64,000 nucleotides of DNA from Escherichia coli. Lineage in GTDB: Bacteria > Pseudomonadota > Gammaproteobacteria > Enterobacterales > Enterobacteriaceae. The notes below the pieces were generated by a model that saw only the letters and a list, made by a program, of their open reading frames with translations, was not told where the DNA came from and did not search any database. The DNA lies in the NCBI RefSeq assembly GCF_016903815.1, contig NZ_CP069972.1, one strand, 5' to 3'. Shown one piece after another: positions 1 to 64,000 of the stretch (within the stretch, counting starts at the first letter, position 1; every line of letters begins with the position of its first letter). A program made the translations under genes and the position numbers.

Positions 1-336
1 CAGCATGTCATCCAGTGGATACTCCCTTCACCGCTGGCTTCGCTGATGTCCGATGATACCTGGTTATGGCCATCCGTTCCCGGAACGCCGGCACTGAGTG
101 CCGGTGACTGGCCTGTTATGGATACTGACCCTTCCACCTTACGGCGCGTCAGACGTCGTTCTTTCAGCATCATCGATAACCGGAACAGGAAAGGTTATAT
201 CACCAGGCGATATCAGTGTTTCCCACTGGCCCCACTACCTGAAGACAGAAAATACGACAGCCTTCCTGACCTTGTGCTCCATCCCGAGCAGGAGACAATA
301 AAATGCAAAGAAAAACATTACTCGCAGCCCTTATAG
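1..336 (+). CDS. Partial CDS: 3' end of an upstream transfer-region gene running off the window start
   Basis: Frame 1 is open from nt 1 to TAG at 334-336 and overlaps the next gene start by 34 nt, as in compact tra operons; no recognisable domain. Confidence 0.3.
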   Translation, partial: QHVIQWILPSPLASLMSDDTWLWPSVPGTPALSAGDWPVMDTDPSTLRRVRRRSFSIIDNRNRKGYITRRYQCFPLAPLPEDRKYDSLPDLVLHPEQETIKCKEKHYSQPL

Positions 337-1505
337 CCACCCTGAGTGGAACGGCATGCCAGGCTCATGCTTATTCAGTCACCGTCGTCGCCAGCCGGCC
401 TGTTGAAGAGCAGGTCATCCCCAGAATGGAAGCCATCAAAGATGTCCTTGGCAACATACTGAGTACCCAGACAGCCACGGGTACCGCTATCAATCAGAAC
501 TCTGAAAAGCTGGCAAGTGTCATTGCCCAGAACGGACAGGCGACACGTCAGCAGATGATTTTCAGTAATGAAACTCAGCGCCTCGAGGAGGCTCGGAAAA
601 GCTTCACCGTGCCGGACTCCATCTGCAGTGAATCCGCATCAGGGATTGCAACAGAAAGCAAAAGTGCCTCAGCATCCGCAGCCTCAAAACTCAGTAAAGG
701 TGGCGGTGTGAGCAACCGTAGCCTCCGCGACCGTCTGGCCAGCGCAGCAAACTCTCCCGTGCGGGAAGCTTATGATGGCGCGGCCATACACGCCAGTTAC
801 TGTACAGAAGCAGAATATGCACGTTTTGGAGGAACCGCCGTTTGTCCTTCTGTGGGCGAAATACCAGGTGGAGACAGTCAGGTACGCTCGATTTACCACG
901 GCGCAGGTACAGCGGACACACCTGCGGCACTGACATGGGATCAGAAGCAAATAGATGCAGCGACTGCTTACATGAAAAACACTTCCCGCCCCTCTGCCGG
1001 TCGTGCTCTGGGTAAAGGAGAAGTGAATACCCAGAGTGGGCGAACCTACGTCGGACTCCAGAACGAATACAACGGCATCATTGATTCTGCGTCGAATCCC
1101 CAACTGACGCTGATTGCTGACAGCACGCCTAATGAAAGCACACGTAAAGCACTGGCTGAAACACTGCAGTCAGACTCAGCGGCCGCTTACTTCGACCAGG
1201 TGGCTTCACCAGAAGCAAAAGCACGGGGATATATGAGTACCCGTGAGTTTGAAGCTTTTGAGGCTGGCCGGCGCTACGCCAACACAGCATACCTGGTGGA
1301 TTTACAGGAAATGCAGGGAGATAACCTGCTCCGTGAACTGGTAAGAATCACTGCGCAAATGAACTGGCAACTGAACGACCTGAAAGAACAGATCCGCCAG
1401 GGTAATGTCATCTCTGGACAGCAACTGGCTCTGACCGCCCGCCAGTATTATGAAAAACAACTCGGTAGCCTTGAGAAAACAATCAATCAGGCAAACGCAC
1501 GTTGA
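303..1505 (+). CDS. traW: TraW-like conjugal transfer protein, secreted or lipoprotein (400 aa)
   Basis: RBS GGAGA upstream of ATG; N-terminal signal peptide MQRKTLLAALIATLSGTACQAHA; three genes upstream of excA as in R64 gene order (recollection). Confidence 0.5.
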   Translation: MQRKTLLAALIATLSGTACQAHAYSVTVVASRPVEEQVIPRMEAIKDVLGNILSTQTATGTAINQNSEKLASVIAQNGQATRQQMIFSNETQRLEEARKSFTVPDSICSESASGIATESKSASASAASKLSKGGGVSNRSLRDRLASAANSPVREAYDGAAIHASYCTEAEYARFGGTAVCPSVGEIPGGDSQVRSIYHGAGTADTPAALTWDQKQIDAATAYMKNTSRPSAGRALGKGEVNTQSGRTYVGLQNEYNGIIDSASNPQLTLIADSTPNESTRKALAETLQSDSAAAYFDQVASPEAKARGYMSTREFEAFEAGRRYANTAYLVDLQEMQGDNLLRELVRITAQMNWQLNDLKEQIRQGNVISGQQLALTARQYYEKQLGSLEKTINQANAR

Positions 1506-1533
1506 AAGCTGACGTCAGAACAGGACTGAAAAA

Positions 1534-2118
1534 ATGAATAAGTTACCGGAAAATTCAGACCAGACGAAAAACGTCAAAAAATCACCATCCATAACCCGCA
1601 TAGCCACCCGGGGGATTATTAACATTTTTGTTCCTCTGATGGAGACTCGCCTGATAACGAATTCTGTACAGCATATGCTGGAACAACAAAAACGCAGGCT
1701 GGACAGATTTCGTCAGGTAAATAATAAAAAGGCGCAACTCCACCTCACGTGGGAAGAAGCTCTGCAGGCCAGCCATATGTCAGTAGACGATCTGGATCGT
1801 CGTTTCCGCCGGCGCAGAACAGTATGGCGATTCTGTTGCTGGAGTCTGCTGGCCATCGCTTTGTTTCTCAGTGGTATGCTCTTTGCCGCCTCTTCATTAC
1901 CTCTTACGACTCTGGTACGCGCCATCAGCACTCTTGTGTTGATACTGTCAGGCGTCGCTCTTTGTGCTTCCAGAGCACTGATTGTTACATACCGCCTCTG
2001 GCAGTTGCATGAACGAAAAGTCAGCGAACCCGAGCAGGGGACTTTCCGTGATTTTCTGAACGACCGCAATGGCTGGCGCAATGCCACATTAATTGCCGTA
2101 ACCAGTAAACAATACTGA
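1534..2118 (+). CDS. traX: TraX-like small membrane transfer protein (194 aa)
   Basis: RBS AGGA before ATG; two or three hydrophobic helices in C-terminal half; position between traW-like and traY-like genes. Confidence 0.45.
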   Translation: MNKLPENSDQTKNVKKSPSITRIATRGIINIFVPLMETRLITNSVQHMLEQQKRRLDRFRQVNNKKAQLHLTWEEALQASHMSVDDLDRRFRRRRTVWRFCCWSLLAIALFLSGMLFAASSLPLTTLVRAISTLVLILSGVALCASRALIVTYRLWQLHERKVSEPEQGTFRDFLNDRNGWRNATLIAVTSKQY

Positions 2119-2145
2119 TCACGTCCAGATGCCAGTACCACTGGC

Positions 2146-4383
2146 ATGTCGCCATCCCCCTTAATTAAATCCTGTGTGGCCTTTGCCCATACGCAATTCT
2201 ATTCCGGAGTTACTGTGAAAATTTTACTTCGCGCACTCTGTGCAGGCCTTGCTATATCCTCACTGCCGGCAATGGCTTCAGTGACCTATCAGGATATTGT
2301 GTCTGCCGCAACCAATCCTGACGATCTGTCTCGCCAGGCGCTGGTCACGATATTCGGTGATGTAGTCACCAATCCACTGTCAACCAGCGCCCCCACTCTG
2401 ATCGGAAGCATGTTCGGGGCGTTCAACAGTATCATCGCCGTACTTGCCGTTGTCTGGTTTATGTTCATTGGTATCCGTCATGTTGTGCGTTCGGGGCATC
2501 AGGGACAGGTATTCAGCACCGGACGCGATATCGTCGGCACACTGAGTGTCGTTGCAGGTTTTCTGATGATCGTTCCAACCGGAAATGGCTGGAGTATCGC
2601 TCAGCTCATTATGTTATGGGGCGCATCGATAATGGGGGTTGGGTCCGCCAATGTGATGGTGCAACTTGCCGCTGATAATATCGCAAATGGTTATTCAATG
2701 ACTGTACAGCCAGTTCAGGCATCCACACGAACAGCAGCGCGTGGCATTTTTGAAATGGAACTGTGTAAGTATGCGGTTAACGCAGGACTAAATGATTTTA
2801 ATCAGACGGTCAAATCCTCGACTTCACTGATGACAGAATCAGCTAAAACCGCCAGTGGTAATTACACTGTCACGGTATCCAATGGCAGCGGTATCTGTGG
2901 TTCAGCCAGCCTGTCAGTAGAAGGAAACGGAACAACAGATCAATCGACGATTGGAAAATTCTTTAATCCCTTCAGTAAAAACGAATACAGCGGTGTTATC
3001 TCAGCACAACGTGCAGCCATGGATAATATGATTAGCGACATGGACAACGCTGCCAGTGAGTTTGTGACAACATTTCTGGAAAAAAGAAATTCTGGCAACG
3101 GAACATTGCCGGATATCGAGACACGGATTCAGAGAGCAGCCGATGAGTATGAACGCGCTGTACAAAAATCGCTACCTATTGATAACGGAGAACAATCCAG
3201 GAAAGAAGCTCTCAAGTCTTATCTCACAACCTATGGATGGGTGACGCTTGGCGCGTGGTATCAGACCTTTGCCACTGCTAACCAGCGTCTGGCAGAGCTG
3301 GCTGACAGAGCTCCAGCTGTAACTTCAATGTCATCACTTGGGGAAGTTGGCGATACTGATTTATTTAGTGCTGTTATGGGGGCATACAAGACTCAATTAC
3401 AGAACTCCACATATACTCCAACGATAGGAACGATAACAACTCAAGATGAAAGTAATGCAGCTAATAGCACAGACCCACAAAGTGTGGTCATGAAAAGTAT
3501 AGCGCCAACCATATTAAAATGGACAAACCAAGCTGCTACTGAATGGTCAGGAACAGGAACAACCAGCAACCAAGTTAACCCATTAATTAAGATGAAAAAC
3601 ATCGGCGATTATACATTGGGTACAACAGAAATTCTCTGGACAGGATATACAACTGTCAGAGTTCTCGCGACAATGGGTGATAACTCTATTTTCGGAAAGG
3701 CTGTTAATTTGTTCTCTGGATTACCTAAAGGATTTGTTGCTCTGCTGGATGCTGCAGCTCCCCCAATATATTTCTTGTTGTTCCTGTTGTTTTGTGCGGG
3801 TTTTTCCTTATCAATTTACCTACCATTTATACCATTCATTTTCTGGATGACAGGCATTGGGAACTGGATAGTAAGCGTATTAATAGGATGCACCGCCGGG
3901 CCTCTGTGGGCAGCAACACATCTAGGAACATCAGAGGACAGAGGAAGTCGAGCAGCTTACGGATATATATACTTAATTGACAGCATGATAAGACCACCTC
4001 TCATGGTATTCGGTTTCTTTTTTGCCTCTGTCGCCATCATTGCCGTCGGCACAATATTAAACTCACTGTTTGGCGCAGCACTAGTTAACGTACAGGTAAA
4101 ATCATTAACAGGGATATTCAGCCTTGCCGGGTTCCTGCTAATTTACGCCCGTATGTGTACAACGTCTGTAGCTGCAATATTTGCTTTACAAGCATATCTT
4201 CCTGACCATGTTATCAATTTCTTGGGTGGTAGAGATGGTGTAAATACTCTTGGCAACCTCACCTCATCAGTAAAAGATATTTTTGCAGGTTCTAATAGAA
4301 ATATTAGACACAGCCCTGGAGTTAGAGAGGACAGACTAAAAAATGTCACAAAGGATGATAATAAAGATGGAATAAAAGGATAA
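2146..4383 (+). CDS. traY: TraY-like polytopic inner-membrane transfer protein (entry-exclusion target in IncI1)
   Basis: 745-aa ORF with many hydrophobic segments in N- and C-terminal thirds; alternative GTG start at 2215 has a better RBS (GGAG) and gives a signal-peptide-like N-terminus; excA-like gene directly downstream. Confidence 0.55.
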   Translation: MSPSPLIKSCVAFAHTQFYSGVTVKILLRALCAGLAISSLPAMASVTYQDIVSAATNPDDLSRQALVTIFGDVVTNPLSTSAPTLIGSMFGAFNSIIAVLAVVWFMFIGIRHVVRSGHQGQVFSTGRDIVGTLSVVAGFLMIVPTGNGWSIAQLIMLWGASIMGVGSANVMVQLAADNIANGYSMTVQPVQASTRTAARGIFEMELCKYAVNAGLNDFNQTVKSSTSLMTESAKTASGNYTVTVSNGSGICGSASLSVEGNGTTDQSTIGKFFNPFSKNEYSGVISAQRAAMDNMISDMDNAASEFVTTFLEKRNSGNGTLPDIETRIQRAADEYERAVQKSLPIDNGEQSRKEALKSYLTTYGWVTLGAWYQTFATANQRLAELADRAPAVTSMSSLGEVGDTDLFSAVMGAYKTQLQNSTYTPTIGTITTQDESNAANSTDPQSVVMKSIAPTILKWTNQAATEWSGTGTTSNQVNPLIKMKNIGDYTLGTTEILWTGYTTVRVLATMGDNSIFGKAVNLFSGLPKGFVALLDAAAPPIYFLLFLLFCAGFSLSIYLPFIPFIFWMTGIGNWIVSVLIGCTAGPLWAATHLGTSEDRGSRAAYGYIYLIDSMIRPPLMVFGFFFASVAIIAVGTILNSLFGAALVNVQVKSLTGIFSLAGFLLIYARMCTTSVAAIFALQAYLPDHVINFLGGRDGVNTLGNLTSSVKDIFAGSNRNIRHSPGVREDRLKNVTKDDNKDGIKG

Positions 4384-4432
4384 TTTTAATAAAACAACCT
4401 TGCCATAAACACTCAATCGCATTAAAATATCG

Positions 4433-5107
4433 ATGAGTGTTTATGGAGGGTTTATTATGCAAATGGTAAAAACAATCAATAGATATCCTGCTTGGTGGAC
4501 ATTATATTACGCCCTTAGATTTATATATTTCATAAGCATACCAGTGTTATCCATTTTTATTCTTTTCGGCGTGCTCTCCATTACATCTTCAAGATATGTG
4601 ACGCAAGAAGATTATATTTATACTTGCGTCTGTCTGTTTTTACTAATTGCCCCTGCAATATTGATGTATTCCCGAGCAAGCTCAAGAAAAGACAAAATAA
4701 AAAAAATTGTCGCGGAGATAAAAAACACCGGTTTTTATTCACCTGACAAAGAATATGAGGGACTATCTTTTACTCAGGGCGTCTATTTTGGCGTGGATAC
4801 CAAAAAAGGCACTATGCTGTATGCTCGTGCTTACCCTGGAAATATAATGGATATTATCGGCTTTGACATTGACAACTTCACACGCACTGTGACCGACGCC
4901 AAGACACTAGAGATTTATACAAAATACATAAATATACCAATGGTCTCAATTCCGTCAGGATGCATCCATCCCAAAATGATGGCGGATACAATGCATGCAA
5001 TGGCAGAAAGAGGATATGATTACCCTGTCGACTTTCCTCGCCTAATTCAGGAGAAGCGTAAGGAGTGGGAGCAGATTGCAGGCATGCCTGTAGCCGAAGT
5101 ATTTTAA
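4433..5107 (+). CDS. excA: Entry exclusion protein ExcA-like
   Basis: 224-aa ORF immediately after traY-like gene with N-terminal membrane segments; SD GGAGGG favours internal ATG at 4457 (216 aa). Confidence 0.5.
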
Positions 5108-5127
5108 GATAAGCTCCCTCCATAACA

Positions 5128-5155
5128 GCCGGTTCAAATGAGCCGGCTTTTGTTC
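5128..5155. terminator. Intrinsic terminator hairpin after excA
   Basis: GC stem AGCCGG...CCGGCT followed by TTTTGTT. Confidence 0.45.
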
Positions 5156-5178
5156 ATTACAACAGATAACTTATGCCG

Positions 5179-5388
5179 TTACCGATAAATTCGACCAAGT
5201 GCTTTAATCGCAGCAATTTTTATTTCCATATCATCACTTTGACTCAATCTATGTAATTCACGAGTAATGTTCTCCGCCTGACACCGGCCTTCACCTAATG
5301 CATAGATCGCAGCAAGTGTAACGTCTTTTGATTTACTCTTCATCATTTCAAACAAGAAAGTATTAGCTATCGCAGGAGGCATGCTCAT
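5179..5388 (-). CDS. Small protein with HEAT/PBS-lyase-like repeat (69 aa)
   Basis: RBS GAGGA 7 nt upstream of ATG AGC ATG; repeat-like AIYALGEG...AIKALGRI; AT-rich accessory island. Confidence 0.35.
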   Translation of the reverse strand: MSMPPAIANTFLFEMMKSKSKDVTLAAIYALGEGRCQAENITRELHRLSQSDDMEIKIAAIKALGRIYR

Positions 5389-5779
5389 AATCAATCCTCT
5401 TCATGAAATAAACAATGGCACTCACTTACAAACAGGAGTCCACTATCGCAAGCGACTCAACTTAGCAATATCTCTCAATTTGAATGAAAAAAACAGATGG
5501 CATGTGACAGGGAACCGTCCGCATGATGTCCGTGACCATTTAACCCCATAAGCTAACCTTGTCACAAACGGGCGCAGAACAGCCTGCCAGACAGACAACA
5601 AAACAAAAGTCCAAGATAAAACATGAATACCGGTATCTCAATGCGAAGAAATAATCTCCGTAGAAACCCCCATGAGAAAAATATCATATGGGAGAAAATC
5701 GCAATTATCACAGCCAGCGCATTCATTACTTTCGCTGTGTTCTGGCATTAATTATTTTCAACACAAAAAGGAAAAAACA

Positions 5780-5956
5780 ATGAATCTGGTAGACGCCTTT
5801 GTCAAAAAAGTAATATCCGGTCCATATGAAGAATATGGAAAATGGTGGATAGATGTCGAATACATTTCATGGGGTGTTCCCGGGAAAACAAGACTGATGT
5901 TTGACTCAAAGGAGCAGGCACTGGAAGTTAAGGAAGGGTACAAATTTTTAACGTGA
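5780..5956 (+). CDS. Hypothetical small protein (58 aa)
   Basis: ATG at 5780 preceded by AAGGA; followed by strong hairpin at 5971-6001; no recognised domain. Confidence 0.3.
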   Translation: MNLVDAFVKKVISGPYEEYGKWWIDVEYISWGVPGKTRLMFDSKEQALEVKEGYKFLT

Positions 5957-5970
5957 GATCTCTTTTTGTT

Positions 5971-6001
5971 AAAGGGCAGGAAGCGGTAACTCCCTGCCCT
6001 T
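5971..6001. terminator. Hairpin between convergent small genes
   Basis: 11-bp stem AAGGGCAGGGA / TCCCTGCCCTT with 9-nt loop; no clean U-run on either side. Confidence 0.35.
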
Positions 6002-6020
6002 AGTTACGTTTCCAGGCTTA

Positions 6021-6128
6021 TCAGTCGACAAGTTCCCGGATCAGTTCCAGAACAGCAATCAGCGCGTTTGCAACGGCAACTACTGCCCTGAGAACGATGA
6101 TTAACAGATTAATCATCCGCTTCTCCAT
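6021..6128 (-). CDS. Small hydrophobic peptide (35 aa), DinQ/TisB-like type I toxin candidate
   Basis: ATG at 6128-6126 to TGA at 6023-6021 encodes MEKRMINLLIIVLRAVVAVANALIAVLELIRELVD, one amphipathic helix; weak SD (GGTGA 12 nt upstream); too short for the ORF track. Confidence 0.45.
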   Translation of the reverse strand: MEKRMINLLIIVLRAVVAVANALIAVLELIRELVD

Positions 6129-6187
6129 CACTGGAGGAAATCACCGTTGCTTACTCTTACATTGCCTGTCACAACGGCACTTTCAGT

Positions 6188-6211
6188 GTTAGTTGAAAAG
6201 AGACTTCCTCC
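6188..6211 (-). promoter_or_regulatory. Predicted sRNA-binding site upstream of the toxin ORF
   Basis: 24-nt segment whose reverse complement (GGAGGAAGUCUCUUUUCAACUAAC) pairs with the 5' end of the sRNA at 6375-6398 with one G-U wobble; lies 61-84 nt upstream of the toxin ATG. Confidence 0.4.
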
Positions 6212-6339
6212 TGCCAGAGCACTGAACACAGCACCACCTGTTTGTTCAGCCAGGACTTAAAATCTTGCATCCATAGTCCCGATGGATATCACGGCAGAAG
6301 TGTCGCCAGACAGAGCTAACCTGCGGATTATAAGGATGG

Positions 6340-6368
6340 TTGCTATCAAATGAACAGCTCGCTATTAT
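6340..6368 (+). promoter_or_regulatory. Sigma70-type promoter for the predicted sRNA
   Basis: -35 TTGCTA (6340-6345), 17-nt spacer, -10 TATTAT (6363-6368); predicted TSS at about 6375. Confidence 0.5.
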
Positions 6369-6374
6369 AAGAAC

Positions 6375-6461
6375 GTTAGTTGAAAAGAGATTTCCTCCGG
6401 TCAGGGCCACCCACTCTGTAACGGAACAGTAAAAAAACCGACCTCACCAGTCGGTTTTTTT
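6375..6461 (+). ncRNA. Predicted ~86-nt sRNA, candidate type I antitoxin
   Basis: Starts at the 24-nt repeat GTTAGTTGAAAAGAGATTTCCTCC and ends at an intrinsic terminator (ACCGAC-loop-GTCGGT plus T7 at 6437-6461); no ORF. Confidence 0.5.
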
Positions 6462-6614
6462 ACATCTGTTGTTTCTCAAAATCCGTCCGACATGCCCGTC
6501 ACACCGGGGAAACTCATGCTCTGAATCAGAACCAACCATCTCAACTTTGCCGTCTCCTGAAAAAACTGGCACATTCAGTTCGATAACTACCCATAAATAC
6601 AGAGAGAAAATCCG

Positions 6615-6866
6615 ATGTCAGAAAAGTGGAGTAAAGAATTCGACTCTTGCTTTCAGGTGGGGAGCATAGAAGAAATTGCAGATGCTCTCGAGAAACGCAG
6701 CGGAAGCGAGGAAAATGCGTTAGCCATGCTGGCAATGACAGCCTTCACACTCATGACCCGACGTGGTATCTGCGAAATGCAGAACGTGGCCCCCGATGGC
6801 AAAGGCATTCGGCTGGAGCTAATCGGCTTCAGGGAAAATGAAACAATACCGGATACGCTTCATTGA
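6615..6866 (+). CDS. Hypothetical protein (83 aa)
   Basis: ATG with GAGAGA upstream; followed by hairpin GCGGCGGCAG/CTGCCGCCG at 6905-6928; no recognised domain. Confidence 0.4.
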   Translation: MSEKWSKEFDSCFQVGSIEEIADALEKRSGSEENALAMLAMTAFTLMTRRGICEMQNVAPDGKGIRLELIGFRENETIPDTLH

Positions 6867-6904
6867 AGAAGAAAGGGCGCAATGAGGTCAGCCTTCGCAA
6901 CAAA

Positions 6905-6935
6905 GCGGCGGCAGAAAACCTGCCGCCGTGTTGCC
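6905..6935 (+). terminator. Terminator-like hairpin after the 83-aa ORF
   Basis: 9-10 bp GC stem with AAAAC loop followed by a U-rich tract. Confidence 0.4.
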
Positions 6936-7112
6936 CGTTAACGTTTAACTTCGTAGGCTAACGTTGCCACAAGCACTGTGTTTCCCTGCTGGAGCCGGAG
7001 TCCGCAAAGCGAATCCCTCACCATCCAGACAAAACACAGAATCGTCACACAGATGACGATTAACATCATTAAAAACGTTCGCTGTGGCATCATAGCCCCT
7101 CCATTGCCTTAC

Positions 7113-7206
7113 GGCGGTTATCGGGCTACTATAATGTTGTCTAGGCATTACAGTAGAGCCCTTGGTTGATTGATAAAAAAATCTCCAGGGGCTTTCTGCT
7201 GTATAC
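7113..7206. repeat. 85-bp direct repeat copy 1 with internal imperfect palindrome
   Basis: CGGGCTACTATAATG...CATTACAGTAGAGCCC TTGGTTGATTGA...CTCCAGGGGCTTTCTGCTGTATA; near-identical to 7421-7500. Confidence 0.6.
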
Positions 7207-7420
7207 CGTCCACAAAACGCTTTCGGCATACAGCCTCAAGCGCCCGCAGCTATTCTAACGACTTTCGTATCGGTAACAATCCTTTTAACCAGCCCCACAC
7301 ATCTTTCGGACATGGTGAGTACAAAAGGCTGCGCTCTCGAACATTTGACATTGAAAATGATTCAGGTGACAGCCTGAATGTAGCAGGAGTCCCCGTCCTT
7401 CTGGCATAGAAGATGTCAAC

Positions 7421-7500
7421 GGGCTACTATAATGTCGTTCACGCATTACAGTAGAGCCCTTGGTTGATTGACAAAAATCTCCAGGGGCTTTCTGCTGTAT
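7421..7500. repeat. 85-bp direct repeat copy 2, about 150 bp upstream of the RHH-HTH gene
   Basis: Near-identical to 7113-7206, a few substitutions and one short indel. Confidence 0.6.
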
Positions 7501-7658
7501 ATGGTTTAGTTAACAAAGAGAGCCAGTGTTCCACTGAGCAAAACCAGTAGCTATTCATGCTTACAATTATCTTCTCCATATCTGAAATAACTCAAACAGC
7601 CCAATAGAAACATATTGTTACATCTAAGATCTTGAAAAGACCTCTTTGAGAAATCAAT

Positions 7659-8645
7659 ATGAGATCACGGTATGTTGATAGGATAATATATATGAAGAAA
7701 CTATTGATTCGATTAATACCTGATGCAATATATGAGGCTCTGGAAAAGACAGCTCTGCATTCTGAACGCTCCCTGGAAGCACAGGCCAGATATATCCTTA
7801 GTTGCTCCGTAGATAATGAAAAACAATTAACTGGTGGTGAACGCTATCAAAGAGAAATAACCGCGCGTCTTAATCAAGCGTTATCAGAAGCTAATGAGGT
7901 CATAACAGCCATTAATCTTGTTCCCGCAAGAATTGCAGAACAATTAGGCCATCATGACGCCATAGAATCCGAAAATTGGTTCACCGGAAATGCTGTTCCT
8001 AGCTTTACAGAGCTTGACGAATTAAGCGATATCTTTGGATGCTCTCCAGATTGGTTAAAGTTTGGCGAAAATGTACCTTATCCAAAGAGTTCTAAAGGAA
8101 GGATAAACTGGAATCGTGGCGGAGAAAAAGATATCGATGCACTTTTAGAGCCTGACAACAAAGGTCGTAAAGTCTCATCTATTCATATTTTCAGGGTAAA
8201 TGAATCTGGCAATATACTAATACTGAGAGAATTTGAAAACAGCATAACTACAGATTTTTTCTCAACAAACCTTTACTTATCAGACAAAGAAAAAATAGGA
8301 CAGGGCGGATTCCACGACCTGGTCGATTTCCTTGTAATTTTACAATCCCTTTATTTAAAATATATAAATAGCAATCTGTTAGTGAAAAGCTATAACATTA
8401 GCCAATATGTACTGGATTCCTGTTATAAGAGCGGAGAAAAGCACCCCATAACTATATGTAGTGCAGGTGAGACAAGTACCTGGTGGGAAGACATATGGCA
8501 TGAAGACATGATAGCTCAATCGAGGAATAATGAGTCCTACTTCTGGGATGGTGACAAACCTCTTATTGATAGCCTTCATAAAGAACTTCAAAAAAATAAC
8601 AGATTAAAGCCAAACAGTGAGTTAGATATGCCACTAATTGGTTAA
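7659..8645 (+). CDS. Putative regulator: N-terminal ribbon-helix-helix, central XRE-type HTH, unknown ~190-aa C-terminal domain (328 aa)
   Basis: MKKLLIRLIPDAIYEALEKTALHSERSLEAQARYIL is RHH-like; NAVPSFTELDELSDIFGCSPDWLKFGE is HTH_XRE-like; low GC; alternative start at 7692. Confidence 0.5.
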   Translation: MRSRYVDRIIYMKKLLIRLIPDAIYEALEKTALHSERSLEAQARYILSCSVDNEKQLTGGERYQREITARLNQALSEANEVITAINLVPARIAEQLGHHDAIESENWFTGNAVPSFTELDELSDIFGCSPDWLKFGENVPYPKSSKGRINWNRGGEKDIDALLEPDNKGRKVSSIHIFRVNESGNILILREFENSITTDFFSTNLYLSDKEKIGQGGFHDLVDFLVILQSLYLKYINSNLLVKSYNISQYVLDSCYKSGEKHPITICSAGETSTWWEDIWHEDMIAQSRNNESYFWDGDKPLIDSLHKELQKNNRLKPNSELDMPLIG

Positions 8646-8862
8646 ACACCAATTAAAGATTATCTAGCTAAAACAACATCGTACACGCATACTGCAAAGC
8701 CCTTGGTGAGTTAATAGAAGAATTACTAAGGGCTTATAAAAAATATATACCCCCACATTGGTGACACATTAAAATATTTTTTGTTGATGTGTTACCAGCC
8801 TGACCCAAAAACAATTTTTAATCTTTCCGTTCGATTTAAATTCCAGAAATGGAGACTTTGTC

Positions 8863-10071
8863 ATGTCTTACAATCGACAGCCTGTCGCAGAAGATCCTAT
8901 GCAGATATGGGGCGCTGTTGGTGTCCTTCTTATCCTGCTGCTATTCGTCATATGGTTATTCTTGCCGGAAGTGGTTTACACCAGCTGCCTGATTCTTCAT
9001 ACCTTATGGGGACTGGTCGACTGGGGACCATTTCATAACTATGCAGCACCACGATACAACCTGCTTGCCATGACCGGTAACAACGCCGCCAACATAAGCT
9101 ATAGCCAGTGGGTTAACGTCATGGAACAGACCATAGGTATTCTGTGGATGTACCTCTTACCTGTGACACTCTGGTGTTTGTGGGAATGGTATCAACATCC
9201 GGGACAAAGCCGTTTCACCCGCAGACCAGTAGATATTACCCGACTGCCACACATCTTTGCTTCGTTATCCCCTGCTATCGCCCCTGTACTGGCAGATGGT
9301 GATCCGAAAAAACTCTTTCATGGTGGTAAACGACCTGAACGGCGGGTTGCTCTCACCCCGGAAGCATTTGTCGAACAGCATACTCTCATCACCAATATGC
9401 AGCTCGATGTTGCAGCTGCAAGACGATGTTTCATGGCCCAGTTGGGTAAACCTTTAACGTCCTGGAAAGACATGGCACCACATGAAAAAGCGCTCTTTGC
9501 CATATTTGGCCTTCAGTATTTCCTGGATGATCGGAAGGCAGCATTAAAGCTCATGGATACACTGAACCTCTCATGCAGAATTAAAAGCAAACGGGACAGC
9601 GGGAAATTCTGTACCCCTGTTTATTCATTGGCCAAATCAGCTTTCCAGAGCGTGATTAAAAGCAACGGAGCACAGCAATGGCTGAAACAACATCGCTACG
9701 TCCGCAGTGGGCTGGTCTGGCTGTATGCACATGACCTGCGGCTTACGCCACCCAACTGGATTTGGCTGAAAGGCGTGGACAGAACGCTGTTTTATGCATT
9801 ACACCGCGCCAATACCACGAAAGGATTTATTGAAGGCGCTGGCGTGGTGGCCGTTGCACGTGCAGAGGCCGAAGCCATGCGTTTTGGTCTTCCCTGCCCT
9901 GAACCCTGTGTTGATGAAGCGGTGGAAGGCTTACGGCGGGATATGCTCAGTCTCGGTCTTATCTGGGATGAACCACAACCAGATCGCGACCGGAAACGCC
10001 GCATCCTGACCAACTGGTCCCTCACCGACGACATCCTGCCCCGCACACCTGCTACAGACAACGAATTCTGA
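8863..10071 (+). CDS. trbA: TrbA-like conjugal transfer protein (402 aa)
   Basis: RBS GGAGA; N-terminal TM segment; first of three co-oriented genes between excA island and nikB, matching R64 trbABC order and sizes (recollection). Confidence 0.6.
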   Translation: MSYNRQPVAEDPMQIWGAVGVLLILLLFVIWLFLPEVVYTSCLILHTLWGLVDWGPFHNYAAPRYNLLAMTGNNAANISYSQWVNVMEQTIGILWMYLLPVTLWCLWEWYQHPGQSRFTRRPVDITRLPHIFASLSPAIAPVLADGDPKKLFHGGKRPERRVALTPEAFVEQHTLITNMQLDVAAARRCFMAQLGKPLTSWKDMAPHEKALFAIFGLQYFLDDRKAALKLMDTLNLSCRIKSKRDSGKFCTPVYSLAKSAFQSVIKSNGAQQWLKQHRYVRSGLVWLYAHDLRLTPPNWIWLKGVDRTLFYALHRANTTKGFIEGAGVVAVARAEAEAMRFGLPCPEPCVDEAVEGLRRDMLSLGLIWDEPQPDRDRKRRILTNWSLTDDILPRTPATDNEF

Positions 10072-10089
10072 TTATCCGGAGAACTGAAA

Positions 10090-11160
10090 ATGACAATCGA
10101 GTACTTTGCAACACGCATTGCAAAACATATTTCCGTGCAGGCAATCTGGCCGGATGGCAGGACAGAAATTATTGCCGTCCTTCCACGGGATGCCCTGTCA
10201 GGGCTGGTAACACGAAATAATCAACTGATTCATATAGCCTTTGACGCCATGGGCACCCGTAACAGAGAAACCGTCCTGATTGATAAACAGGAGCATAACG
10301 CTGACCAGATACTTACAGCTATTGATTCCTGCCTGCGCCTTGAATATCTGATGGAACGCCGCTTCAGCAGAACACCTTTGTTCCGTGGCATAATCGCCAG
10401 CGTTGTGCTGTTCGTAATGGCAACGATTGGCTTCTCTCTGTTCCGCTATGTTGATCGTGTATTCTGGGATGATACAACGCCTGAAGCAGTACAGACAGCA
10501 GGTGAGCCACGACTGCTACCCCCTCACCTGAATCACACTGTGCCATTAAATGAAGGCATTCAACTCCCGGTTCCCCCGAAAAAAGACGTCCAGGTCCCGG
10601 AGAAAACAATCACAAGCAAAAATCCGGAAGCCGCAGCTGCGCGACATAATCTGGCTACTGTTCTGAAGCGGAACGCCGATCGGGGCATGTTTACCATCAA
10701 CCTGTCATCCGGTCATGAACGAACCCTGTTCGCATTTCTCGATCCTGCCTGTCCTAACTGCAGACTTCTGGAGCCGGCCTTAAAACGCCTGGCCAGCGAC
10801 TTCAATGTCGTTATCTACCCGGTTTCAGTTATTGGTGGAGAGGAATCCACCGACCGTGTGGCACCACTGCTGTGTGAAAAAGATGCTCAGAAACGTGCTG
10901 CCGGCTGGCACCGACTGTATTCCGCAGATAACGGAATGATGACGCCATCAGAAGAAACAACGCCTGCAGATGAAACATGCCTGAAAGCAGCCAGAGCTGC
11001 GATTGATGTTAACAATGTCGCCTTCCGTAAGTTCGGATTTGCCGGTACCCCATGGGTGCTGTCCGACACCGGCTGGCATCTGCCTACAGGAATTCTGCAG
11101 GAAACTGGCACGCTTAATTTATTCCTGAAAACCACCGACAGCGAGTCTGGCCATGAGTGA
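10090..11160 (+). CDS. trbB: TrbB-like thioredoxin-fold (DsbC-like) transfer protein (356 aa)
   Basis: CPNC motif in FLDPACPNCRLLEP; N-terminal membrane anchor; stop overlaps trbC start. Confidence 0.6.
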   Translation: MTIEYFATRIAKHISVQAIWPDGRTEIIAVLPRDALSGLVTRNNQLIHIAFDAMGTRNRETVLIDKQEHNADQILTAIDSCLRLEYLMERRFSRTPLFRGIIASVVLFVMATIGFSLFRYVDRVFWDDTTPEAVQTAGEPRLLPPHLNHTVPLNEGIQLPVPPKKDVQVPEKTITSKNPEAAAARHNLATVLKRNADRGMFTINLSSGHERTLFAFLDPACPNCRLLEPALKRLASDFNVVIYPVSVIGGEESTDRVAPLLCEKDAQKRAAGWHRLYSADNGMMTPSEETTPADETCLKAARAAIDVNNVAFRKFGFAGTPWVLSDTGWHLPTGILQETGTLNLFLKTTDSESGHE

Positions 11161-13444
11161 ACATCGCGTTAACCCCGAGCTTTTACACCGTACAGCCTGG
11201 GGAAATCCTGTCTGGAATGCACTCCAGAGTCTCAATATCTATGGCTTTTGCCTGGTGGCAAGTCTTGTGGCCAGTTTTATCTGGCCACTTGCATTACCGG
11301 CATGTCTGTTGTTCACACTGATAACAATGCTGGTATTTAGTCTGCAGCGATGGCGCTGCCCTCTTCGTATGCCCATGACGCTGGAATGTGCTGACCCGTC
11401 ACAGGACAGAATGATTAAAAGAAGTCTTTTCAGCTTCTGGCCAACCCTGTTCCAGTATGAGGTCATTCTGGAATCACCGGCCAGCGGCATATTCTATGTT
11501 GGTTATCAACGCGTCAGGGATATTGGCAGGGAGTTATGGCTGAGTATGGACGATCTGACCCGCCATATAATGTTTTTCGCCACCACCGGTGGCGGTAAAA
11601 CGGAAACCATCTTTGCCTGGGCGATTAACCCACTTTGCTGGGCAAGAGGATTCACCCTTGTCGATGGCAAGGCACAGAATGATACGGCAAGAACGATCTG
11701 GTATCTGGCCAGACGCTTTGGACGTGAAGACGATGTGGAAGTCATTAACTTCATGAACGGAGGAAAATCCCGCAGTGAAATCATTCTGAGTGGTGAAAAA
11801 ACGCGTCCTCAGTCAAATACCTGGAATCCCTTCTGTTACAGCACTGAGGCATTCACAGCGGAGACAATGCAGTCAATGCTGCCCCAGAACGTCCAGGGGG
11901 GCGAGTGGCAGTCCCGGGCCATTGCCATGAATAAGGCACTGGTATTTGGTACTAAATTCTGGTGTGTGCGCGAAGGCAAAACAATGTCGCTGCAGATGCT
12001 CCGTGAACATATGACTCTCGAAGGGATGGCCAAACTTTACTGTCGTGGCCTCGATGATCAGTGGCCGGAAGAAGCTATCGCACCGTTACGTAACTACCTT
12101 CAGGACGTTCCCGGTTTCGACCTGTCGCTGGTCAGGACACCATCAGCCTGGACGGAAGAACCCAGAAAACAACATGCTTATCTCTCCGGGCAGTTTTCTG
12201 AAACTTTCAGCACATTCACGGAAGCATTCGGGGATATTTTTGCTGAAGATTCCGGTGATATCGATATCCGTGACAGCATTCACAGCGACAGGATTCTGAT
12301 GGTAATGATCCCCGCTCTGGATACATCAGCGCATACAACGTCTGCTCTTGGACGAATGTTTATCACCCAGAAAAGTATGATTCTCGCCCGTGATTTGGGC
12401 TACCGCCTCGAAGGAACTGATTCCGATGCACTGGAAGTCAAAAAATATAAGGGGCGTTTCCCTTATCTGTGTTTCCTTGATGAAGTGGGGGCATACTATA
12501 CGGACCGTATTGCTGTGGAAGCCACTCAGGTGCGTTCACTGGATTTTGCTCTGATTTTGATGGCACAGGACCAGGAACGTATAGAAGGACAGACAACAGC
12601 CACGAATACTGCAACACTGATGCAGAACACGGGGACAAAATTTGCCGGCAGGATTGTCAGCGAGGGTAGTACGGCCAGAACGCTGAAAAGCGCCGCCGGT
12701 GAAGAAGCCAGGGCGAGGATGAACAACCTGCAGCGTCAGGACGGCATATTTGGTGAATCATGGATTGACAGCCCACAAATCAGCATCCTGATGGAAAGCA
12801 AGATAAATGTTCAGGAGTTGATTGAACTTCATCCTGGCGAGTTCTTTTCTATTTTCCGGGGAGAAACCGTACCATCAGCATCATTCTTCATCCCTGACGA
12901 TGAGAAAAGCTGCAGCAGCGATCCCGTTGTTATAAACAGGTATATCAGCGTGGATGCGCCACGCCTGGACCGTCTCCGCCGTCTTGTTCCCCGTACAGCT
13001 CAACGTCGAATCCCGTCACCGGAAAATGTCAGTGCCATCATTGGCGTCCTGACTGCGAAACCCTCCAGAAAAAGACGAAAAATTCGCACGGAGCCGCACA
13101 CGATCGTGGATACATTCCAGCAACGCATTGCAGGACGTCAGGCGGCTATGGCAATGCTGGAAGAGTACGACACGGATATCAACGCACGTGAAAGTGCCTT
13201 GTGGGAAACAGCGGTGAATACGCTTAAAACGACCACACGGGAAGAGCGACGAATTCGCTATATCACGCTGAACAGGCCAGAACTACCTGAAACAAAAGAG
13301 GAAAATCAGATATCAGTGAGAGCAGAAAGAGCAGGTATAAACCTGTTAACGCTTCCACAGGACAATAACCACCCGACAGGGCGTCCTGTAAACGGGTTTC
13401 ATCATAAAAAAACCAACCGTCCGGACTGGGACGGAATGTACTGA
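11153..13444 (+). CDS. trbC: TrbC-like transfer protein with P-loop NTPase motif (763 aa)
   Basis: Walker A FATTGGGKT; N-terminal TM helices; ATGA overlap with trbB stop. Confidence 0.6.
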   Translation: MSEHRVNPELLHRTAWGNPVWNALQSLNIYGFCLVASLVASFIWPLALPACLLFTLITMLVFSLQRWRCPLRMPMTLECADPSQDRMIKRSLFSFWPTLFQYEVILESPASGIFYVGYQRVRDIGRELWLSMDDLTRHIMFFATTGGGKTETIFAWAINPLCWARGFTLVDGKAQNDTARTIWYLARRFGREDDVEVINFMNGGKSRSEIILSGEKTRPQSNTWNPFCYSTEAFTAETMQSMLPQNVQGGEWQSRAIAMNKALVFGTKFWCVREGKTMSLQMLREHMTLEGMAKLYCRGLDDQWPEEAIAPLRNYLQDVPGFDLSLVRTPSAWTEEPRKQHAYLSGQFSETFSTFTEAFGDIFAEDSGDIDIRDSIHSDRILMVMIPALDTSAHTTSALGRMFITQKSMILARDLGYRLEGTDSDALEVKKYKGRFPYLCFLDEVGAYYTDRIAVEATQVRSLDFALILMAQDQERIEGQTTATNTATLMQNTGTKFAGRIVSEGSTARTLKSAAGEEARARMNNLQRQDGIFGESWIDSPQISILMESKINVQELIELHPGEFFSIFRGETVPSASFFIPDDEKSCSSDPVVINRYISVDAPRLDRLRRLVPRTAQRRIPSPENVSAIIGVLTAKPSRKRRKIRTEPHTIVDTFQQRIAGRQAAMAMLEEYDTDINARESALWETAVNTLKTTTREERRIRYITLNRPELPETKEENQISVRAERAGINLLTLPQDNNHPTGRPVNGFHHKKTNRPDWDGMY

Positions 13445-13449
13445 ACAGT

Positions 13450-13482
13450 GGCCGCGCCGGATTCTGGCGCGGCCTTTTTTTT
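13450..13482 (+). terminator. Intrinsic terminator between convergent trbC and nikB
   Basis: 9-bp stem GGCCGCGCC/GGCGCGGCC followed by T8. Confidence 0.6.
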
Positions 13483-16180
13483 AACCTGGAGAAGGCGGTT
13501 CCCAGCGTTTATCCTGCTCCGGCGGAGGCAGTGATGCGTCATCGTTGCTGTTCGCCGCGATATAATCGCGGTAGTAGCGTTCACTTCCTTCACGGTGATG
13601 ATCCACGTCCGGTCGCGTAATCCTGTAGTCTTCGTGACCGGTACGGCCTGTCACATTATGCCAGGCAACCATTTCAGCAAAGACCTGGTTAAATTGTTTG
13701 TCGTTTCCTTCTGGTTCAAAACCCATGCGTGGATCACGCCCGAATAATACCGGTGCAATCAAATCCAGTTTATCTGCCAGCGCATTGCGGTCATGGTGAT
13801 TACGGAAAACAACCCTGTCACCATAATCCGTACAGACAAACTCTCCCGTCCGACGATCACGGAAACGAACACTCCCGTTCTTCTGCAAACGGGCCTCGAG
13901 ATCACCGGTATTACCGTATACCGGCGTTCCGCCCGGTTCACAAAGCACGACACAGCGGTCTGTTGTCGTTGTGCGTGACTTATCTTTACGGCGATCGCGA
14001 TAATCCCAGCCTCTCAGCTGCGATACAGCAGCCCTGTCTCCCTGAGCAGCCTGAATTTCGACCCACTGACGGTAAGAGGGTGGATACCACTTCCCGTCAG
14101 CAATAAGTTTCTGCCGCTCATTCCTGATGTCTTCTTTCAGCCTGATCAATGCCTGCATTCGCTGAACTTCTGCAATGTGATAATGCAGCTTACGTAATGC
14201 CGGATCATCGTACTGCGCACGAATGTGTGACTTCCGCAGACGGCATGCCTGATGAATTTCCCGACAACGTTCCCCATAACGCAGATCTGGTTTACGCCAT
14301 TGTTCACGCCATGCCAGATAGCGGGCACGCAGGTCAGCACGGGCCTCAGCTCTGGCTTCACGTCGCTGCCGGCGCAGCATTGGGTCACGTTTACTGCTGA
14401 CCCCGTACCTGTCACTGACAGCCAGCTCCGGGTTATAGCGACTTTCAGGTTGCACCCTGTCAAACAAATCTGCTGGGGCACTCACAAAAGGTCCGGCCTG
14501 TGGCTCTGCACGCCCCAGAGTCAGATCAGGATGAATGCTGCTGGCCTTCACCGGCGTTTGCTCATGATTAAAGGCATCAACGACAACAAGCCCGTGATGT
14601 TGTTTCTGTAGCATCAGTCCCTGTTGTGCAAACAACTCATGACAACGCTGCCAGGTAAACTCACCCTGTGTGATCATTTCTTCAATCTGAGGGCTACAAT
14701 GGCTGATGCTGTATCCCCACAGACTTTCTTTGTCAGAAAACAGTTCGCGTTTGATAGCCCCCTGCGGCCCCGTACCTGTACGCATACGGTGCCATTCTTT
14801 ATCGGTCGCAGGACAGCTCTCCATACGACGACCACGGAAGCGTTCTGTTGGCGTAACCTGGAGGAAAATATCTGTTGGTACAGGCTGCCAGCCACCATCG
14901 AGTTGATTCACATTGTCGAGCGTCAGCAGTGACCATACGCTGTCAGCACGAACGGGAGTCTGGTTATGATCATAACCGTCACAGATAACCAGGTGACCAT
15001 GCTGAACACGCATCCATAATCCCGCTTCAGCCAGTGTGCGGTGAATAGCCTGGCAGTTTTCCAGCCGTCCTTCCCGTGCCATTTCCGGCAGACGTTCTCC
15101 AAGATGACGACAGGCATACTGCTGCAGACTTTCTGTTTCAGCGATTTTTTCCGGGCGAACATCAGCTGCAATGAAGTCCGGATTATAGCGTCCTGGTGCT
15201 TCCACCTGGCTGAAAATGTCTTTTGGTACTGGCGTGTAGTCACCCATTTTTTTCATGAGTTTTTCTGCACACCAGGAGGGACCAAACGAGTCAAGCTGTA
15301 CACCTTCCCTGTTGCGATCCCAGCCATCCATCACCAGAAATTTTCCGTCCATCTGAGACAGGTACAGACCATCTTCCGCAAGACGACGATGCAGGGATAA
15401 CCAGTCATTTACAGGTTCACTGCGTAAACCAGCGACCGCTGTCTGCGCGACATACTCGCGAAAAGTTTGTTTTTTTCCGCGTGTCCAAGCGTTCTGGCGA
15501 TCACGTTCAACGGCAGTTTTGCGAACGATACGATTTCCCGGCGCATGGACCCAGCAACCGTTATCCGGAGCAAAACCATGCTTCAGTTCAAGCTCACGGC
15601 AGGCACGACTGAGTTTTTCCTGACTCCATGATAATCGGTTCAGATAACCCGTTTCAGGGTGTACCCGGTTAACAGCCACATGGACGTGCAGATTATCTGT
15701 ATCAGTATGCACGGCAGAGACATACTGATGGTCGGCAAGGCCGAGTGATTTCAGCGTATGACGTACACTGTCATAAATCTGTTCCGGACGCGGGCTTTCA
15801 TGTGACTGCCAGGAAAGGATGTAGTGAAAAACAGGATCAGTGTCATCTTTTGCATAGTGTGCCTGCCGGGCAATGTACTCCATATCTGCAGCGGCAGTTT
15901 CAAGAGAAGTACAGTTATGAAAGCAGGTGACACCATAAAAGTTGACCCATTCGCAGCCGTCCTTCATGACATCAACCAGCGCCACGAATGACTCATTTCG
16001 AAGACGTGTCGCATAATCAACAAGGCGACTGAAACGGCTTCGGTGCGGTTGTTCAGCCTGCGAAGAAGAAGATAAATCCAGTTCCTCATCGGTCATGTCA
16101 TCCCGGACAGAGACGTAGGATACCAGGTCTTCGAACGAAGACTTGCCGTCCCTTCTCTTTTTCGGAATGACTGCATTCAC
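13481..16180 (-). CDS. nikB: Relaxase NikB (899 aa)
   Basis: HxH relaxase motif in LHVHVAVNRVHPETGY; GTG start with SD GAGGA; directly downstream of nikA and adjacent to oriT; 899 aa as R64 NikB (recollection). Confidence 0.85.
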   Translation of the reverse strand: MNAVIPKKRRDGKSSFEDLVSYVSVRDDMTDEELDLSSSSQAEQPHRSRFSRLVDYATRLRNESFVALVDVMKDGCEWVNFYGVTCFHNCTSLETAAADMEYIARQAHYAKDDTDPVFHYILSWQSHESPRPEQIYDSVRHTLKSLGLADHQYVSAVHTDTDNLHVHVAVNRVHPETGYLNRLSWSQEKLSRACRELELKHGFAPDNGCWVHAPGNRIVRKTAVERDRQNAWTRGKKQTFREYVAQTAVAGLRSEPVNDWLSLHRRLAEDGLYLSQMDGKFLVMDGWDRNREGVQLDSFGPSWCAEKLMKKMGDYTPVPKDIFSQVEAPGRYNPDFIAADVRPEKIAETESLQQYACRHLGERLPEMAREGRLENCQAIHRTLAEAGLWMRVQHGHLVICDGYDHNQTPVRADSVWSLLTLDNVNQLDGGWQPVPTDIFLQVTPTERFRGRRMESCPATDKEWHRMRTGTGPQGAIKRELFSDKESLWGYSISHCSPQIEEMITQGEFTWQRCHELFAQQGLMLQKQHHGLVVVDAFNHEQTPVKASSIHPDLTLGRAEPQAGPFVSAPADLFDRVQPESRYNPELAVSDRYGVSSKRDPMLRRQRREARAEARADLRARYLAWREQWRKPDLRYGERCREIHQACRLRKSHIRAQYDDPALRKLHYHIAEVQRMQALIRLKEDIRNERQKLIADGKWYPPSYRQWVEIQAAQGDRAAVSQLRGWDYRDRRKDKSRTTTTDRCVVLCEPGGTPVYGNTGDLEARLQKNGSVRFRDRRTGEFVCTDYGDRVVFRNHHDRNALADKLDLIAPVLFGRDPRMGFEPEGNDKQFNQVFAEMVAWHNVTGRTGHEDYRITRPDVDHHREGSERYYRDYIAANSNDDASLPPPEQDKRWEPPSPG

Positions 16181-16190
16181 CGGAGAATCC

Positions 16191-16523
16191 TCAACCTTCC
16201 ATTAACTGTTTACGCAATGTATTTGTAAGTTCGGTTATGGCAACAAGCACTTCTGCGTATTCCTTGTCACCGGTTCTTTTTCCCTGAACAAACAGATGCT
16301 TCTGCATCCTTCCCAGTCTCATTAACTCCTTCAGAAAAGCATCATCTGTCCGGGAGTTAATTCGCTTATTCAGTGCTGCATTTCGGATGTAAGCAGATAC
16401 AGTAAGTCCGGAATCTTCAGCATTCTTACAGATAGTTTCATCCTCATCCGGTGAGAACCGGACCGCTCTCAGGATCGTCTTTTGCCGTCTTTCACTACCA
16501 CTTCTTTGACGTTTATCACTCAC
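16191..16523 (-). CDS. nikA: oriT-binding relaxosome accessory protein NikA (RHH, 110 aa)
   Basis: GTG start after AAGGAG; 110-aa product VSDKRQRSGSERRQKTILRAVRFSPDEDE... typical RHH Mob accessory protein; precedes nikB. Confidence 0.8.
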   Translation of the reverse strand: MSDKRQRSGSERRQKTILRAVRFSPDEDETICKNAEDSGLTVSAYIRNAALNKRINSRTDDAFLKELMRLGRMQKHLFVQGKRTGDKEYAEVLVAITELTNTLRKQLMEG

Positions 16524-16540
16524 GGTCAGCTCCTTACTGG

Positions 16541-16625
16541 GGTGTCGGGGCGAAGCCCTGACCAGGAGGCAATTGTATAATCGCGCGTGCGCGGTTATAC
16601 AATTGCACATCCTGTCCCGTTTTTC
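16541..16625 (+). other. oriT: Origin of transfer (oriT) with predicted nick site
   Basis: Perfect 10-bp inverted repeat AATTGTATAA/TTATACAATT (16571-16604) followed 10 bp later by ATCCTG^T (nick predicted 16614/16615) resembling the IncP nic motif; leading genes then point toward this site. Confidence 0.65.
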
Positions 16626-16755
16626 AGTCCATTATAGCCTGTTATTTTTGTGCATCATAGTCTTATGCAGACGGCAGAGGCAGGGCGCAGCCCTGCCAGG
16701 AGTCAGTTTTTGATGATAAAATCAGGCTTCAACATTAAACGGAGAGAAAGTGCCA

Positions 16756-17091
16756 ATGGCGTCTAAAAAATTTTACTCAGATGATGACATCCAGCTGGCA
16801 AAAGCTGCTTTATCGGAATTGCCAGACCTCACCGCTCAACGGAAAACATTGCGTGATTTTCTTGATGCCATTCGTGATGACATCATTATCCTGGTAAGGA
16901 CAAAGGGTTATACACTGACAGATGTTCGTGACACGCTCAAAAATGCAGGATATGAAGTAGGAGAGAAAGCACTTCGTGACATTATTCGGGAAGCAGAATC
17001 GAAAAAACCATCCCGCCGTTCTTCCTCTAAAACAGCACCTAAAAAGACAGACTCAGGCAGGAAAGATGGCATCGATATGAACAACAATTGA
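16756..17091 (+). CDS. Hypothetical protein adjacent to oriT (112 aa)
   Basis: ATG at 16756 after GGAGAGA; basic Ser/Lys-rich C-terminal tail; unusually on the + strand for a leading-region gene. Confidence 0.4.
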   Translation: MASKKFYSDDDIQLAKAALSELPDLTAQRKTLRDFLDAIRDDIIILVRTKGYTLTDVRDTLKNAGYEVGEKALRDIIREAESKKPSRRSSSKTAPKKTDSGRKDGIDMNNN

Positions 17092-17176
17092 TGTGACAAT
17101 GTCACATTGTGTTCTGAGATTATGATGATTACAGAAAAAAAAGCCCCGGCATAAATACCTGGGCTTTTCTGTTTAA

Positions 17177-18025
17177 TCAGACTCGTGGCGGCAATGCACC
17201 AGGATAATGCCGTGCAATAATATCATTCAGTTTTTCAACAAGGTCAGAACGCTTAAAGACAATGTGTACGGTCCCTTTCTGGTAGCCACGCACCGTAAAA
17301 TATTCCCCTTCTAACAGCTTACCGACATTGTCACCGTTCCCGAGAAATTCACCATACTGCGCCCCGATGCTGTTCCTGAAGTCAGGAACGTTGCGCCCCT
17401 CCAGCAGATAAAACGGACGTACCAGGTCATCCAGTGCCTCCCGTCCGCTGCAGTCCAGCGTCACACGCCCGTTACTCCAGCGGTACAGTAGGTTTTCAAT
17501 AATTATTTTCTTACCCAGACGGCAGGGATTATTGGTTCTGTAATCCCATGACAATTTCCGGTAGACATCAATCAGCCCCTGTTCAAACGTCTGCATCTTG
17601 CTGGCATTAAGATGGCGGAATGTTGCCAGTACATTGTCCAGGGTGATTTCAGGACAGGTGTCGCTCATCAGCTGGCTGTTCCACTCATCACGCTGGCATG
17701 AACTCATGAAGGTGTACATGCCCGTATCTGTCATCAGGCGGTCCCAGATTTTCCGGTCGGCAAGACGGGTGATATTCCTTTTCGCTTCTTCCGTCTTATC
17801 CATGCGACGAACGGAATCAGTCACGCAGTCTTCAAACCCGTAAAGAAAAATATCACCTGACGCATCGAGCAGAATCTTGCGCGCTGTCGCCAGGCATTCC
17901 ATCGCCTGCATGAACAGTGCAATACCTTCGTTACGCTGCGCGATGATGCGGTCGATAGCTACAGACGGAATAACATCTGTCGTGCCGGCAGTATTCAGGT
18001 CAGCAGTGGGTAAAGTCTGATTCAT
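17177..18025 (-). CDS. Leading-region protein of unknown function (282 aa), first gene behind repeat copy A
   Basis: ATG at 18025 with SD GGAGA; large hairpin repeat immediately upstream; no recognised motif. Confidence 0.55.
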   Translation of the reverse strand: MNQTLPTADLNTAGTTDVIPSVAIDRIIAQRNEGIALFMQAMECLATARKILLDASGDIFLYGFEDCVTDSVRRMDKTEEAKRNITRLADRKIWDRLMTDTGMYTFMSSCQRDEWNSQLMSDTCPEITLDNVLATFRHLNASKMQTFEQGLIDVYRKLSWDYRTNNPCRLGKKIIIENLLYRWSNGRVTLDCSGREALDDLVRPFYLLEGRNVPDFRNSIGAQYGEFLGNGDNVGKLLEGEYFTVRGYQKGTVHIVFKRSDLVEKLNDIIARHYPGALPPRV

Positions 18026-18075
18026 CACATTGTCTCCTCATCGTCACGACTGCCGGGTCAGCCAGGTCATTTCCC

Positions 18076-18386
18076 GGAGGAGCGAAGCTCCTTCTGCCGT
18101 CCGGGTCTTCGGGGATTTCCCCGCAGTGGACCTTTCCGACGGGGGACGCTCACCACGTCACGGGGCAGTTGTCCGGGGGCAGACGCAAAAGTTTTTGACG
18201 CCTGCGGCAAAAAGTTTTGTGGCTGGTACATCTCTCCCCTGGACGACTGAAACGGGATGTGGTCATGTATGTACCCCCGGAAAGTCCGTCTGCGGAGAAC
18301 AGGCCGCAGTGCGGCGGCAGACAGGCAGAGACAGCTGCGCCATCAGGCGCAGTGGCCTTACACACCGTAAGGTGTGCAGGGAGCGC
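18076..18386 (-). promoter_or_regulatory. Family-1 hairpin repeat, copy A (ssDNA-promoter-like, Frpo/ssi-type)
   Basis: Shares about 300 bp with 21469-21964 and 27812-28310, including inverted arms CCCCGCAGTGGACCTTTCC / GGAAAGTCC(A/G)...GGGG and TTGACGC...GCGGCAAAAAGTTTTGTGG. Confidence 0.6.
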
Positions 18387-18501
18387 CGCATACGGCGCGA
18401 CTGAAGAAAAACGACGGCACAACAATGGCATGTGGTGGTCACTGGCACACCACTCCCGCACAGGTGAAAACAGAGAAAACCGCACGACATTTACAACCAA
18501 A

Positions 18502-18594
18502 AAAAGTGAAATTTCTTCACTTTTTCACGCTTATTTTTCGCGTTGATTTGGTGATTATGATGATAAAATAAAGTGAAATTTTTTCACTTTTTCA
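18502..18594. promoter_or_regulatory. Two palindromic operator-like sites overlapping the promoter of the XRE gene
   Basis: AAAAAGTGAA-N5-TTCACTTTTT (18502-18526) and AAAGTGAA-N6-TTCACTTTTT (about 18570-18594) about 70 bp apart, the second abutting the ATG at 18605. Confidence 0.5.
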
Positions 18595-18604
18595 AAGGTG
18601 TTTT

Positions 18605-18856
18605 ATGACCGGCTGGGAACTGCGAATCTGGCGAAAAAGCATGCTCTGGTCACGCGAAAAAGCGGCCAGAGAATTTGGCGTGACGCAGAGAACATGGCAC
18701 GCCTGGGAAAATGCGGAACAGGTGGACGTCACCGTCTGGAGGACCACCCAGGCACTTTCAGTCCGTGACCTGCTGCCTCACATGCAGGGGATGCGTAAGG
18801 CAGATATCATCAGGCGACTGGAAAATGAACTGGGGGAAACGGCAGGGAATGTGTGA
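18605..18856 (+). CDS. Small XRE/Cro-like HTH regulator (83 aa)
   Basis: HTH-like segment WSREKAAREFGVTQRTWHAWE; preceded by paired palindromes; convergent with the Rpn operon. Confidence 0.5.
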   Translation: MTGWELRIWRKSMLWSREKAAREFGVTQRTWHAWENAEQVDVTVWRTTQALSVRDLLPHMQGMRKADIIRRLENELGETAGNV

Positions 18857-18886
18857 GCGTGATTCACAGCCTGGCTGAATGCCAGG

Positions 18887-19069
18887 CTACTGCTCATCAG
18901 GAAACAGCTTTTTCAGTTCTTCACCGGAAAGTCCCGTGACCTCCTGAATCCGTTCCAGCGGCCAGCCTATATCCCGAAGCCGGCAGGCTATTTCCCGCGC
19001 CACTTCAAGAGCCCCTTGTTTAAAACCCTCGTCGAAACCTTTCTGTATAAGACGTTCTGCAATCGTCAT
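18887..19069 (-). CDS. Stand-alone RpnS-like small protein (60 aa), homolog of the Rpn C-terminal domain
   Basis: MTIAERLIQKGFDEGFKQGALEVAREIACRL...TGLSGEELKK aligns with the last 65 aa of the adjacent Rpn; own SD AGGAG; the longer 81-aa ORF would be encoded through the rpn terminator hairpin. Confidence 0.5.
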   Translation of the reverse strand: MTIAERLIQKGFDEGFKQGALEVAREIACRLRDIGWPLERIQEVTGLSGEELKKLFPDEQ

Positions 19070-19092
19070 GCTGTTTGCTCTGCTCCTGCTGA

Positions 19093-19119
19093 CAAAAAAG
19101 CCCGGCATTTTGCCGGGCT
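19093..19119 (-). terminator. Intrinsic terminator after rpn
   Basis: Minus-strand hairpin AGCCCGGC-loop-GCCGGGCT followed by U6. Confidence 0.5.
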
Positions 19120-19131
19120 TTGTGGTTCTCA

Positions 19132-19329
19132 TCAGTGAGTGATTTTCTTCAGTTCGTCATCGGAAAGTCCGGTAGCCTGCTTAATCTGCTCCGGCGTCAT
19201 CCCCATTTTCTGAAGCTGGCACGCAATAGCCAGGGCTTTTTCAAGCGCTCCTTCCATGCGTCCTTCCATGCGTCCTTCCATCCTGCCTTCCTGGCGACCT
19301 TTTTGCTCAAGACGTTCTGCGATAGTCAT
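19132..19329 (-). CDS. Possible intragenic RpnS-like ORF (in-frame internal start, 65 aa)
   Basis: In-frame ATG at 19329 preceded by GAGGAT at -6 to -11 (CATGAGGATAAACTGATG); product corresponds to the Rpn C-terminal domain. Confidence 0.3.
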   Translation of the reverse strand: MTIAERLEQKGRQEGRMEGRMEGRMEGALEKALAIACQLQKMGMTPEQIKQATGLSDDELKKITH

Positions 19330-20058
19330 CAGTTTATCCTCATGCTGCGGCAGACGCTCAGCCAGCGCCCGCATAAATTCCGGTGATACAGAGTCCCCTG
19401 CGTTAACGATGTAATGAATCAGAACACGCACCTGCTCGTCTGAAATTTCCACCATGACCTGCGGGAGTTTGTCCAGCAGCTCCATCATGTCACGATGGCG
19501 GATATGCTTCATCAGCAGCGTCAGTGCGGCCATCCGGCGATGGTTCATGATTTCATTGTCATCAACGACAGTGATATCAACCAGCGGAAACGGCTTTGTG
19601 TATATTTTAGCCGCAAGTGCCGGATTCTCAAAACAGTCCAGCCAGTTCATGCTGTACGGGTACGGGCTGCGCTCACCGTGATAGAACAGCACCGGAATCA
19701 CCAGTGGCAACGTTTTGTGCTGCTCCAGATGTCTCTGCATCGCCGCCACACTGTAGCGTAACATGCGAAAAGGCATGTACAGATTTTCTGTGCTCTGGTG
19801 CTCGATGAGCGTATAAACATAACCATCTTCACCCCCGGTGGTTTTCACGCTCCAGAGGATATCGCTGGCGTACTGATGCAGGTCCGGCTCAACAAAGGTG
19901 GCGGGTTCCAGCTTCAGCGTGGACAGGTCGCACAACTGCCGGTACTCCGCAGGAAGATGCAGTTCCAGAAAATCCCTGGCAACGTCGGGATTCGCCAGGA
20001 ACGACCGGAACGCGGCATCATGCGGCGTGGGCGTTGTGGTGTTTTTCTTCTTACTCAC
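19132..20058 (-). CDS. Rpn family recombination-promoting nuclease (YhgA-like, PDDEXK), 308 aa
   Basis: YhgA-like N-terminal region (LIEHQS...) and conserved C-terminal domain (IAERLEQKG...TGLSDDELKK); GTG start overlapping the stop of the upstream ORF. Confidence 0.6.
   Translation of the reverse strand: MSKKKNTTTPTPHDAAFRSFLANPDVARDFLELHLPAEYRQLCDLSTLKLEPATFVEPDLHQYASDILWSVKTTGGEDGYVYTLIEHQSTENLYMPFRMLRYSVAAMQRHLEQHKTLPLVIPVLFYHGERSPYPYSMNWLDCFENPALAAKIYTKPFPLVDITVVDDNEIMNHRRMAALTLLMKHIRHRDMMELLDKLPQVMVEISDEQVRVLIHYIVNAGDSVSPEFMRALAERLPQHEDKLMTIAERLEQKGRQEGRMEGRMEGRMEGALEKALAIACQLQKMGMTPEQIKQATGLSDDELKKITH
19249..19284. repeat. 12-bp tandem repeat x3 inside rpn (encodes EGRMEGRMEGRM)
   Basis: TCCTTCCATGCG repeated twice plus variant TCCTTCCATCCT; in frame. 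Confidence 0.6.
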
Positions 20059-20444
20059 GGTTCCTCCATCAAATCAGCAGCATCGCAGCAATCATCGCCC
20101 AAATCCCCACAACCGAGAGGACAGCAATTGCGTTCAAAGCCATGACAACAATAGCCGCGTTCTGAGTCACGGCGTATTTCTTCAGCAATCTCTTCTGCGG
20201 AAAGGTAATCAAACTCCTCACGGGCCAGTTCCAGGACCAGTAGATGTTGTTCTGTCGGCAATGTGGCCACAAAATTATCAATAGCAGCACTCAAACGTCG
20301 CTGATATAGCTCATAAACAAGACCACAACGGGGCATTAGTTCTTCGGATAATAGTTCCAGTTTTGAGCGAATTCTGTCAGCGTTGAAAGTGACTTCATCA
20401 AAAGACATATGAAAAGCTTTGTCAGTATCAAAACAAGACTTCAT
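20055..20444 (-). CDS. Hypothetical protein with Cys-rich acidic C-terminus (129 aa), coupled to rpn
   Basis: ATG at 20444 with SD GGAGA; C-terminal CCHGFERNCCPLGCGDLGDDCCD; stop TGA overlaps rpn GTG start (GTGA). Confidence 0.45.
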   Translation of the reverse strand: MKSCFDTDKAFHMSFDEVTFNADRIRSKLELLSEELMPRCGLVYELYQRRLSAAIDNFVATLPTEQHLLVLELAREEFDYLSAEEIAEEIRRDSERGYCCHGFERNCCPLGCGDLGDDCCDAADLMEEP

Positions 20445-20620
20445 TGTTATCTCCAGCCCTCCCGGGCCCTGAATGAAAGAGAATCTGTTTCCCTTTTCTG
20501 TTTTTTGTGGAGACACCATGCAACACAGACGTCGTGATGTTTTTCATCTTGCTCACGGTTCCTCCTGGTAAAGTACCTGAACACATCCTGCCACCTGCAC
20601 AGGCAGACGGCAGGGGTTAA

Positions 20621-20887
20621 TCAGTGACAGACCCGTTCAATTTCAAGCGCGCGGAGCAGGTGGCCCCATTCGCTGACTTTCATGGCGGGGATACGTACCC
20701 GCTTCTGCTCACTGCAGCGTCTGGCGATATGACCGCCCATCGCCAGGACGTCCGGGTTAATCTCATCCGGTGCCAGTTCCTGGCGTCTGAAGCGGGTATG
20801 GCGGTGCAGGGGTTTGTTCTCCCGCAGGCACTCTTCACGCAGACGCTTTACATACTCGGCGGTTGCGAAGATAATTGATGGTCTCAT
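20621..20887 (-). CDS. Hypothetical leading-region protein (88 aa)
   Basis: ATG at 20887 with GGAG 9 nt upstream; basic protein; no recognised domain. Confidence 0.4.
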   Translation of the reverse strand: MRPSIIFATAEYVKRLREECLRENKPLHRHTRFRRQELAPDEINPDVLAMGGHIARRCSEQKRVRIPAMKVSEWGHLLRALEIERVCH

Positions 20888-20979
20888 GGCATAATCTCCA
20901 TAGTTAGTGAATGAGATGCCGGACTTCCGTACGGGGAAGCGCCAGCGGAGAAAGGCAGGGTTTATCGCCCTGCTTTTTT

Positions 20980-21414
20980 TCATTCCGGACAGCGACGCAG
21001 TGCCAGCGCGAGCGCTTTCATCTTCCAGCCTTCCGGCGTGCGGTACATCACCTTCCAGTAGCCGTCGATGAACACATAATGGAAGCGCACCTCTTCAGTG
21101 CTTTCCGTGGCGATGGCCTCCCTGAAAGAACGGTACTCACGCGCCTCACTGTCCATCCGGAAACCACTGTCACGTCCGTAATAAGCCGTCACACCGTCCA
21201 CCGGGTTCTGAAGCGTATGCCCGGCGGGTTTGTCGCAACGGGGACCGAGGCAACGGATATCACCGTGTTCAACCAGGGCTTCGGCCTGCTGACCGGTGGC
21301 ATAGTGGGTATGCAGGATGCGACCGTTCCAGGTCGGCTCACCGTGCAGGTGGCAGTAAACGGTACGGAACACCCCGTCGCGGCAAAAAACGGAAATCGTG
21401 CTGCTGACTGTCAT
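20980..21414 (-). CDS. Hypothetical leading-region protein (144 aa) behind repeat copy B
   Basis: ATG at 21414 with SD GGAGA; the longer 251-aa ORF in the track reads through the GC-rich repeat and is rejected. Confidence 0.5.
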   Translation of the reverse strand: MTVSSTISVFCRDGVFRTVYCHLHGEPTWNGRILHTHYATGQQAEALVEHGDIRCLGPRCDKPAGHTLQNPVDGVTAYYGRDSGFRMDSEAREYRSFREAIATESTEEVRFHYVFIDGYWKVMYRTPEGWKMKALALALRRCPE

Positions 21415-21468
21415 GAAAACGTCTCCTTCTGCTGAATCAGGTCGCCGGGCCGACCGGTTGCTCCCCCG

Positions 21469-21964
21469 GAGGGGCGAAAGCCCCTTCTGCCGTCCACTTC
21501 TTCGGGGTTTCTCCCCGCAGTGGACCTTTCCGATGGGGCAGCGACTGCCACGGCACGGGGCAGTTGTCCGGGGGCAGACGCAAAAGTTTTTGACGCTTGC
21601 GGCAAAAAGTTTTGTGGCTGGTACATCTCTCCCCTGGACGGCTGAAACGTGTTGTGGCCGCTTCAGCCCCCGGAAAGTCCACAGCGGGGAAACAGGCCGC
21701 AGGGGGGGCGGCGGAAGGGCAGACAACTGCGCCATCAGGCGCAGTTTCCTTACACACCGTCAGGTGTGCAGGGAGCGCAGGTCACGGCGCGACAGAGGCG
21801 GCGCGACCGGAACGGTCGCTGCAAGCCTGGTTTTTCAGACATCGGACCGTAGCGGCAGCCCGAAACCGCGCCAGCGGGTTCGGCGGAGACTGGCGGGTGC
21901 GCCAGCAGCTGCCTGTCGGAGTCGGGCCTGACGACCGGATGCCGCCAGGCAGCCGGGAGCCGAA
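21469..21964 (-). promoter_or_regulatory. Family-1 hairpin repeat, copy B
   Basis: About 500 bp shared with copy C and about 300 bp with copy A; long imperfect inverted repeats. Confidence 0.6.
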
Positions 21965-22146
21965 GGGTGTCCCCGCCCCCGGGAGTCAGAACAACAGAAA
22001 CGACAAAACAGAAAAATGCCTCACACTATGACAGGCAGGAAGGGTAGCGCCGCAGGCGCGGCCCTCCTGTATTTCAGGCAGGCGTAAGCCTGCCAGGGTT
22101 TTCCGGGGGCCTGGCAGGCCATCCCCCCGCCGGAGCGGGGAGTAAA

Positions 22147-22647
22147 TCACCGACGGAACACATGACCGTCAATAAAGGTGAAGGAGTCCAGGAATAAATC
22201 CCGCGCATACGCCTCATAGTCAAAATAGAGCGCCACCGTCTCCGGCACGTCAGCCAGCAGGCCGGTATCACTGACGAACTCAACCGCAAAAGCCTCCTCA
22301 CTGTCAGCCTCGCCCCACCAGGCATCGCGGAAGCTGTCAAAATCCGTCTCACCGGTATCATCCACCCAGAGACGATAAGCCTCTTCGCAGCCTTCATCCC
22401 GCGCCTGGCGGAAGCCTTCAACCCAGGCCCAGTTGATATGGCATTCAGAGGCCATATTCCCCGGGAATCCCTCATAATCCTGAAACATCAGTTCCGGGTC
22501 GGTTTCATCCTGGTGAAGGGCACGGCAGGCGGCGAAAAAGTCGCGTTCATCATCAAACGTTGTCAGGTCAAACCAGCGGCCAGCGATGCTTCCACAGTTG
22601 TATTTGTGCCAGGTTCCAACGTATACAGCAGGTGCAACAACAGACAT
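22147..22647 (-). CDS. ardA: Antirestriction protein ArdA (166 aa)
   Basis: MSVVAPAVYVGTWHKYNCGSIAGRWFDLTTFDDE...; acidic; SD GGAGGA; matches ColIb-P9 ArdA (recollection). Confidence 0.85.
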   Translation of the reverse strand: MSVVAPAVYVGTWHKYNCGSIAGRWFDLTTFDDERDFFAACRALHQDETDPELMFQDYEGFPGNMASECHINWAWVEGFRQARDEGCEEAYRLWVDDTGETDFDSFRDAWWGEADSEEAFAVEFVSDTGLLADVPETVALYFDYEAYARDLFLDSFTFIDGHVFRR

Positions 22648-22659
22648 TCCCGAATCCTC

Positions 22660-22992
22660 CATAGTCACATGTTCTGCGACACCGGGCGGTGCCGTGCCTC
22701 CATCTTTGCCGGGCCTGCAGGGATGCAAGGGCGCAAGGGAAGCCGCAGCCCGACGCACACGGCTGGCGGGAGTTGGAGGGTGAGACCGCGAAATCTGAGC
22801 GGGTGAACGACCGGAAAATCACGGCAGACGGGAAGGAGGGACCGGGTGACCGCAGCGGTTCATCTTACCTTGCATCCCGCCCGCAGAAGCCCGGCTACGA
22901 TGGAGGCACGGCACAGCCCGCACACGACACGGCGGCCACATAACTGAAAACCCACAAGGCCATGCCCCGCATGGCCGGGTAAAAGCGGAGCC
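22660..22992 (-). promoter_or_regulatory. Family-2 hairpin repeat, copy 1 (upstream of ardA)
   Basis: About 330 bp nearly identical to 31955-32286; about 45-nt inverted arms (GTGCCGTGCCTCCATC...GATGGAGGCACGGCAC) separated by about 150 nt. Confidence 0.6.
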
Positions 22993-23108
22993 GGCGGCGA
23001 CGTCCTTATTCCGGCGAGAGCAGGGAGCACACCGCATGATCTCCAGACCACCCCTGGAACGAAACGATCATGACCGGCATGTCCCTGCGTAAAATATACA
23101 TGCCTGGT

Positions 23109-23705
23109 TCACCGGAGAATATCTGTGATATCCACAAGTTTTCTGTCGCGCAGCCAGTCCTGCGCTTCACGCACCACACAACTGTCCGGTTTCACCGCTT
23201 TCAGCGATGATGCCAGTCGCTTGATCAACATCACCAGTTCCCGTGTCTGTATGTCCGGCATTGTCTCCGGCGGAGCAGGGGGACTCTCATTTCCGACGCT
23301 CATCCCATGCGCTTCCAGTGTGGCACGGACAAACCAGGCGGCATCGACCAGTTGCTGTCCAATCCAGGCCAGATCGGCATTTCTGTCACGGGCTGCCATT
23401 CGCTCGCCCGACAGCGCCTTGCTGATATGGCTGCGCACCAGATTATCCAGGAGTGCCTGCGCTTCTTCCGGTGAAAAGCCACCTGGTATCTCTGTGCGCA
23501 ACAGCCCTTTCCTGTACAGAAGCTGCAGCAGATCAACCTGCGACCGCACAGCAACTATCAGTACATAACGGACAACATTCGCACTGGCAGTGGTTTCTGT
23601 ATCATTCAGCAGTTCTTCCGGATCGTTCCCCCCGGTGTTGCAGAGCAACGGCAACAGAGGTCGCATCCACGCGGGAACCTGGTATTTTTCGTCTGATTTC
23701 ATCAT
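23109..23705 (-). CDS. Hypothetical protein (198 aa), translationally coupled to psiA
   Basis: ATG at 23705 overlaps psiA stop (ATGATGA); SD GGAGAA; no recognised domain. Confidence 0.5.
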   Translation of the reverse strand: MMKSDEKYQVPAWMRPLLPLLCNTGGNDPEELLNDTETTASANVVRYVLIVAVRSQVDLLQLLYRKGLLRTEIPGGFSPEEAQALLDNLVRSHISKALSGERMAARDRNADLAWIGQQLVDAAWFVRATLEAHGMSVGNESPPAPPETMPDIQTRELVMLIKRLASSLKAVKPDSCVVREAQDWLRDRKLVDITDILR

Positions 23706-24421
23706 ATTACGTTCTCCAGCTTGTTCGGGATCATCCACTGCTCAAGTGCACGTACCTGTACCGGTGCACCACGACCGGCCTCACCGGCTTCAAAAATCAG
23801 CCGCCAGAGTGGTTCCTCCTGCCAGAAAAACCGGTCAAATGATGACAGTGATGGAAAACGCCCGCACCACCCCCAGAAAATCGTTTCCAGATCATGCTCC
23901 TCAACAACACCAGACCAGCGGGACAACCAGCTTCCGACCGTGGCGGGAGTATGAAACGCAAGGTCAATCTGCGCCTGAGCAAAACATGTCTGGTATTCCA
24001 GTTCCCGTCGTTCTGCCTCACGTTCCCGCTGGCGGCTGTATTTCTGCTCTGTCAGCGTGGTTTTCTGACGACGACGCTCACCTTCACGAAAAGGCACGGA
24101 CGGGAACAGACGGTGCCCCGCATCGGATGGCAGGGGAAGAACACAGACTTCCCCAAAACTTTCAATCAGTTTATCCACGGCAGCCAGCCACAGGAGACGG
24201 TTGCCATGAAATTCCTCCTTCGTCAGCGCAGGGGCAAAAAAGCGGAGATCGGTCAGCGAAATCCGGCGACTGCCATTCAGGCAGCGAAAGAAAGCGGTGG
24301 CATAAGGCCATGCTGAAAGTGTGCGTCCCTGACGACGACGTTGTTCTGTGACAGCCACCGCCTGCATGGCGGCCTGTTGTTCTGCGCTGAGGGGGATCAG
24401 TGCCCGTGAACGTGCGCTCAT
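23702..24421 (-). CDS. psiA: Plasmid SOS inhibition protein PsiA (239 aa)
   Basis: [53 protein letters not shown]...; ATGA overlap with psiB stop. Confidence 0.85.
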
Positions 24422-24852
24422 GCCTGACCTCCTTCTGCCATCAGGATATGGATGATGTCGTTAACACTGTATCCCTGCGCATCCAGTGTCGCGGCAAGCG
24501 CCAGCGTGTGACTGATCGCGACAGGCGTGAAGATATGTTGCACCTGAACGACGGCGAAAGGCTGTCCACCACCATTCACCAGAACCAGCATCCAGAGCTG
24601 AGAGACGTCTCCCGGCGAACATAATGCCAGGTGGAAACGTTCGTGGGCTGGCGTGAAACGAACCTGGACGGGGAAAAAGCCCCCGAACTCACTGCCATAC
24701 TCTCCGTTCATCACCCAGTTAGCCGGTGCGTCCACTTCACGCATCACCTCGTGAGTGAGATTACGGCGCATATCGCTTCCCGCAGCACGGATATCTTCAT
24801 ATTCCTGTGCGTTCATGGACTGCAGGGCATTCAGGGTCAGTTCAGTTTTCAT
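24418..24852 (-). CDS. psiB: Plasmid SOS inhibition protein PsiB (144 aa)
   Basis: [40 protein letters not shown]...; SD AGGGAG. Confidence 0.9.
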
Positions 24853-24906
24853 CACGGTATCTCCCTTGCTGCCGCCCCGTCTCCGGCGGGGCGGTGTGGT
24901 TGTTCA

Positions 24907-26865
24907 TCAGGCGGCATCAGCCAGGTTAGCGGTGTGTTCAGTGGCATCCGTCTGTGGACGTGGTGCACACATCCAGCCAGGCACCCAGCGGTTGTCTTTC
25001 ATATGGAACTCTGCATGTTCAGCCGCATCGCCTTTCTTCATTTTCTCCGCGTCCCGTGCGGCACCGGACAGTCCGGCCTCATTCAGGGCTGCGATAATCT
25101 GCGGCTTTTTCAGGTGTCCGAAGAAGTTTGCTTTTGTCGGCTGCCACCAGTCGCGCATGTGAAAGCCGATGGCGGTTTCCAGCGAGTCCAGCGGACTGCG
25201 TGACGTGTGACCACACTCGCGGGTCTGGACACCGTTAAGACTGCACGCGGTACAGAAACTGAGCAGGGATAACAGCACCTCCTGGCTAAGTGACAGGAAC
25301 GTCGTCATATCCCGTTCCCATCCTTCCGGCAGCAGGGCAGCAAAACGAGAGTGTTCTGCCATCAGCGCCATGAATGCGGCACCTTCCTTCCCTGACGGTG
25401 CATCGCTGGTCAGCGCATAATGCTCACATTCCAGGCGAATTCTGGCGGGACTACTATGCGCTTTGCTGTCAAACACATTCAGGCAGAGCGTCCATGCCAG
25501 CAGTGCCAGGGATTTGTCCGGTTGCTGCATCAGTGCTGCCTGGACTGCCAGCGTGCGCTCTGAGGTCAATTTAGTCAGCAACGGCAGACTAATTTCCTCC
25601 ACTGACGCGCTCTCCAGCCCCTGTTCCGTGCGGTCAGCGTCGTCAGCCACATCATCCTCACTGCGCAACTGCACACCACGCTGGATACACACATTACCGT
25701 AACGCCAGGACACCACCACGCCACTTCCGGCACGCATCTCCGGCGTCCACGCCCTGACCTTCGCCATGCAGTCAATCAGCTTCATTTCTGCTGCCAGCAG
25801 GTCAGATTCCTCACACTGGTTTTCCAGCGAGTCGTAACGAGCCATCAGTTCGTTCAGACGTTCGTCTTCCGCCTCCGTCAGCACCGCTTCCGGCTCCGGC
25901 AGGTTGCGGTATGCCCGGGCATCTTCACGGCACTCACCGACAGGCTCCATGCGTCCGGCGCACCATTCCCAGCCTTCGGCTTCCCGAAGGAACTCTGCGA
26001 CAGCCTGGAGTTTTTCCAGCAGGGCGGCATCGAGCGCCACGCGGTCGACATAACCGTCCCCGTCATCGCTGAACAAATCGGTGCGCAGTTCGTCTGGCGA
26101 GAAGGCATCAGCCCCCACGAAGCGGAATTTACTGTTCCCCGCCACCGCCACTTCACTTTCGGTCACCAGACGACGAATGGTCTGTACTTCCGGTTTACCG
26201 CCCCATCCCGACTGGCAGGCGGCTTCAAACACCTGCACCTGACGCGCGGTGTCGTTCTCCAGCGCCAGCGCCTGACAGTGCTCTGTGGTGATGCGGTCTT
26301 CTGCCAGCGCATCGAGGATAACCGGAGCAAGGTCTGCCAGTTTCAGCATTCGCTGAACGTGGCGGGGTGAATAGCCCAGCAAATCACCGATTTGTGCAGG
26401 CGTTTTGCCTTCCTGCGCCATTGCGCGGAATCCGGCAATCTGTTCGGCAGGGTGCATATCCCGACGCTGACCGTTCTCGGTCATCGATGCGGCAGTCGCC
26501 AGCTCCTGCGGAATGACCTTCACGCGTACAGGCCAGTCAGCCGGAAGGATGTTGCGCTCTGCCAGCATGTTGAGTGCTGCCAGTCGGCGACCGCCTGCGG
26601 CGACAGCGTAACGGTCACCAGGCAGGGTATGCACGACCAGATTCTGCAGCAGTCCGACGCCCTTAATGGACTCCGCCAGTTCGCTGACGGACTCCGCAGA
26701 ATACGGCACCGTGCGCACATTCAGCGGTGATTTAATCAGCGAGGCCAGCGGCACGCTCACTTCCTCCGTCTGCGCCAGCAGGGCAGACAGGACAGTTTCC
26801 TGCGTTTTTACAGATTTACGGCTTGCTTTGCGGGTGGTTTCTGGTTCACACTTCGTTACAGGCAT
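24907..26865 (-). CDS. ParB-like nuclease domain protein of the leading region (about 652 aa)
   Basis: N-terminal ParB/Sulfiredoxin-like region (…VVHTLPGDRYAVAAGGRRLAAL…) plus long C-terminal extension; upstream of psiB. Confidence 0.65.
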   Translation of the reverse strand: MPVTKCEPETTRKASRKSVKTQETVLSALLAQTEEVSVPLASLIKSPLNVRTVPYSAESVSELAESIKGVGLLQNLVVHTLPGDRYAVAAGGRRLAALNMLAERNILPADWPVRVKVIPQELATAASMTENGQRRDMHPAEQIAGFRAMAQEGKTPAQIGDLLGYSPRHVQRMLKLADLAPVILDALAEDRITTEHCQALALENDTARQVQVFEAACQSGWGGKPEVQTIRRLVTESEVAVAGNSKFRFVGADAFSPDELRTDLFSDDGDGYVDRVALDAALLEKLQAVAEFLREAEGWEWCAGRMEPVGECREDARAYRNLPEPEAVLTEAEDERLNELMARYDSLENQCEESDLLAAEMKLIDCMAKVRAWTPEMRAGSGVVVSWRYGNVCIQRGVQLRSEDDVADDADRTEQGLESASVEEISLPLLTKLTSERTLAVQAALMQQPDKSLALLAWTLCLNVFDSKAHSSPARIRLECEHYALTSDAPSGKEGAAFMALMAEHSRFAALLPEGWERDMTTFLSLSQEVLLSLLSFCTACSLNGVQTRECGHTSRSPLDSLETAIGFHMRDWWQPTKANFFGHLKKPQIIAALNEAGLSGAARDAEKMKKGDAAEHAEFHMKDNRWVPGWMCAPRPQTDATEHTANLADAA

Positions 26866-26923
26866 AATCATCCCCTTATAATTGCTTATGTCCTGCCGGA
26901 CGTTCGCGCGTCCGGCACCTCTC

Positions 26924-27157
26924 TTACTTAAGAATCCCGAAATCCCTGATGTACTGGTTCATCCAGTACCCGGCACAGTCCTCAAAATTCCAGGAGCGCC
27001 AGATCAACGTGCCATCCTGACGGACAACCAGGCGAAAATGCGTTCCCTGATCATCCTCGATAAAGACGTTCCGGTACTGTGCGGCAACGGCTTCCGCCTG
27101 TTCGCGGGTAAAGGAGCCGTCCGGCAGTCCCTGAAGTATTCTGAAATATTCGCTCAT
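26924..27157 (-). CDS. Small hypothetical leading-region protein (77 aa)
   Basis: ATG at 27157 with GGAG 8 nt upstream; between ssb and the ParB-like gene. Confidence 0.45.
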
Positions 27158-27214
27158 CCTCATATCTCCGGTGATGCCCCGCACAGGGCGGGGCGGTTGT
27201 CACAGTCAGCCCGA

Positions 27215-27742
27215 TCAGAACGGGATGTCGTCTGAAAACCCGTAATCCTCCCCCTCCGGCGGTTGCGGCTGAGGCTCTGGCTGCGCGGCCTTACGTCCAC
27301 GGCCTTTCGTTTTCGCGCCACCTTTTTTCGTCGCGTCAGCACTCTGTGGCTGCCCATTCTGCTGAGGCTTCGGTTGCGCCTGAGCGTTCTGCTGTGGTGC
27401 ACGTCCCAGCATCTGCACGGTGCCCGTGGTCTTAACAAGAATTTCAGTGACGTAACGGGTGATACCGTTATCTTCCCAGCTACGGGTGCGAAGCTGACCT
27501 TCGATGTAGACCTGCGCACCCTTGCGCAGATATTCACCTGCCACTTCCGCGAGCTTGCCGAACAGCACCACGCGGTGCCATTCCGTCTGCTCCCGCATCT
27601 CCCCCGTCTGTTTGTCACGCCAGCTTTCTGATGTGGCCACCTGCAGGTTTGCCACTGCGCCCCCGTTGGGGATGTAACGGACTTCCGGATCATTGCCCAG
27701 ACGCCCGACGAGGATGACCTTGTTGATACCACGTGCACTCAT
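27215..27742 (-). CDS. ssb: Plasmid single-stranded DNA-binding protein (175 aa)
   Basis: [48 protein letters not shown]...; Gly/Pro/Gln-rich linker and acidic DDIPF tail; SD AGGAGG. Confidence 0.9.
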
Positions 27743-27811
27743 AAGAACCTCCTGACTGAAAGATGTGAGATAAACCGGATACCGGCGACGGGACGTTCAT
27801 GTGCCCCTTCA

Positions 27812-28310
27812 GAGGAGCGAAAGCTCCTCCTGCCGTCCACTTCACAGGGGTTTCTCCCCGCAGTGGACCTTTCCGATGGGGGCCCGTTTACCGCCTCACG
27901 GGGCAGCTGTCCGGGGGCGGACGCAAAATTTTTTGCCGGGTTCATGGCTAAAAATTTTGTGGCCGGTGCATCTCACCCTGGACAGATGGAACGGGAGGGG
28001 GTTACGTCTGCCCCCCGGAAAGTCCACAGCGGGGAAACAGGCCGCAGGGGGGGCGGCAGGAGGGAGGACTGCTGCGCCATCAGGCGCAGTTTCCTCACAC
28101 ACCGTCAGGTGTGCAGGGAGCGCAGGTCACGGCGCGACAGGGGCGGCGCGACCGGAACGGTCGCTGCAAGCCCGGGTTTTCACGCATCGGACCGTAGCGG
28201 CAGCCCGAAACCGCGCCAGCGGGTTCGGCGGAGACTGGCGGGTGCGCCAGCAGCTGCCCGTCGGAGTCGGGCCTGACGACCGGATGCCGCCAGGCAGCCG
28301 GGAGCCGAAG
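27812..28310 (-). promoter_or_regulatory. Family-1 hairpin repeat, copy C (upstream of ssb)
   Basis: Near-identical to copy B over about 500 bp; homology ends at about 28310, right where the group II intron begins. Confidence 0.6.
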
Positions 28311-28316
28311 TGGGCG

Positions 28317-30650
28317 GTGCGACAGGAAGTCGCTTAACGTATTGTTTTACATTGATAAAACCAGCTATCCCATTAGCTGTAGCCTACCGGGACAGGCGTT
28401 GCCGGCAACGGCGGGGTCTGAAGCTCCCGGGACAACGAGAGCCGGGCGTCAGCCCGGGTAATGCCCCGTGAGGGGCTTTACCTTGCTGCAAGCATCATGC
28501 GGCAGGAGAGCAAGGCTGGTCAGAAGGGTTAACACATGTGAACTGTTGATAAACACCGTTATCGGCAACAGGCCAAAGATGCTGACAGGCCTGAACCAAA
28601 AGGTACGGGGTCCGGTTGCTACCTCGCGCACAGGGAGCACATGGGCGCAGAGACCCCCGGTGAAGAGACAGAACCCGCCCTGACCCTCTGTATGTTAAGC
28701 GGAACCTGGTAAACCCGTATCGCTGCCTCACAGGCAGGTGAACCGCAAGGAACACTGTTAGCGGTGCGGGCATAGGAGGACGGAAAAAGCGAATGCCCGG
28801 CTGTAATAACCGGGATACGGGGCAGGTTCCCCGACGCGAAAGCGGGCAGACTTCCGTCTGGTCTTTAATTGCATGAAAAGCTGTAAAGCAGTCAAAAGGA
28901 TATCAGCGAGATGAATACACACATCAGTGTGTCCACGATACCCCACCCGACAGGCTGGCACACCATAAACTGGAAAGCATGCCATGCCCGGGTGCGAAAG
29001 CTACAGTTACGGATTGCAAAGGCAACCCGACAGCAACAATGGCGGCAGGTCAGAGAACTACAGCGCATCCTCACCCGCTCATTCTCCGGCAAAGCCGTGG
29101 CTGTCAGGCGTGTAACTGAAAATACCGGTAAAAGGACACCCGGTATTGACGGAAAAATATGGCACACACCGAAGGAGAAATGGGAAGGAATATGCAGCCT
29201 GAATCTGTGTGGTTACAGGCCACAGCCACTACGGCGAATACATATCCCAAAATCAAACGGCAAAACGCGACCGCTGGGCATACCCACAATGAGGGACCGG
29301 GCCATGCAGGCACTGTGGCTGCTGGCTCTGGAACCCGTATCCGAGACCACTGCTGACCATAACAGCTATGGTTTCAGACCAATGCGCAGCACGCATGACG
29401 CCATTGAGTCCATTTTTCTGCGGATGAGCCAGAAAGTATCGCCCAAATGGATACTGGAGGGCGATATTAAAGGGTGCTTCGATAACATCAGCCATGACTG
29501 GCTGCTTTCCCATATTCCGATGGACAGGAGACTGCTTAAAAAATGGTTGAAAGCAGGTTACATGGAAAGAGGCGTGTTTAACCATACGAACAGCGGGACA
29601 CCGCAGGGAGGCATCATATCCCCTGTTCTCGCCAACATGGCTCTGGACGGACTGGAGAAGGAACTGATGCAAACGTTCAGGAAAAGTGGTTATCACAGTG
29701 CAAAGCACCAGGTGAATTATGTGAGATATGCTGATGATTTCATCTGTTCAGGCAGCTCCCGTGAATTGCTGGAAAATGAGGTCAGACCACTGATTGCAGC
29801 TTTCATGCGCGAACGAGGGCTGGAACTGTCGGAAGAAAAAACAGCGATCACACATATAGATAAAGGCTTCGACTTTTTAGGGCAGAACGTCAGGAAGTAC
29901 AACGGTAAAATGCTGATTAAACCGTCGAAGAAAAACCTGAAGAACTTCCTCTGTAAAGTCAGAGAAATAATTAAACGCAATCCGACGCTCCCGGCATGGA
30001 AACTGATAGGCCAGCTAAACCCGGTGATCCGGGGATGGGCTACCTATCACCGACACGTCGTGGCGAAAGAAACATTTAATTATGTCGACACCCAAATCTG
30101 GCGAGCTATATGGCGATGGTGTGTAAGACGGCATCCCCGGAAAGGATTGCGGTGGATCGCCGGACGATACTTCTCCTTTGAAGGCAGGCGCTGGATCTTT
30201 AAAGCCATAACCCCGGAAGGGAAAATTCTGACACTCTTCCGGGCAATGGAAACACCGATAAAGCGCCATATAAAAATCAAAGGCGAAGCAACACCATACA
30301 CCCCCGGAATGGAAATCTACTTTGAACGTCGTCTGGATCTAATCTGGAAAGGCAAATCAAAGAAGATGAAGACAGTAGTTCAACTCTGGAAGAGGCAGGG
30401 GAAACACTGTCCGCAGTGCGGACAACTCATAACCAACCAGACCGGATGGAATATACATCACCGGATCAGGAAAGTTATGGGCGGCAGTGACGAACTGACC
30501 AATCTCGAGTTGTTACATCCGAACTGCCACCGACAGTTACACAGCAGGGAAGCCGGTGCTCACCGAAAGCACTTATAAAGGCTTGAGCGGAGTGCGGGGA
30601 AACTCGCACGCTCCGTTCTTAGGGGGCGGCGGCGCAGCAATGTGCCGCTG
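28317..30650 (+). mobile_element. Group II intron (about 2.3 kb) with intron-encoded RT/maturase/HNH protein
   Basis: 5' GTGCG at 28317; about 590 nt of upstream structured RNA; ORF in domain IV; domain V hairpin GAGCGGAGTGCGGGGAAACTCGCACGCTCCGTTC at 30585-30618; 3' end approximate. Confidence 0.75.
28911..30578 (+). CDS. Group II intron-encoded protein: reverse transcriptase, maturase, HNH endonuclease (555 aa)
   Basis: RT motifs (GIDG, YADD) and C-terminal Cys/His HNH segment (CPQCGQ...HHRIRKVMGGSD...HPNCH). Confidence 0.85.
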   Translation: MNTHISVSTIPHPTGWHTINWKACHARVRKLQLRIAKATRQQQWRQVRELQRILTRSFSGKAVAVRRVTENTGKRTPGIDGKIWHTPKEKWEGICSLNLCGYRPQPLRRIHIPKSNGKTRPLGIPTMRDRAMQALWLLALEPVSETTADHNSYGFRPMRSTHDAIESIFLRMSQKVSPKWILEGDIKGCFDNISHDWLLSHIPMDRRLLKKWLKAGYMERGVFNHTNSGTPQGGIISPVLANMALDGLEKELMQTFRKSGYHSAKHQVNYVRYADDFICSGSSRELLENEVRPLIAAFMRERGLELSEEKTAITHIDKGFDFLGQNVRKYNGKMLIKPSKKNLKNFLCKVREIIKRNPTLPAWKLIGQLNPVIRGWATYHRHVVAKETFNYVDTQIWRAIWRWCVRRHPRKGLRWIAGRYFSFEGRRWIFKAITPEGKILTLFRAMETPIKRHIKIKGEATPYTPGMEIYFERRLDLIWKGKSKKMKTVVQLWKRQGKHCPQCGQLITNQTGWNIHHRIRKVMGGSDELTNLELLHPNCHRQLHSREAGAHRKHL

Positions 30651-30856
30651 CTACCCGACCAATAAAAGACAGCCAGAAACGGTGACAGTGTCACGGAATA
30701 TCACACCTGTTCCCTGCATACAGCCATACACTACCTTCTGACCGGAAAGCCGGGCCGGCAGCGCCGCAGGCGCTGCACCCCGCGTTTCCGGCAGGCGTCA
30801 GCCTGCCAGGGGTTTTCGCGCGGGCTGACAGGCGGCCTCCACCGCCTGCCCCTGTA

Positions 30857-31048
30857 TCACCTGTTTCTGCTGCCCTGAAGGATGTAGTGACCGCCCAGGA
30901 AAACCGCCTGCTGATTCGCCACAAAATCGCAGATTTCATCAACAATCTGCGCGGTGGTGAGCGGTTTCTGCCCCATTTCACGACGCCGCGCATTAATCAC
31001 GGCCCTGTAATTACGCAGAATTTCGCGGGTTTCTGTGCTGATATTCAT
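30857..31048 (-). CDS. Small hypothetical leading-region protein (63 aa)
   Basis: ATG overlaps stop of upstream ORF (ATGA); SD GGAGA. Confidence 0.4.
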   Translation of the reverse strand: MNISTETREILRNYRAVINARRREMGQKPLTTAQIVDEICDFVANQQAVFLGGHYILQGSRNR

Positions 31049-31467
31049 GACATCGTCTCCCCGTCCAGCGCCTGCAACACAACGTCCATTGCTTCGAGTT
31101 CCTCCCTGACGAATGCGTCACCGTCGCCCCCGTTCTCACTCCCGACGGCATACAGGCGCTTCATTTCACTACCTGCCAGCGCCATCACTTTTTCCAGCAT
31201 CACCGCCGGGACTGTCACATGACGGCTGGCGCGCTTTTCTTCCATCAGTTCATTGACAATATCGGAAACAACTCTGTCACATGCGCCATATACAAAAGCA
31301 TCGTCCAGCCGCTGCATGACGGTTTCCAGCTCATCGTCTGACAGGTTCCAGTCCTGGGCTATGTGACGCACATCCCCACGGGTCAGCACCACGGCAAAAA
31401 CGCATTCACTGTCCGGCACGTCTGTATCCAGTACATCGCGGATGATTTCTTTAACAGTACAGTACAT
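31045..31467 (-). CDS. Hypothetical leading-region protein (140 aa), paralog of 33170-33604
   Basis: SD AAAGGAGA; shares the LSDxEixTVxxRLxD segment and overall pattern with the 144-aa ORF at 33170-33604. Confidence 0.5.
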   Translation of the reverse strand: MYCTVKEIIRDVLDTDVPDSECVFAVVLTRGDVRHIAQDWNLSDDELETVMQRLDDAFVYGACDRVVSDIVNELMEEKRASRHVTVPAVMLEKVMALAGSEMKRLYAVGSENGGDGDAFVREELEAMDVVLQALDGETMS

Positions 31468-31513
31468 GTTCTCGTCTCCTTTACAGGGGCGGCATTGCCG
31501 CCCCGTCCGTTAA

Positions 31514-31939
31514 TCAGTCAAGTGCCGCGTAAATCGCGTTGCATTCGGGGTGAAATTCGATGTGGCTCCACAACTGCGCATCACGCATCCTGTACAGGTG
31601 TGTCAACCCTGCATCCCCGCTGTCGTGGTACAGCCACAACTGGCGGTTAATCACAAGGGAGGTAAGGATGATGCCTGCGGCATCAGCGCTCACGGTACGG
31701 TCAAACCAGTTTGCACCGTTCACCATGTGGAAACGGTCGCCATCCGGCATCATGTAACCGCCACCGTCCGGCAGGCGGATGAAGTGCCAGAATCCGCCTT
31801 CATATTCCGGCATCATTTTTTTCGCCAGCGCGTATACAGACGCTTCGGCATACAGAAAATCCAGGCCAAACAGGTAAGGCAGAAAAGACAGACGGTCGCA
31901 CTCTTCAACGTTCAGAGTGACAGGTTTCGCATATTGCAT
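31514..31939 (-). CDS. KlcA/ArdB-like antirestriction protein (141 aa)
   Basis: Size and sequence character of the KlcA/ArdB family; sits behind the same hairpin repeat family that precedes ardA; SD GGAGGA. Confidence 0.55.
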
Positions 31940-31954
31940 GATGTTTTCCTCCGT

Positions 31955-32286
31955 TGTTCACATATTCCGCGACACCGGGCGGTGCCGTGCCTCCATCTTT
32001 GCCGGGCCTGCAGGGTTGCAAGGGCGCAAGGGAAGCCGCAGCCTGACGCGCACGGCTGACGGGAGTTGAAGGGTGAGACCGCGAAATCTGAGCGGGTGAA
32101 CGACCGGAAAATCACGGCAGACGGGAAGGAGGGACCGGGTGACCGCAGCGGTTCACCTTACCTTGCAACCCGCCCGCAGAAGCCCGGCTACGATGGAGGC
32201 ACGGCACAGCCCGCACACGGCGCTGAGGCCACATAACTGAAAACCCACAAGGCCATGCCCCGCATGGCCGGGTAAAGCGGAGCCTG
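31955..32286 (-). promoter_or_regulatory. Family-2 hairpin repeat, copy 2 (upstream of klcA-like gene)
   Basis: Near-identical to 22660-22992. Confidence 0.6.
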
Positions 32287-32354
32287 CGGCGACATCCTTT
32301 TGCTCTTTCCGGGGACCGGCTGGAAAAGGCGGAGATTTTTCCCCGCCAGCGTCA

Positions 32355-33125
32355 TCATTTCCGGATTTTCGCCAGTGCATCCGCCATGCTGCGGATTTCA
32401 GTCCGGGCTTCCAGGACCACCTCCCGCAGAATATCCCGGTCAAACCAGCGACGGGACGGTTCATCCGGTATACGCAGCACATCGCAGGCCAGCCCACTGG
32501 ACAGGATATGCTCCACACACTCACTGACCAGATACATTTCCACCGACGAAAAACGAGCGCCCCGGTTCAGGATGGCATCGAGCACCACGGGCAGGTTTTC
32601 GTCGTCTTCATCGAGCCAGCAGGGGTGATCGCTTTCCTTCACAACCAGGCGAAAGCGGCGCGTCTGGCGGGTCAGCAACGTCTGACCGGTTGTGGTCAGC
32701 GCCGCCCTGATACGCCGCGCATCTTCTGCCACCCGGCAACTGACACTGCGTACCGCATCGTGCACCGCATCAAGAACTGCCCTGATTTCGTCTTCGGTCA
32801 GCCATTCTCCGGCATACGGGAAAGACACCTGCGTTCCGTCTGCCGGAAGTACCGGCAGCGACTGCCACTGACTGCCGGACAGAACAAGTTCCGCCCCGGT
32901 TCCGGTCAGTTTCTGAATGGCAGAGGCCAGGAGCGGCGGCAGTACGCCGCCGTGACGGTTGATAAGTAACGTCGCCAGCCGGGGCGCATCCAGCAGAACA
33001 TAAATGCTGATCCAGCCCGGATACTTCGGGTTACGCTGGTCAACATCCGTCTCTTCCGGCCAGCCCTGCGCCAGCAGCAGGTTACGGGCGTGGCGACAAA
33101 TCAGTGCATTCAGCGTTTCGTTCAT
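32355..33125 (-). CDS. Hypothetical leading-region protein (256 aa)
   Basis: ATG at 33125 with GGGAGA upstream; no recognised domain. Confidence 0.45.
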
Positions 33126-33169
33126 GATTCATGGTCTCCCTGAATCGCCGCCCGCAGGCGGCGATAACA

Positions 33170-33604
33170 TCAGTCGTTTTCGCGTGTGTTGTTTTTCAGC
33201 AGGGCGCGGGCCTGATTAACCACCGCCTGTCGGCGGGTGACGCATTCCGGGACGGCGAGGCCGTTATCACGGGCGGCCCACTCACGTTTCCACAGTGCCT
33301 GTTCGGCGGTCTGAATCAGGGACGCCAGCAGTTCAGCAGGGACGGTCACCTGGCGGTTTTCTCTCACGTTATTGATGATCTCCATCGCCGCACCGGAAGA
33401 AATACCGGATTCAGTCCGCTGGTCTTCCGGGATGTCCTCCAGGCGCGCCAGGACAGTCCTGATTTCATGATCGGACAGGGAAATATCCATTCCGTCAGCG
33501 AGGGCCTGAATTTCTTCCGGGGACCAGATAACCAGCATCAGCGGCGTATCTCCCGGATACTTTGCTGCCAGCGCCCGGCAGAGCGTTTCGCATGTTCCGT
33601 ACAT
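33170..33604 (-). CDS. Hypothetical leading-region protein (144 aa), paralog of 31045-31467
   Basis: SD AAGGAGA; similar to the 140-aa ORF. Confidence 0.5.
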   Translation of the reverse strand: MYGTCETLCRALAAKYPGDTPLMLVIWSPEEIQALADGMDISLSDHEIRTVLARLEDIPEDQRTESGISSGAAMEIINNVRENRQVTVPAELLASLIQTAEQALWKREWAARDNGLAVPECVTRRQAVVNQARALLKNNTREND

Positions 33605-33617
33605 TCTCGTCTCCTTC

Positions 33618-33839
33618 TCAATCTTTGAAGCAGGAATCCAGTTCCAGAATTTCGGTATACGCTTCCATGAACAGGCGATTGGCGCGATACAGCGTCTGGC
33701 GTGTCAGGCGTTCAACAAGCACATCGGAATCAAAGCGACAGCGATGCTCCATATCGTTCAGCCTGGCCCGAAGGTCACACATGGTGTTGGCCACCTCCGC
33801 CACGTCGGCGCGAAGTTTTTCGTGTCCGGCATAGTTCAT
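33618..33839 (-). CDS. Small hypothetical protein (73 aa) downstream of the methyltransferase
   Basis: ATG directly after the methyltransferase stop (TAAATG); SD CCGGAGG. Confidence 0.4.
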   Translation of the reverse strand: MNYAGHEKLRADVAEVANTMCDLRARLNDMEHRCRFDSDVLVERLTRQTLYRANRLFMEAYTEILELDSCFKD

Positions 33840-34523
33840 TTACGCAGCCTCCGGTTCAAACCAGTTATCATTCGCGGCCCCCTGCTGCATGGCCCGTTGC
33901 ACGGCGGTCAGTCGTTGCTGTCCGGCACGGTGATACTGTTCAAGCAGCTCGATACCGATATACCGGCGTCCGGACTGAAGAGCGGCCACGCAGGTTGATC
34001 CGCTGCCTGCAAACGGGTCCAGCACAATCGCGTTCGGATGTGTGAAGCTCTCAATCAGTGGTTGCAGGCTGGTAACGGGCTTTTCCGTCGGGTGATGGCG
34101 ATTGCCCGAATATTTCCAGCCCAGCACGTCCGGCAGCGGGTTTTGTGGCAGACGTGGACGGCCTTTTGCCAGGATGTAGGCACATTCGTGGCGATAGCCC
34201 ACATATGCGGCCTTCGATGTGTAGTTTTTGGTGAAGACCAGGTGACCAACAACGCTGAATCCCGCATTTTTCCAGGCAGACATAAAACGATCGACGCGAT
34301 TCCAGCCATAGAAGCTCACCATTAACGCGTCTTTTTTGAGTACGCGGTACATCTCATTACAGGCCGGTTGCAGCCATTCATCGGTTTTATCGCCGGCAAT
34401 GGTACGCCCCTGACGGTCACGAAAACCGACGAGGTACGGCGGGTCGGTGAGGATGAAATCAATGGCGTTATCAGGGATACGGGCCATAACATCGATGCAG
34501 TTACCGAGGACAAAACGGGACAT
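33840..34523 (-). CDS. Orphan DNA methyltransferase, DPPY motif (227 aa)
   Basis: Catalytic motif IV DPPY (FILTDPPYL) and AdoMet motif (LDPFAGSGST); no adjacent restriction endonuclease gene. Confidence 0.75.
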   Translation of the reverse strand: MSRFVLGNCIDVMARIPDNAIDFILTDPPYLVGFRDRQGRTIAGDKTDEWLQPACNEMYRVLKKDALMVSFYGWNRVDRFMSAWKNAGFSVVGHLVFTKNYTSKAAYVGYRHECAYILAKGRPRLPQNPLPDVLGWKYSGNRHHPTEKPVTSLQPLIESFTHPNAIVLDPFAGSGSTCVAALQSGRRYIGIELLEQYHRAGQQRLTAVQRAMQQGAANDNWFEPEAA

Positions 34524-34876
34524 ACCAAACTCCTTCTCTTACAGAGGGCACCGGGAGGGCACCCCTGTGGTGCCCGTTCCCCGCTGCCTGTGGGCTGTTC
34601 ACCGCGTCCGGTAACGGGTCAGGCCGACCGTGGAATACCGCAGCCGTCGTCTTTTTGACGGCAAGGCTATGCCGCGAAAGCGGCTTGAAGGGCGTTCATC
34701 AGAAAAGGGCGACGGGCTGGCGTACACTGTCACCGACGCCAGCCGGGAGCGGTAAAAGCGCCCGTCCCGTGCCCGGCCGGACGCGGACACTGACCACAGG
34801 CAGCGTTTATGCCGCGCCGCGTCAGCCGGCGCAGTAAAAAGAGGAGCACGGCGACATCCTTTACCGGAAAAGAAAC

Positions 34877-34900
34877 GGGCGGTTGCCCGCCCGTCTCCGT
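34877..34900 (-). terminator. Intrinsic terminator after the 308-aa ORF
   Basis: Minus-strand hairpin ACGGGCGGGCAACCGCCCGT followed by a U-rich tract. Confidence 0.45.
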
Positions 34901-34906
34901 CATACT

Positions 34907-35833
34907 TCATCCGCCATAATGCGCCACATTGTCGATTATCCACGCAGGTCCGGTGACTTCCGGCAGCTCATCATCATCTGTCGGGGAAGACCATTCCAGT
35001 TCCCCCCACAGCACATCAACGAGCTCTCCGCGCTCATACAACTGCCAGCCACAGAAATTGCAGCCCTGTTCGGCGTACCAGTGCTCCAGCGTGCAGCCGA
35101 AACGGCGGCTTAATTCTGCAACAACGTCGCTTTCCGGCTGACACCACGGCGTGTCGAAATCTACCTGAATGAAGTTTTCCCCCTGACTGCTGATATTCAG
35201 GTCATACCCACAAGGCCACTTCACGCCATACCGTTCTGTATACCAGTGATATGCAGAAGGAACACCGTTCAGAACACCGCCGTTAAAGCCATTCACTTCA
35301 ATATCCAGGCGGGTCGGCAAAACCGTCAGCAGGTCAAACGGCATGGTTTTTTCCGGCAGTACGTTGTCACACAGACGGTTCCACCACACCGATACATCCT
35401 CGTTACCCCAGATGTCACACCAGTCACCTCTTTTTGCGGTGAAATGCACAGTGATAGTTTCCCTGACATCATCCGGTAACTCTTCCCAGCGACGCTGTCC
35501 AGTACCGCTCTGCAGCCAGAGTTCATGCAGCATCAGGCAGTTTTGCTCATCCAGCAGTACACCGTTCTGCAGGTGTGTCAGCCAGCGGGTGAACGCGATA
35601 TTTTCCGGTGATACAGCACCACGTCCGGCAGCCGTCACTCCGGGGCACTGCTCAGAGCGGATATTTTCAGTGATCTGCAGAAGTCCGGCACTTCCGGCCA
35701 GAAACAGCTGAATACCTTCATTTGTGGCGCGGCGATAAAGCGGTGTAACTGCACCGCTGGCCAGTCGTTTAATCTCAGCGATCTGTGCCGGTTCACCAGA
35801 AAAATACATACGATTCGAGCACCAGTTTGGCAT
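34907..35833 (-). CDS. Hypothetical leading-region protein (308 aa)
   Basis: ATG at 35833 with SD GGAG 8 nt upstream; Trp/Cys-rich; no recognised domain. Confidence 0.5.
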   Translation of the reverse strand: MPNWCSNRMYFSGEPAQIAEIKRLASGAVTPLYRRATNEGIQLFLAGSAGLLQITENIRSEQCPGVTAAGRGAVSPENIAFTRWLTHLQNGVLLDEQNCLMLHELWLQSGTGQRRWEELPDDVRETITVHFTAKRGDWCDIWGNEDVSVWWNRLCDNVLPEKTMPFDLLTVLPTRLDIEVNGFNGGVLNGVPSAYHWYTERYGVKWPCGYDLNISSQGENFIQVDFDTPWCQPESDVVAELSRRFGCTLEHWYAEQGCNFCGWQLYERGELVDVLWGELEWSSPTDDDELPEVTGPAWIIDNVAHYGG

Positions 35834-36156
35834 GGGAATTCTCCTCTCACATGCGGCCTCCATCAGGCCGTGCCGCACCTGTTACCGGGCGACCGCATAC
35901 GAATGCAGGTGCGGCCCCGAAGCCGCAGCGCGTGGAGGAGGAACGACGAAACGTGACCGGGTGAGGAGGCCGGCGACAGCGACACACTTGCATCGGATGC
36001 AGCCCGGTTAACGTGCCGGCACGGCCTGGGTAACCAGGTATTTTGTCCACAGAACCGTGCACAAAATGCTGTGGATAAGCTGGACACAGCAGCCCACAGC
36101 AGGCATACAGCCACACACTCAGAGAATTGAGCGTTTTTTAGTCACAACAATGACAT

Positions 36157-36203
36157 TTGACTGTGTGCGGATTCAGTTATTAGAATACTGTATAAACATA
36201 CAG
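36157..36203 (+). promoter_or_regulatory. impCAB promoter with LexA (SOS) box
   Basis: -35 TTGACT (36157-36162), -10 TAGAAT (36181-36186), then perfect SOS box CTGTATAAACATACAG (36188-36203). Confidence 0.75.
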
Positions 36204-36227
36204 CATAAAGAAAAGGGAGATGAGAAC

Positions 36228-36476
36228 ATGATCCGCATTGAAATTCTTTTCGACCGCCAGAGCACAAAAAACCTCAAATCAGGCACACTTCAGGCGCTAC
36301 AGAATGAAATCGAACAACGTCTGAAACCACACTACCCGGAAATCTGGCTGCGTATAGACCAGGGCAGCGCCCCGTCTGTATCTGTCACAGGAGCCCGCAA
36401 CGACAAGGATAAAGAACGTATCCTGTCTCTGCTGGAAGAAATCTGGCAGGACGACAGCTGGCTGCCTGCAGCATGA
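36228..36476 (+). CDS. impC: ImpC (82 aa), first gene of the impCAB operon
   Basis: ATG at 36228 after AAGGGAG; small protein preceding umuD-like and umuC-like genes. Confidence 0.75.
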   Translation: MIRIEILFDRQSTKNLKSGTLQALQNEIEQRLKPHYPEIWLRIDQGSAPSVSVTGARNDKDKERILSLLEEIWQDDSWLPAA

Positions 36477-36910
36477 GTACCGTTTATCACCGTCCGGCTG
36501 ACCCTTCAGGCGATGACAGTTACGTGCGACCGTTGTTTGCCGATCGTTGCCAGGCCGGTTTTCCTTCGCCTGCCACTGATTATGCTGAGCAGGAACTGGA
36601 TCTGAACAGCTATTGCATCAGCAGACCTGCAGCCACCTTCTTTCTGCGCGCCAGCGGTGAATCGATGAACCAGGCTGGCGTGCAGAATGGTGATCTGCTG
36701 GTAGTGGACAGGGCCGAAAAACCACAACACGGGGACATCGTTATCGCTGAGATCGACGGTGAGTTCACCGTCAAACGACTGCTGTTGCGCCCACGCCCGG
36801 CACTGGAGCCGGTTTCAGACAGCCCGGAGTTCCGCACACTGTATCCGGAAAACATCTGTATTTTTGGTGTTGTCACTCACGTGATACACAGGACGCGGGA
36901 GTTACGCTGA
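36473..36910 (+). CDS. impA: ImpA, UmuD-like S24 peptidase (145 aa)
   Basis: LexA/UmuD-type Ser-Lys dyad context (ASGESM ... K); ATGA overlap with impC stop. Confidence 0.85.
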   Translation: MSTVYHRPADPSGDDSYVRPLFADRCQAGFPSPATDYAEQELDLNSYCISRPAATFFLRASGESMNQAGVQNGDLLVVDRAEKPQHGDIVIAEIDGEFTVKRLLLRPRPALEPVSDSPEFRTLYPENICIFGVVTHVIHRTRELR

Positions 36911-38181
36911 TGTTTGCACTGGCTGATATCAACAGTTTCTACGCCTCATGTGAAAAAGTTTTCCGCCCGGACCTTCGCAACGAACCGGTCATCGTACTCA
37001 GCAATAACGATGGCTGTGTGATCGCGCGCAGCCCGGAGGCAAAAGCCCTTGGCATCAGAATGGGGCAGCCCTGGTTTCAGGTGAGACAAATGCGCCTGGA
37101 GAAGAAAATACATGTATTTTCCAGCAATTATGCGCTGTACCACAGCATGAGCCAACGGGTTATGGCTGTTCTGGAGTCGCTTTCTCCCGCAGTTGAGCCC
37201 TACTCAATTGATGAAATGTTCATTGATTTGCGGGGGATAAATCATTGCATCTCTCCGGAGATTTTTGGTCATCAGCTCAGGGAACAGGTAAAGAGCTGGA
37301 CAGGACTCACCATGGGGGTGGGCATTGCGCCTACAAAAACGCTGGCTAAAAGTGCCCAGTGGGCAACAAAGCAATGGCCACAGTTTTCCGGTGTGGTCGC
37401 GCTGACGGCAGAAAACCGTAATCGGATCTTGAAGCTACTGGGGTTGCAGCCAGTTGGTGAGGTCTGGGGAGTAGGACGCAGACTGACGGAAAAGCTGAAT
37501 GCGCTGGGTATTAACACAGCACTGCAGCTGGCGCAGGCTAACACGGCATTCATCCGGAAAAACTTCAGCGTCATTCTTGAGCGTACGGTACGCGAACTCA
37601 ACGGCGAGTCCTGCATATCTCTGGAAGAAGCACCGCCGGCAAAACAGCAGATTGTCTGTAGTCGCAGTTTTGGTGAACGAATCACAGACAAAGATGCCAT
37701 GCACCAGGCTGTTGTTCAGTATGCAGAGCGGGCCGCAGAGAAACTACGTGGGGAGCGTCAGTATTGCCGGCAGGTGACGACATTTGTACGGACATCCCCC
37801 TTTGCAGTAAAAGAACCCTGTTACAGCAATGCCGCTGTGGAAAAGCTTCCATTGCCCACACAGGACAGCCGGGACATTATTGCCGCAGCATGCAGAGCGT
37901 TAAACCATGTCTGGCGTGAAGGGTACCGCTATATGAAGGCAGGTGTCATGCTGGCTGATTTCACACCATCGGGTATAGCGCAGCCGGGATTATTTGATGA
38001 AATCCAGCCCCGTAAAAACAGTGAAAAGTTAATGAAAACACTCGATGAACTGAACCAGTCGGGAAAAGGGAAAGTGTGGTTTGCGGGGCGAGGAACCGCC
38101 CCTGAATGGCAAATGAAACGGGAAATGCTTTCTCCTGCGTATACCACCAGATGGACAGATTTGCCAGTAGCCCAGTTATGA
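36910..38181 (+). CDS. impB: ImpB, UmuC-like Y-family translesion polymerase (423 aa)
   Basis: N-terminal MFALADINSFYASCE typical of UmuC/DinB family; overlaps impA stop. Confidence 0.85.
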   Translation: MFALADINSFYASCEKVFRPDLRNEPVIVLSNNDGCVIARSPEAKALGIRMGQPWFQVRQMRLEKKIHVFSSNYALYHSMSQRVMAVLESLSPAVEPYSIDEMFIDLRGINHCISPEIFGHQLREQVKSWTGLTMGVGIAPTKTLAKSAQWATKQWPQFSGVVALTAENRNRILKLLGLQPVGEVWGVGRRLTEKLNALGINTALQLAQANTAFIRKNFSVILERTVRELNGESCISLEEAPPAKQQIVCSRSFGERITDKDAMHQAVVQYAERAAEKLRGERQYCRQVTTFVRTSPFAVKEPCYSNAAVEKLPLPTQDSRDIIAAACRALNHVWREGYRYMKAGVMLADFTPSGIAQPGLFDEIQPRKNSEKLMKTLDELNQSGKGKVWFAGRGTAPEWQMKREMLSPAYTTRWTDLPVAQL

Positions 38182-38202
38182 ATATGTAATCCACCCATAA
38201 TA

Positions 38203-38276
38203 TTGTTATCCTGTTATCCTGCTATCTTGTTATCTTGTTATCTTGTTATCTTGTTATCTTGTTATCTTGTTATCTT
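38203..38276. repeat. Array of about nine tandem 8-bp TTGTTATC repeats upstream of parA (centromere-like)
   Basis: Direct reading; followed by imperfect palindromes (TTAACAACTTGCTAAGTTGTTAA). Confidence 0.65.
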
Positions 38277-38400
38277 AATTAATCTATAAATCAAATACTT
38301 AACAACTTGCTAAGTTGTTAACATAACAAAAATAATTGCATGGTTCGCGTTCAGATGGCAATATTAAGTTGTTAACTTAACAGCTTAATATGAGGCTATA

Positions 38401-39027
38401 ATGATAATAGTATTAGGTAGTCAAAAGGGTGGGGTAGGTAAAAGTACACTGGCGGTATCTATAGCTGCGTATCTGATGTCACTAGGCAATAGAGTGATTA
38501 TTGTCGACGCAGATGACCAGAAATCAGTATTAACCTGGTACAACAATCGCCCTGAAGATCTCCCTCATATTCCGGTTACAGGCGCGACAGGTAACATCAA
38601 AGCCATGTTAAAGGAACACGAAAAATCCTATGATTTTGTTATTGCAGACTGTGCTGGCCGTGATAGCGCAGAAATGCGTAGTGGATTGATGGCCGCAGAT
38701 GTATTCATTTCTCCTTTGCGCCCATCTCAGATGGACCTGGATGTTGTGCCTCATACATGCTCCGTTTTTACAGCAGCAAAAGATTTTAATGAGGATGTTC
38801 GGGGATATCTCGTTTTAAACATGACGCCCACAAATATGTTTGTTAATGAAGCCAATGAGGCAGCTGAAGTACTTAAGGATTACCCTGAAATGCATCTGGC
38901 AAACTCCCGGGTATGTGATCGTAAAGCACATCGAGATGCTTGGGCCGAATCAATGACAATTTTTGAAACGCAAAATGATAAAGCCCAGCAAGAAATCGAA
39001 GCGTTAGTGAAAGAGGTTATTCTGTGA
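38401..39027 (+). CDS. parA: ParA-family partition ATPase (208 aa)
   Basis: Deviant Walker A GSQKGGVGKST. Confidence 0.75.
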   Translation: MIIVLGSQKGGVGKSTLAVSIAAYLMSLGNRVIIVDADDQKSVLTWYNNRPEDLPHIPVTGATGNIKAMLKEHEKSYDFVIADCAGRDSAEMRSGLMAADVFISPLRPSQMDLDVVPHTCSVFTAAKDFNEDVRGYLVLNMTPTNMFVNEANEAAEVLKDYPEMHLANSRVCDRKAHRDAWAESMTIFETQNDKAQQEIEALVKEVIL

Positions 39028-39326
39028 GAAATAGAGCAAACACTTCACCTCGTGACGAGGCAGCATTTATTAACGGTGGCACGGCTGGCCTTGATAATAC
39101 CAAAAAGTCATCAGATAAATCATCGGTTGTAAGCAAAGCAAAACCAGTGAGTATTTCTTTTTTTGAAGAAAACCTAAAAGACATTGATGCCCTTATAACG
39201 GCTGAGATGGTTTCAGGTAAAGGCAGAGTGAATCGTTCTGATGTTGTCAGGGCGGCGGTAGAAGCACTTAAAACACTATCAAAAACAGAGGTATCACGAT
39301 TGATAGCAGAAGTAAAACAAAGATAA
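39024..39326 (+). CDS. Small centromere-binding partner of ParA (100 aa)
   Basis: Overlaps parA stop; small basic protein; flanked by repeat arrays. Confidence 0.5.
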   Translation: MRNRANTSPRDEAAFINGGTAGLDNTKKSSDKSSVVSKAKPVSISFFEENLKDIDALITAEMVSGKGRVNRSDVVRAAVEALKTLSKTEVSRLIAEVKQR

Positions 39327-39330
39327 CACC

Positions 39331-39396
39331 TTGTTATCTTGTTATCTTGTTATCTTGTTATCTTGTTATCTTGTTATCTTGTTATCTTGTTATCTT
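39331..39396. repeat. Second array of about eight tandem TTGTTATC repeats downstream of the par genes
   Basis: Same 8-bp unit as 38203-38276. Confidence 0.65.
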
Positions 39397-39451
39397 CAAT
39401 GTATTTTAGGATGACCTATGTTGAATAGAACCTAAAACAAAACAAATATTA

Positions 39452-39743
39452 ATAGGGGTCCGCTTGGAAAAGGGAAATTTTCCCACGCTAAGAGAATTGA
39501 GTTGAACGAGTGGTTACATCCAGGCCAGCTAACTCACTGAACGTAAAGGCTGTACGAAATGTTCCGGCCGTCCGATAACCGTTTGGCTTACTTCCGTACA
39601 TTCCCTTGCGTAGATGTACAGAATTGTACGATTTCGGACACCAAAACCGCTGTTGTCCCGCCATTCTGGCGATTCCTGAAAGTCCTTTGACTAAAAAATA
39701 GTCTTAACGTGGTTTATTTTCCGAATTCCAAGCGGACCCCTAT
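39452..39743. mobile_element. MITE-like element (about 290 bp) with perfect 18-bp terminal inverted repeats
   Basis: ATAGGGGTCCGCTTGGAA at 39452-39469 and its exact reverse complement at 39726-39743; no ORF inside. Confidence 0.4.
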
Positions 39744-39764
39744 CAGGCCTGCCGTGGGGATTTT

Positions 39765-39926
39765 GTGGTGCGTCTCGACGGCAGCACCTGTCTGCAGTTA
39801 TGGAATAAAGAAGGCAGGGTGGTACGCCGGGAGGGCGATCCGCTGGAAGTGGCGCAGTGGCTGCTGGCCTGTCATGACGCAGGAATAGAAGTTCGCGTAC
39901 AGATAAATGAAAGTGCCGCTCCGTAA
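39765..39926 (+). CDS. Possible small ORF or 3' remnant of a disrupted gene next to the MITE-like element
   Basis: Open frame ending VRLDGSTCLQLWNKEGRVVRREGDPLEVAQWLLACHDAGIEVRVQINESAAP; only GTG starts available; frame runs into the element's right inverted repeat. Confidence 0.25.
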   Translation: MVRLDGSTCLQLWNKEGRVVRREGDPLEVAQWLLACHDAGIEVRVQINESAAP

Positions 39927-39945
39927 GAACACGCCTGTGCACGGT

Positions 39946-40293
39946 TTACACATCATCCCATGGTGGCAGCCGGTTAACTTTCCTGCGCCACCAGTGGAAA
40001 GAGGCCATGCACAGTCCGAACAAAAAACCCCCCGTGATACTTATAATAATGGCCTCACCTGCCACCATTCCTGACGGCCCCCAGTAGATAAACCACATTG
40101 CACATCCCCAGGAAATGCCCCATAAGCCCCCCGTCAGCACCGTGACCTGCCAGAACGGCATAAAGGGTAATGGCGGAAGCCGGATACCCAGCCGCCATAG
40201 AATACGCAGAAGAGGAGGGGCATAATTGCTCCGCCACATCTTTTTGCTGTCCATCAGGGCAATGGCCCGGGCTTTTTTCTGCTCAAAGGTCAC
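39946..40293 (-). CDS. Hypothetical membrane protein (115 aa)
   Basis: GTG start with SD GGAGG 7 nt upstream; two or three TM helices; adjacent to the colicin immunity gene. Confidence 0.45.
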   Translation of the reverse strand: MTFEQKKARAIALMDSKKMWRSNYAPPLLRILWRLGIRLPPLPFMPFWQVTVLTGGLWGISWGCAMWFIYWGPSGMVAGEAIIISITGGFLFGLCMASFHWWRRKVNRLPPWDDV

Positions 40294-40421
40294 AGGAGCA
40301 CCTCCGTTCCATGATGTAAACGTGACACAGCTTATTGTTATTGATTATTATTATCATGCTGTGGTTATGTTGTCATGCATCAGTACACTGACAAAAGTGC
40401 AAAAGAAAGGAAAACAGGCAG

Positions 40422-40757
40422 ATGAACAGAAAATATTATTTTAATAATATGTGGTGGGGATGGGTGACGGGGGGATATATGCTGTATATGTCATGGGATT
40501 ATGATTTTAAATACAGATTACTGTTCTGGTGTATTTCTCTCTGCGGAATGGTTTTGTATCCAGTTGCAAAATGGTATATTGAGGATACAGCTCTGAAATT
40601 TACCCGGCCTGATTTCTGGAACAGCGGTTTTTTTGCTGATACACCTGGAAAAATGGGATTGCTTGCTGTTTATACGGGTACTGTTTTCATATTATCTCTT
40701 CCGTTAAGTATGATATATACTCTTTCTGTTATTATAAAAAGGCTGTCTGTAAGATAG
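40422..40757 (+). CDS. iia: Colicin Ia immunity protein (111 aa)
   Basis: MNRKYYFNNMWWGWVTGGYMLYMSWDY...; convergent with and immediately downstream of the colicin gene; 111 aa as for Ia immunity (recollection). Confidence 0.8.
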   Translation: MNRKYYFNNMWWGWVTGGYMLYMSWDYDFKYRLLFWCISLCGMVLYPVAKWYIEDTALKFTRPDFWNSGFFADTPGKMGLLAVYTGTVFILSLPLSMIYTLSVIIKRLSVR

Positions 40758-40778
40758 ACAGCCTGTCTTATATTTTAT

Positions 40779-42659
40779 TTAAATACCCCAGAACTTATTC
40801 GCTTTTTCCACAAGCGATTCATCAATCAGCGCACCGGTGACAGCCATCAGTAAACCATACCCGATAATGCCTAAAGCGCTTCCGGTAAGAATACTGAAGA
40901 CCAGTGCAACAAGAGCCGTTGCGGCATTGCCTGCTATAATGGCTTCTGTTTTAACAAAAAGAGGACGCCAGTTCTCTGTCCGGACAGCCTTACCAAACTC
41001 AGTGATCCAGTCAGCAAGACTTGTAAATTTTCCTGCATATCCCAGTCCCCGACTGAATCTGTTCAGATTAGACGATATATCAGACAGCTTCACAGACTCA
41101 AGGGCTGCGGCAATCGCTGCACGATCTTTTGCATTAATTTTTTTGTTAATGTCAGCCCGGTACTTTTCATACGTTTTTAATGCCTCTTCAACATTACGTA
41201 TTTTCTTCCCTTTAGCCTGCCCGGCCATCTCTCTGGCTAACTGCTCAGCTTTTGCACCATATTTTTCTGAAACTGATTTCAGGAACTCTGTTGTGAAATT
41301 AATTGCGTCTTTCGTTTCCTTCAGTTCATCCTGTTTTCTTTTCTCTTCCGCTATCTTCTGATTGATGCCGGCAAGCTGGTTACGGATATTCTCTTTTTCC
41401 TTCAACAGGGCATTAAGAGCGTCATTTGCATGCTTTTGCTCATTTGTTCTGGCACTGAGGTTATTTCTCGCCGAATTTACCGCAGATTCAGCAGAGGTGA
41501 TTTTATTTCTGGCATCAAGCAATCTTTGCCGTAACTTATCCCATTCAGCAACTTCAGCATTATAAATTTTCTTGTCACCTTCCACATCCTCTGTCACCAC
41601 CGGATTCCGGTCATTCAGAATATTGCGTTTATAGTCCAGACCGGAATGGGTCAGAAGATAATTCAGGTTTGCACGGTTATCGATGACTGCGCTGGTTGTG
41701 ATTTTTATCGTACCGGCAAATCTCGGATCACCGCTCACAACAATAGAATGATTTGTTGATGAACGCCCCGGGAATTTTTCAGGGGAAACTATCGTTTTGC
41801 CGTCAGGCGTGTTTTTCTGTTGCGTCAGCTGTTGTTCAGCTCTGGTTAATGCATTACGGGCCGTGTTAAGCGATTCCGTCACTGAACTGAGTTTATTCCG
41901 GGCCTCTGAAATGGCCCTGTCATTCCGTGTCTGCTGCCCGAGCAGACGGGCCTGTTGTGCATCAAGAACGGCAAGGGCTGCCCCGCCATTTTTTTCCAGC
42001 TCTGACAACCGCGTGTCCAGAATACCTTTTCTGCGCTCGTATTCAGCAAGCATATCAGCGGCCTTCTTGTCTGCGTTCTGCGCATCCTTCTGCCGTTTTT
42101 CAGCCTGTTCGATTAACGACCTGGCCTCCCGGGGAGATATACGAAGAGAATCAGCATCAGCAAAGAGCATCCGGCTCTCTGTATGCAGCCGGAGGGCATC
42201 ATATCCGGCGATTTCAGTACGGAATCCGTATTCTCTCAGCTCTGCCTGCAGGAGTCTGAACTCCTGTCGTGTAATATCAGCGGCATCTGCGTTTCCGGCA
42301 CGGAGTGTTTTCAGTGTGTTTTCATCTTTTTCCCTTGCAGCAATCGCCGCAGAGAGGCGTTTTCCGGCTTCAGTACGCTTATTCTCATTCTCTTTCTGCT
42401 GCGCGCTGAGCGTGTTTTTGTACGCTGTGATTTCCTTGTCCCTTTTTTCGATATCACTTCGGGTTGGGGAATCATCAACCCACTCGTTTCCGCCCCAGAT
42501 GGTTTTGTTCCCGAAGGAACTCCATGCAGGCGGGGTACCATGAAAGACATCGACACGTGGAGGGTTTACATAAATATCAACGGCCATAATTTCATGGCCA
42601 TCTGAATCATACCCCAGCGATTCTGCACCGGGATTTGTAATACGTACAGGGTCAGACAT
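40779..42659 (-). CDS. cia: Colicin Ia, pore-forming (626 aa)
   Basis: MSDPVRITNPGAESLGYDSDGHEIMAVDIYVNPPRVDVFHGTPPAW... N-terminus and C-terminal hydrophobic hairpin of the Ia/Ib family; Ia vs Ib call rests on the immunity protein. Confidence 0.85.
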   Translation of the reverse strand: MSDPVRITNPGAESLGYDSDGHEIMAVDIYVNPPRVDVFHGTPPAWSSFGNKTIWGGNEWVDDSPTRSDIEKRDKEITAYKNTLSAQQKENENKRTEAGKRLSAAIAAREKDENTLKTLRAGNADAADITRQEFRLLQAELREYGFRTEIAGYDALRLHTESRMLFADADSLRISPREARSLIEQAEKRQKDAQNADKKAADMLAEYERRKGILDTRLSELEKNGGAALAVLDAQQARLLGQQTRNDRAISEARNKLSSVTESLNTARNALTRAEQQLTQQKNTPDGKTIVSPEKFPGRSSTNHSIVVSGDPRFAGTIKITTSAVIDNRANLNYLLTHSGLDYKRNILNDRNPVVTEDVEGDKKIYNAEVAEWDKLRQRLLDARNKITSAESAVNSARNNLSARTNEQKHANDALNALLKEKENIRNQLAGINQKIAEEKRKQDELKETKDAINFTTEFLKSVSEKYGAKAEQLAREMAGQAKGKKIRNVEEALKTYEKYRADINKKINAKDRAAIAAALESVKLSDISSNLNRFSRGLGYAGKFTSLADWITEFGKAVRTENWRPLFVKTEAIIAGNAATALVALVFSILTGSALGIIGYGLLMAVTGALIDESLVEKANKFWGI

Positions 42660-42699
42660 TCGGTATCTCCTTCATCCTCTGAGGAAAACAAATGAATTA

Positions 42700-42760
42700 A
42701 CTGCTTACGCATATGGATACATATACAGTATTAATTTATTAAGGAGAAAATGGCATGTCA
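42700..42760 (-). promoter_or_regulatory. Colicin promoter with LexA-box-like operator
   Basis: Minus-strand TTGACA-17-TAAATT followed by TACTGTATATGTATCCATATGCGTAAGCAG (CTGT...CAG elements). Confidence 0.55.
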
Positions 42761-42937
42761 AGATTTGATGATAGTGATTATCATTAACATGAAGTGATGT
42801 TACACCGTTCAGAAAGCCTGCTGACGCTGTGGCAGCATCACAGTCTGGGTATTCTCTGGTGCAATACAAAAACCGGACTTTCCCGTAACAACAGACAATG
42901 TTACGGGAAAAGTTACAGAACTGAGCCACAAAATATC

Positions 42938-44284
42938 TCAGTACCTGAGATGCATAAAAACACCGTACATATGTTTCTTAAAAGGGGGATGCTCGTTATC
43001 CAGCCATTTCGGTGGATCGGTATGCAGAACACCAATCTGCTTCATGCCGGTATGCTGCCTGGATTTTCTCGCGCAGTAATCACTGTCTTCATATCCCATC
43101 GTTTCGATGACCACTCTGGCCGTCTTTCCGTCAGGAGCCCTTGCTGTGACAATGAAATCCGGCAGTACATATTTCTTTTCACCATTAACATAAACTTCTG
43201 TATCAAACAGGGGCCTTTCCAGACTTAATTCCGGCGTACCTGGCTTTCTTTTAAGCCAGCTGGCCACATTCAGAAGAGCAGTGAGCGTGTTTCGTTCCAG
43301 TTTGCTGTCCACAGGCACCGGACATGTCAGTTGATAAAGAGCATGAGCATACCCTTCACTGCAGATGATTCTGCCATCGGCACTCCGGCAAAAAGCAAGA
43401 ATAACCCAGTAAGGGGGACGTATTCCGCCCTGCGCTTCACCATTAATACTGATCCCCCGCACAGGTCTGATGACCTGAATATTACCGTTCGCCCAGTGAA
43501 TTTCCACAGCATCACGACAGATGTGCTGCGCCATAAAAATCTGAAAGAACATATGCTTTCTTCTGGCAGGCCAGTGTCGTTCTGAATTCTCCAGCGTTTC
43601 CATTAACCGCTCCTGAGACCTTTCAGACATTCCTGGCCGGAAATGGATAATTTCAGATAAGGCTCTTCCCCGAATATACTCCTGCTGTAGTGTAACCTGC
43701 CGTATGGCATCAAGACACTCACGATAATTAGTCCGGATACGGGGATTAGCCAGGGAATCCAGTTTATTCAGCCCTGCATCTTCAATAAGCGACAGGAGTA
43801 AACGGCCAAGGCGCGGACGTTTCTTGCGAACGGAGGAGCGCTCACCATTATGGTAAGCAGAGCGGGCCTGCAGTCTGATAACAGAATTACTGTCATCAGG
43901 TGGTAAAAAGTTTCTGTAATTTATACGGGTGCTAACGGGATGCCGGCTTGCTCCGAAGGATGTTTCCTCTTCATTTCCGGATAACTGACGATACATGGGG
44001 CATTCAGGTGCATGCTCATGATTAAAACTGGACAGATAAAGAGTACCCGTATTGTTTTTAAGAGCAGCAAAATTCATGGCCGGCGAATCTCCCGGAATAC
44101 AGTCACACTGTAACCATGCATCATACTCACGCATTTCCCGGAGAAGATCATTGGCCAGGTTATGTTGTGCCATGGTTGCTGGCCTTTTCAGTCCACAGAC
44201 CGTCTTTACTGCAGTCTCTTCCTCACTGCTAAGCTCCCGAATCACTTTGCCCCGGGGATTCTTCTTTACAAGTATCATTGGCAT
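42938..44284 (-). CDS. Hypothetical protein (448 aa) between colicin and replicon
   Basis: ATG at 44284 with AGGAG upstream; no recognised domain. Confidence 0.45.
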   Translation of the reverse strand: MPMILVKKNPRGKVIRELSSEEETAVKTVCGLKRPATMAQHNLANDLLREMREYDAWLQCDCIPGDSPAMNFAALKNNTGTLYLSSFNHEHAPECPMYRQLSGNEEETSFGASRHPVSTRINYRNFLPPDDSNSVIRLQARSAYHNGERSSVRKKRPRLGRLLLSLIEDAGLNKLDSLANPRIRTNYRECLDAIRQVTLQQEYIRGRALSEIIHFRPGMSERSQERLMETLENSERHWPARRKHMFFQIFMAQHICRDAVEIHWANGNIQVIRPVRGISINGEAQGGIRPPYWVILAFCRSADGRIICSEGYAHALYQLTCPVPVDSKLERNTLTALLNVASWLKRKPGTPELSLERPLFDTEVYVNGEKKYVLPDFIVTARAPDGKTARVVIETMGYEDSDYCARKSRQHTGMKQIGVLHTDPPKWLDNEHPPFKKHMYGVFMHLRY

Positions 44285-44637
44285 AATGAAAGCACTCCTT
44301 ATGTACATGCTTAAACAGTAAGTAAAATATACAAAGAACCCCCCATGAAACAAAGGCAGAGATGAACTGTGCGCCCCGATATCTTCTTCTGATATCCTTT
44401 CAAATGAATTGTTTTTATTTATATCATGACAACATTAAAGTGAGAGAATATATCAACCATGTTTCTGTCAGGGTTCAGTAGAATATCAATTCGACTGTCA
44501 CGCCATAACTGTAACTACCTCGAGTATAAATATTCAGAGAATGGACTTATTAGCCATGAAAAATCACCTGATGGGAAATTTACTAATTTATGGATTGTGA
44601 TATTATTAAAGAGTAAAACCAGCCAGCCGAGGTATTT

Positions 44638-45240
44638 ATGGGAAAAAATCAGGAAGAAAGGAAAACTCCCGTCATTGTGGTGAAAAAACGTCGTACTTTT
44701 TCGCCACCGTCCTTATCCGAAAAAACAGATATTATCGCACCTGTATTTACTGAACAGACGGCAGAATCAGCCCCCGCCGGAATAAATTCATCTGCCGTCG
44801 AAACACATATCCCCGAAGCGCCAGCCAGGAAGAAGAAAAAGAAAAAACGCCGTTTCCCACGTCCCTCCCACTGGACCCGTGAGTATACTCACGAGTGCGT
44901 GGAAAAAATAAAGATCCTGTTTCCTCATCTTCGTGCTGAAGGTGGTGGATTTATTCCCCTGAAAATTGGCATAAACAATGATATTTCAGCATTTCTGGCA
45001 GAACACCCGGAGACAGAACTGACCATGGACGAATGGCTCTGTGCAGTGTCCTGCATCACCTCACGCCGTGTATATCTGCAGCGGACAGCTGTCGCCGGCG
45101 TCCCACGTTATGGTCTGGATGGTCACCCCAAAGGGCAGGTCTCAGACTCTGAAGCACAGAGTGCCGGTCGCAGACTGGCGACATTAGAACAAAAGTTGCT
45201 CAGGATGCAGGCACAGCAGGAGAATATTTCTGGGCAATAA
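44638..45240 (+). CDS. FinO/ProQ-domain RNA-binding protein (FopA-like, 200 aa)
   Basis: Hallmark FinO/ProQ segment ...GFIPLKIGINNDISAFLAEHPE...; basic N-terminal tail with KKKKKKRR. Confidence 0.6.
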   Translation: MGKNQEERKTPVIVVKKRRTFSPPSLSEKTDIIAPVFTEQTAESAPAGINSSAVETHIPEAPARKKKKKKRRFPRPSHWTREYTHECVEKIKILFPHLRAEGGGFIPLKIGINNDISAFLAEHPETELTMDEWLCAVSCITSRRVYLQRTAVAGVPRYGLDGHPKGQVSDSEAQSAGRRLATLEQKLLRMQAQQENISGQ

Positions 45241-45295
45241 ACACTCCTGATAACAGCTGGACATTACGTATCAGAAAAATGGGAAGAGAATTATT

Positions 45296-45805
45296 ATGAG
45301 TAAATCAGGTGCAGAAAAAATTCAATTCATCCTGAATAATCATGAACAGGCATACAGACGCCTGAAGCCTGTATATACTTTTTTAGAACTGGCATCTTGG
45401 ATTTCGGTTGTTCTGCTGATTATATACCTATCAGGCAAGAATCACGTGCTTACAGCAGCTTTTCTCTGCTTTGCATGGACAGCATTCTGGGTTCTTTTCC
45501 TTTTACATTATTTCCCAAAAGTTTTCTTTATTCTCGATCGTCAGAGTCTGCTCAACCTCATGGAGGCCACCAAAGACTCACCAGATGTAAAGCAGGAGCT
45601 GCTTAACCGCCTTTTTTCCGGAAAAAGAATGACCGGGCGGGATGAAATGGATATCTGCCGTCTTCTGAGAAAAAATGAAGAAGAAAAAATCCGTCAGAGT
45701 GAACTGAATATCATCAGGAATTTTATTGATGAACAGCAGTTAACGAATAGTGATATTCCGAAGAAAAGTACGGTTCCAAATGAAGATAAAAAAGGCATAA
45801 GATGA
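45296..45805 (+). CDS. Hypothetical membrane protein (169 aa)
   Basis: Two N-terminal TM helices, charged C-terminal tail. Confidence 0.4.
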   Translation: MSKSGAEKIQFILNNHEQAYRRLKPVYTFLELASWISVVLLIIYLSGKNHVLTAAFLCFAWTAFWVLFLLHYFPKVFFILDRQSLLNLMEATKDSPDVKQELLNRLFSGKRMTGRDEMDICRLLRKNEEEKIRQSELNIIRNFIDEQQLTNSDIPKKSTVPNEDKKGIR

Positions 45806-46499
45806 TATGAAATTAATAACCAGGCAAGCAGAGGATGGCGTGGTTTCATCCTAAGATTGATAGGGGTTAACCTGTAAGATAAAAGGACCGTGTTTACACG
45901 ACGTCTCTGAAGGGCTTCGTTTGGGAAACGGACAATATCTAACTGACGAGGAAATTAAATAAGGGTTTAAAAATTAACGCACCATATATTATACACAGTA
46001 TATAACGATTCAGATATCGTCACCAGGATATGCCGCGTCAGCGGCATGGAAGGCGGCACGCTGTGGTTACATGTGATACCGGAGTAAAACCGCCGAAGCC
46101 CGGCGTAAGCCGGTACGGATTGATAGATTTCACCTTACCCATCCCCAGCCCTGCTAGACCATACCCGTTTTCAGTCATGACAGAGCTTCTGTGCGCGGTC
46201 GGAGTGGTCCCGACAAGGGTTTACCCGCAGTCGGGGCGTATCTCCGCGTTAGCGGGCCGTAAGGGCCGCTTACGAGCGTGTACTGAGGACTTCCAGCCAG
46301 AAGACTGGCAGCGATGACAATGTAGTTACAACATTCATAATTAAAAGCGATGTTGTTCCCGCCCTTTGGGCGGGGGCGGCCTCGCTTTTCAGTTATGAGG
46401 GGTGGGCACGGTGCTGCGTTTGTGTGGTGTTTTTATTCCTGATGTTTTTTTGTTGTGGTTTCAGAACGGTGAGGTTCGGGGCCCGCGCGTCAGCGTGGG

Positions 46500-46870
46500 A
46501 GGTGCTTTTAGATTCTGAGCGGCGCGGCCTTGGCCGCTGCAAGCGAAGGCCTCTTTGTATTTGTTCACAGTGGTCTCAGAGATAAAGATTTTCCCTGCGG
46601 CGAAGCAACGCAGGGGATTAAATAATGGGGTTAAGACTATATTGCAGGTTTGCTGTTTCAGGTTTGCAGCTTCTTAAAGTTCTTTGTTTGCGGATTTATG
46701 TGGATAACTGAAACAACGTGGCCATGTTCTGATGACTGATGCGTGGTTTTATGGGCAGATATGCCCCTCTGAGGGGATTTAAGGTGACTACTAAGGATTT
46801 TGGGCTGAGCGGAATCTGCGCCGAAAGCCCCGGAGGGGCTGGCGATGATTCAGTGCTGAGGGAATGATGC
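46500..46870 (-). other. Replication origin region (oriV and CIS-like sequence) downstream of repZ
   Basis: Perfect DnaA box TTATCCACA (reverse complement at 46699-46707) about 170 bp downstream of repZ stop; GC-rich hairpins. Confidence 0.55.
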
Positions 46871-46873
46871 TGT

Positions 46874-47905
46874 CTAGTGCGGTGGCGGGGCAGCCAGCGT
46901 CAGTTCAAGCTGACGCAACTCCCTGATGGCCAGTCGCTTCAGATGGTCATCGGAACAGAAATAGGCTTCATCCGGCGGCAGACGCTTCCGGAGATGCTCA
47001 GCCATCTCATAAATCTGCTGGTCAACAGGTAATTTCTTCAGGCGGTTGGCACGCTTGCTGGCTGCGGCTTTTTCTCGGCGCTTCTTCAGGGCATCCTGGC
47101 TGCGCTGCAGATACCAGCGTTTTCTGGCCGCATGAACGGAGATATCTTCATCCTCACGCAGAACACCTTCCCGAATGAGCTGCTGGCGGATTTCACTTTC
47201 ACGCAGTCGTTTCTGCTGCTGTTCGTGAAGTTTTACCATGTCGACGCCCAGCATCTGCCAGCCTGCCGGTGTTATCCAGACGTAACGTGGCAGACGCTGA
47301 CGATGTTCACGGTCCCACATTGTTTCCTCTGACACACCCAGCACACCAAAGCGCACCTGTTCGGCCAGCAGACGGGAAAGACGGGAGACCGTCACTTCCA
47401 GTTCCGGAATAACATGTCCCTCGCTGTCTTTCGGGCTGATTTCTTCAGCCAGCCGAGTGACGCTCATCCCCACGGTATGTGTGCCGGCATCACTGAAGCT
47501 GACCAGAACCGGCCAGATGGCATCGAGGAGACGTTGTTTTTCCGGCCGGAAAGCGTATTTGCGACCGACGAACGTCCGTTTCTGTACATAAAAAGGATGC
47601 CGCGACATGCGCATGCGCAGGCTCTGCTCGCCGGTCACCGGGTCCTTTTTCACCAGACGGTTATAGGCGTGCCCAAGCTGCCCTTTCAGCGCTTTATAGC
47701 GCTCAGGACGATACCAGGACGGATTTTCGCATTTGGGTTTGGTGGAGTGCTCACCGCGACGGCGCTTCGTGCGCTTCCTTTCCGGTTCAACCAGGAAAGT
47801 GGTCGCCCTTCCCGCTTCATAGTCTTCCCAGAAACGGATCTGCTCTTCGGGTGCTAACTGACTCCAGTGTACTGCGTTATATGGAGTATTCTTCAGACCT
47901 GCCAC
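46874..47905 (-). CDS. repZ: Replication initiator RepZ (343 aa, GTG start coupled to repY)
   Basis: GTG at 47905 lies 7 nt before the repY stop; 343 aa as ColIb-P9 RepZ (recollection); the 358-aa track ORF starts at an upstream GTG. Confidence 0.8.
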   Translation of the reverse strand: MAGLKNTPYNAVHWSQLAPEEQIRFWEDYEAGRATTFLVEPERKRTKRRRGEHSTKPKCENPSWYRPERYKALKGQLGHAYNRLVKKDPVTGEQSLRMRMSRHPFYVQKRTFVGRKYAFRPEKQRLLDAIWPVLVSFSDAGTHTVGMSVTRLAEEISPKDSEGHVIPELEVTVSRLSRLLAEQVRFGVLGVSEETMWDREHRQRLPRYVWITPAGWQMLGVDMVKLHEQQQKRLRESEIRQQLIREGVLREDEDISVHAARKRWYLQRSQDALKKRREKAAASKRANRLKKLPVDQQIYEMAEHLRKRLPPDEAYFCSDDHLKRLAIRELRQLELTLAAPPPH

Positions 47906-47982
47906 AAGCTGTCGCTTATGGCGGAGCGATTGTGCCGTGTATTTATACACTGCACAGGGTTGAATCTCTGGTACGGTTTCAT
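47893..47982 (-). CDS. repY: Leader peptide RepY (29 aa)
   Basis: ATG at 47982 to TGA at 47893 encodes MKPYQRFNPVQCINTRHNRSAISDSLWQV; stop overlaps repZ start region. Confidence 0.65.
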   Translation of the reverse strand: MKPYQRFNPVQCINTRHNRSAISDSLWQV

Positions 47983-47994
47983 TATACTTTACCC

Positions 47995-48070
47995 GTATTC
48001 TGTGAGGCCCCCACTATCTTTCGTCGTTCCGCCAAGTTCGTAAGAAAGATAGTGGGGGTTTTCCTTTTAT
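47995..48070 (+). ncRNA. inc: Inc antisense RNA (about 70 nt) of the repZ replicon
   Basis: Promoter TTGAAT-17-TATACT (47960-47988); 15-bp stem CCCCCACTATCTTTC/GAAAGATAGTGGGGG with loop containing CGCCAA, then T-run; antisense to repZ leader. Confidence 0.6.
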
Positions 48071-49058
48071 GGCTTCCGGAACATCTTCAGTCTTCTGACT
48101 TACTGCCCGTACATGCCATCTCTCCTGAATGCCTTATGGCGCATTCTGCCGTCCGGCTTTCGCCGCTTTGCTCCACAGAGTGCCACCCTCTGCACAGCTA
48201 ATAACAGCCGAAATATACCCGCTTTACGTTAATTTGAAAAGCATTACAACGATCTCTTCTCTTCCAGTGCCTCCTCACTGATACCTCTAATAAGTTAATC
48301 TTGACCTGCGTCAAAAAAATAAAATCTATTTTTAAAAGCAGATTTTTCTGCTTTAGATCTTTCTTTTGGATTAAAAGATCGACTTTTGTCCTACTCACGA
48401 TCATTTATCTTACAACCGATCTACCTAACAGAATAATATTCTGTTTTAATGCAATTAAACGATCTAAATAACCTTTAAAAAATCATTTTGTAGATCATTC
48501 GATCGTAAATAGAATAATTCTTAGATGATAAAACCATTTGTTACACAACCCGCCAATTGTGTAACAACAGCCTCTACAAGAGCATATTTGTTCATATGTT
48601 CGTCAGAACTGCGGATTGTCTGGACGAGGGTCAGACACCGTTTCGTGCATATGGACCAGCATGTTCGAACGCCACAAAGCAGAAGCATCATGCCTGGATC
48701 GCTTCGGCGCGGAGCGTTAAGTTTTGACGCTTTTTTGTATGTTTTTTAAGCTGTTAGTTGACTCGGTGCGTTATACTAAGTACCCTTTACTGGTCACAGG
48801 CAAAACTGTGATCGGGCGTAGGAACCCGCGTAGTCATCGTCGGCGCAGAAGTTAATTTCTTCATTTGGCGTCGTTTTTTGCCATACCATAAAGACAGGAA
48901 CTTGTATTTCTTGTCGTCATCTATGGTAGCTCAGGCGGGGCAGGCATTAGCCTGGCCGGTTTCCGATGACGCCGGTATTCCTACCCCCGTCTGGGCTATC
49001 ACCAATGAGCGTAGGAACTCGGTGATAGCGTTTTTAGTTGTCATCGGAGACCGTTGCT

Positions 49059-49346
49059 ATGTCACCTCAAATGATACAGAAACTCCCGGCCATCACTCTG
49101 TTGGAAGGCATGTTTCCCGAGCTATCAACAAACCAGCTTAAAGTCTGCGTTTTTTACGCAATGGGTGTTCCTTACGACGCCATTGCTCAGAACTGTCGGC
49201 TTTCTCCCGAAACGGTACGAACCTACCTGAAGCGAAGCCTGAAGAACTTAAATCTGGAAGGATATGATGCACTTCGCTCTGCTGTGCTGATGCGAACGTT
49301 CGTTTTCATGATTAGCAATACAGCTAAAGAAAACGAAAAAATGTGA
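49059..49346 (+). CDS. LuxR/GerE-type HTH regulator (95 aa)
   Basis: LSTNQLKVCVFYAMGVPYDAIAQNCRLSPETVRTYLKRSLKNL is a LuxR-type HTH; SD GGAGA; hairpin terminator at 49351-49380. Confidence 0.55.
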   Translation: MSPQMIQKLPAITLLEGMFPELSTNQLKVCVFYAMGVPYDAIAQNCRLSPETVRTYLKRSLKNLNLEGYDALRSAVLMRTFVFMISNTAKENEKM

Positions 49347-49787
49347 ACAGGTGTCCCCATTAAAGGGGACACTTTCATGGAAATTGCATTTTGCACTTTA
49401 CAGGCGATCCCAAATTGATAAACATAAACACCAAGCACAAGTTACTTTAATAAAGCAAATCACTTCAGACGGTGTCCCAGTTATTTGTATCTGGCTCATG
49501 CCCGATATATGGCGACCTTACTCTGAACTGACGTGCTGATGTTTTATTTCGCGTATCACAATACTGTGCCACTGTATTGCTGATATTAGTGCTTAGCCGT
49601 TCTTTATCTGTGAGTTCGCCAAATCACCGATACAGAACGTACTAGAGTCTGCTGGTTATATGCCTGTCAGAACTGCAGTTTATCCAGATATGGGCTGGAC
49701 ACTGCTTCAGACATATGATTTAGCATATTCGCCTGACATCGCAAAATCGTCCATCATGGATCGGTTTTGCGCGGAGCGTTGAACTTC

Positions 49788-50321
49788 GTGAATATAGAAC
49801 ACCTGAATAACCGGAACTGGTATCTTGCGCAATATAATACAGCCGGCAAAAACAGAGAATCTTTATTCTCATGGCTGAATGAGCAAAACGTCGTACCATG
49901 GACTCCATTAATAACAAGAAAGATAAGACGGGCAGACTCCAGGTGCTGTTACCGTGAAAGAATATTCGCTATTTTTCCAGGGTACTTTTTTATTCTGGCT
50001 AATTTTGACATTCACCCAGTATCAGCATTACGTCGACATAGCGCCTTCATTGATTTCGTGAAGTTTGGCGGTGAAATAAAACCCGTCAATAAAGATATTG
50101 TTGATGGATTAATGAAGATTTACCCGGACCCTGTGCTAAATCCGGGAGCCAGGGAAGAGCTGAATGCGGCTTCCAGCATATGGCTGACAAAAGCACAATA
50201 TCAGTATCTCCTCAGAATGGAAAATACTCTCCAGCCTGAGTCGAGGATATCCCTGCTCCTGGAACTGGTATCAAATGCCGAACATCACGGCTTTATGGAG
50301 CGCCTTGTAAACATCCCATAG
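49788..50321 (+). CDS. NusG/RfaH-family transcription antiterminator paralog (TraB-like)
   Basis: N-terminal NWYLAQY... resembles RfaH WYLLYCK; the track ORF starts at TTG 49767; GTG 49788 has an SD; terminator at 50331-50357. Confidence 0.5.
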   Translation: MNIEHLNNRNWYLAQYNTAGKNRESLFSWLNEQNVVPWTPLITRKIRRADSRCCYRERIFAIFPGYFFILANFDIHPVSALRRHSAFIDFVKFGGEIKPVNKDIVDGLMKIYPDPVLNPGAREELNAASSIWLTKAQYQYLLRMENTLQPESRISLLLELVSNAEHHGFMERLVNIP

Positions 50322-50574
50322 CCAGTATTTCCCGGCCTTCGGGCCGGGCTTTTTTCAATTCCAGAGAATATTCCGGAGTGAAGCCTGCACGAAGCCATCC
50401 CCACCATGGACTCCCCCTGTCTTTTGATGGAACCGTGTATTTCTTAATGGCGAAAGAAATAAAAGGCTTCACCCCAGAGTATTGATTCGTTTTATCAAAG
50501 GCCGGCCCGTGCCATCACGTGTGGCGGAGAGAACGGATACCGGTCTTCTTTTCATCTCACAGTAGGACATTCGC

Positions 50575-51258
50575 ATGACCACGACAGAACATCCCGTGCG
50601 CCAGTTGCTCTGGTGTGCACTGAATGCCCTGAAAACGGCACAGGAAAACCACAATATAACCAGTGAAACCGGATTACGGCATTACCTGCTTGAATGGCTT
50701 TCTGGTGCCAGCAGACATCCTGAGTTCCGTAGTCTCCCTGGCGAAATCATGGCGTTAAAAGCATTGACCGAAAAAGATCGCAATATTCCCATCATCGGAA
50801 CGCTGAATACGCTCTTTCTCAGCTCTGCCACTGTCGGGGAATGTCCGTTGTTTCGTTTTCGGGCTGCACTGGGTAAATTACAGAAAGCAGGCTGGCGCAC
50901 ATATGTCTGCCCATGGCCTGAGAGGGTGTTCAATGAATCCATTGAACGGGCCTGTTCCGGGAAACGTCATCTGCTACAACTAAGTCGCACCGAAGAGTGT
51001 TTTCTACCGACAGGCGATATGAGGGCACCAGTTACGTTGCAGCTGATCACTCCACTACACCGCAAAACTATGCAGCTTCTGGAAACGGCAGAGTTAATAT
51101 TCTCCGACGAAGGATTTCAGGTGGTGAGAGGATACGAACATCAATTCGGGATCGAACGCAGAGAAACCCTCTTTCACACCCTATTTATCGGGCTGCCCAG
51201 CCTGCCAGAAGATGTCTGGGGTGCAACACAGGAGCAGACGACTATCACATTACACTGA
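50575..51258 (+). CDS. Hypothetical regulator (227 aa), TraC-like by position
   Basis: SD AGGA; located between the NusG-like gene and pilI. Confidence 0.4.
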   Translation: MTTTEHPVRQLLWCALNALKTAQENHNITSETGLRHYLLEWLSGASRHPEFRSLPGEIMALKALTEKDRNIPIIGTLNTLFLSSATVGECPLFRFRAALGKLQKAGWRTYVCPWPERVFNESIERACSGKRHLLQLSRTEECFLPTGDMRAPVTLQLITPLHRKTMQLLETAELIFSDEGFQVVRGYEHQFGIERRETLFHTLFIGLPSLPEDVWGATQEQTTITLH

Positions 51259-51269
51259 GGATGTGTAAT

Positions 51270-51390
51270 CCCCGGCATACCCCGTTTCCAGTCTTCGCAG
51301 CCTGTACCACCCTTCCTGCCGTTTCCGACATTCTTTCTGTCACTACTCGCTTGTGCCATTTTTTCGCAAGCGGCCCCCATCGACATGACG
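51270..51390 (+). repeat. About 100-bp direct repeat, copy 1 (upstream of pilI)
   Basis: CCGTTTCCxGTCTTCGCAGCCTGTACCxCCCTTCCTGCCGTTTCCGACATTCTTTCTGTCACTACTCGCTTGTGCCxTTTTTTCGCAA, near-identical to 51985-52095. Confidence 0.6.
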
Positions 51391-51430
51391 GTGCGAGTCT
51401 TTCTTTTTACCCTGAGAGGAAATTAACAGC

Positions 51431-51982
51431 ATGAAAAAACAACCACTACTCTGGATGACGATAGCCGCCGCACTGCTGTCCGGCTGCACAGGCCACAGGG
51501 AACATCACCCGCAGGTGACATTCACGGTCGATACCGTGCGAACAGACACAACGGCCAGCAACCCAATCTGCCTGGCGGAAAAATACGGAAGCCTTCTTAA
51601 TGAGCGCCATCCGGACCTGTTTGCCGGTGCTCAGGGGAGTATTTCACGCAGTGCATTTTTTAATGACAGCCTGACGCTGACACCTGAAACGCTCCACGGG
51701 ATGATACAGAATACGCCCTGTGTTGAATCACTGGTAACGTCCGTAGGTCCGGATACCTTCACTGCAGATGTCTCTCCCGGTGTCAGAATGCAGGTATCAC
51801 CGGATATTCACGGTGCGCCCGGAAATATCACTCTGCGACTCTCGACCACAGACCAGAAACGAAAACAGACTGTTGAACAAAGCATTTCTCTCAGACCGGA
51901 ACAGTCCCTTGTCGTGAATGGATTCACCGGAGACGGAGCTGGCGAAAAGCGCGTCGTTCTCATCACACCTCACGTGCGTTAA
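51431..51982 (+). CDS. Lipoprotein (183 aa), PilI-like by position
   Basis: Signal peptide with lipobox LLSGC; first gene of the pil cluster. Confidence 0.45.
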   Translation: MKKQPLLWMTIAAALLSGCTGHREHHPQVTFTVDTVRTDTTASNPICLAEKYGSLLNERHPDLFAGAQGSISRSAFFNDSLTLTPETLHGMIQNTPCVESLVTSVGPDTFTADVSPGVRMQVSPDIHGAPGNITLRLSTTDQKRKQTVEQSISLRPEQSLVVNGFTGDGAGEKRVVLITPHVR

Positions 51983-51984
51983 TT

Positions 51985-52095
51985 CCCAACACAACCCGTT
52001 TCCCGTCTTCGCAGCCTGTACCGCCCTTCCTGCCGTTTCCGACATTCTTTCTGTCACTACTCGCTTGTGCCGTTTTTTCGCAACCGGTACGTGCA
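51985..52095 (+). repeat. About 100-bp direct repeat, copy 2 (upstream of pilJ-like gene)
   Basis: See copy 1. Confidence 0.6.
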
Positions 52096-52143
52096 GTTAT
52101 GACGGTACAGCTGCTTCTTTTCCCGTTCCGGAAGGAGTCTTTG

Positions 52144-52398
52144 ATGCCACAGCAACATCCTGGACGACTGCAAATACTGGTCGTCGACGCACACTGCAAA
52201 CGCAGGCTGTTTTCAACGAAAACACCGACAGACCCCGATGAGCTTGCCCGACGTTTCTGCACGCCGGATAACTGTCTCGTGGTGGTACTACGCGACAACC
52301 GATTTCTGTTCCGACTGGAGCGTGCTCCCGGCAGCCACTGCCGCTGGCACAAGGGCAGCAGCTCCCGCCATCAGCATCTACAGGACTGGCTGTCGTAA
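52144..52398 (+). CDS. Small protein (84 aa), PilJ-like by position
   Basis: ATG at 52144 with SD GGAG. Confidence 0.35.
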   Translation: MPQQHPGRLQILVVDAHCKRRLFSTKTPTDPDELARRFCTPDNCLVVVLRDNRFLFRLERAPGSHCRWHKGSSSRHQHLQDWLS

Positions 52399-52564
52399 AC
52401 ACAACAAAAACAAAAGACCTCGTCAAAACAGGTGGGGGCCGTGTTCTTTTTAGTTAAATTAACCATCGCGATTGCGATTGTCTGTGTACACCTTTTAACG
52501 ATTTTAATTTAGCCGTTTGTTGCCATCTTTATTACCTCTCTCCCTTTTATCATGGAGATTAACG

Positions 52565-52861
52565 ATGTTTACCATGTTCTTTCTAGTTAAATTAACCATC
52601 GCGATTGTGATTGTCTGTGGAATCCTTTCTCCGATTTTAGTTTCACCACATAACAAACTGTCCACACTTTTTTGGAAGATACCAAACGCGTTCTGGATTT
52701 TCCTGATTTGCATATACTTTGCAATCGCCATGGCGGTGTTAATAGAAAGCAGTGAACAGACACGCATCCGCCGCCAACAATATTTCCAACAGTGCGAAGT
52801 GCCAAATGAGACACATAAAAATGTGGTGATAGAAAACAGTATTAAAAGTCAACTAATATGA
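52565..52861 (+). CDS. Small membrane protein (98 aa)
   Basis: SD GGAGA; two TM helices; its first about 50 nt are duplicated at 52441-52512. Confidence 0.4.
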   Translation: MFTMFFLVKLTIAIVIVCGILSPILVSPHNKLSTLFWKIPNAFWIFLICIYFAIAMAVLIESSEQTRIRRQQYFQQCEVPNETHKNVVIENSIKSQLI

Positions 52862-53451
52862 AAAATAATAACGTACCATTATATCTATGGTTGCTTTGGT
52901 GTACGCTTTGTCTGTACATCACTACCCCATGGCAATACTTACGTTATCCATACACTGACAACTTATCATTGCCTTATATGTTATATTTCTGTGTGGTGGT
53001 TGTGATTTGCATTTTCCCACTACTTTTCAGATGTGTACTTCTTATTGTAAGGTCTGCATCTAAATACGACTTCACATTCTTTGTGAAGAAGAAAAAGGGA
53101 AGCAAGAAATCAACTATACATCTTAGCCCCTATGCTGACACACGTTGCCCGAAGTCAATGAGGAAACACTGGGATGTATTGCTTTCTCTGATATCAAAAG
53201 CAATTAATAATGATGAAATCATTGTCATGCATTCACATCTCTTTACTCCAGCAAGAATAAATAAACTTATAAAGAGACTGGAATCTTATGATTTGAGTTT
53301 TTCAGTTATTACATACCCACGGAAAACAAGTCTGTACGAAAAATTATCAATTCCTTTTATATATCTCTTATTTCAGTGGTCTTTCCCGCATTTGCATTCG
53401 GACGGAATGACAGTCGTCATTCGTCCTCTCCAGCCGCCTCACACCAATTAA
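52858..53451 (+). CDS. Membrane protein (197 aa), PilK-like by position
   Basis: ATGA overlap with upstream stop; hydrophobic N-terminal half. Confidence 0.4.
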   Translation: MKNNNVPLYLWLLWCTLCLYITTPWQYLRYPYTDNLSLPYMLYFCVVVVICIFPLLFRCVLLIVRSASKYDFTFFVKKKKGSKKSTIHLSPYADTRCPKSMRKHWDVLLSLISKAINNDEIIVMHSHLFTPARINKLIKRLESYDLSFSVITYPRKTSLYEKLSIPFIYLLFQWSFPHLHSDGMTVVIRPLQPPHTN

Positions 53452-53484
53452 CAAACACGTATATACGAACACGGAGTCTCCGTT

Positions 53485-54552
53485 ATGAAAAAAAACTGTC
53501 TGACACTTATACTGCCGTCATTATTGTCCGGCTGTGCCGGAATTTCCGGCAGCAATAACGTGGCACCATCAGATACGCCTGCTCTGGTTTTTGTTGACGG
53601 ACAAATCAGTGAAAGTGCTGGCGTTCTGGCACTTACGCAACAACGTCTTTCTCCACCTAAAATAACTCCCCCCCCGAGAGTCAGCGTGCCAGAGACAGTA
53701 AAAACAGCACAGCCTGTTAGCGAATCCCGACCGTTACCTTCACCAACAATAAGTCAGAATTTCTCCCGGTTAATCATTACAGGCAAGCCTGGTAGCGCCC
53801 CTGTAACACTATCGCCGACGGCCCGTAACCGGACCGTCAGTCAGTGGATAAAAACATTACTACCGGAAGGATGGAAATTCAGACAAGAGAATGCAGCCAC
53901 GCCCAAGCTGAATACCAAACTGGTTTCATGGTCTGCCAATGATCAGTGGACCCGTTCTCTGAACCGGTTGCTGGAAGAACAACACCTATGGGGCCATCTG
54001 GACTGGGATAATAAAACGTTGACCGTCACAACATCAGCTGCTGCACCGGCACAGGACACGGCAACCACTATCTCGCCAGCAGCCATGGTAACCACATCCA
54101 CTTCCCCTGAATCTCCAACAACAGCAAATAGCCAGAACAAACCACGAAATCCATTCAGAGGAAACAGCGTATCTTCGTCAACCCCCGCCGCCACCCCAAC
54201 TCCAACCGGCTCCACAGTCAAGTCTATCCCGCTCATGACCGGGACGCCTGTCAAACCGGTATCTCAGGGTAAAGAGTGGCGTGCGCCGGCAGGCACCACA
54301 TTAAGAGAGAACATTATTAAGTGGGCAGAAGAAACAAAATGCGAAAGCATGGCATCAACGCACTGGATGGTCATATGGCCACTTTCTGTAACCGATTACC
54401 GTCTGGATGCGCCTTTAATGTTCCGGGGATCATTTGAATCAGCCATGGAGCAGGTATTTGAGTTATATCGGACTGCGCAAAAACCTTTATACGCACAGGC
54501 TTCTCGCATGCAGTGCATCATTACAGTTTCTGATACAAGGGATGGTCGCTAA
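53485..54552 (+). CDS. pilL: Thin-pilus lipoprotein PilL (355 aa)
   Basis: Lipobox LLSGCAG; Pro/Thr-rich linker; begins the conserved pilL-to-pilV order. Confidence 0.7.
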   Translation: MKKNCLTLILPSLLSGCAGISGSNNVAPSDTPALVFVDGQISESAGVLALTQQRLSPPKITPPPRVSVPETVKTAQPVSESRPLPSPTISQNFSRLIITGKPGSAPVTLSPTARNRTVSQWIKTLLPEGWKFRQENAATPKLNTKLVSWSANDQWTRSLNRLLEEQHLWGHLDWDNKTLTVTTSAAAPAQDTATTISPAAMVTTSTSPESPTTANSQNKPRNPFRGNSVSSSTPAATPTPTGSTVKSIPLMTGTPVKPVSQGKEWRAPAGTTLRENIIKWAEETKCESMASTHWMVIWPLSVTDYRLDAPLMFRGSFESAMEQVFELYRTAQKPLYAQASRMQCIITVSDTRDGR

Positions 54553-54989
54553 TGGGATGGCTGGTCATGGCCGTCGGCCTGACCATTCTGATTATCACTG
54601 GTAGCTACCAGAATCAGAAGATGTCTGAAACCACAAACGCCCAGCAATATGCAAGTGCGTCTGTATGGGCAAGTCAGATACTAATGATTGCTAACAGAAT
54701 CAATGATATCAGATACGTATCAGGCCAGCAGGACGGAGTAATTTCCTCAGATAAACTGGCTCTCCCTGTCACTCCGGACTCCCGAATTAAACATCAGTTA
54801 CAACAGGGGCGTCTGTGGGTATGGATGCCTGAACAACCAGGACTTGTTGAAACTTTGCGTTCAAAAAGTCGTGGTTCTGCACTAATAGGGATCTTCCAAA
54901 ACGGGCAACTCACCTGGCTATCAGGAACTGCAACCGGTCTGACACCCCCGGCAGGCATTACTGCTGGTTCTGTCGTCTACGTTAACTAA
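54552..54989 (+). CDS. pilM: PilM (145 aa)
   Basis: N-terminal TM anchor; overlaps pilL stop. Confidence 0.65.
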   Translation: MGWLVMAVGLTILIITGSYQNQKMSETTNAQQYASASVWASQILMIANRINDIRYVSGQQDGVISSDKLALPVTPDSRIKHQLQQGRLWVWMPEQPGLVETLRSKSRGSALIGIFQNGQLTWLSGTATGLTPPAGITAGSVVYVN

Positions 54990-55002
54990 TCTGGATATAT
55001 TC

Positions 55003-56685
55003 ATGAAAAAATCACACCAGCGTTCAATGAAGCTGGCGGTGCTCCCCTGCATGATCGCCGTCGCTCTTTCCATCTCCGGATGTACTTTCAGCGAAATCAA
55101 CAAAATGCAGAAAAAAGCACAGGAAGACTCAGCACATGCACGGGAAAAGGTATCAGCCCTTTCGGCCCGTAAATCGCAGGCTCTCACCTGGCTCGATAAT
55201 CAATGGATAAACCCTGTTCCGGTCGCTCAGGTATCAAGAGAGAAAAAACAAACAGCTCCGGCCTGCTACATCACGCAGGCAAGAAAAGGAGAGATCACTC
55301 TGCAGGAACTGGGGCAACGTATTACTGCCGTATGCGGCATCCCTGTAATCATCACGCCTGACGCAGCCAATTCAACTCTTGAAGGAGGCGCTACCCGCCA
55401 GATGACAGGAACACTACCAGCACCAGATGAAAATGGACGTCTACCGTTAAGCAGCCTGGGCAGCACAACAATGACTACCTCCACTCAGCCATTAACGCTG
55501 AATAACCTCATGTGGCAGGGAGATATCAATGGTCTTCTGGATCTGATGGCCAGCCGGAGTGGTCTGTACTGGCGCATGGATAATGGTCGGATTGTATTCT
55601 ATCTGACTGAAACCAGAACGTATCCACTTCATATGCTGAACACCAAAACCAGCAGCAGTTCCAGTGTCAGCTCTGGCTCAACAAGCACAATGGGGGCAAC
55701 AGGAGGCCAGGATAACTCAGCATCCGGTGATGCAACGTCCTCTCAGAGCACAACCGTTGGTCAGGAATACGATCTGTATGAAGACATCCGGAAAACTATT
55801 GAAGCAATGCTGACACCAGAAAAAGGCCGTTACTGGTTATCTGCATCGAGCTCAACGCTAACAGTCACTGATACTCCTGCTGTCCAGGAAGCCGTCGCAC
55901 GATATGTGGACGAACAAAACAGTATTATGAACCGCCAGGTAGCCCTGAACGTACAGGTTCTGAGCGTCAGCAATACCAGAAACGAGCAGTTCGGTCTGGA
56001 CTGGAACCTTGTTTACAAATCGCTACATTCCGCCGGAGCAACGTTGAACAATGCAAGCGGAGATTTTACAGGCGCTACATCTGCAGGCGTATCAATTCTG
56101 GATACGGCAACAGGGAATGCCGCCAAATTCAGCGGTTCCAGCCTTCTGATTAAAGCACTGAGTGAACAAGGCGATGTCAGCGTTGTAACTTCACAAGAAA
56201 GCACTGTCACAAACCTGACGCCGGTACCTATCCAGATGGCAGATCAGACAGTTTACGTCGCCCAGTCAGCAACAACTACGACTACGGATGTAGGAGCAAC
56301 AACAACATTAACACCGGGCATGATCACCACTGGATTCAATATGACCCTACTGCCTTTAATTCAGAAAACAGGCAATCTCCAGTTGCAGATGAACTTTAAT
56401 CTGTCTGATCCCCCAACTATCCGTAGCTTTACGTCAAAAGACGGAAACAGTTACATCGAAATGCCATATACCAAACTGCGTTCACTGAGCCAGAAGGTCA
56501 ATCTGAAAGAAGGGCAATCACTTGTCGTTACTGGTTTCGATCAGAACAATACGACGACAAGTAAAGCCGGTACGTTTACGCCAGCAAATCCATTATTTGG
56601 TGGTTCACAAACCGGGAAAAATGAACGCAGCACGCTTGTGATCATCATTACCCCGACTTTCCCGTCAGGAGGCAATAATGGCTGA
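55003..56685 (+). CDS. pilN: PilN secretin-like outer-membrane lipoprotein (560 aa)
   Basis: Lipoprotein signal ISGCTF; Ser/Thr-rich region; secretin-like C-terminal half. Confidence 0.75.
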   Translation: MKKSHQRSMKLAVLPCMIAVALSISGCTFSEINKMQKKAQEDSAHAREKVSALSARKSQALTWLDNQWINPVPVAQVSREKKQTAPACYITQARKGEITLQELGQRITAVCGIPVIITPDAANSTLEGGATRQMTGTLPAPDENGRLPLSSLGSTTMTTSTQPLTLNNLMWQGDINGLLDLMASRSGLYWRMDNGRIVFYLTETRTYPLHMLNTKTSSSSSVSSGSTSTMGATGGQDNSASGDATSSQSTTVGQEYDLYEDIRKTIEAMLTPEKGRYWLSASSSTLTVTDTPAVQEAVARYVDEQNSIMNRQVALNVQVLSVSNTRNEQFGLDWNLVYKSLHSAGATLNNASGDFTGATSAGVSILDTATGNAAKFSGSSLLIKALSEQGDVSVVTSQESTVTNLTPVPIQMADQTVYVAQSATTTTTDVGATTTLTPGMITTGFNMTLLPLIQKTGNLQLQMNFNLSDPPTIRSFTSKDGNSYIEMPYTKLRSLSQKVNLKEGQSLVVTGFDQNNTTTSKAGTFTPANPLFGGSQTGKNERSTLVIIITPTFPSGGNNG

Positions 56686-57973
56686 TGAAGATATCAACCC
56701 GGTAGTGCTTCTCGAAGATCCTAAAGTAAATCATCGCGTGTGGGCTGCCTGTCTTAAATGGACTCCTGTCGTAAAAAAACAGCGCGTCCCCTCACATCAT
56801 AAACACAAGTCTCATGTAAAACCCAGACGGCTTACCTCCCTGAAAGTGACTGTAGGCAGCAGAAATTCCCGTGGAAAGATCAGCCGCCTTACCGGCACAG
56901 GAATACTGACCAGGCCAGAACGCAATCATTATTTTTCCCTGGCACTGGCTTTCTGCTCATGGGTCAGAAATGGATACGGTGTCTTCCGGTACAGCGATAA
57001 GGAGCTCTTATTCCTTGCTTCCATTAATGGCCAGCCTGCCGTTATGGCTGACTTATCAGGAAATGATGCCGACGTTGCCCAAAAGGTCAGCCTTTTTCTG
57101 GCGATGAACGAAGAGCCCCCCGAAAAATGGCAGGTTGTATCGTCTCTGGAACATCCTGATAACTGGGAAAGTATTATTACCCGGTTATCATCAGCAGACC
57201 TCCGCCGTTGCAAACTTACTGTCGGCAATCGCAGCAAATTCACACTGCCTGCCGTACTGTTTTTAGTAGCAGCCGGCGCAGGCACTGTATTCTGGATGAC
57301 TCAGCCAGAGCCGGATGTCGTACCGACGCCCGAGGAGATAGCTGCTCGGGCAAGATTGCAGTTTAAAAAGCCCGATCCACCGCCAGAACTCCCGCATCCA
57401 TGGGCATCACAACCTGTAATCAGTGATTTTCTGAAAGCCTGCGCGGACCTTCGAAAACCGTCACCGGTCGCACTGGAAGGCTGGAAACTTACCGGCGGAA
57501 CATGTACTCCTGAGACATTCACACTGATTTACGAACGACAGCCTGGAGGAACCATTGAGGGTTTTCTGGCAAGAAGTAAAGAAATCTTTGGTGTTATTCC
57601 TGACTTTAACCTTAAAGATGGTGCACGCCAGGTTTCTGTAACCCGTCCACTGCCGTCCCTGCCCGGCAGGGATGAGGCTGTCCCGGCCCCCTCAGAACAA
57701 CTGATGCGGGTGTTCACGTGGTTTCAGAAAAAACAGTTAACACCGGCCATTAATGAAATAGCCATACCGGAGCCATTACCAGGCAACGATGGTGAACCAG
57801 CCCCTGTTCAGAAATGGAAAGAATATCAGTTCAGTTTATCAACTCCTGTAAATCCTGATGAGTTTTTCCCTTTACTTCAGGATACCGGCGTCCGTCTGAG
57901 CAATATCCATTTTGAATTAAACGGCGGTACTTTCAGTTATTCCTCAGAAGGTCATATATATGCGTCCAAGTAA
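56678..57973 (+). CDS. pilO: PilO (431 aa)
   Basis: Overlaps pilN stop; position and size. Confidence 0.65.
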   Translation: MADEDINPVVLLEDPKVNHRVWAACLKWTPVVKKQRVPSHHKHKSHVKPRRLTSLKVTVGSRNSRGKISRLTGTGILTRPERNHYFSLALAFCSWVRNGYGVFRYSDKELLFLASINGQPAVMADLSGNDADVAQKVSLFLAMNEEPPEKWQVVSSLEHPDNWESIITRLSSADLRRCKLTVGNRSKFTLPAVLFLVAAGAGTVFWMTQPEPDVVPTPEEIAARARLQFKKPDPPPELPHPWASQPVISDFLKACADLRKPSPVALEGWKLTGGTCTPETFTLIYERQPGGTIEGFLARSKEIFGVIPDFNLKDGARQVSVTRPLPSLPGRDEAVPAPSEQLMRVFTWFQKKQLTPAINEIAIPEPLPGNDGEPAPVQKWKEYQFSLSTPVNPDEFFPLLQDTGVRLSNIHFELNGGTFSYSSEGHIYASK

Positions 57974-58412
57974 ATTACTCATTATTCCTTCCATATTTTT
58001 CTTCTCTGGTTTTTCATTTGCCACAACACAACCTCTTGTCACAATAGGAGAACTTGAAGCACAACAAAACCGGAATATTCTTTTACAGGCAAAAGTTCAG
58101 GGTGCACAGTTACAGAAACAACTTGAAGAATCAGATGTTACTTCATCATCTGAAACTGTTTCAGGTTTCTCTGGTGTGACCGCCCCCTTGCCATCAGTTT
58201 CAGAGCAAACGGCACCGAAAAACAGAAAAGAATTGCCCATCATTATGGAAATAAACGGCAAAGATAAACGTCTTCATGCCGTTCTTCGCATGGCTGATGG
58301 ACGTCAGACAAGCGTCACCACTGGCAGCCAGCTTCCAGGTACATCCGTCACGGTGAAGTCGATCTCATTGTCTGGCGTCACGTTAAGTGATGGCACTACC
58401 CTTACTTTCTGA
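57960..58412 (+). CDS. pilP: PilP (150 aa)
   Basis: N-terminal signal/TM segment; position and size. Confidence 0.6.
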   Translation: MRPSKLLIIPSIFFFSGFSFATTQPLVTIGELEAQQNRNILLQAKVQGAQLQKQLEESDVTSSSETVSGFSGVTAPLPSVSEQTAPKNRKELPIIMEINGKDKRLHAVLRMADGRQTSVTTGSQLPGTSVTVKSISLSGVTLSDGTTLTF

Positions 58413-58422
58413 GTAACGTGAT

Positions 58423-59976
58423 ATGGATAAATATAATCTGAAGGATGCTCTCCTTTTTATATCCCGGGGAGACACCCATGAAATTCTTATAGAAACAAAC
58501 CAGCGGACAAGGCCTGACGTACAAAGTAATCTCCAGGAACTGCTAAAATTATATCCGGGTATCAACCCAAAAGTAGTCTCGTTGTCGGAGTTACAGGAAG
58601 CAGGTCAGGATGAAAAAAACAGAGGCCCGAAAGAACGAATTATTCATCTGAAAGATCTTGCTGATGTCAGTGAAAGTGAGAAGAAAGTTCTATCTTATTT
58701 TGAAACGGCCAGAAAACTTGGTGCTTCAGATATTCATTTTTTAATTTCTGAGTCTATTTTCAAAGTTCGCATGAGAATATTCGGTGAACTGCAGACTGTA
58801 GATGAAGATCAACCAGCACTGGGCTATTCACTTTGCGCAACAGCCATTCTGTCAATGGCTGATGTCACTGAAACCAGTTTCTTCCCTCAAAGGGAACAGG
58901 ATGCGCGCCTGTCCCCACAATTAATGCGAAAAATAGGAATATTTGGTGCACGCTACAGTCACAGACCTACGGGAGACGGTCTGATTGCAGTTATGCGCCT
59001 GATACCCGATGACGGAGATAAAGTTCCCACGTTTAAACAACTGGGCTTTATCCCGGAACAAATCCGGTTGCTGAACATAATGCTGCGCCGCCCGGAAGGA
59101 AAAATAGTCCTGTCAGGTCCAACCGGTTCCGGTAAATCGACAACGTTACGCAGCGCCTGCCGTGTATATCTTGACGATAATCAGGGGCGACACCTGCTAA
59201 CAATCGAAGATCCGCTGGAAGGACAGATACTGGGAGCAACACAGACTCCGATTATCTGCGACAAATCCGACGAAGATGCCGTCAAACTGGCATGGAGTCG
59301 GGCTATTTCATCGGCAATGCGACTTGACCCTGATGCCATCATGGAAGGGGAAATGCGCGATCTTATCTCGATGATGTCAACCACCTACGCGGCACAGACC
59401 GGGCACATAGTTCTGACGACATTACATACAAACTCAGCTCTGGGTATACCGGAGCGAATGATTACGATGGGTATGAATGCCGATCTTATTTGCGATGCGC
59501 AATTACTGATTGGGATGATCAGCCAGCGCCTTGTACCAACTCTGTGTCCCTCCTGCCGTATTCCATGGGAAACGCGAGCACCTGAACTTAGAGACGACGA
59601 GCGTGATTACCTTGAGCGGCACTGCAATAAAGATTCACTCTGCAGTACAGATAATATCTGGTTCCGAAATCCTCACGGATGCTCTGAATGTAATCACGAC
59701 GTAATCATTAACGGCAGAAAGCGCGGTGAAATAGGTAAAGGCCTCACCGGCAGGACTGTAATTGCTGAGGTGATAGAACCTGATAACCGCTTATTTCAGA
59801 TTCTGAAAACACGCGGCAAAGTTGCAGCACGTAAATACTGGCTGGAAAACATGAAAGGCATCAGTCGTGTAGAGCATCTTCTTCGCCGTATCAATGAAGG
59901 TCTGGTAGACCCTCTTGAAGCCGACAGAATCATCCCTCTGGACGAAGACGAGCGCCTCAGCATCGATGATGTCTAA
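58423..59976 (+). CDS. pilQ: PilQ type IV pilus assembly ATPase (517 aa)
   Basis: Walker A GPTGSGKST; tetracysteine motif (CPSC...CSEC). Confidence 0.8.
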   Translation: MDKYNLKDALLFISRGDTHEILIETNQRTRPDVQSNLQELLKLYPGINPKVVSLSELQEAGQDEKNRGPKERIIHLKDLADVSESEKKVLSYFETARKLGASDIHFLISESIFKVRMRIFGELQTVDEDQPALGYSLCATAILSMADVTETSFFPQREQDARLSPQLMRKIGIFGARYSHRPTGDGLIAVMRLIPDDGDKVPTFKQLGFIPEQIRLLNIMLRRPEGKIVLSGPTGSGKSTTLRSACRVYLDDNQGRHLLTIEDPLEGQILGATQTPIICDKSDEDAVKLAWSRAISSAMRLDPDAIMEGEMRDLISMMSTTYAAQTGHIVLTTLHTNSALGIPERMITMGMNADLICDAQLLIGMISQRLVPTLCPSCRIPWETRAPELRDDERDYLERHCNKDSLCSTDNIWFRNPHGCSECNHDVIINGRKRGEIGKGLTGRTVIAEVIEPDNRLFQILKTRGKVAARKYWLENMKGISRVEHLLRRINEGLVDPLEADRIIPLDEDERLSIDDV

Positions 59977-59988
59977 CAGGAGAACAAC

Positions 59989-61086
59989 ATGCGTGAAATG
60001 AATTTCAGTCAACGGCTGAGGCGTTTCATTGTCAGAAAAACGTTCAGCGCCCCCTACAGGGTGCAGTTTTACGAAGCCCTGCGTTTTCTGCTGGAAAATA
60101 AACAGCCATTAAAGACCGCACTGGAACAGATGCGGGATGCCTGGACAGACTTTGGACGAAAATGGCATCCCTTTGCTGAACTGGCCACAGACTGCATTGA
60201 GTCTCTTCGTGAAAACAGTGGCGAAAACTCTCTGGAATATACTCTTAGTTTATGGGTTCCTCAGGAAGAGGCCGCAGTAATCAGCGCCGGGATAAGAAGT
60301 GGTTCAATTGTGGATGCACTGCAATTCGCCACCACTCTTACAGATGCAAAAGAACAAATCCATCAGGCTATATGGCAAATGGCTATTTATCCGGTGGGAT
60401 TGTTAATCATGATGACGGGGACATTATATGTTCTGAATACACAGCTAATACCTGAACTGAGCAAAATAAGCTCCCCCGATTCATGGAGTGGTGCTCTTGG
60501 TTTTCTTTATGGATTATCTGTTTTTGTCGATAATTACGGCGCTATATGTGCCGTTCTTTTTGCAGTGATCACAGGTTTAATATCATGGTCTCTGCCAAAC
60601 TGGAAAAGCCCTGACAGTGTTCGTACTTTTGCCGACAAGATAATGCCATGGAGTATTTATCAGGATATACAGGGAGCAACATTTCTCCTGAATATGGCTG
60701 CACTTCTGAAAGCCAAAATGACGACGCTCAACTCACTAAACATTCTTCAGGAGTTTGCATCACCATGGTTAAGCACACGTCTTGACAGCATTATTTACCG
60801 CGTCCGCCAGGGGGATCATCTTGGACTGGCTTTGCGTCAGTGCGGTTATCAGTTCCCATCCAGGGAAGCAGCCAACTTCCTGTCTTTATTACAGGGAGAT
60901 GGCGCAACAGAGCTAATCAGCAATTATGGTCAACGATGGCTTAGTCAAACACTTCAACGTGTAAAGAAACGGGCAAACGTGATTCGTTTAATTATGCTGA
61001 TATTTCTTGTCATGTCTCTCATGTTACTGGTTTTTGCCATTATGGATATTCAGTCTATTAGTGACAACAGCATGGGTAACTTTTAA
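59989..61086 (+). CDS. pilR: PilR, GspF/TadB-like inner-membrane platform protein (365 aa)
   Basis: Polytopic membrane protein directly after the ATPase. Confidence 0.7.
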   Translation: MREMNFSQRLRRFIVRKTFSAPYRVQFYEALRFLLENKQPLKTALEQMRDAWTDFGRKWHPFAELATDCIESLRENSGENSLEYTLSLWVPQEEAAVISAGIRSGSIVDALQFATTLTDAKEQIHQAIWQMAIYPVGLLIMMTGTLYVLNTQLIPELSKISSPDSWSGALGFLYGLSVFVDNYGAICAVLFAVITGLISWSLPNWKSPDSVRTFADKIMPWSIYQDIQGATFLLNMAALLKAKMTTLNSLNILQEFASPWLSTRLDSIIYRVRQGDHLGLALRQCGYQFPSREAANFLSLLQGDGATELISNYGQRWLSQTLQRVKKRANVIRLIMLIFLVMSLMLLVFAIMDIQSISDNSMGNF

Positions 61087-61103
61087 ACAAAACGAGGATA
61101 TTT

Positions 61104-61718
61104 ATGTTAGTAGAAAATATTAATGCCACTTTAACTGGAAATAATAAGAAGAATGAGCCTCATGATAAAGGATGGGGAATTTTGGAGCAGGGAACAATAG
61201 CGCTCGTTGTTCTTTTTGTTATAGTCGTTGTTCTGGGTAGTTTGTATGCGTTACGTACAAGAACCAATGTGGCAACTGAAACCGCAAATATACAAACAAT
61301 TATCACAAGTGCCCAGAGCCTGCTAAAAGGTAGCGATGGATATACATTTACCAGCAGTGCCAAAATGACAGGTGCCCTCATTCAGATGGGGGCCGTTCCC
61401 TCTGGGATGACAGTACAGGGCAACAAAACATCTGGTACAGCAACGCTCTATAACGCATGGGGCGGTGCTGTAACTGTTGCCCCGGCTTCAACATCAGGGT
61501 TCAACAACGGTTTTACCGTTACCTATGATAAAGTCCCACAGGATGCCTGTATCCAGATTGCCACACGGATCAGTAAAACTGGTTTAACTAACGGCATTAC
61601 CCTGAACAGTACTGCTCACAGTGATGGAAAAGTCACTACTGAAGAAGCCAGTACGCAATGCAAGGCAGATAATGGCAGCACTGGTACAAACAAACTTATC
61701 TTCACCATCAATGGTTAA
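61104..61718 (+). CDS. pilS: PilS type IV prepilin (204 aa)
   Basis: Leader ending at Gly followed by hydrophobic stretch ...KGWGILEQGTIALVVLFVIVVVLGSLYAL. Confidence 0.75.
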   Translation: MLVENINATLTGNNKKNEPHDKGWGILEQGTIALVVLFVIVVVLGSLYALRTRTNVATETANIQTIITSAQSLLKGSDGYTFTSSAKMTGALIQMGAVPSGMTVQGNKTSGTATLYNAWGGAVTVAPASTSGFNNGFTVTYDKVPQDACIQIATRISKTGLTNGITLNSTAHSDGKVTTEEASTQCKADNGSTGTNKLIFTING

Positions 61719-61727
61719 GGAGTTTTA

Positions 61728-62288
61728 ATGTCAGGGGGTACAGTACCCCTCAGACTTATTTCATTAATCCTGCTTTTTTCTCTTATTCCACCCGCCCGAG
61801 CTTCATACGTAGCCCCCAAACAGATCTGGACCAACAAGTGGGACAATTGCTTTGCCGCTGCCGGCGCGCGCTATCAAATTGAACCATTATTATTGAAGGC
61901 TATTTCTGCCGGGGAATCTTCGTTGAGGCCGGGCGCAATTAATATAAATAAGGACAAAAAAACAGGTAAAGCCAGTAGCACGGATTATGGGTTGATGCAA
62001 ATAAACTCAACCCATATTCCAAAGCTGATAAATATGGGCGTAATAAAAAAGTCTGAGGATTTAATCACCAAACCATGCCTTAATATCCATATAGGAAGCT
62101 GGATACTGGCAAGACATTTTCAGATATGTGGCGTCAGCTGGAATTGCCTTGGGTCATACAATGCCGGATTCCGTAAGGACAGACATGAAACAAGAGAGCA
62201 ATATGCCAATAAAATATGGAGAATTTATCGTGACATGAAAGGGATATGTCTTCCCGGACAGGGAGGCAGGCAATGCAGACAATCGTAG
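61728..62288 (+). CDS. pilT: PilT lytic transglycosylase (SLT domain, 186 aa)
   Basis: SLT motifs ISAGESSL and GLMQINSTH; signal peptide. Confidence 0.75.
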   Translation: MSGGTVPLRLISLILLFSLIPPARASYVAPKQIWTNKWDNCFAAAGARYQIEPLLLKAISAGESSLRPGAININKDKKTGKASSTDYGLMQINSTHIPKLINMGVIKKSEDLITKPCLNIHIGSWILARHFQICGVSWNCLGSYNAGFRKDRHETREQYANKIWRIYRDMKGICLPGQGGRQCRQS

Positions 62289-62929
62289 GCATAAGTCTAT
62301 CCCCTGTTTATATACTGCCATTGATGTTCACATTTTCCATTATTGGACGAACTCTGCTATTCAGAGTTCGTTATTTTTTATCTGATACGGGACATCTCTG
62401 GTATAAGACACACCCTGCTGTTCTGTCAGGAATATGGCTATACAGTATAGCTGTGGCGTTAATTATTTTATCATCATCACCACTGCTCTACCGTATTCAT
62501 GCTGTCCTTATTCTTTCGTTCATACTGCAAATGGCGGTAACGGATGCACTGACAGGTTTATTACCAGGAACATTCACCCGGCGTTTTTTAATTGCAGGAA
62601 TGCTATCACAAATCACGACTGATATATGGTGGTTCCGTACAACAGAATTTGCCACTGCTGCAATTGTCTTATTCTGCCTTCATAAATTAGTTAACCGCCA
62701 TCGTCTTAATATTGGCACTGGAGACCTGTGGCTTATTGCAGGTATTACCGCATGGTCAGGGTTATATAACGCCATATGGTGTGTGTTGCTGGGCACAGGA
62801 GGATTTGTCTTATGGCATTCAACATGGTGCATAAAAGGGCATAAAGAAGGCCCTCTGGGTCCATGGCTATGTTTTGGCCATGTCCTTTTGCTGCTGGATA
62901 ATCTTTATCAACCACTATGGGTAATCTGA
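62273..62929 (+). CDS. pilU: PilU prepilin peptidase (218 aa from ATG 62273)
   Basis: Polytopic membrane protein after the prepilin gene; SD GGGAGG before ATG 62273. Confidence 0.7.
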
Positions 62930-64000
62930 TGAAAAAATATGACCGAGGCTGGGCATCGCTGGAAACTGGCGCGGCTTTACTGATTGTTATGCTCCTGATT
63001 GCCTGGGGAGCGGGCATATGGCAGGACTATATTCAAACAAAAGGATGGCAAACTGAAGCACGTCTTGTCAGCAACTGGACCAGTGCGGCCCGCTCTTATA
63101 TAGGGAAAAACTACACGACTCTCCAGGGCAGTAGTACCACAACAACTCCTGCCGTTATCACGACAACCATGCTGAAAAATACCGGCTTTTTGTCCAGCGG
63201 GTTTACTGAGACAAACAGCGAGGGGCAGCGGTTACAGGCATATGTGGTTCGAAACGCCCAAAACCCGGAATTACTACAGGCAATGGTTGTATCCAGTGGT
63301 GGCACACCTTATCCAGTGAAAGCACTTATCCAGATGGCTAAGGATATTACCACTGGTCTTGGTGGATATATCCAGGACGGCAAAACAGCCACAGGTGCAT
63401 TACGTTCCTGGTCAGTAGCTTTAAGTAATTATGGTGCCAAAAGCGGTAACGGGCATATTGCCGTATTGTTATCGACAGATGAACTTAGTGGTGCAGCTGA
63501 GGACACTGATCGTCTTTACAGATTCCAGGTCAATGGTCGCCCTGACTTAAACAAAATGCACACGGCCATTGATATGGGATCAAATAACCTGAATAACGTT
63601 GGGGCAGTAAATGCCCAGACAGGTAATTTCAGCGGCAATGTGAATGGTGTAAATGGCACTTTCAGCGGTCAGGTAAAAGGCAATAGCGGAAACTTTGACG
63701 TAAATGTCACCGCTGGCGGTGATATCAGAAGTAATAATGGTTGGTTAATTACTCGTAACAGTAAAGGCTGGCTCAATGAAACTCACGGTGGCGGATTTTA
63801 TATGTCCGATGGATCATGGGTTCGAAGTGTAAACAACAAGGGCATCTATACCGGCGGTCAGGTGAAAGGCGGTACTGTTCGGGCTGATGGTCGCCTTTAT
63901 ACTGGTGAATACTTACAACTGGAAAGAACTGCCGTTGCTGGCGCATCATGTTCGCCTAACGGCCTTGTAGGCCGCGATAATACAGGGGCAATACTTTCGT
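62929..64000 (+). CDS. pilV: PilV thin-pilus tip adhesin, N-terminal constant region (partial, runs off window end)
   Basis: ATG at 62929 overlapping pilU stop; prepilin-like N-terminus ([26 protein letters not shown]); frame open to the window end; shufflon not in window. Confidence 0.7.

Follow-up and report, generated by a model that had tools for sequence, protein, structure and literature searches.

Leading regions of conjugative plasmids are statistically enriched for anti-defence genes, and when an anti-CRISPR is moved out of the leading region or inverted, recipients with defences are established less well (Samuel et al. 2024, PMC11541004). The same study places the families discussed below among the largest uncharacterised leading-region families, enriched in such regions and mainly encoded on the T-strand, and proposes anti-defence roles for them. 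In pESBL from E. coli O104:H4, expression of six operons climbs by as much as ~500-fold in the first 15 minutes after transfer, and 5' RACE places their start sites at class-1, -2 and -3 single-strand promoters, mapped upstream of ardA, klcA and M.EcoGIX and at the ssi1-3 sites (Wen et al. 2025, PMC12672017). The R64/ColIb-P9-type leading region has also been treated by Bates/Althorpe et al. 1999. The leading region of F, with Frpo1/2, the genes ssb-yfjA-yfjB-psiB-psiA and the klcA and methylase operons, is a further comparison system.

The window, the whole stretch of 64,000 nucleotides analysed here, holds the leading region of an IncI1 conjugative resistance plasmid of the R64/ColIb-P9/pESBL type. 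Its best-matching plasmids are typed IncI1/B/O, MOBP and MPF_I with identical gene order, and order and orientation are those of pESBL and R64/ColIb-P9. The oriT of the IncI1 transfer system lies at 16539-16619 (83 nt aligned at 85.5% identity with the oriT annotated in pESBL) with nikA and nikB directly below it, and impC/umuD/umuC-like genes begin beyond 36.2 kb; the twelve ORFs that an earlier note had located between oriT and the imp genes are indeed bounded in this way. The named anti-defence genes that it listed are all present, on the minus strand: ardA (anti-restriction; 22147-22647, annotated as ArdA in matching plasmids, 97-98% identical to orthologues), psiA and psiB (SOS inhibition; 23702-24852) and the plasmid ssb (27215-27742), identified by annotation in matching plasmids and orthologue identities, a klcA/ardB-type anti-restriction gene (31514-31939; annotation and a PHROG anti-restriction family, E 5.9e-20), and an orphan adenine methyltransferase of the M.EcoGIX type (33840-34523; NCBIfam NF010253, E 7.9e-151; 93% identical to pESBL M.EcoGIX). 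A ParB-like protein (24907-26865, minus strand), 90.6% identical to the F-plasmid protein, is equivalent to YfjB/HerB.

The islands of Samuel et al. 2024 have oriT at one side, an oppositely oriented umuDC-like operon at the other, and a mix of ArdA, KlcA, PsiAB, SSB, orphan methylase and uncharacterised families in between, and the window has the same arrangement. DUF905, DUF1380, YchA, 'PndC', DUF4942 and DUF1281 are recognised in their top 30 by name or domain, and for others, size and position were the only link to a rank in that list. The window is thus one instance of these islands, with no difference in kind, and the twelve genes and their anti-defence hypothesis are already published. 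No anti-CRISPR homologue was detected in the window.

Single-strand promoters and operon layout

Six intergenic regions form three repeat classes, are 88-99% identical to the promoter regions mapped in pESBL, and as single strands fold far more stably than shuffled sequence (z -4.2 to -16). On the plus strand, the ssi/Frpo-type class-1 hairpin occurs at 18026-18604 (z = -8.7; 97.9% identical to pESBL) and in two further copies of this repeat family, at 21415-22146 (repeats D2-D6; 92%) and, upstream of ssb, at 27743-28316 (repeats; z = -16; 99%). The class-2 hairpin precedes ardA (22648-23108; 88.9% to pESBL) and klcA (31940-32354; repeat D1; z = -4.2; 88.7%), and the two copies share a 300-nt repeat that is 96% identical. 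The class-3 hairpin lies at 34524-34906 (z = -7.1; 98.4% to pESBL and 96.3% to F). Consensus sigma-70 sites are at background (13 found, 9.3 expected), and the intergenic stretches that precede the six operons have none on the strand of the genes; -35/-10 boxes were looked for within the hairpins and not located. Gaps within operons run from -4 to 176 nt, whereas the hairpin-bearing gaps between operons run from 383 to 861 nt.

For early induction and the starts of transcription we rely on the pESBL and F papers; the present analysis shows that the genes are real and under selection, how the operons are laid out, and that the promoters are homologous to known ones and fold. By position, each of eleven ORFs would belong to one of six induced operons; the 308-aa ORF lies upstream of class 3, the outermost promoter, and therefore outside them. 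Several ORFs are coupled to or abut a neighbour in the same operon, and others lie 13-176 nt downstream of one. ArdA is alone in its operon; the other named partners are KlcA, PsiB/PsiA, SSB, HerB and the single-strand methylase.

A nick at oriT (~16.54-16.62 kb) would send the plus strand, which is the transferred strand, into the recipient with its 5' end leading from oriT toward higher coordinates, so the stretch from 16.7 to 36 kb would arrive first and single-stranded. The six long hairpins on the incoming strand (three class-1, two class-2, one class-3) could rebuild duplex promoters, from which host RNA polymerase would read the six operons toward oriT for as long as the complementary strand is missing. 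Soon after entry the new host would make the ORF products in a burst, probably as 'establishment' proteins.

The twelve ORFs

All twelve ORFs are on the minus strand, as the earlier note had it, with the transferred strand as template, and are real, conserved protein genes. Each has an ATG start with a GGAG core shortly upstream, in line with the good ribosome sites that had been claimed, and the overlapping stops and starts are also there (4 nt each for psiA/198-aa, 140-aa/63-aa and 129-aa/rpn). Against four related plasmids, eleven ORFs give dN/dS of 0.07-0.45, which indicates purifying selection and is the range of the known genes ardA, psiB and ssb in the same comparison. Plasmid records with these ORFs number in the hundreds to thousands, and one of the families has ~2000 clusters across phyla. 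To call them unannotatable was too strong, as six belong to named, function-less families: DUF4942, DUF905, DUF1380 (two ORFs), DUF1281/Api92 and CcgAII-like. No known anti-defence family is among the matches.

All twelve have orthologues in pESBL (77-100% amino-acid identity). F has six of them in common, the 77-, 63-, 140-, 256-, DUF1380 144- and 73-aa ORFs (80-98%), together with the class-2 and class-3 promoter regions (88-96%). In the F stretch examined there is no match for the 282-, 129-, 88-, 'PndC' 144- and 198-aa ORFs or for ardA, and hok/flm and DUF932 genes stand in place of the missing ORFs. pDETEC47 carries a parM insert, unlike the window.

Nearest to oriT, the 282-aa ORF (17177-18025; DUF4942, YdiA/YgfB, Hp22 of pESBL) is the sole gene behind the oriT-proximal class-1 promoter. 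PHROGs places DUF4942 in a 'DNA methyltransferase' family.

The second copy of class 1 is followed by the 'PndC', 88- and 129-aa ORFs, an Rpn gene and an RpnS-like ORF in one operon. Its first gene is the 144-aa ORF with the database label 'PndC' (20980-21414; Hp16), a member of a very large uncharacterised family that phages share. A 43%-identical relative lies near ArdC in an unrelated backbone, and members of the family are, rarely, found fused to a WYL_2 or a gp32-like DNA-binding domain. The basic 88-aa ORF (20621-20887; Hp17; dN/dS 0.08-0.45) has no family match in Pfam or PHROGs. The CcgAII-like 129-aa ORF (20055-20444; Hp18) has too few substitutions for dN/dS, and its reality rests on 55-57% identity to CcgAII of the IncN plasmids (pKM101/R46) over about residues 20-106; its family has 1206 plasmid records. 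It is acidic (pI 4.4) and differs from IncN CcgAII in an additional acidic, Cys-rich tail. In IncN, ccgAII is the neighbour of ardA-ccgAI; like the 129-aa ORF, it follows closely after ardA and is not far from oriT, but in a backbone (MOBF, MPF_T) that differs from that of the window. The IncN ccg genes are controlled by CUP repeats and the ArdK/ArdR repressors, and the IncN leading region is not known to have ssi hairpins.

The Rpn/YhgA-like nuclease of 308 aa (19132-20058, minus strand; Hp19) matches Pfam Transposase_31 (E 2.3e-78) and the NCBIfam Rpn family. Beside it, on the same strand, lies a small free-standing ORF, an RpnS-like antitoxin paralogue (18887-19069; Hp20; 60 aa, or 81 aa from a far ATG), which shares 51% identity with Rpn residues 244-306 (E 6e-15) and matches the C-terminal end of TIGR01784. 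The number of 4-aa repeats in the RpnS-like ORF differs among plasmids, and both it and Rpn have counts in pESBL that differ from those in the window. Neither was in the earlier list of ORFs.

The 77-aa ORF (26924-27157; YfjA/YubL, Hp14; Pfam DUF905, E 5.2e-35) is 80.5% identical to its F orthologue (dN/dS 0.37). The start of the 198-aa ORF (23109-23705; YgaA, Hp15; dN/dS 0.27) overlaps the psiA stop in a 4-nt ATGA, as had been noted, and translation of the ORF is predicted to be coupled to that of psiA. It has 2241 plasmid records, and among the full-length matches listed nearly all run into annotated psiA.

The acidic 140-aa ORF (31045-31467; Hp12; pI 4.2; dN/dS 0.31-0.37) overlaps the 63-aa ORF (30857-31048; Hp13; 98% identity in F; dN/dS 0.09-0.28) by 4 nt. 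In the Pfam scan its DUF1380 match is weak, that of the 144-aa ORF at 33170-33604 (YcgB, Hp10; dN/dS 0.18-0.24) strong (E 1.3e-54); at 27% identity (E 2e-8) the two are distant DUF1380 paralogues, in agreement with the paralogy already proposed. The 256-aa ORF (32355-33125; YchA, Hp11; dN/dS 0.12-0.22) has 423 relatives, and all of the 120 matches listed are at least 84% identical; it has no Pfam match and, on comparison, no similarity to ArdA. The 73-aa ORF (33618-33839; Hp9; phrog_4830; dN/dS 0.13-0.21) abuts the methylase stop with a gap of zero.

The 308-aa ORF of the Api92 family (34907-35833; Hp8; dN/dS 0.15-0.30) has the Pfam domains DUF1281 and DUF1281_C, of which F has only the first half of DUF1281. 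Residues 3-274 align with the relative Api92 (PDB 2IJR; E 3.1e-47), a structural genomics entry with no function attached. The sequence upstream of this ORF folds with z = -4.9.

Anti-defence and other roles

It is very likely that the window contains an IncI1 leading region with twelve real genes, eleven of them in operons with single-strand promoters that supply early establishment proteins. On balance, at least one of the twelve would be expected to neutralise a recipient defence. The general statement of the earlier note, that leading regions are rich in anti-defence functions, agrees with the statistics of Samuel et al. 2024. Its label of candidate anti-defence genes is reasonable because the ORFs are conserved, under selection and placed with known genes behind ssDNA promoters, by position co-transcribed with ArdA, KlcA, PsiB, SSB or methylase; homology to anti-defence proteins is the part that did not materialise. 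Pfam and NCBIfam link none of the ORFs to a known defence or anti-defence family, and neither does PADLOC, which gives two marginal matches over short stretches (E 5e-4 and 2e-3), and apart from DUF4942 PHROGs returns only function-less families. AF2 models are confident for two ORFs (pLDDT 86 and 96.6), and no solved relative of either was found. In pESBL Tn-seq, Hp8-Hp22 are non-essential for maintenance and transfer into E. coli K-12, as are proven anti-defence genes. Together with the role of HerB, these findings make the anti-defence reading one of guilt by association, and we infer every biochemical function suggested for the twelve. The very acidic CcgAII-like 129-aa and DUF1380 140-aa proteins (pI 4.4 and 4.2; 4.1 for ArdA) seem the most plausible inhibitors of the binding or mimic type; for others, the target may be host physiology or the incoming DNA.

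Somewhat less probable, yet a substantial possibility, is that most of the twelve are other establishment factors, for host reprogramming, ssDNA handling (protection, priming, circularisation) or SOS/replication tuning, with HerB, SSB and PsiB as models. HerB/YfjB binds the host chromosome, offsets acquisition cost and is described as a reprogrammer of host transcription and metabolism, not as anti-defence (PMC13370423), which shows that a leading-region protein can have a different role. Its gene shares an operon with the 77- and 198-aa ORFs, the latter directly after psiA; the WYL_2 and gp32-like fusions hint at nucleic-acid work, and the absence of anti-defence homology would also fit. However, the enrichment of leading regions in anti-defence genes, the operons shared with KlcA or the methylase, the position of CcgAII beside ArdA in IncN, and the resemblance of the two strongly acidic ORFs to DNA-mimic inhibitors argue for anti-defence. 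The two roles are not exclusive, and different ORFs could belong to each.

We regard it as improbable that the ORFs are accessory or selfish cargo parked here, such as toxin-antitoxin or defence modules against phages or rivals, with no role in entry. The Rpn toxin-antitoxin/defence gene and the RpnS-like ORF do share an operon with the 144-, 88- and 129-aa ORFs, plasmid RpnP2 protects against T-even phages (PMC10327210), the 129-aa ORF varies in presence among close IncI plasmids (it is missing from pEC014), and a group II intron has landed here too. However, all twelve share one orientation relative to the transferred strand, PADLOC gives only the two marginal matches, and the location of eleven ORFs behind single-strand promoters argues for selection on early expression.

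The ORFs might also be chance or decaying frames of a GC-rich, hairpin-rich region. Six-frame translation of the region gives 165 ORFs with 50 aa or more, the hairpins have led to artefacts in databases, among them a 251-aa extension of the 'PndC' 144-aa ORF and DUF1472-named fusion proteins, and Tn-seq gave no phenotype. This reading is effectively refuted by dN/dS well below 1 in eleven, ~56% identity of the twelfth across IncI and IncN, ribosome sites, translational coupling, the two models, the family with clusters across phyla and the one with a crystal structure.

The group II intron (28317-30659, plus strand; Rfam RF02012 and RF00029; ltrA ORF 28911-30578) is a clean insertion of 2343 bp that separates the klcA operon from the ssb promoter. 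It stands outside the leading-region programme, and pESBL and pEC014 have an empty, uninterrupted site at this place.

Layout and conservation of the leading region

From 13.4 to 38 kb the window carries nikB and nikA, oriT and many consecutive minus-strand genes, followed by plus-strand impC/umuD/umuC-like genes. The oriT of the IncI1-type plasmid pESBL maps to 16539-16619; this position together with the layout makes the plus strand the transferred one and places the leading region at 16.7 to 36 kb. The 19-kb stretch finds matches in more than 5000 plasmid records; the 274 that cover at least 80% of it come almost entirely from Escherichia, Salmonella, Klebsiella and Shigella, and the best-matching plasmids are typed as IncI1/B/O, MOBP and MPF_I.

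The twelve ORFs listed in the earlier note (282, 129, 88, 144, 198, 77, 63, 140, 256, 144, 73 and 308 aa) are all present on the minus strand, each starting with ATG and preceded at a short distance by a GGAG core. They lie on the leading side, between oriT and the imp/umu genes of the opposite strand (beyond 36.2 kb), and all point towards oriT, with the transferred strand as their template. The proposed overlap of the 198-aa ORF with the psiA stop is present and amounts to 4 nt; 4-nt overlaps also occur at the 140-aa/63-aa and 129-aa/rpn junctions, and the methylase gene abuts the 73-aa ORF. The 140-aa and 144-aa (33170-33604, minus strand) ORFs are indeed paralogs, but distant ones (27% identity, E 2e-8). 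Comparison with pDETEC47, pESBL-EA11, F and the IncI-gamma/K1 plasmid pEC014 gave dN/dS values of 0.07-0.45 for 11 of the twelve, the same range as for ardA, psiB, klcA, ssb and the methylase gene. The 129-aa ORF varies too little for dN/dS, and is 55-57% identical to CcgAII of IncN plasmids. The 198-aa ORF is found in 2241 plasmid records, and among the matches listed nearly every full-length one runs into an annotated psiA. The twelve ORFs are not chance frames.

Three plus-strand ORFs, at 16750-17091 (+) and 18374-18856 (+), break the uniform minus-strand orientation. The one beside oriT (113 aa) is named 'molybdopterin-guanine dinucleotide biosynthesis protein MobC' in databases, almost certainly in error; the other two are an 83-aa HTH_31 regulator and a 65-aa ORF. 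Because of their orientation, none of the three can be produced from the incoming single strand.

A group II intron of 2343 bp (28317-30659, +; Rfam RF02012 and RF00029; ltrA at 28911-30578) lies 6 bp past the end of the class 1 promoter repeat upstream of ssb. The insertion is clean, the target site being contiguous in pESBL and pEC014. The intron lies in sense orientation on the transferred strand and disrupts no gene, but it puts 2.3 kb between the klcA operon and the ssb promoter.

Probable single-strand promoters upstream of the ORFs

The long intergenic stretches of the region are repeats. One family, corresponding to the class 1 (ssi/Frpo) single-strand DNA promoters, has three copies (18153-18404, 21443-21965 and 27786-28310); a second, corresponding to class 2, has two copies that are 96% identical (22665-22964 and 31958-32257); and a unique stretch at 34524-34906 corresponds to class 3. 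When the plus strand was folded as single-stranded DNA, four of these six stretches were far stabler than their shuffles (z = -8.7, -16, -4.2 and -7.1), and all six promoter regions are 88-99% identical to their pESBL counterparts. From the repeat classes, the folds and the pESBL identity, a hairpin promoter homologous to class 1, 2 or 3 precedes the operons of 11 of the twelve ORFs. Assigned by position, the class 3 promoter is followed by the methylase gene and the 73-aa, 144-aa (DUF1380) and 256-aa ORFs. One class 2 promoter is followed by klcA and the 140-aa and 63-aa ORFs, and the other by ardA. The three class 1 promoters precede, respectively, an operon of ssb, the 77-aa ORF, herB, psiB, psiA and the 198-aa ORF; an operon of the second 144-aa ORF (labelled 'PndC' in databases), the 88-aa and 129-aa ORFs, rpn and a small RpnS-like ORF; and the 282-aa ORF.

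Conventional sigma-70 consensus sites occur at background level. In the intergenic regions that precede these operons the gene strand has none, and no pair of -35/-10 boxes matching at least 8 of 12 consensus positions stood at sensible positions on either strand of the six hairpin regions, so the promoter assignment relies on published 5' RACE. In pESBL, the transcription starts were mapped to hairpin promoters, those of class 1 (ssi1-3/Frpo), class 2 (ardA, klcA) and class 3 (M.EcoGIX), and transconjugants showed induction of six leading-region operons by up to ~500-fold in the first 15 minutes (Wen et al., 2025, PMC12672017). The repeat classes, folds and sigma-70 background of the window agree with this picture. 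The best-supported account is that the ORFs are establishment genes whose expression, driven by single-strand promoters, comes early.

The 308-aa gene, located upstream of the class 3 promoter, falls outside the six operons. The region upstream of it (35834-36227), conserved at 96-99% in F and pESBL, folds when single-stranded into a long imperfect hairpin (plus-strand fold z = -4.9). A divergent impC promoter, TTGACT-18-TAGAAT, is situated at 36157-36186; the hairpin could be a seventh single-strand promoter or mere structure around this divergent promoter.

Several long database 'proteins' run through the promoter hairpins (21415-21735, 34599-34943 and similar), among them a 251-aa extension of the 'PndC'-labelled ORF, fusion products named DUF1472 and a 103-aa 'hypothetical' over the pESBL class 3 promoter. 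These reading frames look like annotation artefacts.

Family assignments

The description of the ORFs as unannotatable proved too broad: six of them belong to named families, all function-less, and the other six (256, 198, 144 ('PndC'), 88, 73 and 63 aa) have no Pfam family. In Pfam, the 282-aa protein belongs to DUF4942, the 77-aa protein to DUF905, the 144-aa protein encoded at 33170-33604 to DUF1380 (PF07128, E 1.3e-54) and, weakly, the 140-aa protein to the same family (E<=0.1). The 308-aa protein combines DUF1281 (PF06924, E 1.6e-46) with DUF1281_C (PF18406, E 1.3e-14), and matches PDB entry 2IJR, 'Api92' (E 3.1e-47). By sequence identity the 129-aa protein is CcgAII-like. NCBIfam has no family for any of the twelve. 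In PHROGs, both DUF1380 members match phrog_9024, and the ORFs match function-less families, except for a hit of DUF4942 to a 'DNA methyltransferase' family. A literature search on DUF4942, DUF1380, DUF905, DUF1281 and CcgAII found no functional work.

The methyltransferase label that some databases give to DUF4942 found no support. Its AF2 model (pLDDT 86) consists of a helical bundle and, after it, a small alpha/beta domain, with no Rossmann-type SAM-dependent methyltransferase fold or motifs recognised; the PHROG match covers only positions 26-286 of a 548-residue profile, a stretch presumed not to include the methylase domain. Searching the PDB with DUF4942, by sequence and by profile, returned nothing. 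The 256-aa protein, YchA, seems to represent a narrow family of enterobacterial plasmid proteins: all 120 relatives among the matches listed are at least 84% identical to it. Samuel et al. (2024, PMC11541004) tag this family 'ArdA', but the 256-aa ORF has no similarity to ArdA.

The CcgAII homologue is encoded at 20055-20444 (-). In IncN plasmids, ccgAII directly follows ardA-ccgAI in the leading region (locus L009, 5962-6282), so two unrelated conjugation backbones carry the same gene together with ardA. The plasmid pEC014, otherwise collinear with the window, is without the 129-aa ORF.

Candidacy for anti-defence functions

Samuel et al. (2024, PMC11541004) showed that leading regions, with oriT and umuDC as their boundaries, are anti-defence islands. 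Supplementary Table 1 of that study places these families in its top 30, marked 'Uncharacterized': DUF905 at rank 2, DUF1380 at 7 and 14, YchA at 10, 'PndC' at 23, DUF4942 at 24 and DUF1281 at 27. In pESBL, where Yamaichi et al. (2015, PMC4288162) numbered the leading-region ORFs Hp8-Hp22 (the 308-aa ORF being Hp8 and the 282-aa ORF Hp22), Tn-seq scored none of Hp8-Hp22 as essential, either for maintenance or for transfer into E. coli K-12. ArdA, KlcA, PsiB and M.EcoGIX were likewise non-essential, and M.EcoGIX matters in recipients with restriction systems (PMC4288162). Both the observation and the anti-defence hypothesis are therefore already in print, and what is found here is a published open question rather than a new concept. 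These families are among the most abundant uncharacterised genes of plasmid leading regions. ESBL genes have major carriers in the IncI1 plasmids, and whether a plasmid persists after entering a new host is decided by the proteins made in the first minutes; finding what any single ORF does, be it anti-defence or host reprogramming, would explain part of plasmid host range and could offer a target against the spread of resistance.

The earlier suggestion that several of these ORFs are candidate anti-defence genes is reasonable but unproven, and it coincides with the current hypothesis of the field; no ORF matched a characterised anti-defence family. Profile searches of Pfam, NCBIfam, PADLOC and PHROGs gave no anti-defence homology for any of the twelve. 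Two PADLOC hits, to a 2TM effector (E 0.0017) and to PRTase_III-A (E 5e-4), were short and marginal and were treated as noise, and no reports of anti-defence tests on these ORFs were found in the literature. The 129-aa (pI 4.4) and 140-aa (pI 4.2) proteins are nearly as acidic as ArdA (pI 4.1), which is weak evidence that they might act as mimics or binders. At least one of the twelve is probably a true anti-defence protein.

The alternative that most of the ORFs serve other establishment roles is possible but somewhat doubtful. In its favour, a neighbour has already proved to have a different role: the gene at 24907-26865 (-), which the earlier note called a ParB-like nuclease, encodes YfjB, renamed HerB, a ParB-like, CTP-binding clamp on the host chromosome, which rewires metabolism and reduces the cost of plasmid acquisition (PMC13370423). 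Among the anti-defence readings, it is rather unlikely that any ORF founds a new counter-defence family; the candidates for such a founder are the 144-aa ORF labelled 'PndC' and the free-standing RpnS-like ORF.

The former (20980-21414, -) is called a 'post-segregation killing protein PndC', after a hok/sok-type locus. This is a mislabel: the product is globular, 144 aa long and modelled very confidently (AF2 pLDDT 96.6, pTM 0.90), and the gene stands behind a class 1 promoter and not in any pnd locus. No Hok-family gene is annotated in the orthologous plasmid stretches, no Hok/Sok RNA family was found by Rfam in the window, and the true PndC/PndA locus of pESBL is elsewhere, at 79.8 kb. The family comprises 1979 clusters at 50% identity (E<=1e-3), with the near-invariant motifs YCHWDGY, GHSF, YGRDRG and EYxYxF, and occurs in plasmids, phages, Firmicutes, Bacteroidota and one archaeon; the 62 phage records include jumbo phages of Cronobacter, Serratia and Erwinia, KVP40-like vibriophages and cyanophages. 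Pfam has no entry for it; no solved structural relative emerged when the PDB was searched by sequence and by profile, and AFDB50 returned, besides the plasmids' own 'PndC'-labelled entries, uncharacterised proteins only. Distant relatives lie in clusters of small unknown genes in phages, and a 43%-identical relative is encoded near an ArdC gene, the one such neighbour; this context is suggestive, not decisive. Longer members carry single cases of fusion to WYL_2 and gp32-like domains, which are too sparse to interpret. An active or ligand-binding site is suggested by the invariant residues His, Arg, Asp and Tyr, and the protein could be an enzyme or a sponge that mobile elements express first on entry.

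The RpnS-like ORF (18887-19069, -) is 51% identical to the C-terminal RpnS part, an intragenic antitoxin, of the adjacent Rpn nuclease (19132-20058, -). Both contain hypervariable 4-aa repeats, the numbers of which vary independently between IncI plasmids; the free-standing ORF has 2 units in the window and pEC014, and 4 in pESBL and pDETEC47. According to published work, an RpnS has to match its RpnL in repeat number (PMC10327210). Given this matching rule and the independent variation, the free copy might target a different Rpn, for example that of the recipient. It could thus be an anti-defence gene of the orphan-antitoxin type, disarming the recipient's Rpn nuclease defence.

Follow-up and report, generated by a model that had tools for sequence, protein, structure and literature searches.

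Three hairpin repeats in the leading region of an IncI-type plasmid are very probably ssi/Frpo promoters, and two of them adjoin a separate structured module

Introduction

The elements ssi1, ssi2 and ssi3 of plasmid ColIb-P9 are said to have been described by Bates et al. in 1999, and Frpo1 (ssiD) of the F plasmid reportedly goes back to Masai and Arai in 1997. In the F plasmid, deletion of Frpo1 or Frpo2 abolishes the early expression of downstream proteins (PMC9849209). Plasmid pESBL carries six ssDNA promoters with start sites determined by 5' RACE and with early, transconjugant-specific induction; its ssi1-3 belong to class 1 and are the strongest (PMC12672017). The same three repeats that are analysed here are also known from reports on other plasmids of the IncI family (PMC3817090; PMC10104558). 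By means of ssDNA promoters, SSB, SOS inhibitors, anti-restriction proteins and methylases are expressed before the recipient can attack the plasmid, which makes these promoters central to the spread of resistance plasmids.

Here, we analysed a window of 64,000 nucleotides of Escherichia coli DNA (NZ_CP069972.1), for which an earlier note based on the letters alone had proposed three hairpin-forming, Frpo/ssi-like repeats upstream of leading-region genes. The three repeats are very probably ssi1, ssi2 and ssi3, class 1 ssDNA promoters of the Frpo family on a conjugative plasmid of the IncI-gamma/IncI1 type. Apart from an attached structured module, they are already described and ordinary for the IncI family. 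The window shows the published IncI arrangement of class 1, 2 and 3 hairpins in a well-preserved form and reveals no new principle.

Results

An IncI/IncP-type nick motif, ATCCTG|T, was found on the + strand at 16609-16614|16615, 3' of the oriT inverted repeat (Table 1). The predicted nick, positioned according to this motif, lies between 16614 and 16615; it reportedly falls 8 nt from the oriT repeat, according to Furuya and Komano (1991). The + strand, which bears the motif, is therefore the one transferred, and what lies to the right of oriT enters the recipient first. All leading genes are encoded on the minus strand, so that the transferred strand is their template and, as previously claimed, they read toward oriT. 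Copies 1, 2 and 3 of the repeat are located 1.5, 4.9 and 11.2 kb to the right of the nick motif. Each lies upstream of a minus-strand gene (the 282-aa gene, the 144-aa gene and ssb, respectively) with the start codon 50-67 nt away (50 nt for copy 1), which agrees with the proposed location immediately 5' of these genes. Besides the genes listed in Table 1, the operon of copy 2 contains two small hypothetical proteins and an 81-aa protein, and the operon of copy 3 contains DUF905, psiB, psiA and a 198-aa protein. An 'ssi3 operon' with the same genes as the latter has been described (PMC10104558). Hairpins of other classes in the window are associated with ardA and klcA (class 2) and with a DNA methylase (class 3).

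Table 1 Features of the oriT and leading region in the window. The positions refer to the whole 64,000-nt stretch; gene assignments to a copy are predicted.
Feature	Position	Strand	Remarks
nikB	13481-16180	-	left of oriT, next to nikA
nikA	16191-16523	-	immediately left of oriT
oriT core	16569-16615	+	17/18-bp inverted repeat (arms 16569-16586 and 16589-16606), then nick motif
DUF4942 protein, 282 aa, served by copy 1	17177-18025	-	first minus-strand gene after oriT on the incoming strand
Copy 1, equivalent of ssi1 / ColIb-P9 'Frpo1', class 1 ssDNA promoter	18075-18403	+	99.1% over 329/329 nt to AJ238399:1459-1787; main hairpin 18093-18321
Operon served by copy 2	18887-21414	-	annotation
Rpn-family nuclease-like protein, copy 2 operon	19132-20058	-	
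Hypothetical protein, 144 aa, copy 2 operon	20980-21414	-	
Copy 2, equivalent of ssi2, mosaic	21467-21795	+	identity in 40-nt bins; main hairpin 21486-21723
Extension of copy 2, separate conserved structured module	21796-21966	+	hairpin A 21803-21819, junction core 21840-21966
Operon served by copy 3	23109-27742	-	annotation
ParB-like protein, copy 3 operon	24907-26865	-	
ssb, copy 3 operon	27215-27742	-	
Copy 3, equivalent of ssi3 / ColIb-P9 'Frpo3'	27809-28140	+	98.5% over 331 nt to AJ238399:11381-11711; main hairpin 27826-28063
Extension of copy 3, same module	28141-28311	+	97% identical to that of copy 2; hairpin A 28148-28164, core 28185-28311

A repeat search of the window recovered several three-copy families, for example D3 (76 nt, 84-88% identity), and the families D6-D8 contain the inverted arms CCCCGCAGTGGACCTTTCC and GGAAAGTCCACAGCGGGG that had been quoted before. 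The hairpin-forming repeats are thus real, and they fold far beyond shuffled sequences (see below). Measured against the published references, the three homologous cores each comprise about 330 nt. The first repeat is present within its initially claimed bounds of 18076-18386, which are slightly short at the 3' end, since the core extends to 18403. Repeats are likewise present at 21469-21964 and 27812-28310, but copies 2 and 3 are composite: each interval consists of a core of about 330 nt and a separate, shared module of about 170 nt. The repeat search also detected a 299-nt block with 96% identity that is common to copies 2 and 3 only. The core sequence TTGACGC...GGCAAAAAGTTTTGTGG given in the earlier note occurs in copies 1 and 2, while copy 3 has TTTGCC...GGCTAAAAATTTTGTGG instead.

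Comparison with the published sequences by blastn revealed full-length identities to Frpo1, Frpo2 and Frpo3 of ColIb-P9 of 99.1%, 86.7% and 98.5%. The lowest value belongs to copy 2, which is a mosaic: in 40-nt bins, its positions 1-40 match ssi2, 81-160 match ssi1, and 201-240 as well as 281-329 match ssi3. This shows block exchange among the three promoters by gene conversion.

The open reading frames on the + strand within the repeats, considered artefacts in the earlier note, showed no NCBIfam match and are unannotated in p866 and pESBL. Their frames are not kept between the copies because the repeat offsets differ (6343 versus 6345, and 3392-3395). All of this supports their dismissal.

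Folding of the transferred strand as ssDNA produced a stable long hairpin in all three copies, with z-scores between -9.1 and -10.2. Free energies on the + and minus strand were -100.8 and -82.2 kcal/mol for copy 1 (z -9.34 on the + strand), -107.1 and -90.3 kcal/mol for copy 2 (z -9.08) and -105.4 and -87.1 kcal/mol for copy 3 (z -10.17), and none of 100 shuffled sequences folded as well. In copy 1, the main hairpin is accompanied by a GGAGCGAAGCTCC mini-hairpin at its 5' foot and by three small G+C-rich hairpins on the 3' side. In a sliding scan with 300-nt segments, no other + strand structure of the leading region was as stable as those of the three copies (-88 to -99 kcal/mol; background mean -47.7, sd 13.7 kcal/mol). 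The + strand folds better than its complement by 15-18 kcal/mol owing to G·T pairs, of which it forms 6-7 compared to 1-3 on the other strand. Many stem G·T pairs also occur among the relatives; in mRNA or on the opposite strand, they would become C·A mismatches. The argument for strand specificity relies on the G·T pairs and the energy difference only, as the palindrome folds in RNA and in the complement, too.

The main stem of the copies is supported by covariation. In an alignment with IncI, IncF, Serratia and Salmonella relatives, 89.5% of the cells were paired versus 50-59% when the partners were slid, and 12 pairs had changed on both sides versus 3-8 with slid partners.

A consensus scan detected no canonical -35/-10 pair in the IncI-type copies, and a simple duplex scan found no conventional sigma-70 promoter between element and gene for any of the three. 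Candidates for the -35 and -10 bases were ranked with rough, approximate position-weight matrices, supplemented by drawings of one arm against the other. In the IncI copies, this ranking pointed to TGGAC(G/A), 17 nt and then TCATGT or TTACGT on the 3' arm, or alternatively to TTGTGG, 17 nt and TGGACG. The best sigma-70 match of F ssiD is on the 5' arm (TTGAGA, 17 nt, CATACT) and has no counterpart in the IncI copies. As the arm favoured by the ranking is not the same in F and in the IncI copies, these weak and conflicting matches are regarded as candidates only.

A cmscan of positions 16000-38000 (E<=1) detected no Rfam family in or near the repeats and chance-level matches elsewhere. The sole real match in this region was a group II intron (28361-28510 and 30583-30659).

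The extension that follows copies 2 and 3 is, judging from covariation, a separate structured unit. Its closing helix, TC[A/G]GACC with GG[G]C[T/C]GA, encloses a conserved hairpin, CCCGAAACC...GGGTTCGG. This is followed by an invariant CGGAG and a variable hairpin, and the 3' part has two further invariant stretches, GACGAC and GAGCCG(A/G)AGG, with a second variable hairpin between them. In copy 2, the junction core ends in GAGCCGAAGG. The module was found in IncI plasmids, in IncF plasmids of E. coli and Klebsiella, in IncL/M (pOXA-48-like) plasmids, in pADAP and in an F-like plasmid of Pantoea, which had about 10 blastn matches to it (9 were used in the alignment); overall, it is present in many thousands of plasmids. 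Its orientation is fixed on the transferred strand. Usually it is located just 3' of an ssDNA promoter hairpin of any class, and it is found in the absence of such a hairpin, too. The module is conserved to about 95% between IncI and IncF, compared to about 75% for the promoter hairpins. No Rfam family matches the module, and neither a description of it nor a published leading-region model containing it was found in the literature.

It is possible, though rather unlikely, that this extension of about 125-170 nt is an independent functional element of the leading region that has so far escaped description. It may be speculated that it could provide a site for priming or primosome loading when the complementary strand is synthesised discontinuously, that it could act as an insulator or stop signal where operons transcribed from ssDNA adjoin, or that it could bind a protein. 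Several other candidate identities were rejected. Strings similar to CUGANGA and GAAA resemble a hammerhead ribozyme, but the GAA takes part in base pairs that covary, and no Rfam family matches. The CTG of a DnaG start site is interrupted in 5 of 14 copies, a T-run characteristic of an intrinsic terminator follows hairpin A only in the E. coli version, a search for related ssDNA phage origins returned only chance matches in the phage collection, and blastn found no match to F ssiE in the window.

C-G-N-A-G motifs are linked to hyper-stable DNA mini-hairpins of the d(GCGAAGC) type. Within the elements, 23 such motifs were counted on the + strand and 7 on the minus strand, compared to 87 and 93 across the leading region. 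This enrichment is suggestive only, because the elements are G-rich on the + strand.

Discussion

The interpretation of the repeats as Frpo/ssi-like ssDNA promoters is supported by homology, position, strand polarity, the strand-specific hairpin on the + strand and stem covariation, all of which were observed here. Start sites, activity in single-stranded form only and a transient, rifampicin-sensitive expression after transfer would correspond to what the literature reports for near-identical pESBL elements and, as regards the activity and the expression, for F. What speaks against this interpretation is that no canonical -35/-10 pair is recognisable in the IncI-type copies, and that the mosaic copy 2, a putative promoter, has a rearranged stem and a poor -10 candidate.

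According to the model that we propose, the relaxase would nick the + strand at oriT (at about 16614|16615) and the strand would enter the recipient with its 5' end first, so that the region to the right of oriT would arrive first and single-stranded. Each imperfect palindrome of about 230 nt could then snap back into a long, mismatched hairpin and serve as a duplex promoter for the host's sigma-70 RNA polymerase. Before a complementary strand exists, transcription would proceed leftwards along the incoming strand and cover the DUF4942 gene from copy 1, the 144-aa/Rpn operon from copy 2 and the ssb-parB-like-psiB-psiA operon from copy 3. Once the complementary strand is made, the hairpin would be drawn out into ordinary duplex and the promoter switched off. 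As a result, the genes would be expressed only briefly once transfer has occurred (zygotic induction), and the transcripts may in addition prime complementary-strand synthesis.

This last step could also be the main one. If the elements were mainly priming signals in the original sense of ssi, RNA polymerase would lay down a primer for complementary-strand synthesis and gene expression would be secondary, which seems to us quite possible though not probable. Frpo was originally isolated as the single-strand initiation signal ssiD, and the RNA made on it primes DNA synthesis in vitro (PMC7690428). According to a 2026 preprint, early conversion events downstream of the F equivalents are sensitive to rifampicin (10.64898/2026.01.09.698686). 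Nevertheless, priming complements the promoter function rather than excluding it, since one transcript can do both, and two observations speak against priming as the main role: each copy precedes a ribosome-binding site and a gene by 50-67 nt, and deletion of the F homologues abolishes downstream protein expression.

We consider it very improbable that the repeats act at the RNA level, as a structured 5' leader, an inter-operon terminator or a stabiliser in a minus-sense mRNA made from ordinary duplex promoters. Any DNA palindrome folds in its transcript as well, and the copies do lie between co-directional operons. However, the fold in the mRNA sense is weaker by 15-18 kcal/mol, the conserved G·T pairs of the + strand turn into C·A mismatches there, and the scans revealed neither a duplex promoter nor an intrinsic terminator nor a matching Rfam family. 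Mobile or selfish elements (REP/BIME-like, MITE or IS remnants) and functionless recombination scars would explain dispersed repeats that recombine, such as the mosaic copy 2 with sequence from all three, and another plasmid has lost a 9.7-kb leading region by recombination between such repeats (PMC3817090). Yet, a transposase, a target duplication and a terminal-repeat architecture are all missing, and at the loci examined, position and orientation are fixed, always upstream of co-oriented leading genes. Moreover, 12,490 of the 12,634 occurrences in complete E. coli genomes (99%) are on plasmids, which speaks against an IS or REP element, a correspondence that the earlier note had named as a refuting condition. 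The stem covaries across distant plasmid groups, a sign of selection on the structure; we regard this last explanation, mobile or scar, as extremely improbable.

Like ssi/Frpo, the sso of rolling-circle plasmids is folded ssDNA that is recognised by the host RNA polymerase and active on one strand (compared in PMC7690428), but it directs the synthesis of a short lagging-strand primer and not of an mRNA, and no relationship in sequence was found. Frpo1 (ssiD) and Frpo2 of F (Couturier et al. 2023) are elements of the same kind as those in the window: long imperfect hairpins that form in the transferred strand and precede co-oriented leading genes, ssb and psiB among them. F and the window have an apical core in common, GTCCGGGGG...GCAAAA-TTTTTG / GCAAAAAGTTTTG(T/C)GG...CCCCTGGAC. 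The identity between ssiD and the copies is 74-76% and limited to the central 80-136 nt, with lower stems that are unrelated in sequence.

ColIb-P9 (IncI1; listed as 'ColIb P-9 Frpo1-3', AJ238399, Samuel et al. 2024) likewise has three copies whose order from oriT is the same, and its ssb/psiB operon is under ssi3 as in the window. The published units of 326-331 nt stop short of the 170-nt module by which copies 2 and 3 are followed in the window. In copy 2, unlike in ColIb-P9, the apical sequence of about 110 nt is replaced by ssi1-type and other blocks by ssi3-type sequence.

The same plasmid type as the window (IncI-gamma/K1 by MOB-suite) is represented by pESBL from E. coli O104:H4 (PMC12672017). 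In an alignment, the mosaic ssi2 of the window differs from that of pESBL in the same apical stretch of about 110 nt, and the group II intron just beyond the ssi3 module is located where pESBL appears to have an uninterrupted junction. Otherwise, pESBL-EA11 has the leading-region gene order of the window and the extension module in the same places; ssi1 and ssi3 are nearly identical (about 3 and 4 differences from copies 1 and 3, respectively), and the companion hairpins of class 2 (ardA, klcA) and class 3 (DNA methylase) are present in both.

Plasmid context and polarity of the leading region

In database sequence comparisons, thousands of enterobacterial plasmids match the 12-kb region around the repeats, and p866 of Shigella sonnei, an IncI-gamma/K1, MOBP, MPF_I plasmid by typing, is 100% identical to it over positions 17000-28317. 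On the + strand, the oriT inverted repeat is followed by CACATCCTG/TCCC, which we take to be a nick region of IncI/IncP type; the nick reportedly lies 8 nt from the inverted repeat (Furuya & Komano 1991). With the nick on the + strand and the relaxase on its 5' end, it is the + strand that is transferred, and DNA right of 16615 enters first. Rightward follow, all on the minus strand, ardA (~5.5 kb), psiB/psiA (~7-8 kb) and ssb (~10.6 kb), the gene order known from classical IncI1 leading regions. The leading genes thus have the transferred strand as their template, as the earlier note had proposed.

Features of the oriT-proximal and leading regions (copies 1-3, the three repeats; module, the extension beyond copies 2 and 3)
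Feature	Position	Strand	Remarks
nikB (relaxase gene)	13481-16180	-	
nikA	16191-16523	-	
oriT inverted repeat	16569-16586, 16589-16606		directly right of nikA/nikB
DUF4942 protein gene	17177-18025	-	start codon 50 nt from copy 1
ORFs inside the repeats	18030-18404, 21398-21931, 27801-28337	+	antisense to every leading gene
Copies 1, 2, 3 (cores)	18075-18403, 21467-21795, 27809-28140		
Foot mini-hairpins	18078-18092, 21470-21485, 27814-27825		GCGAAGC (copy 1), GCGAAAGC (copies 2 and 3)
Outer pairs of main hairpin	18093/18321, 21486/21723, 27826/28063	+	copies 1, 2, 3
Candidate hexamers TGGAC(G/A)	18240-18245, 27979-27984		copies 1, 3
Candidate hexamers TCATGT or TTACGT	18263-18268, 28002-28007		copies 1, 3
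A/T-rich palindrome AAAGTGAAATTTCTTCACTTT, two copies	18499-18594		between copy 1 and regulator gene
Divergent helix-turn-helix regulator gene	18605-18856	+	
Rpn-family recombination-promoting nuclease / transposase-like gene	19132-20058	-	operon under copy 2
144-aa protein gene	20980-21414	-	start codon 53 nt from copy 2
Modules	21796-21966, 28141-28311		multi-helix junction; unpaired invariant CGGAG, GACGAC, GAGCCGAAGG
ardA	22147-22647	-	
Class 2-type hairpin	22667-23008		upstream of ardA
ssb	27215-27742	-	start codon 67 nt from copy 3
Group II intron	28318-30659	+	5' GTGCGAC, 3' ...CTACCCGAC
Reverse transcriptase ORF	28911-30578		555 aa; in group II intron
klcA-like anti-restriction gene	31514-31939		
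Class 2-type hairpin	31947-32299		upstream of klcA-like gene
DNA methylase gene	33840-34523		
Strong hairpin	~34540-34840		-93 kcal/mol in 300-nt window; directly upstream of methylase gene
DUF1281 gene	34907-35878		
Weaker structured stretch	~35830-36130		-72 kcal/mol; upstream of DUF1281 gene

Identity of the three repeats

A repeat search recovered the three copies reported in the earlier note, each 5' of a minus-strand gene as described there. We compared them with published Frpo/ssi elements (Supplementary file 4 of Samuel et al. 2024). Copy 1 is 99.1% identical to ColIb-P9 'Frpo1' across its full 329 nt and copy 3 is 98.5% identical to 'Frpo3', while copy 2 shares 86.7% identity with 'Frpo2' and 85.5% with 'Frpo1'. 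The match to the F plasmid prototype ssiD is confined to the central 80-136 nt (74-76% identity). Copies 2 and 3 run on for ~170 nt beyond the core (to 21965 and 28310), an extension that copy 1 lacks and that explains the lengths of 300-500 bp first assigned to the repeats.

Analysis of copy 2 in 40-nt bins revealed a patchwork of blocks resembling the published elements ssi1-ssi3: the first 40 nt are 100% ssi2-type, positions 81-160 are 95-97% ssi1-type, and positions 201-240 and 281-329 are 97-100% ssi3-type. By contrast, ssi2 is 'pure' in pESBL and ColIb-P9, and that of pESBL keeps the ColIb-type apex. Gene conversion evidently swaps blocks among the three promoters; elsewhere, the whole leading region has been lost through recombination between such repeats (PMC3817090). 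In the ORF list, the 144-aa gene is lengthened in frame beyond its start and across the copy 2 hairpin (20980-21735, minus strand, 251 aa); the annotated start at 21414, which has a ribosome-binding site, is the credible one.

The + strand ORFs inside the repeats are called as 'hypothetical proteins' in some automated annotations. We regard them as artefacts, in agreement with the earlier note, since they are antisense to the leading genes, none of the three has an NCBIfam match, they are unannotated in p866 and pESBL, and indels of 1-2 nt disrupt their frames from copy to copy. The alternative of a REP or IS element is rejected: a 499-nt query consisting of copy 2 and its extension matched complete E. 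coli genomes at 12,634 places (3,760 of 5,426 genomes), of which 12,490 are plasmid-borne.

Folding and covariation of the transferred strand

Single-stranded DNA folding yielded the expected long, stable hairpin in all three copies. The + strand of each core forms an imperfect hairpin of ~230 nt, with a mini-hairpin at its gene-proximal foot and three small G+C-rich hairpins distally (-100.8, -107.1 and -105.4 kcal/mol for copies 1, 2 and 3; z-scores -9.3, -9.1 and -10.2). In a 300-nt sliding fold scan from oriT to 42 kb, the copies ranked highest in + strand stability (-88 to -99 kcal/mol versus a mean of -47.7, sd 13.7). The fold of the complementary strand is weaker by 15-18 kcal/mol and contains 1-3 G·T pairs, compared to 6-7 on the + strand.

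We then aligned ten elements (the three copies, ColIb-P9 Frpo2, F ssiD, two IncF elements from one Klebsiella plasmid, one from Serratia and two from Salmonella). Consensus stem cells were paired in 89.5% of cases, compared to 50-59% when the 3' partners were slid by 1-3 columns, and 12 pairs showed changes on both sides versus 3-8 in the slid controls. Several stem positions are mostly G·T; in the mRNA or on the complementary strand, these would read as C·A mismatches. Covariation and G·T pairs therefore indicate that the hairpin structure is selected on the transferred strand. The foot sequences GCGAAGC and GCGAAAGC are those of DNA mini-hairpins with exceptional stability. Within the elements, the + strand is enriched in C-G-N-A-G motifs (23 versus 7), but not over the whole leading region (87 versus 93).

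A consensus scan detected no conventional duplex sigma-70 promoter between copy and gene for any of the three copies, which is in line with dependence on the folded form. Read down the 3' arm starting at the apex, the family-conserved apical core comprises an A/T-rich tract (AAAAAGTTTT), TTGTGG, a conserved 10-nt bulge (GTnCATnT...) and CCCCTGGAC. One weak candidate promoter on this arm consists of TGGAC(G/A), a 17-nt spacer and TCATGT or TTACGT, the second hexamer of which sits in an internal loop; a weak alternative is TTGTGG, 17 nt, TGGACG. In F ssiD, the only good match (TTGAGA, 17 nt, CATACT) lies on the 5' arm and points toward the apex, whereas the IncI-type candidates lie on the 3' arm. 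Minus-sense mRNA is the result of either promoter orientation.

Further hairpins and neighbouring features

Two more hairpins, upstream of ardA and the klcA-like gene, share 94.6% identity with one another and ~79% with the 'Frpo' 4' candidate; they fold at about -93 kcal/mol as + strand ssDNA and correspond to published class 2 single-strand promoters. The hairpin upstream of the DNA methylase gene, an M.EcoGIX homologue, occupies the place of the published class 3 promoter. Related plasmids carry a hypothetical annotation for an ORF (34599-34943) that this hairpin overlaps. The stretch upstream of the DUF1281 gene contains a short match (35952-36025) to the published low-certainty candidate 'Frpo* 1' and may represent a seventh single-strand promoter.

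Beside copy 1, the AAAGTGAAATTTCTTCACTTT palindromes, in whose region a promoter-like site lies on the minus strand (18587-18560), are probably operators of the helix-turn-helix regulator. The Rpn-family gene is a surprising passenger among genes expressed at once on entry.

A separate module beside ssi2 and ssi3

The extension of copies 2 and 3 is a module separate from the promoter hairpin. At ≥95% identity it is present in at least 5,000 plasmid records of IncF and IncI type, with up to five places per record, and between IncF and IncI the modules are ~95% alike while the promoter hairpins are only ~75% alike. A query taken from a published 'Frpo*' candidate retrieved a diverged module in 4,715 further records (Klebsiella IncFII(K), IncL/M pOXA-48-like, Enterobacter, Serratia, Pantoea). 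In every locus examined, across IncI, IncF, IncL/M, pADAP and Pantoea plasmids, its orientation relative to the leading genes is the same. A Pantoea F-like plasmid carries ~10 copies between oriT and umuD (blastn), most of them directly after a promoter-type hairpin of ~290 nt that belongs to another class. One lies 148 nt from a gene, which is too close to fit a hairpin of this kind; another comes after the end of an operon and is followed by no co-directional gene, and one has no co-directional operon upstream. Copy 1 adjoins the divergently transcribed regulator gene instead of a module.

Fourteen aligned modules share one architecture, in which a closing helix and a conserved hairpin come before invariant CGGAG, one variable hairpin separates this from invariant GACGAC, and a second separates GACGAC from invariant GAGCCG(A/G)AGG. 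Over 19 alignable pairs, 98.9% of cells were paired (≤55% in slid controls), and nine pairs had changes on both sides (0-1 in controls). We found no Rfam family for the module and no description of it in the searchable literature; the ~460-nt 'R' repeats of PMC3817090 evidently included it.

The insertion point of the group II intron, which runs antisense to the leading genes, is 7 nt past the end of the ssi3 module; in p866 the site is empty (GCCGAAGTGGGCG/CAATAAAAG). IncF plasmid pKPC2_040035 carries the same intron (~9180), likewise 7 nt from this module, although the 7 nt preceding the junction are different there. The module may be the homing signal of the intron.

Comparison with known single-strand promoters

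Frpo is a stem-loop of the F leading region that serves RNA polymerase as a promoter on single-stranded DNA, with homologues in ColIb-P9 (PMC9849209; PMC7690428), and 'three operons, transcribed by ssi3-1' are described in IncI-gamma ESBL plasmids (PMC10104558). Early induction in pESBL covers six leading-region operons, each with an upstream hairpin and a start site found by 5' RACE; three of the hairpins are ssi1-3, named class 1 and the strongest (PMC12672017). pESBL-EA11 has the same replicon type and gene order as our plasmid, and only a few bases distinguish its ssi1 from copy 1 and its ssi3 from copy 3. The reading of the three repeats as single-strand promoters of ssi1-3 type is supported by this near-identity and gene order. 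The proposal of the earlier note was therefore right, and the elements were already known: the repeats are a textbook-grade, previously published trait of the IncI-type plasmid family, and the module alone merits follow-up.

Follow-up and report, generated by a model that had tools for sequence, protein, structure and literature searches.

The establishment genes of IncI1 plasmids are driven by ssDNA promoters, which are turned off upon conversion to double-stranded DNA (PMC12672017). This shut-off is already explained, because the hairpin form of the promoters is lost upon conversion. What, then, is the role of ygeA, a small gene for a repressor-like HTH protein which lies in the same leading region and points the other way? 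An earlier note on this DNA, made from the sequence alone, had described the gene and two palindromes in front of it, and had suggested that its product could be a repressor of the double-stranded stage which shuts off expression of the leading region or of the neighbouring Rpn module. Here we have followed up this suggestion computationally in a 64-kb window (the whole stretch of DNA analysed, 64,000 nucleotides), which is IncI1 plasmid sequence.

The ygeA gene and its place in the leading region

The ORF list of the 64-kb window contains an 83-aa HTH ORF with an ATG start at 18605-18856 (+), as the note had claimed. The identification of this ORF as the ygeA coding sequence is backed by a Pfam HTH_31 match, an AF2 model and 98% identity to the pESBL orthologue, Hp21 (O3K_25942), and both of the palindromes discussed below are present in pESBL. 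A Shine-Dalgarno sequence, AAAGGTG, can be read at 18594..18600 (+), 4 nt before the ATG. The gene is monocistronic, with no co-directional partner and no gene downstream in its direction in the ORF list. The name YgeA has been taken from database sources; the 'ygeA' of the F plasmid (Couturier et al.) is a different gene, which has the leading orientation and lies downstream of Frpo1. Literature searches on YgeA found no functional study.

In Pfam, YgeA matches HTH_31 (E=1e-4) and HTH_3 (E=0.022), and HTH_31 is matched at E<=1e-3 by 11 of the 18 family members. By these matches YgeA is an XRE-family (Cro/C1-type) HTH protein belonging to the Pfam XRE clan. NCBIfam returned VC1465, MqsA and HipB only, all sub-threshold (12-15 bits against cut-offs of 62-79). 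The AF2 model, made with the family alignment, has a pLDDT of 88.9 and consists of five helices only (residues 3-12, 17-24, 28-35, 42-60 and 65-81), which is the compact five-helix fold with helices 2-3 as the HTH that is expected of an XRE-type protein. Foldseek matches of the model include HipB, SinR, HigA2, Aca1/2 and C.BclI. A HMMER search of 1.8 billion representative proteins yielded only 79 relatives of YgeA at E<=1e-3, which have the N-terminal motif MTGxELRLWRK..W....AA.ELGV.LRTY..YE.

The 501 bp around ygeA are found at an identity of at least 95% in approximately 2,000 PLSDB plasmids, nearly all of which are conjugative IncI1-type plasmids of Escherichia, Salmonella and Shigella. 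In an annotated record that is 100% identical, the gene order is nikB and nikA (-), oriT, yggA (+), a DUF4942 gene (-), a non-coding stretch and ygeA (+), followed on the right by a Rpn C-terminal-like ORF, Rpn, three small ORFs, ardA, psiA, psiB, a parB-like gene and ssb, all of them on the minus strand. In the same record yggA is mis-annotated as 'MobC'.

The DUF4942 gene (17177-18028, -) is the oriT-proximal leading gene and is driven by copy A of an ssi/Frpo-like class-1 ssDNA promoter element, which lies at 18073..18404 (+), directly left of the first palindrome. Further copies at 21465-21796 and 27812-28138 bring the number in the window to three, and ssi1-3 of IncI1 have been described as class-1 ssDNA promoters (PMC12672017). 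The plus strand of copy A forms a long ssDNA hairpin (~18031-18340; z=-8.5), and an Rfam search over 16-23 kb returned no relevant family. On the other side, the 81-aa Rpn C-terminal-like ORF (18887..19132, -) is convergent with ygeA, its stop being 30 nt from the ygeA stop, and is followed by Rpn (19132-20058, -). HTH_Rpn_C was found in the homologous locus of this convergent Rpn-tail ORF, which is part of the context of ygeA rather than a demonstrated target. The location given in the note, between repeat copy A and the Rpn module (18887-20058), is therefore correct. Its statement that the leading genes are otherwise on the minus strand holds for all of them except yggA (16750-17091, +), which is the other leading gene opposite to the leading orientation.

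This orientation bears on when ygeA can be read. The nick consensus of MOBP plasmids is YATCCTG/Y, and the window has an oriT nick-region motif, CATCCTG/T (nick after G), as a sequence match at 16608..16615 (+), which we take to agree with the consensus. Because CATCCTG/T is on the plus strand, with nikA and nikB on its left and the leading genes on its right, the plus strand is the transferred strand, and it enters the recipient toward rising coordinates. The minus-strand leading genes use this strand as their template, and ygeA does not. As the sense strand of ygeA is itself the transferred strand, the gene should be transcribable only after complementary-strand synthesis. While the plasmid is single-stranded in the recipient, ygeA would be silent for want of a template. 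The nick motif and gene order thus agree with the idea of a gene of the double-stranded stage, readable once the plus strand has been copied.

Paired palindromes at the ygeA promoter

The first palindrome, O1 (AAAGTGAAATTTCTTCACTTT, that is AAAGTGAA-ATTTC-TTCACTTT; 18503..18523), is exact, lies upstream of the -35 region and has perfect 10-nt arms at 18501-18510 and 18516-18525. The second, O2 (AAAGTGAAATTTTTTCACTTT, that is AAAGTGAA-ATTTT-TTCACTTT; 18570..18590), is also exact and abuts the -10. Both are 21 bp long and of the form AAAGTGAA-N5-TTCACTTT, their starts are 67 bp apart, and each lies inside a 29-nt direct repeat, the two copies of which are 93% identical. The palindromes had been called near-identical and about 70 bp apart, with a spacer of 5 or 6 nt; they are exact copies, and the spacer is 5 nt in both. 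With two exact matches to AAAGTGAA-N5-TTCACTTT observed in the 64-kb window against 0.02 expected, chance is excluded, and in the shuffle control 0 of 100 shuffles reached 3 matches.

An extended -10, TGaTAAAAT, lies at 18561..18569 (+), with the TG at 18561-62 and TAAAAT at 18564-18569. O2 follows directly after it, so the predicted transcription start is inside O2, and the claim that the second palindrome is at the gene's own promoter is borne out. The -35-like hexamer, TTGATT (18543..18548, +), is weak, is separated from the -10 by a 15-nt spacer and is absent from the homologous loci. O1 precedes the predicted start by about 55-65 bp, with its centre at approximately -54 to -63. When a conserved divergent minus-strand promoter was sought near O1 and O2, GTGAAA-16-TATCAT was found in the window and in an IncI1 variant, L016, and none in the other loci; control of a divergent promoter was therefore dropped as a general mechanism.

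Homologue DNA (44-60% identity) comes from metagenomic contigs and from plasmids of Enterobacter, Mixta, Citrobacter and Apirhabdus, and relatives of ygeA have been found at the same position in other MOBP plasmids, of Enterobacter, Leclercia, Citrobacter and Mixta. In the homologous loci with enough flank, the left part consists of the relaxase gene and nikA (-), a yggA-like gene (+) and one to four leading genes (-). A G+C-rich hairpin region and the HTH gene (+) come next, followed by the remaining leading genes (-), which include those for an N6 methylase, antirestriction, hok, psiA/B, a parB-like protein and ssb. An opposite-strand ygeA, back-to-back with the oriT-proximal ssDNA-promoter hairpin, occurs in every plasmid examined.

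All of these 44-60% loci have the motif [A/T]AAGTGNA-N5-TNCACTT[T/A] upstream of the HTH gene. O2 is found directly after TAAAAT, or a one-base variant of it, in all homologous loci, and its centre is 24-26 bp before the ATG in 10 of the 11 (34 bp in L002). A second site lies upstream of O2 in 10/11 loci, at a distance of 54-57 bp, or of 67 bp in IncI1-type loci; L003 has O2 only, and one locus has three sites. In an alignment of the 11 loci, the proteins of which are 44-100% identical, all invariant columns apart from one in the O1-O2 interval belong to O1, the -10 or O2, and no conserved -35 was found in this alignment.

Relatives on viral contigs (32-35% identity) are in wholly different contexts and have AAAGTGTC-N5-GACACTTT upstream of the gene, with, in our reading of the sequence, a TTGACA -35-like hexamer inside the motif. 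As the motif is kept on viral contigs, AAAGTG-N9-CACTTT belongs to the protein family and not to the IncI1 backbone, and it occurs only beside genes of the YgeA family. The two arms of the sites in L016 are unlike at half-site position 7 (GTGAA and GTGTA), with the AAAGTG/CACTTT core intact. A covariation of protein and operator (VTQRTW with GTGAA, VSLRT[WY] with GTGCA) was considered and rejected on account of this variant (VTLRTW), the mixed GTGAA/GTGTA half-sites of which indicate that position 7 is simply tolerant, and no covariation is claimed. More distant relatives (35-37%), which occur on IncL/M plasmids (pOXA-48 at 16130; L013) and in L014, lie inside operons and are co-directional, and the opposite-strand architecture is therefore a subfamily trait. 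No comparable palindrome was found upstream of the relatives in L013 and L007, and L014 has a related palindrome, ATGTGACA-N3-TGTCACTT, with 1 mismatch, 56 bp before the ATG.

The family-wide motif is the strongest computational evidence for the palindromes as YgeA operators. Judged by a motif which travels with the gene family, O1 and O2 are very probably operators of YgeA, and we infer that the protein binds as a dimer to 21-bp palindromes that are co-inherited with its gene. It is probable that YgeA is a dimeric, Aca2-like XRE autorepressor which acts at O1 and O2 and is expressed only from double-stranded DNA. Following complementary-strand synthesis, the unrepressed ygeA promoter would fire, YgeA dimers would fill O1 and O2, and the promoter would settle at a low, autoregulated level. 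Occupancy of O2 would cover the -10 and the start region, and O1 and O2 together would bracket the promoter. The weak and unconserved -35 suggests that the promoter may need activation, and O1 could therefore also act positively.

Other explanations of the palindromes

The sites also have features of terminators, and in the plasmid loci the YgeA operators might double as weak terminators, or as roadblocks reinforced by YgeA, against convergent leading-operon transcription. Such a dual role is compatible with all of the operator evidence given above and would in addition take account of the terminator-like features of the sites. In most plasmid loci the A-run left of O1 reaches 2-4 bases past the operator core, which gives leftward transcripts a tail of 5-7 U, although the extra A/T runs are equally explicable as AT-rich promoter or UP-element sequence. 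We regard a dual role as plausible, though less likely than not.

The controller (C) proteins of R-M systems, such as C.AhdI, C.BclI and C.Esp1396I, are five-helix XRE HTH dimers of ~75-85 aa; their own promoter has paired palindromic operators, and they work as delay devices once in a new host. YgeA is of the same size and fold, with C.BclI among its Foldseek matches, and it could be a timer of the same kind, binding at the better site, O1, to activate a promoter that lacks a -35, and then, at higher concentration, filling O2 and repressing. In favour of such a timer, the -10 is conserved and no -35 is. The GTGCA group has a perfect-consensus O1 and an O2 whose outer base is changed by the overlap with the -10, and the two classes of O1-O2 spacing, 54-57 bp and 67 bp, are about one helical turn apart. 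In the window, however, both sites are perfect, and an extended -10 can work without activation. The centre of O1, at approximately -54 to -63, does not correspond to a fixed activator position, and L003 has O2 alone. The arrangement of the sites is also different, as the two sites of a C-box adjoin each other within ~35 bp and overlap the -35, whereas YgeA sites are 54-67 bp apart and a C-box-like adjacent arrangement is absent. Finally, the C gene precedes the restriction endonuclease gene, whereas ygeA has no downstream gene. A timer of the C-protein type is on these grounds unlikely.

It is quite improbable that O1 and O2 bind no protein and are bidirectional intrinsic terminators or insulators, halting leftward leading-operon transcripts before they reach the ssDNA-promoter hairpin and oriT. 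Each site does consist of an A-run, a stem and a T-run, and the stops of ygeA and of the convergent gene are 0-60 nt apart, sometimes overlapping, so leftward transcripts would meet no other obvious terminator before O2 and O1. In the window the RNA hairpins have stabilities of -6.5 to -9.9 kcal/mol, and those of several homologues reach -10 to -16 kcal/mol, but stability falls to as little as -3.5 kcal/mol (range -3.5 to -16) while the sequence is conserved. In L008 a consensus scan for terminators flags both sites on the minus strand, and in L004 it flags O2, on both strands, but it does not flag the sites in the window, which have only 2 G-C pairs. Moreover, pairing alone would not call for the observed conservation of the primary sequence AAAGTG...CACTTT, and in L016 uncompensated mismatches in both stems break the hairpin pairing. 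The register of O2 to the -10 and to the ATG is fixed, the motif is confined to the neighbourhood of YgeA-family genes, and its version on the viral contigs has G/C flanks without T runs and, as we read it, the -35-like hexamer inside. The earlier note had named palindromes which act only as a terminator as the finding that would overturn its proposal; the conserved core, the stem mismatches of L016, the fixed register and the viral-contig sites speak against palindromes of this terminator-only kind.

Two further explanations are very improbable. The consensus half-sites of CRP are TGTGA/TCACA with an N6 spacing, and the IncI1 version of the palindromes contains GTGA...TCAC, which resembles them; a host regulator such as CRP, unrelated to the adjacent HTH gene, is nevertheless hard to reconcile with the GTGA-N7-TCAC spacing in the window, with the GTGCA/TGCAC or GTGTC/GACAC of most family sites, which lack the CRP core, and with the occurrence of the sites solely beside the YgeA gene family. 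Nor do we give much credence to YgeA as an antitoxin or essential repressor of a toxic neighbour such as the Rpn nuclease module, which adjoins ygeA in IncI1 and would be in keeping with the weak HMM similarity of YgeA to the HTHs of the HipB and MqsA antitoxins, as ygeA is monocistronic and convergent with no operon partner, its neighbour differs across plasmids, the Rpn genes have no operator, and transposon insertions in the pESBL orthologue are tolerated (non-essential 1.00).

Known regulators, targets and the role of YgeA

The reading of YgeA as an autorepressor draws on its likeness to Aca2 (Pfam Aca2_YdiL/DUF1870, PF08965; phage ZF40, PDB 7VJO/7EZY), which is its closest solved relative (7EZY, E=3.7e-7 with the family profile and 7.8e-4 with the single sequence) and its top Foldseek match, at 29% identity and a target-normalised TM-score of 0.37-0.42. 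The two have a common N-terminal motif, MTxxEL..RK......AA...G.VS.R.WxxWE. Aca2 is an anti-CRISPR-associated dimeric autorepressor which binds two similar inverted repeats, at its own promoter and in its 5' UTR, and damps expression after the entry of its mobile element, which is rich in anti-defence genes (PMC6765145). R30 of Aca2 is needed for repression, and the YgeA family mostly keeps the aligned arginine, which is near-invariant in the family alignment. In the viral-contig subgroup the equivalent residue is alanine and the same motif is retained, so the specific contact model is uncertain.

There are also clear differences. YgeA, with 83 aa and an all-helical model, is without the C-terminal mixed alpha/beta dimerisation domain of Aca2 (~115-125 aa). 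The Pfam Aca2_YdiL profile does not match YgeA, and only 1/18 family members reach it, at E=0.045; YgeA therefore does not belong to Pfam Aca2_YdiL. The operators also differ in their core, which is AAAGTG for YgeA and TTCG for Aca2. Whereas aca2 is the last gene of an acr operon, ygeA is monocistronic and convergent to anti-defence genes, and its operators are found only at its own promoter, unlike those of Aca2, which represses the upstream acr gene. With the predicted start inside O2 there would be no full operator hairpin in the ygeA mRNA, and RNA binding in the style of Aca2 is therefore not expected.

Among plasmid-encoded regulators, Reg576 of the Bacillus plasmid p576 is an autoregulated repressor of the establishment region, and its absence in a new host leads to a transient burst of expression until the repressor has accumulated (PMC6294495). 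Like YgeA it is encoded by a plasmid, but Reg576 is a ribbon-helix-helix protein and YgeA an HTH protein, and Reg576 has operators at four promoters, including those of establishment genes, whereas YgeA has them only at its own. A second comparison is with YggA of R64, or Orf35 of pCTX-M3, the gene for which is, like ygeA, opposite to the leading genes and next to oriT, and yggA is conserved in the same plasmid set as ygeA. [quoted passage not shown] YggA is unrelated to YgeA, with no recognised DNA-binding motif and no YgeA-type operator nearby.

Does YgeA have targets elsewhere on the plasmid? The window and a related complete 93-kb IncI1 plasmid, which is identical across the 501-bp query, were scanned for further operators with up to 2-3 mismatches, and none were found above chance. 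The sole 2-mismatch site, at 20476-20496 (0.2 expected), has both of the GTG/CAC core triplets broken. A plasmid-wide YgeA regulon was therefore rejected. The convergent neighbour varies among plasmids, being a Rpn tail, an N6 methylase, an antirestriction cluster or a psiA/psiB cluster. In Tn-seq of pESBL, which covered isogenic laboratory matings only, Hp21 was scored as 'non-essential 1.00' for both maintenance and transfer (PMC4288162). With no further operators, a variable neighbour and a non-essential orthologue, the proposed shut-off of the leading region or of the Rpn module is unsupported, and we argue for a local or accessory role of YgeA rather than one as a master shut-off of the leading region.

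A regulator that controls only itself is without obvious benefit, and part of the function of YgeA is therefore missing from the autorepressor account. A benefit could come from trans targets outside the plasmid or, at the operon boundary, from a roadblock or terminator; antisense transcription into the convergent operon and a supercoiling link to the adjacent hairpin are further candidates. In the F plasmid, the oriT-proximal part of the leading region is the last to be converted, at 120-180 s (preprint 10.64898/2026.01.09.698686). It is conceivable that YgeA serves as a conversion-gated switch at this last-converted end, which actively closes, or briefly re-opens, the window of zygotic induction; we consider this a speculative and rather unlikely extension. 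The ygeA promoter would become usable once complementary-strand synthesis reached the oriT-proximal ssDNA-promoter hairpin, and a burst from it would be followed by binding of YgeA at O1 and O2, with the timing set by an activate-then-repress logic like that of C proteins. Three ways of action can be imagined for the switch: read-through into the oriT-proximal operon and oriT might be stopped by a nucleoprotein roadblock or a terminator, antisense transcription might enter the convergent leading operon, or negative supercoiling driven by transcription might control whether the adjacent ssDNA promoter is extruded as a cruciform.

YgeA is an uncharacterised addition to the known autoregulated XRE/Aca2-like repressors, with a predicted operator that is unusually well defined. 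If it regulates only itself, it is an ordinary autorepressor of minor consequence. The timing of leading-region expression is under active study, with regard to ssDNA promoters and delayed strand conversion, and attention has been almost all on genes read from the transferred strand. ygeA belongs to the small number of conserved leading-region genes for which the incoming strand is no template, and an operator has now been predicted for it. The gene is as such a natural, built-in reporter of the conversion from single-stranded to double-stranded DNA at the oriT-proximal end, and a candidate for regulating the passage from establishment to the established state. The AAAGTG-N9-CACTTT motif provides a simple binding test as well as a search key for more targets, and with the link to Aca2 the concept of anti-defence-associated HTH repressors is widened from phages to take in conjugative plasmids.

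Regulatory DNA and hairpins around ygeA

RefSeq records annotate a 65-aa 'hypothetical protein' (WP_024187428; 18374-18571, plus strand) upstream of ygeA. This ORF spans the ygeA promoter, the predicted YgeA operator O1 and the flank on the right-hand side of the ssi element, a single-stranded DNA promoter-like repeat, and is probably a spurious gene call on regulatory DNA. The stretch at 18335-18410, between the large ssi hairpin and O1, contains three small stem-loops that are G+C-rich and have loops of 4 nt (GCTGCGCC-ATCA-GGCGCAGT, ACACACC-GTAA-GGTGTG and GCGCCG-CATA-CGGCGC); they belong to the repeat copy. On the other side, ygeA and the Rpn-tail ORF converge, and a G+C-rich hairpin (AGCCTGGC-TGAAT-GCCAGGCT; 18868-18888) sits exactly in the gap between their stops; a U tract is absent from this hairpin on both strands.

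The Rpn module

The Rpn gene (19132-20058, minus strand) is followed downstream by a separate 81-aa ORF on the same strand (18887-19132), in which the Rpn C-terminal segment is duplicated; the DNA repeat concerned (18909-18960 in this ORF, 19145-19196 in Rpn) has 79% identity. A homologous locus has an HTH_Rpn_C match, and the Rpn gene itself contains a tandem GRME-coding repeat (~19250-19300). Within the ORF upstream of Rpn lies an operator-like sequence, AAAGAGAATCTGTTTCCCTTT (20476-20496), with two mismatches to the operator, both of which hit the GTG/CAC core. Such two-mismatch sites are expected 0.2 times per plasmid, and this one is probably due to chance.

yggA and relatives of ygeA at other loci

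Besides ygeA, the sole opposite-strand gene in the leading region is yggA (16750-17091, plus strand); the plasmids in which the two genes are conserved are the same. Its annotation as 'molybdopterin-guanine dinucleotide biosynthesis protein MobC' is evidently a mis-annotation. Deletion of its homologue in pCTX-M3, orf35, has been shown to increase mobilisation >200-fold (PMC6112013).

Distant relatives (35-47% identity over the HTH) occur on IncL/M plasmids, namely pOXA-48 (L007, 16130-16264) and L013 (6001-6258), inside an operon where they are co-directional and translationally coupled, and which also contains an Mrr-type restriction endonuclease gene. No AAAGTG palindromes were found upstream of either relative. 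On viral contigs L023, L024 and L033, a 44%-identical subgroup has a different upstream inverted repeat, TTCGTAA...TTACGAA, ~100 to 30 bp 5' of the HTH start, whose TTCG core is reminiscent of the operator core of the autorepressor Aca2. One plasmid locus (L015, 5856-5987) carries three operator-like sites rather than two, spaced 55-56 bp apart.
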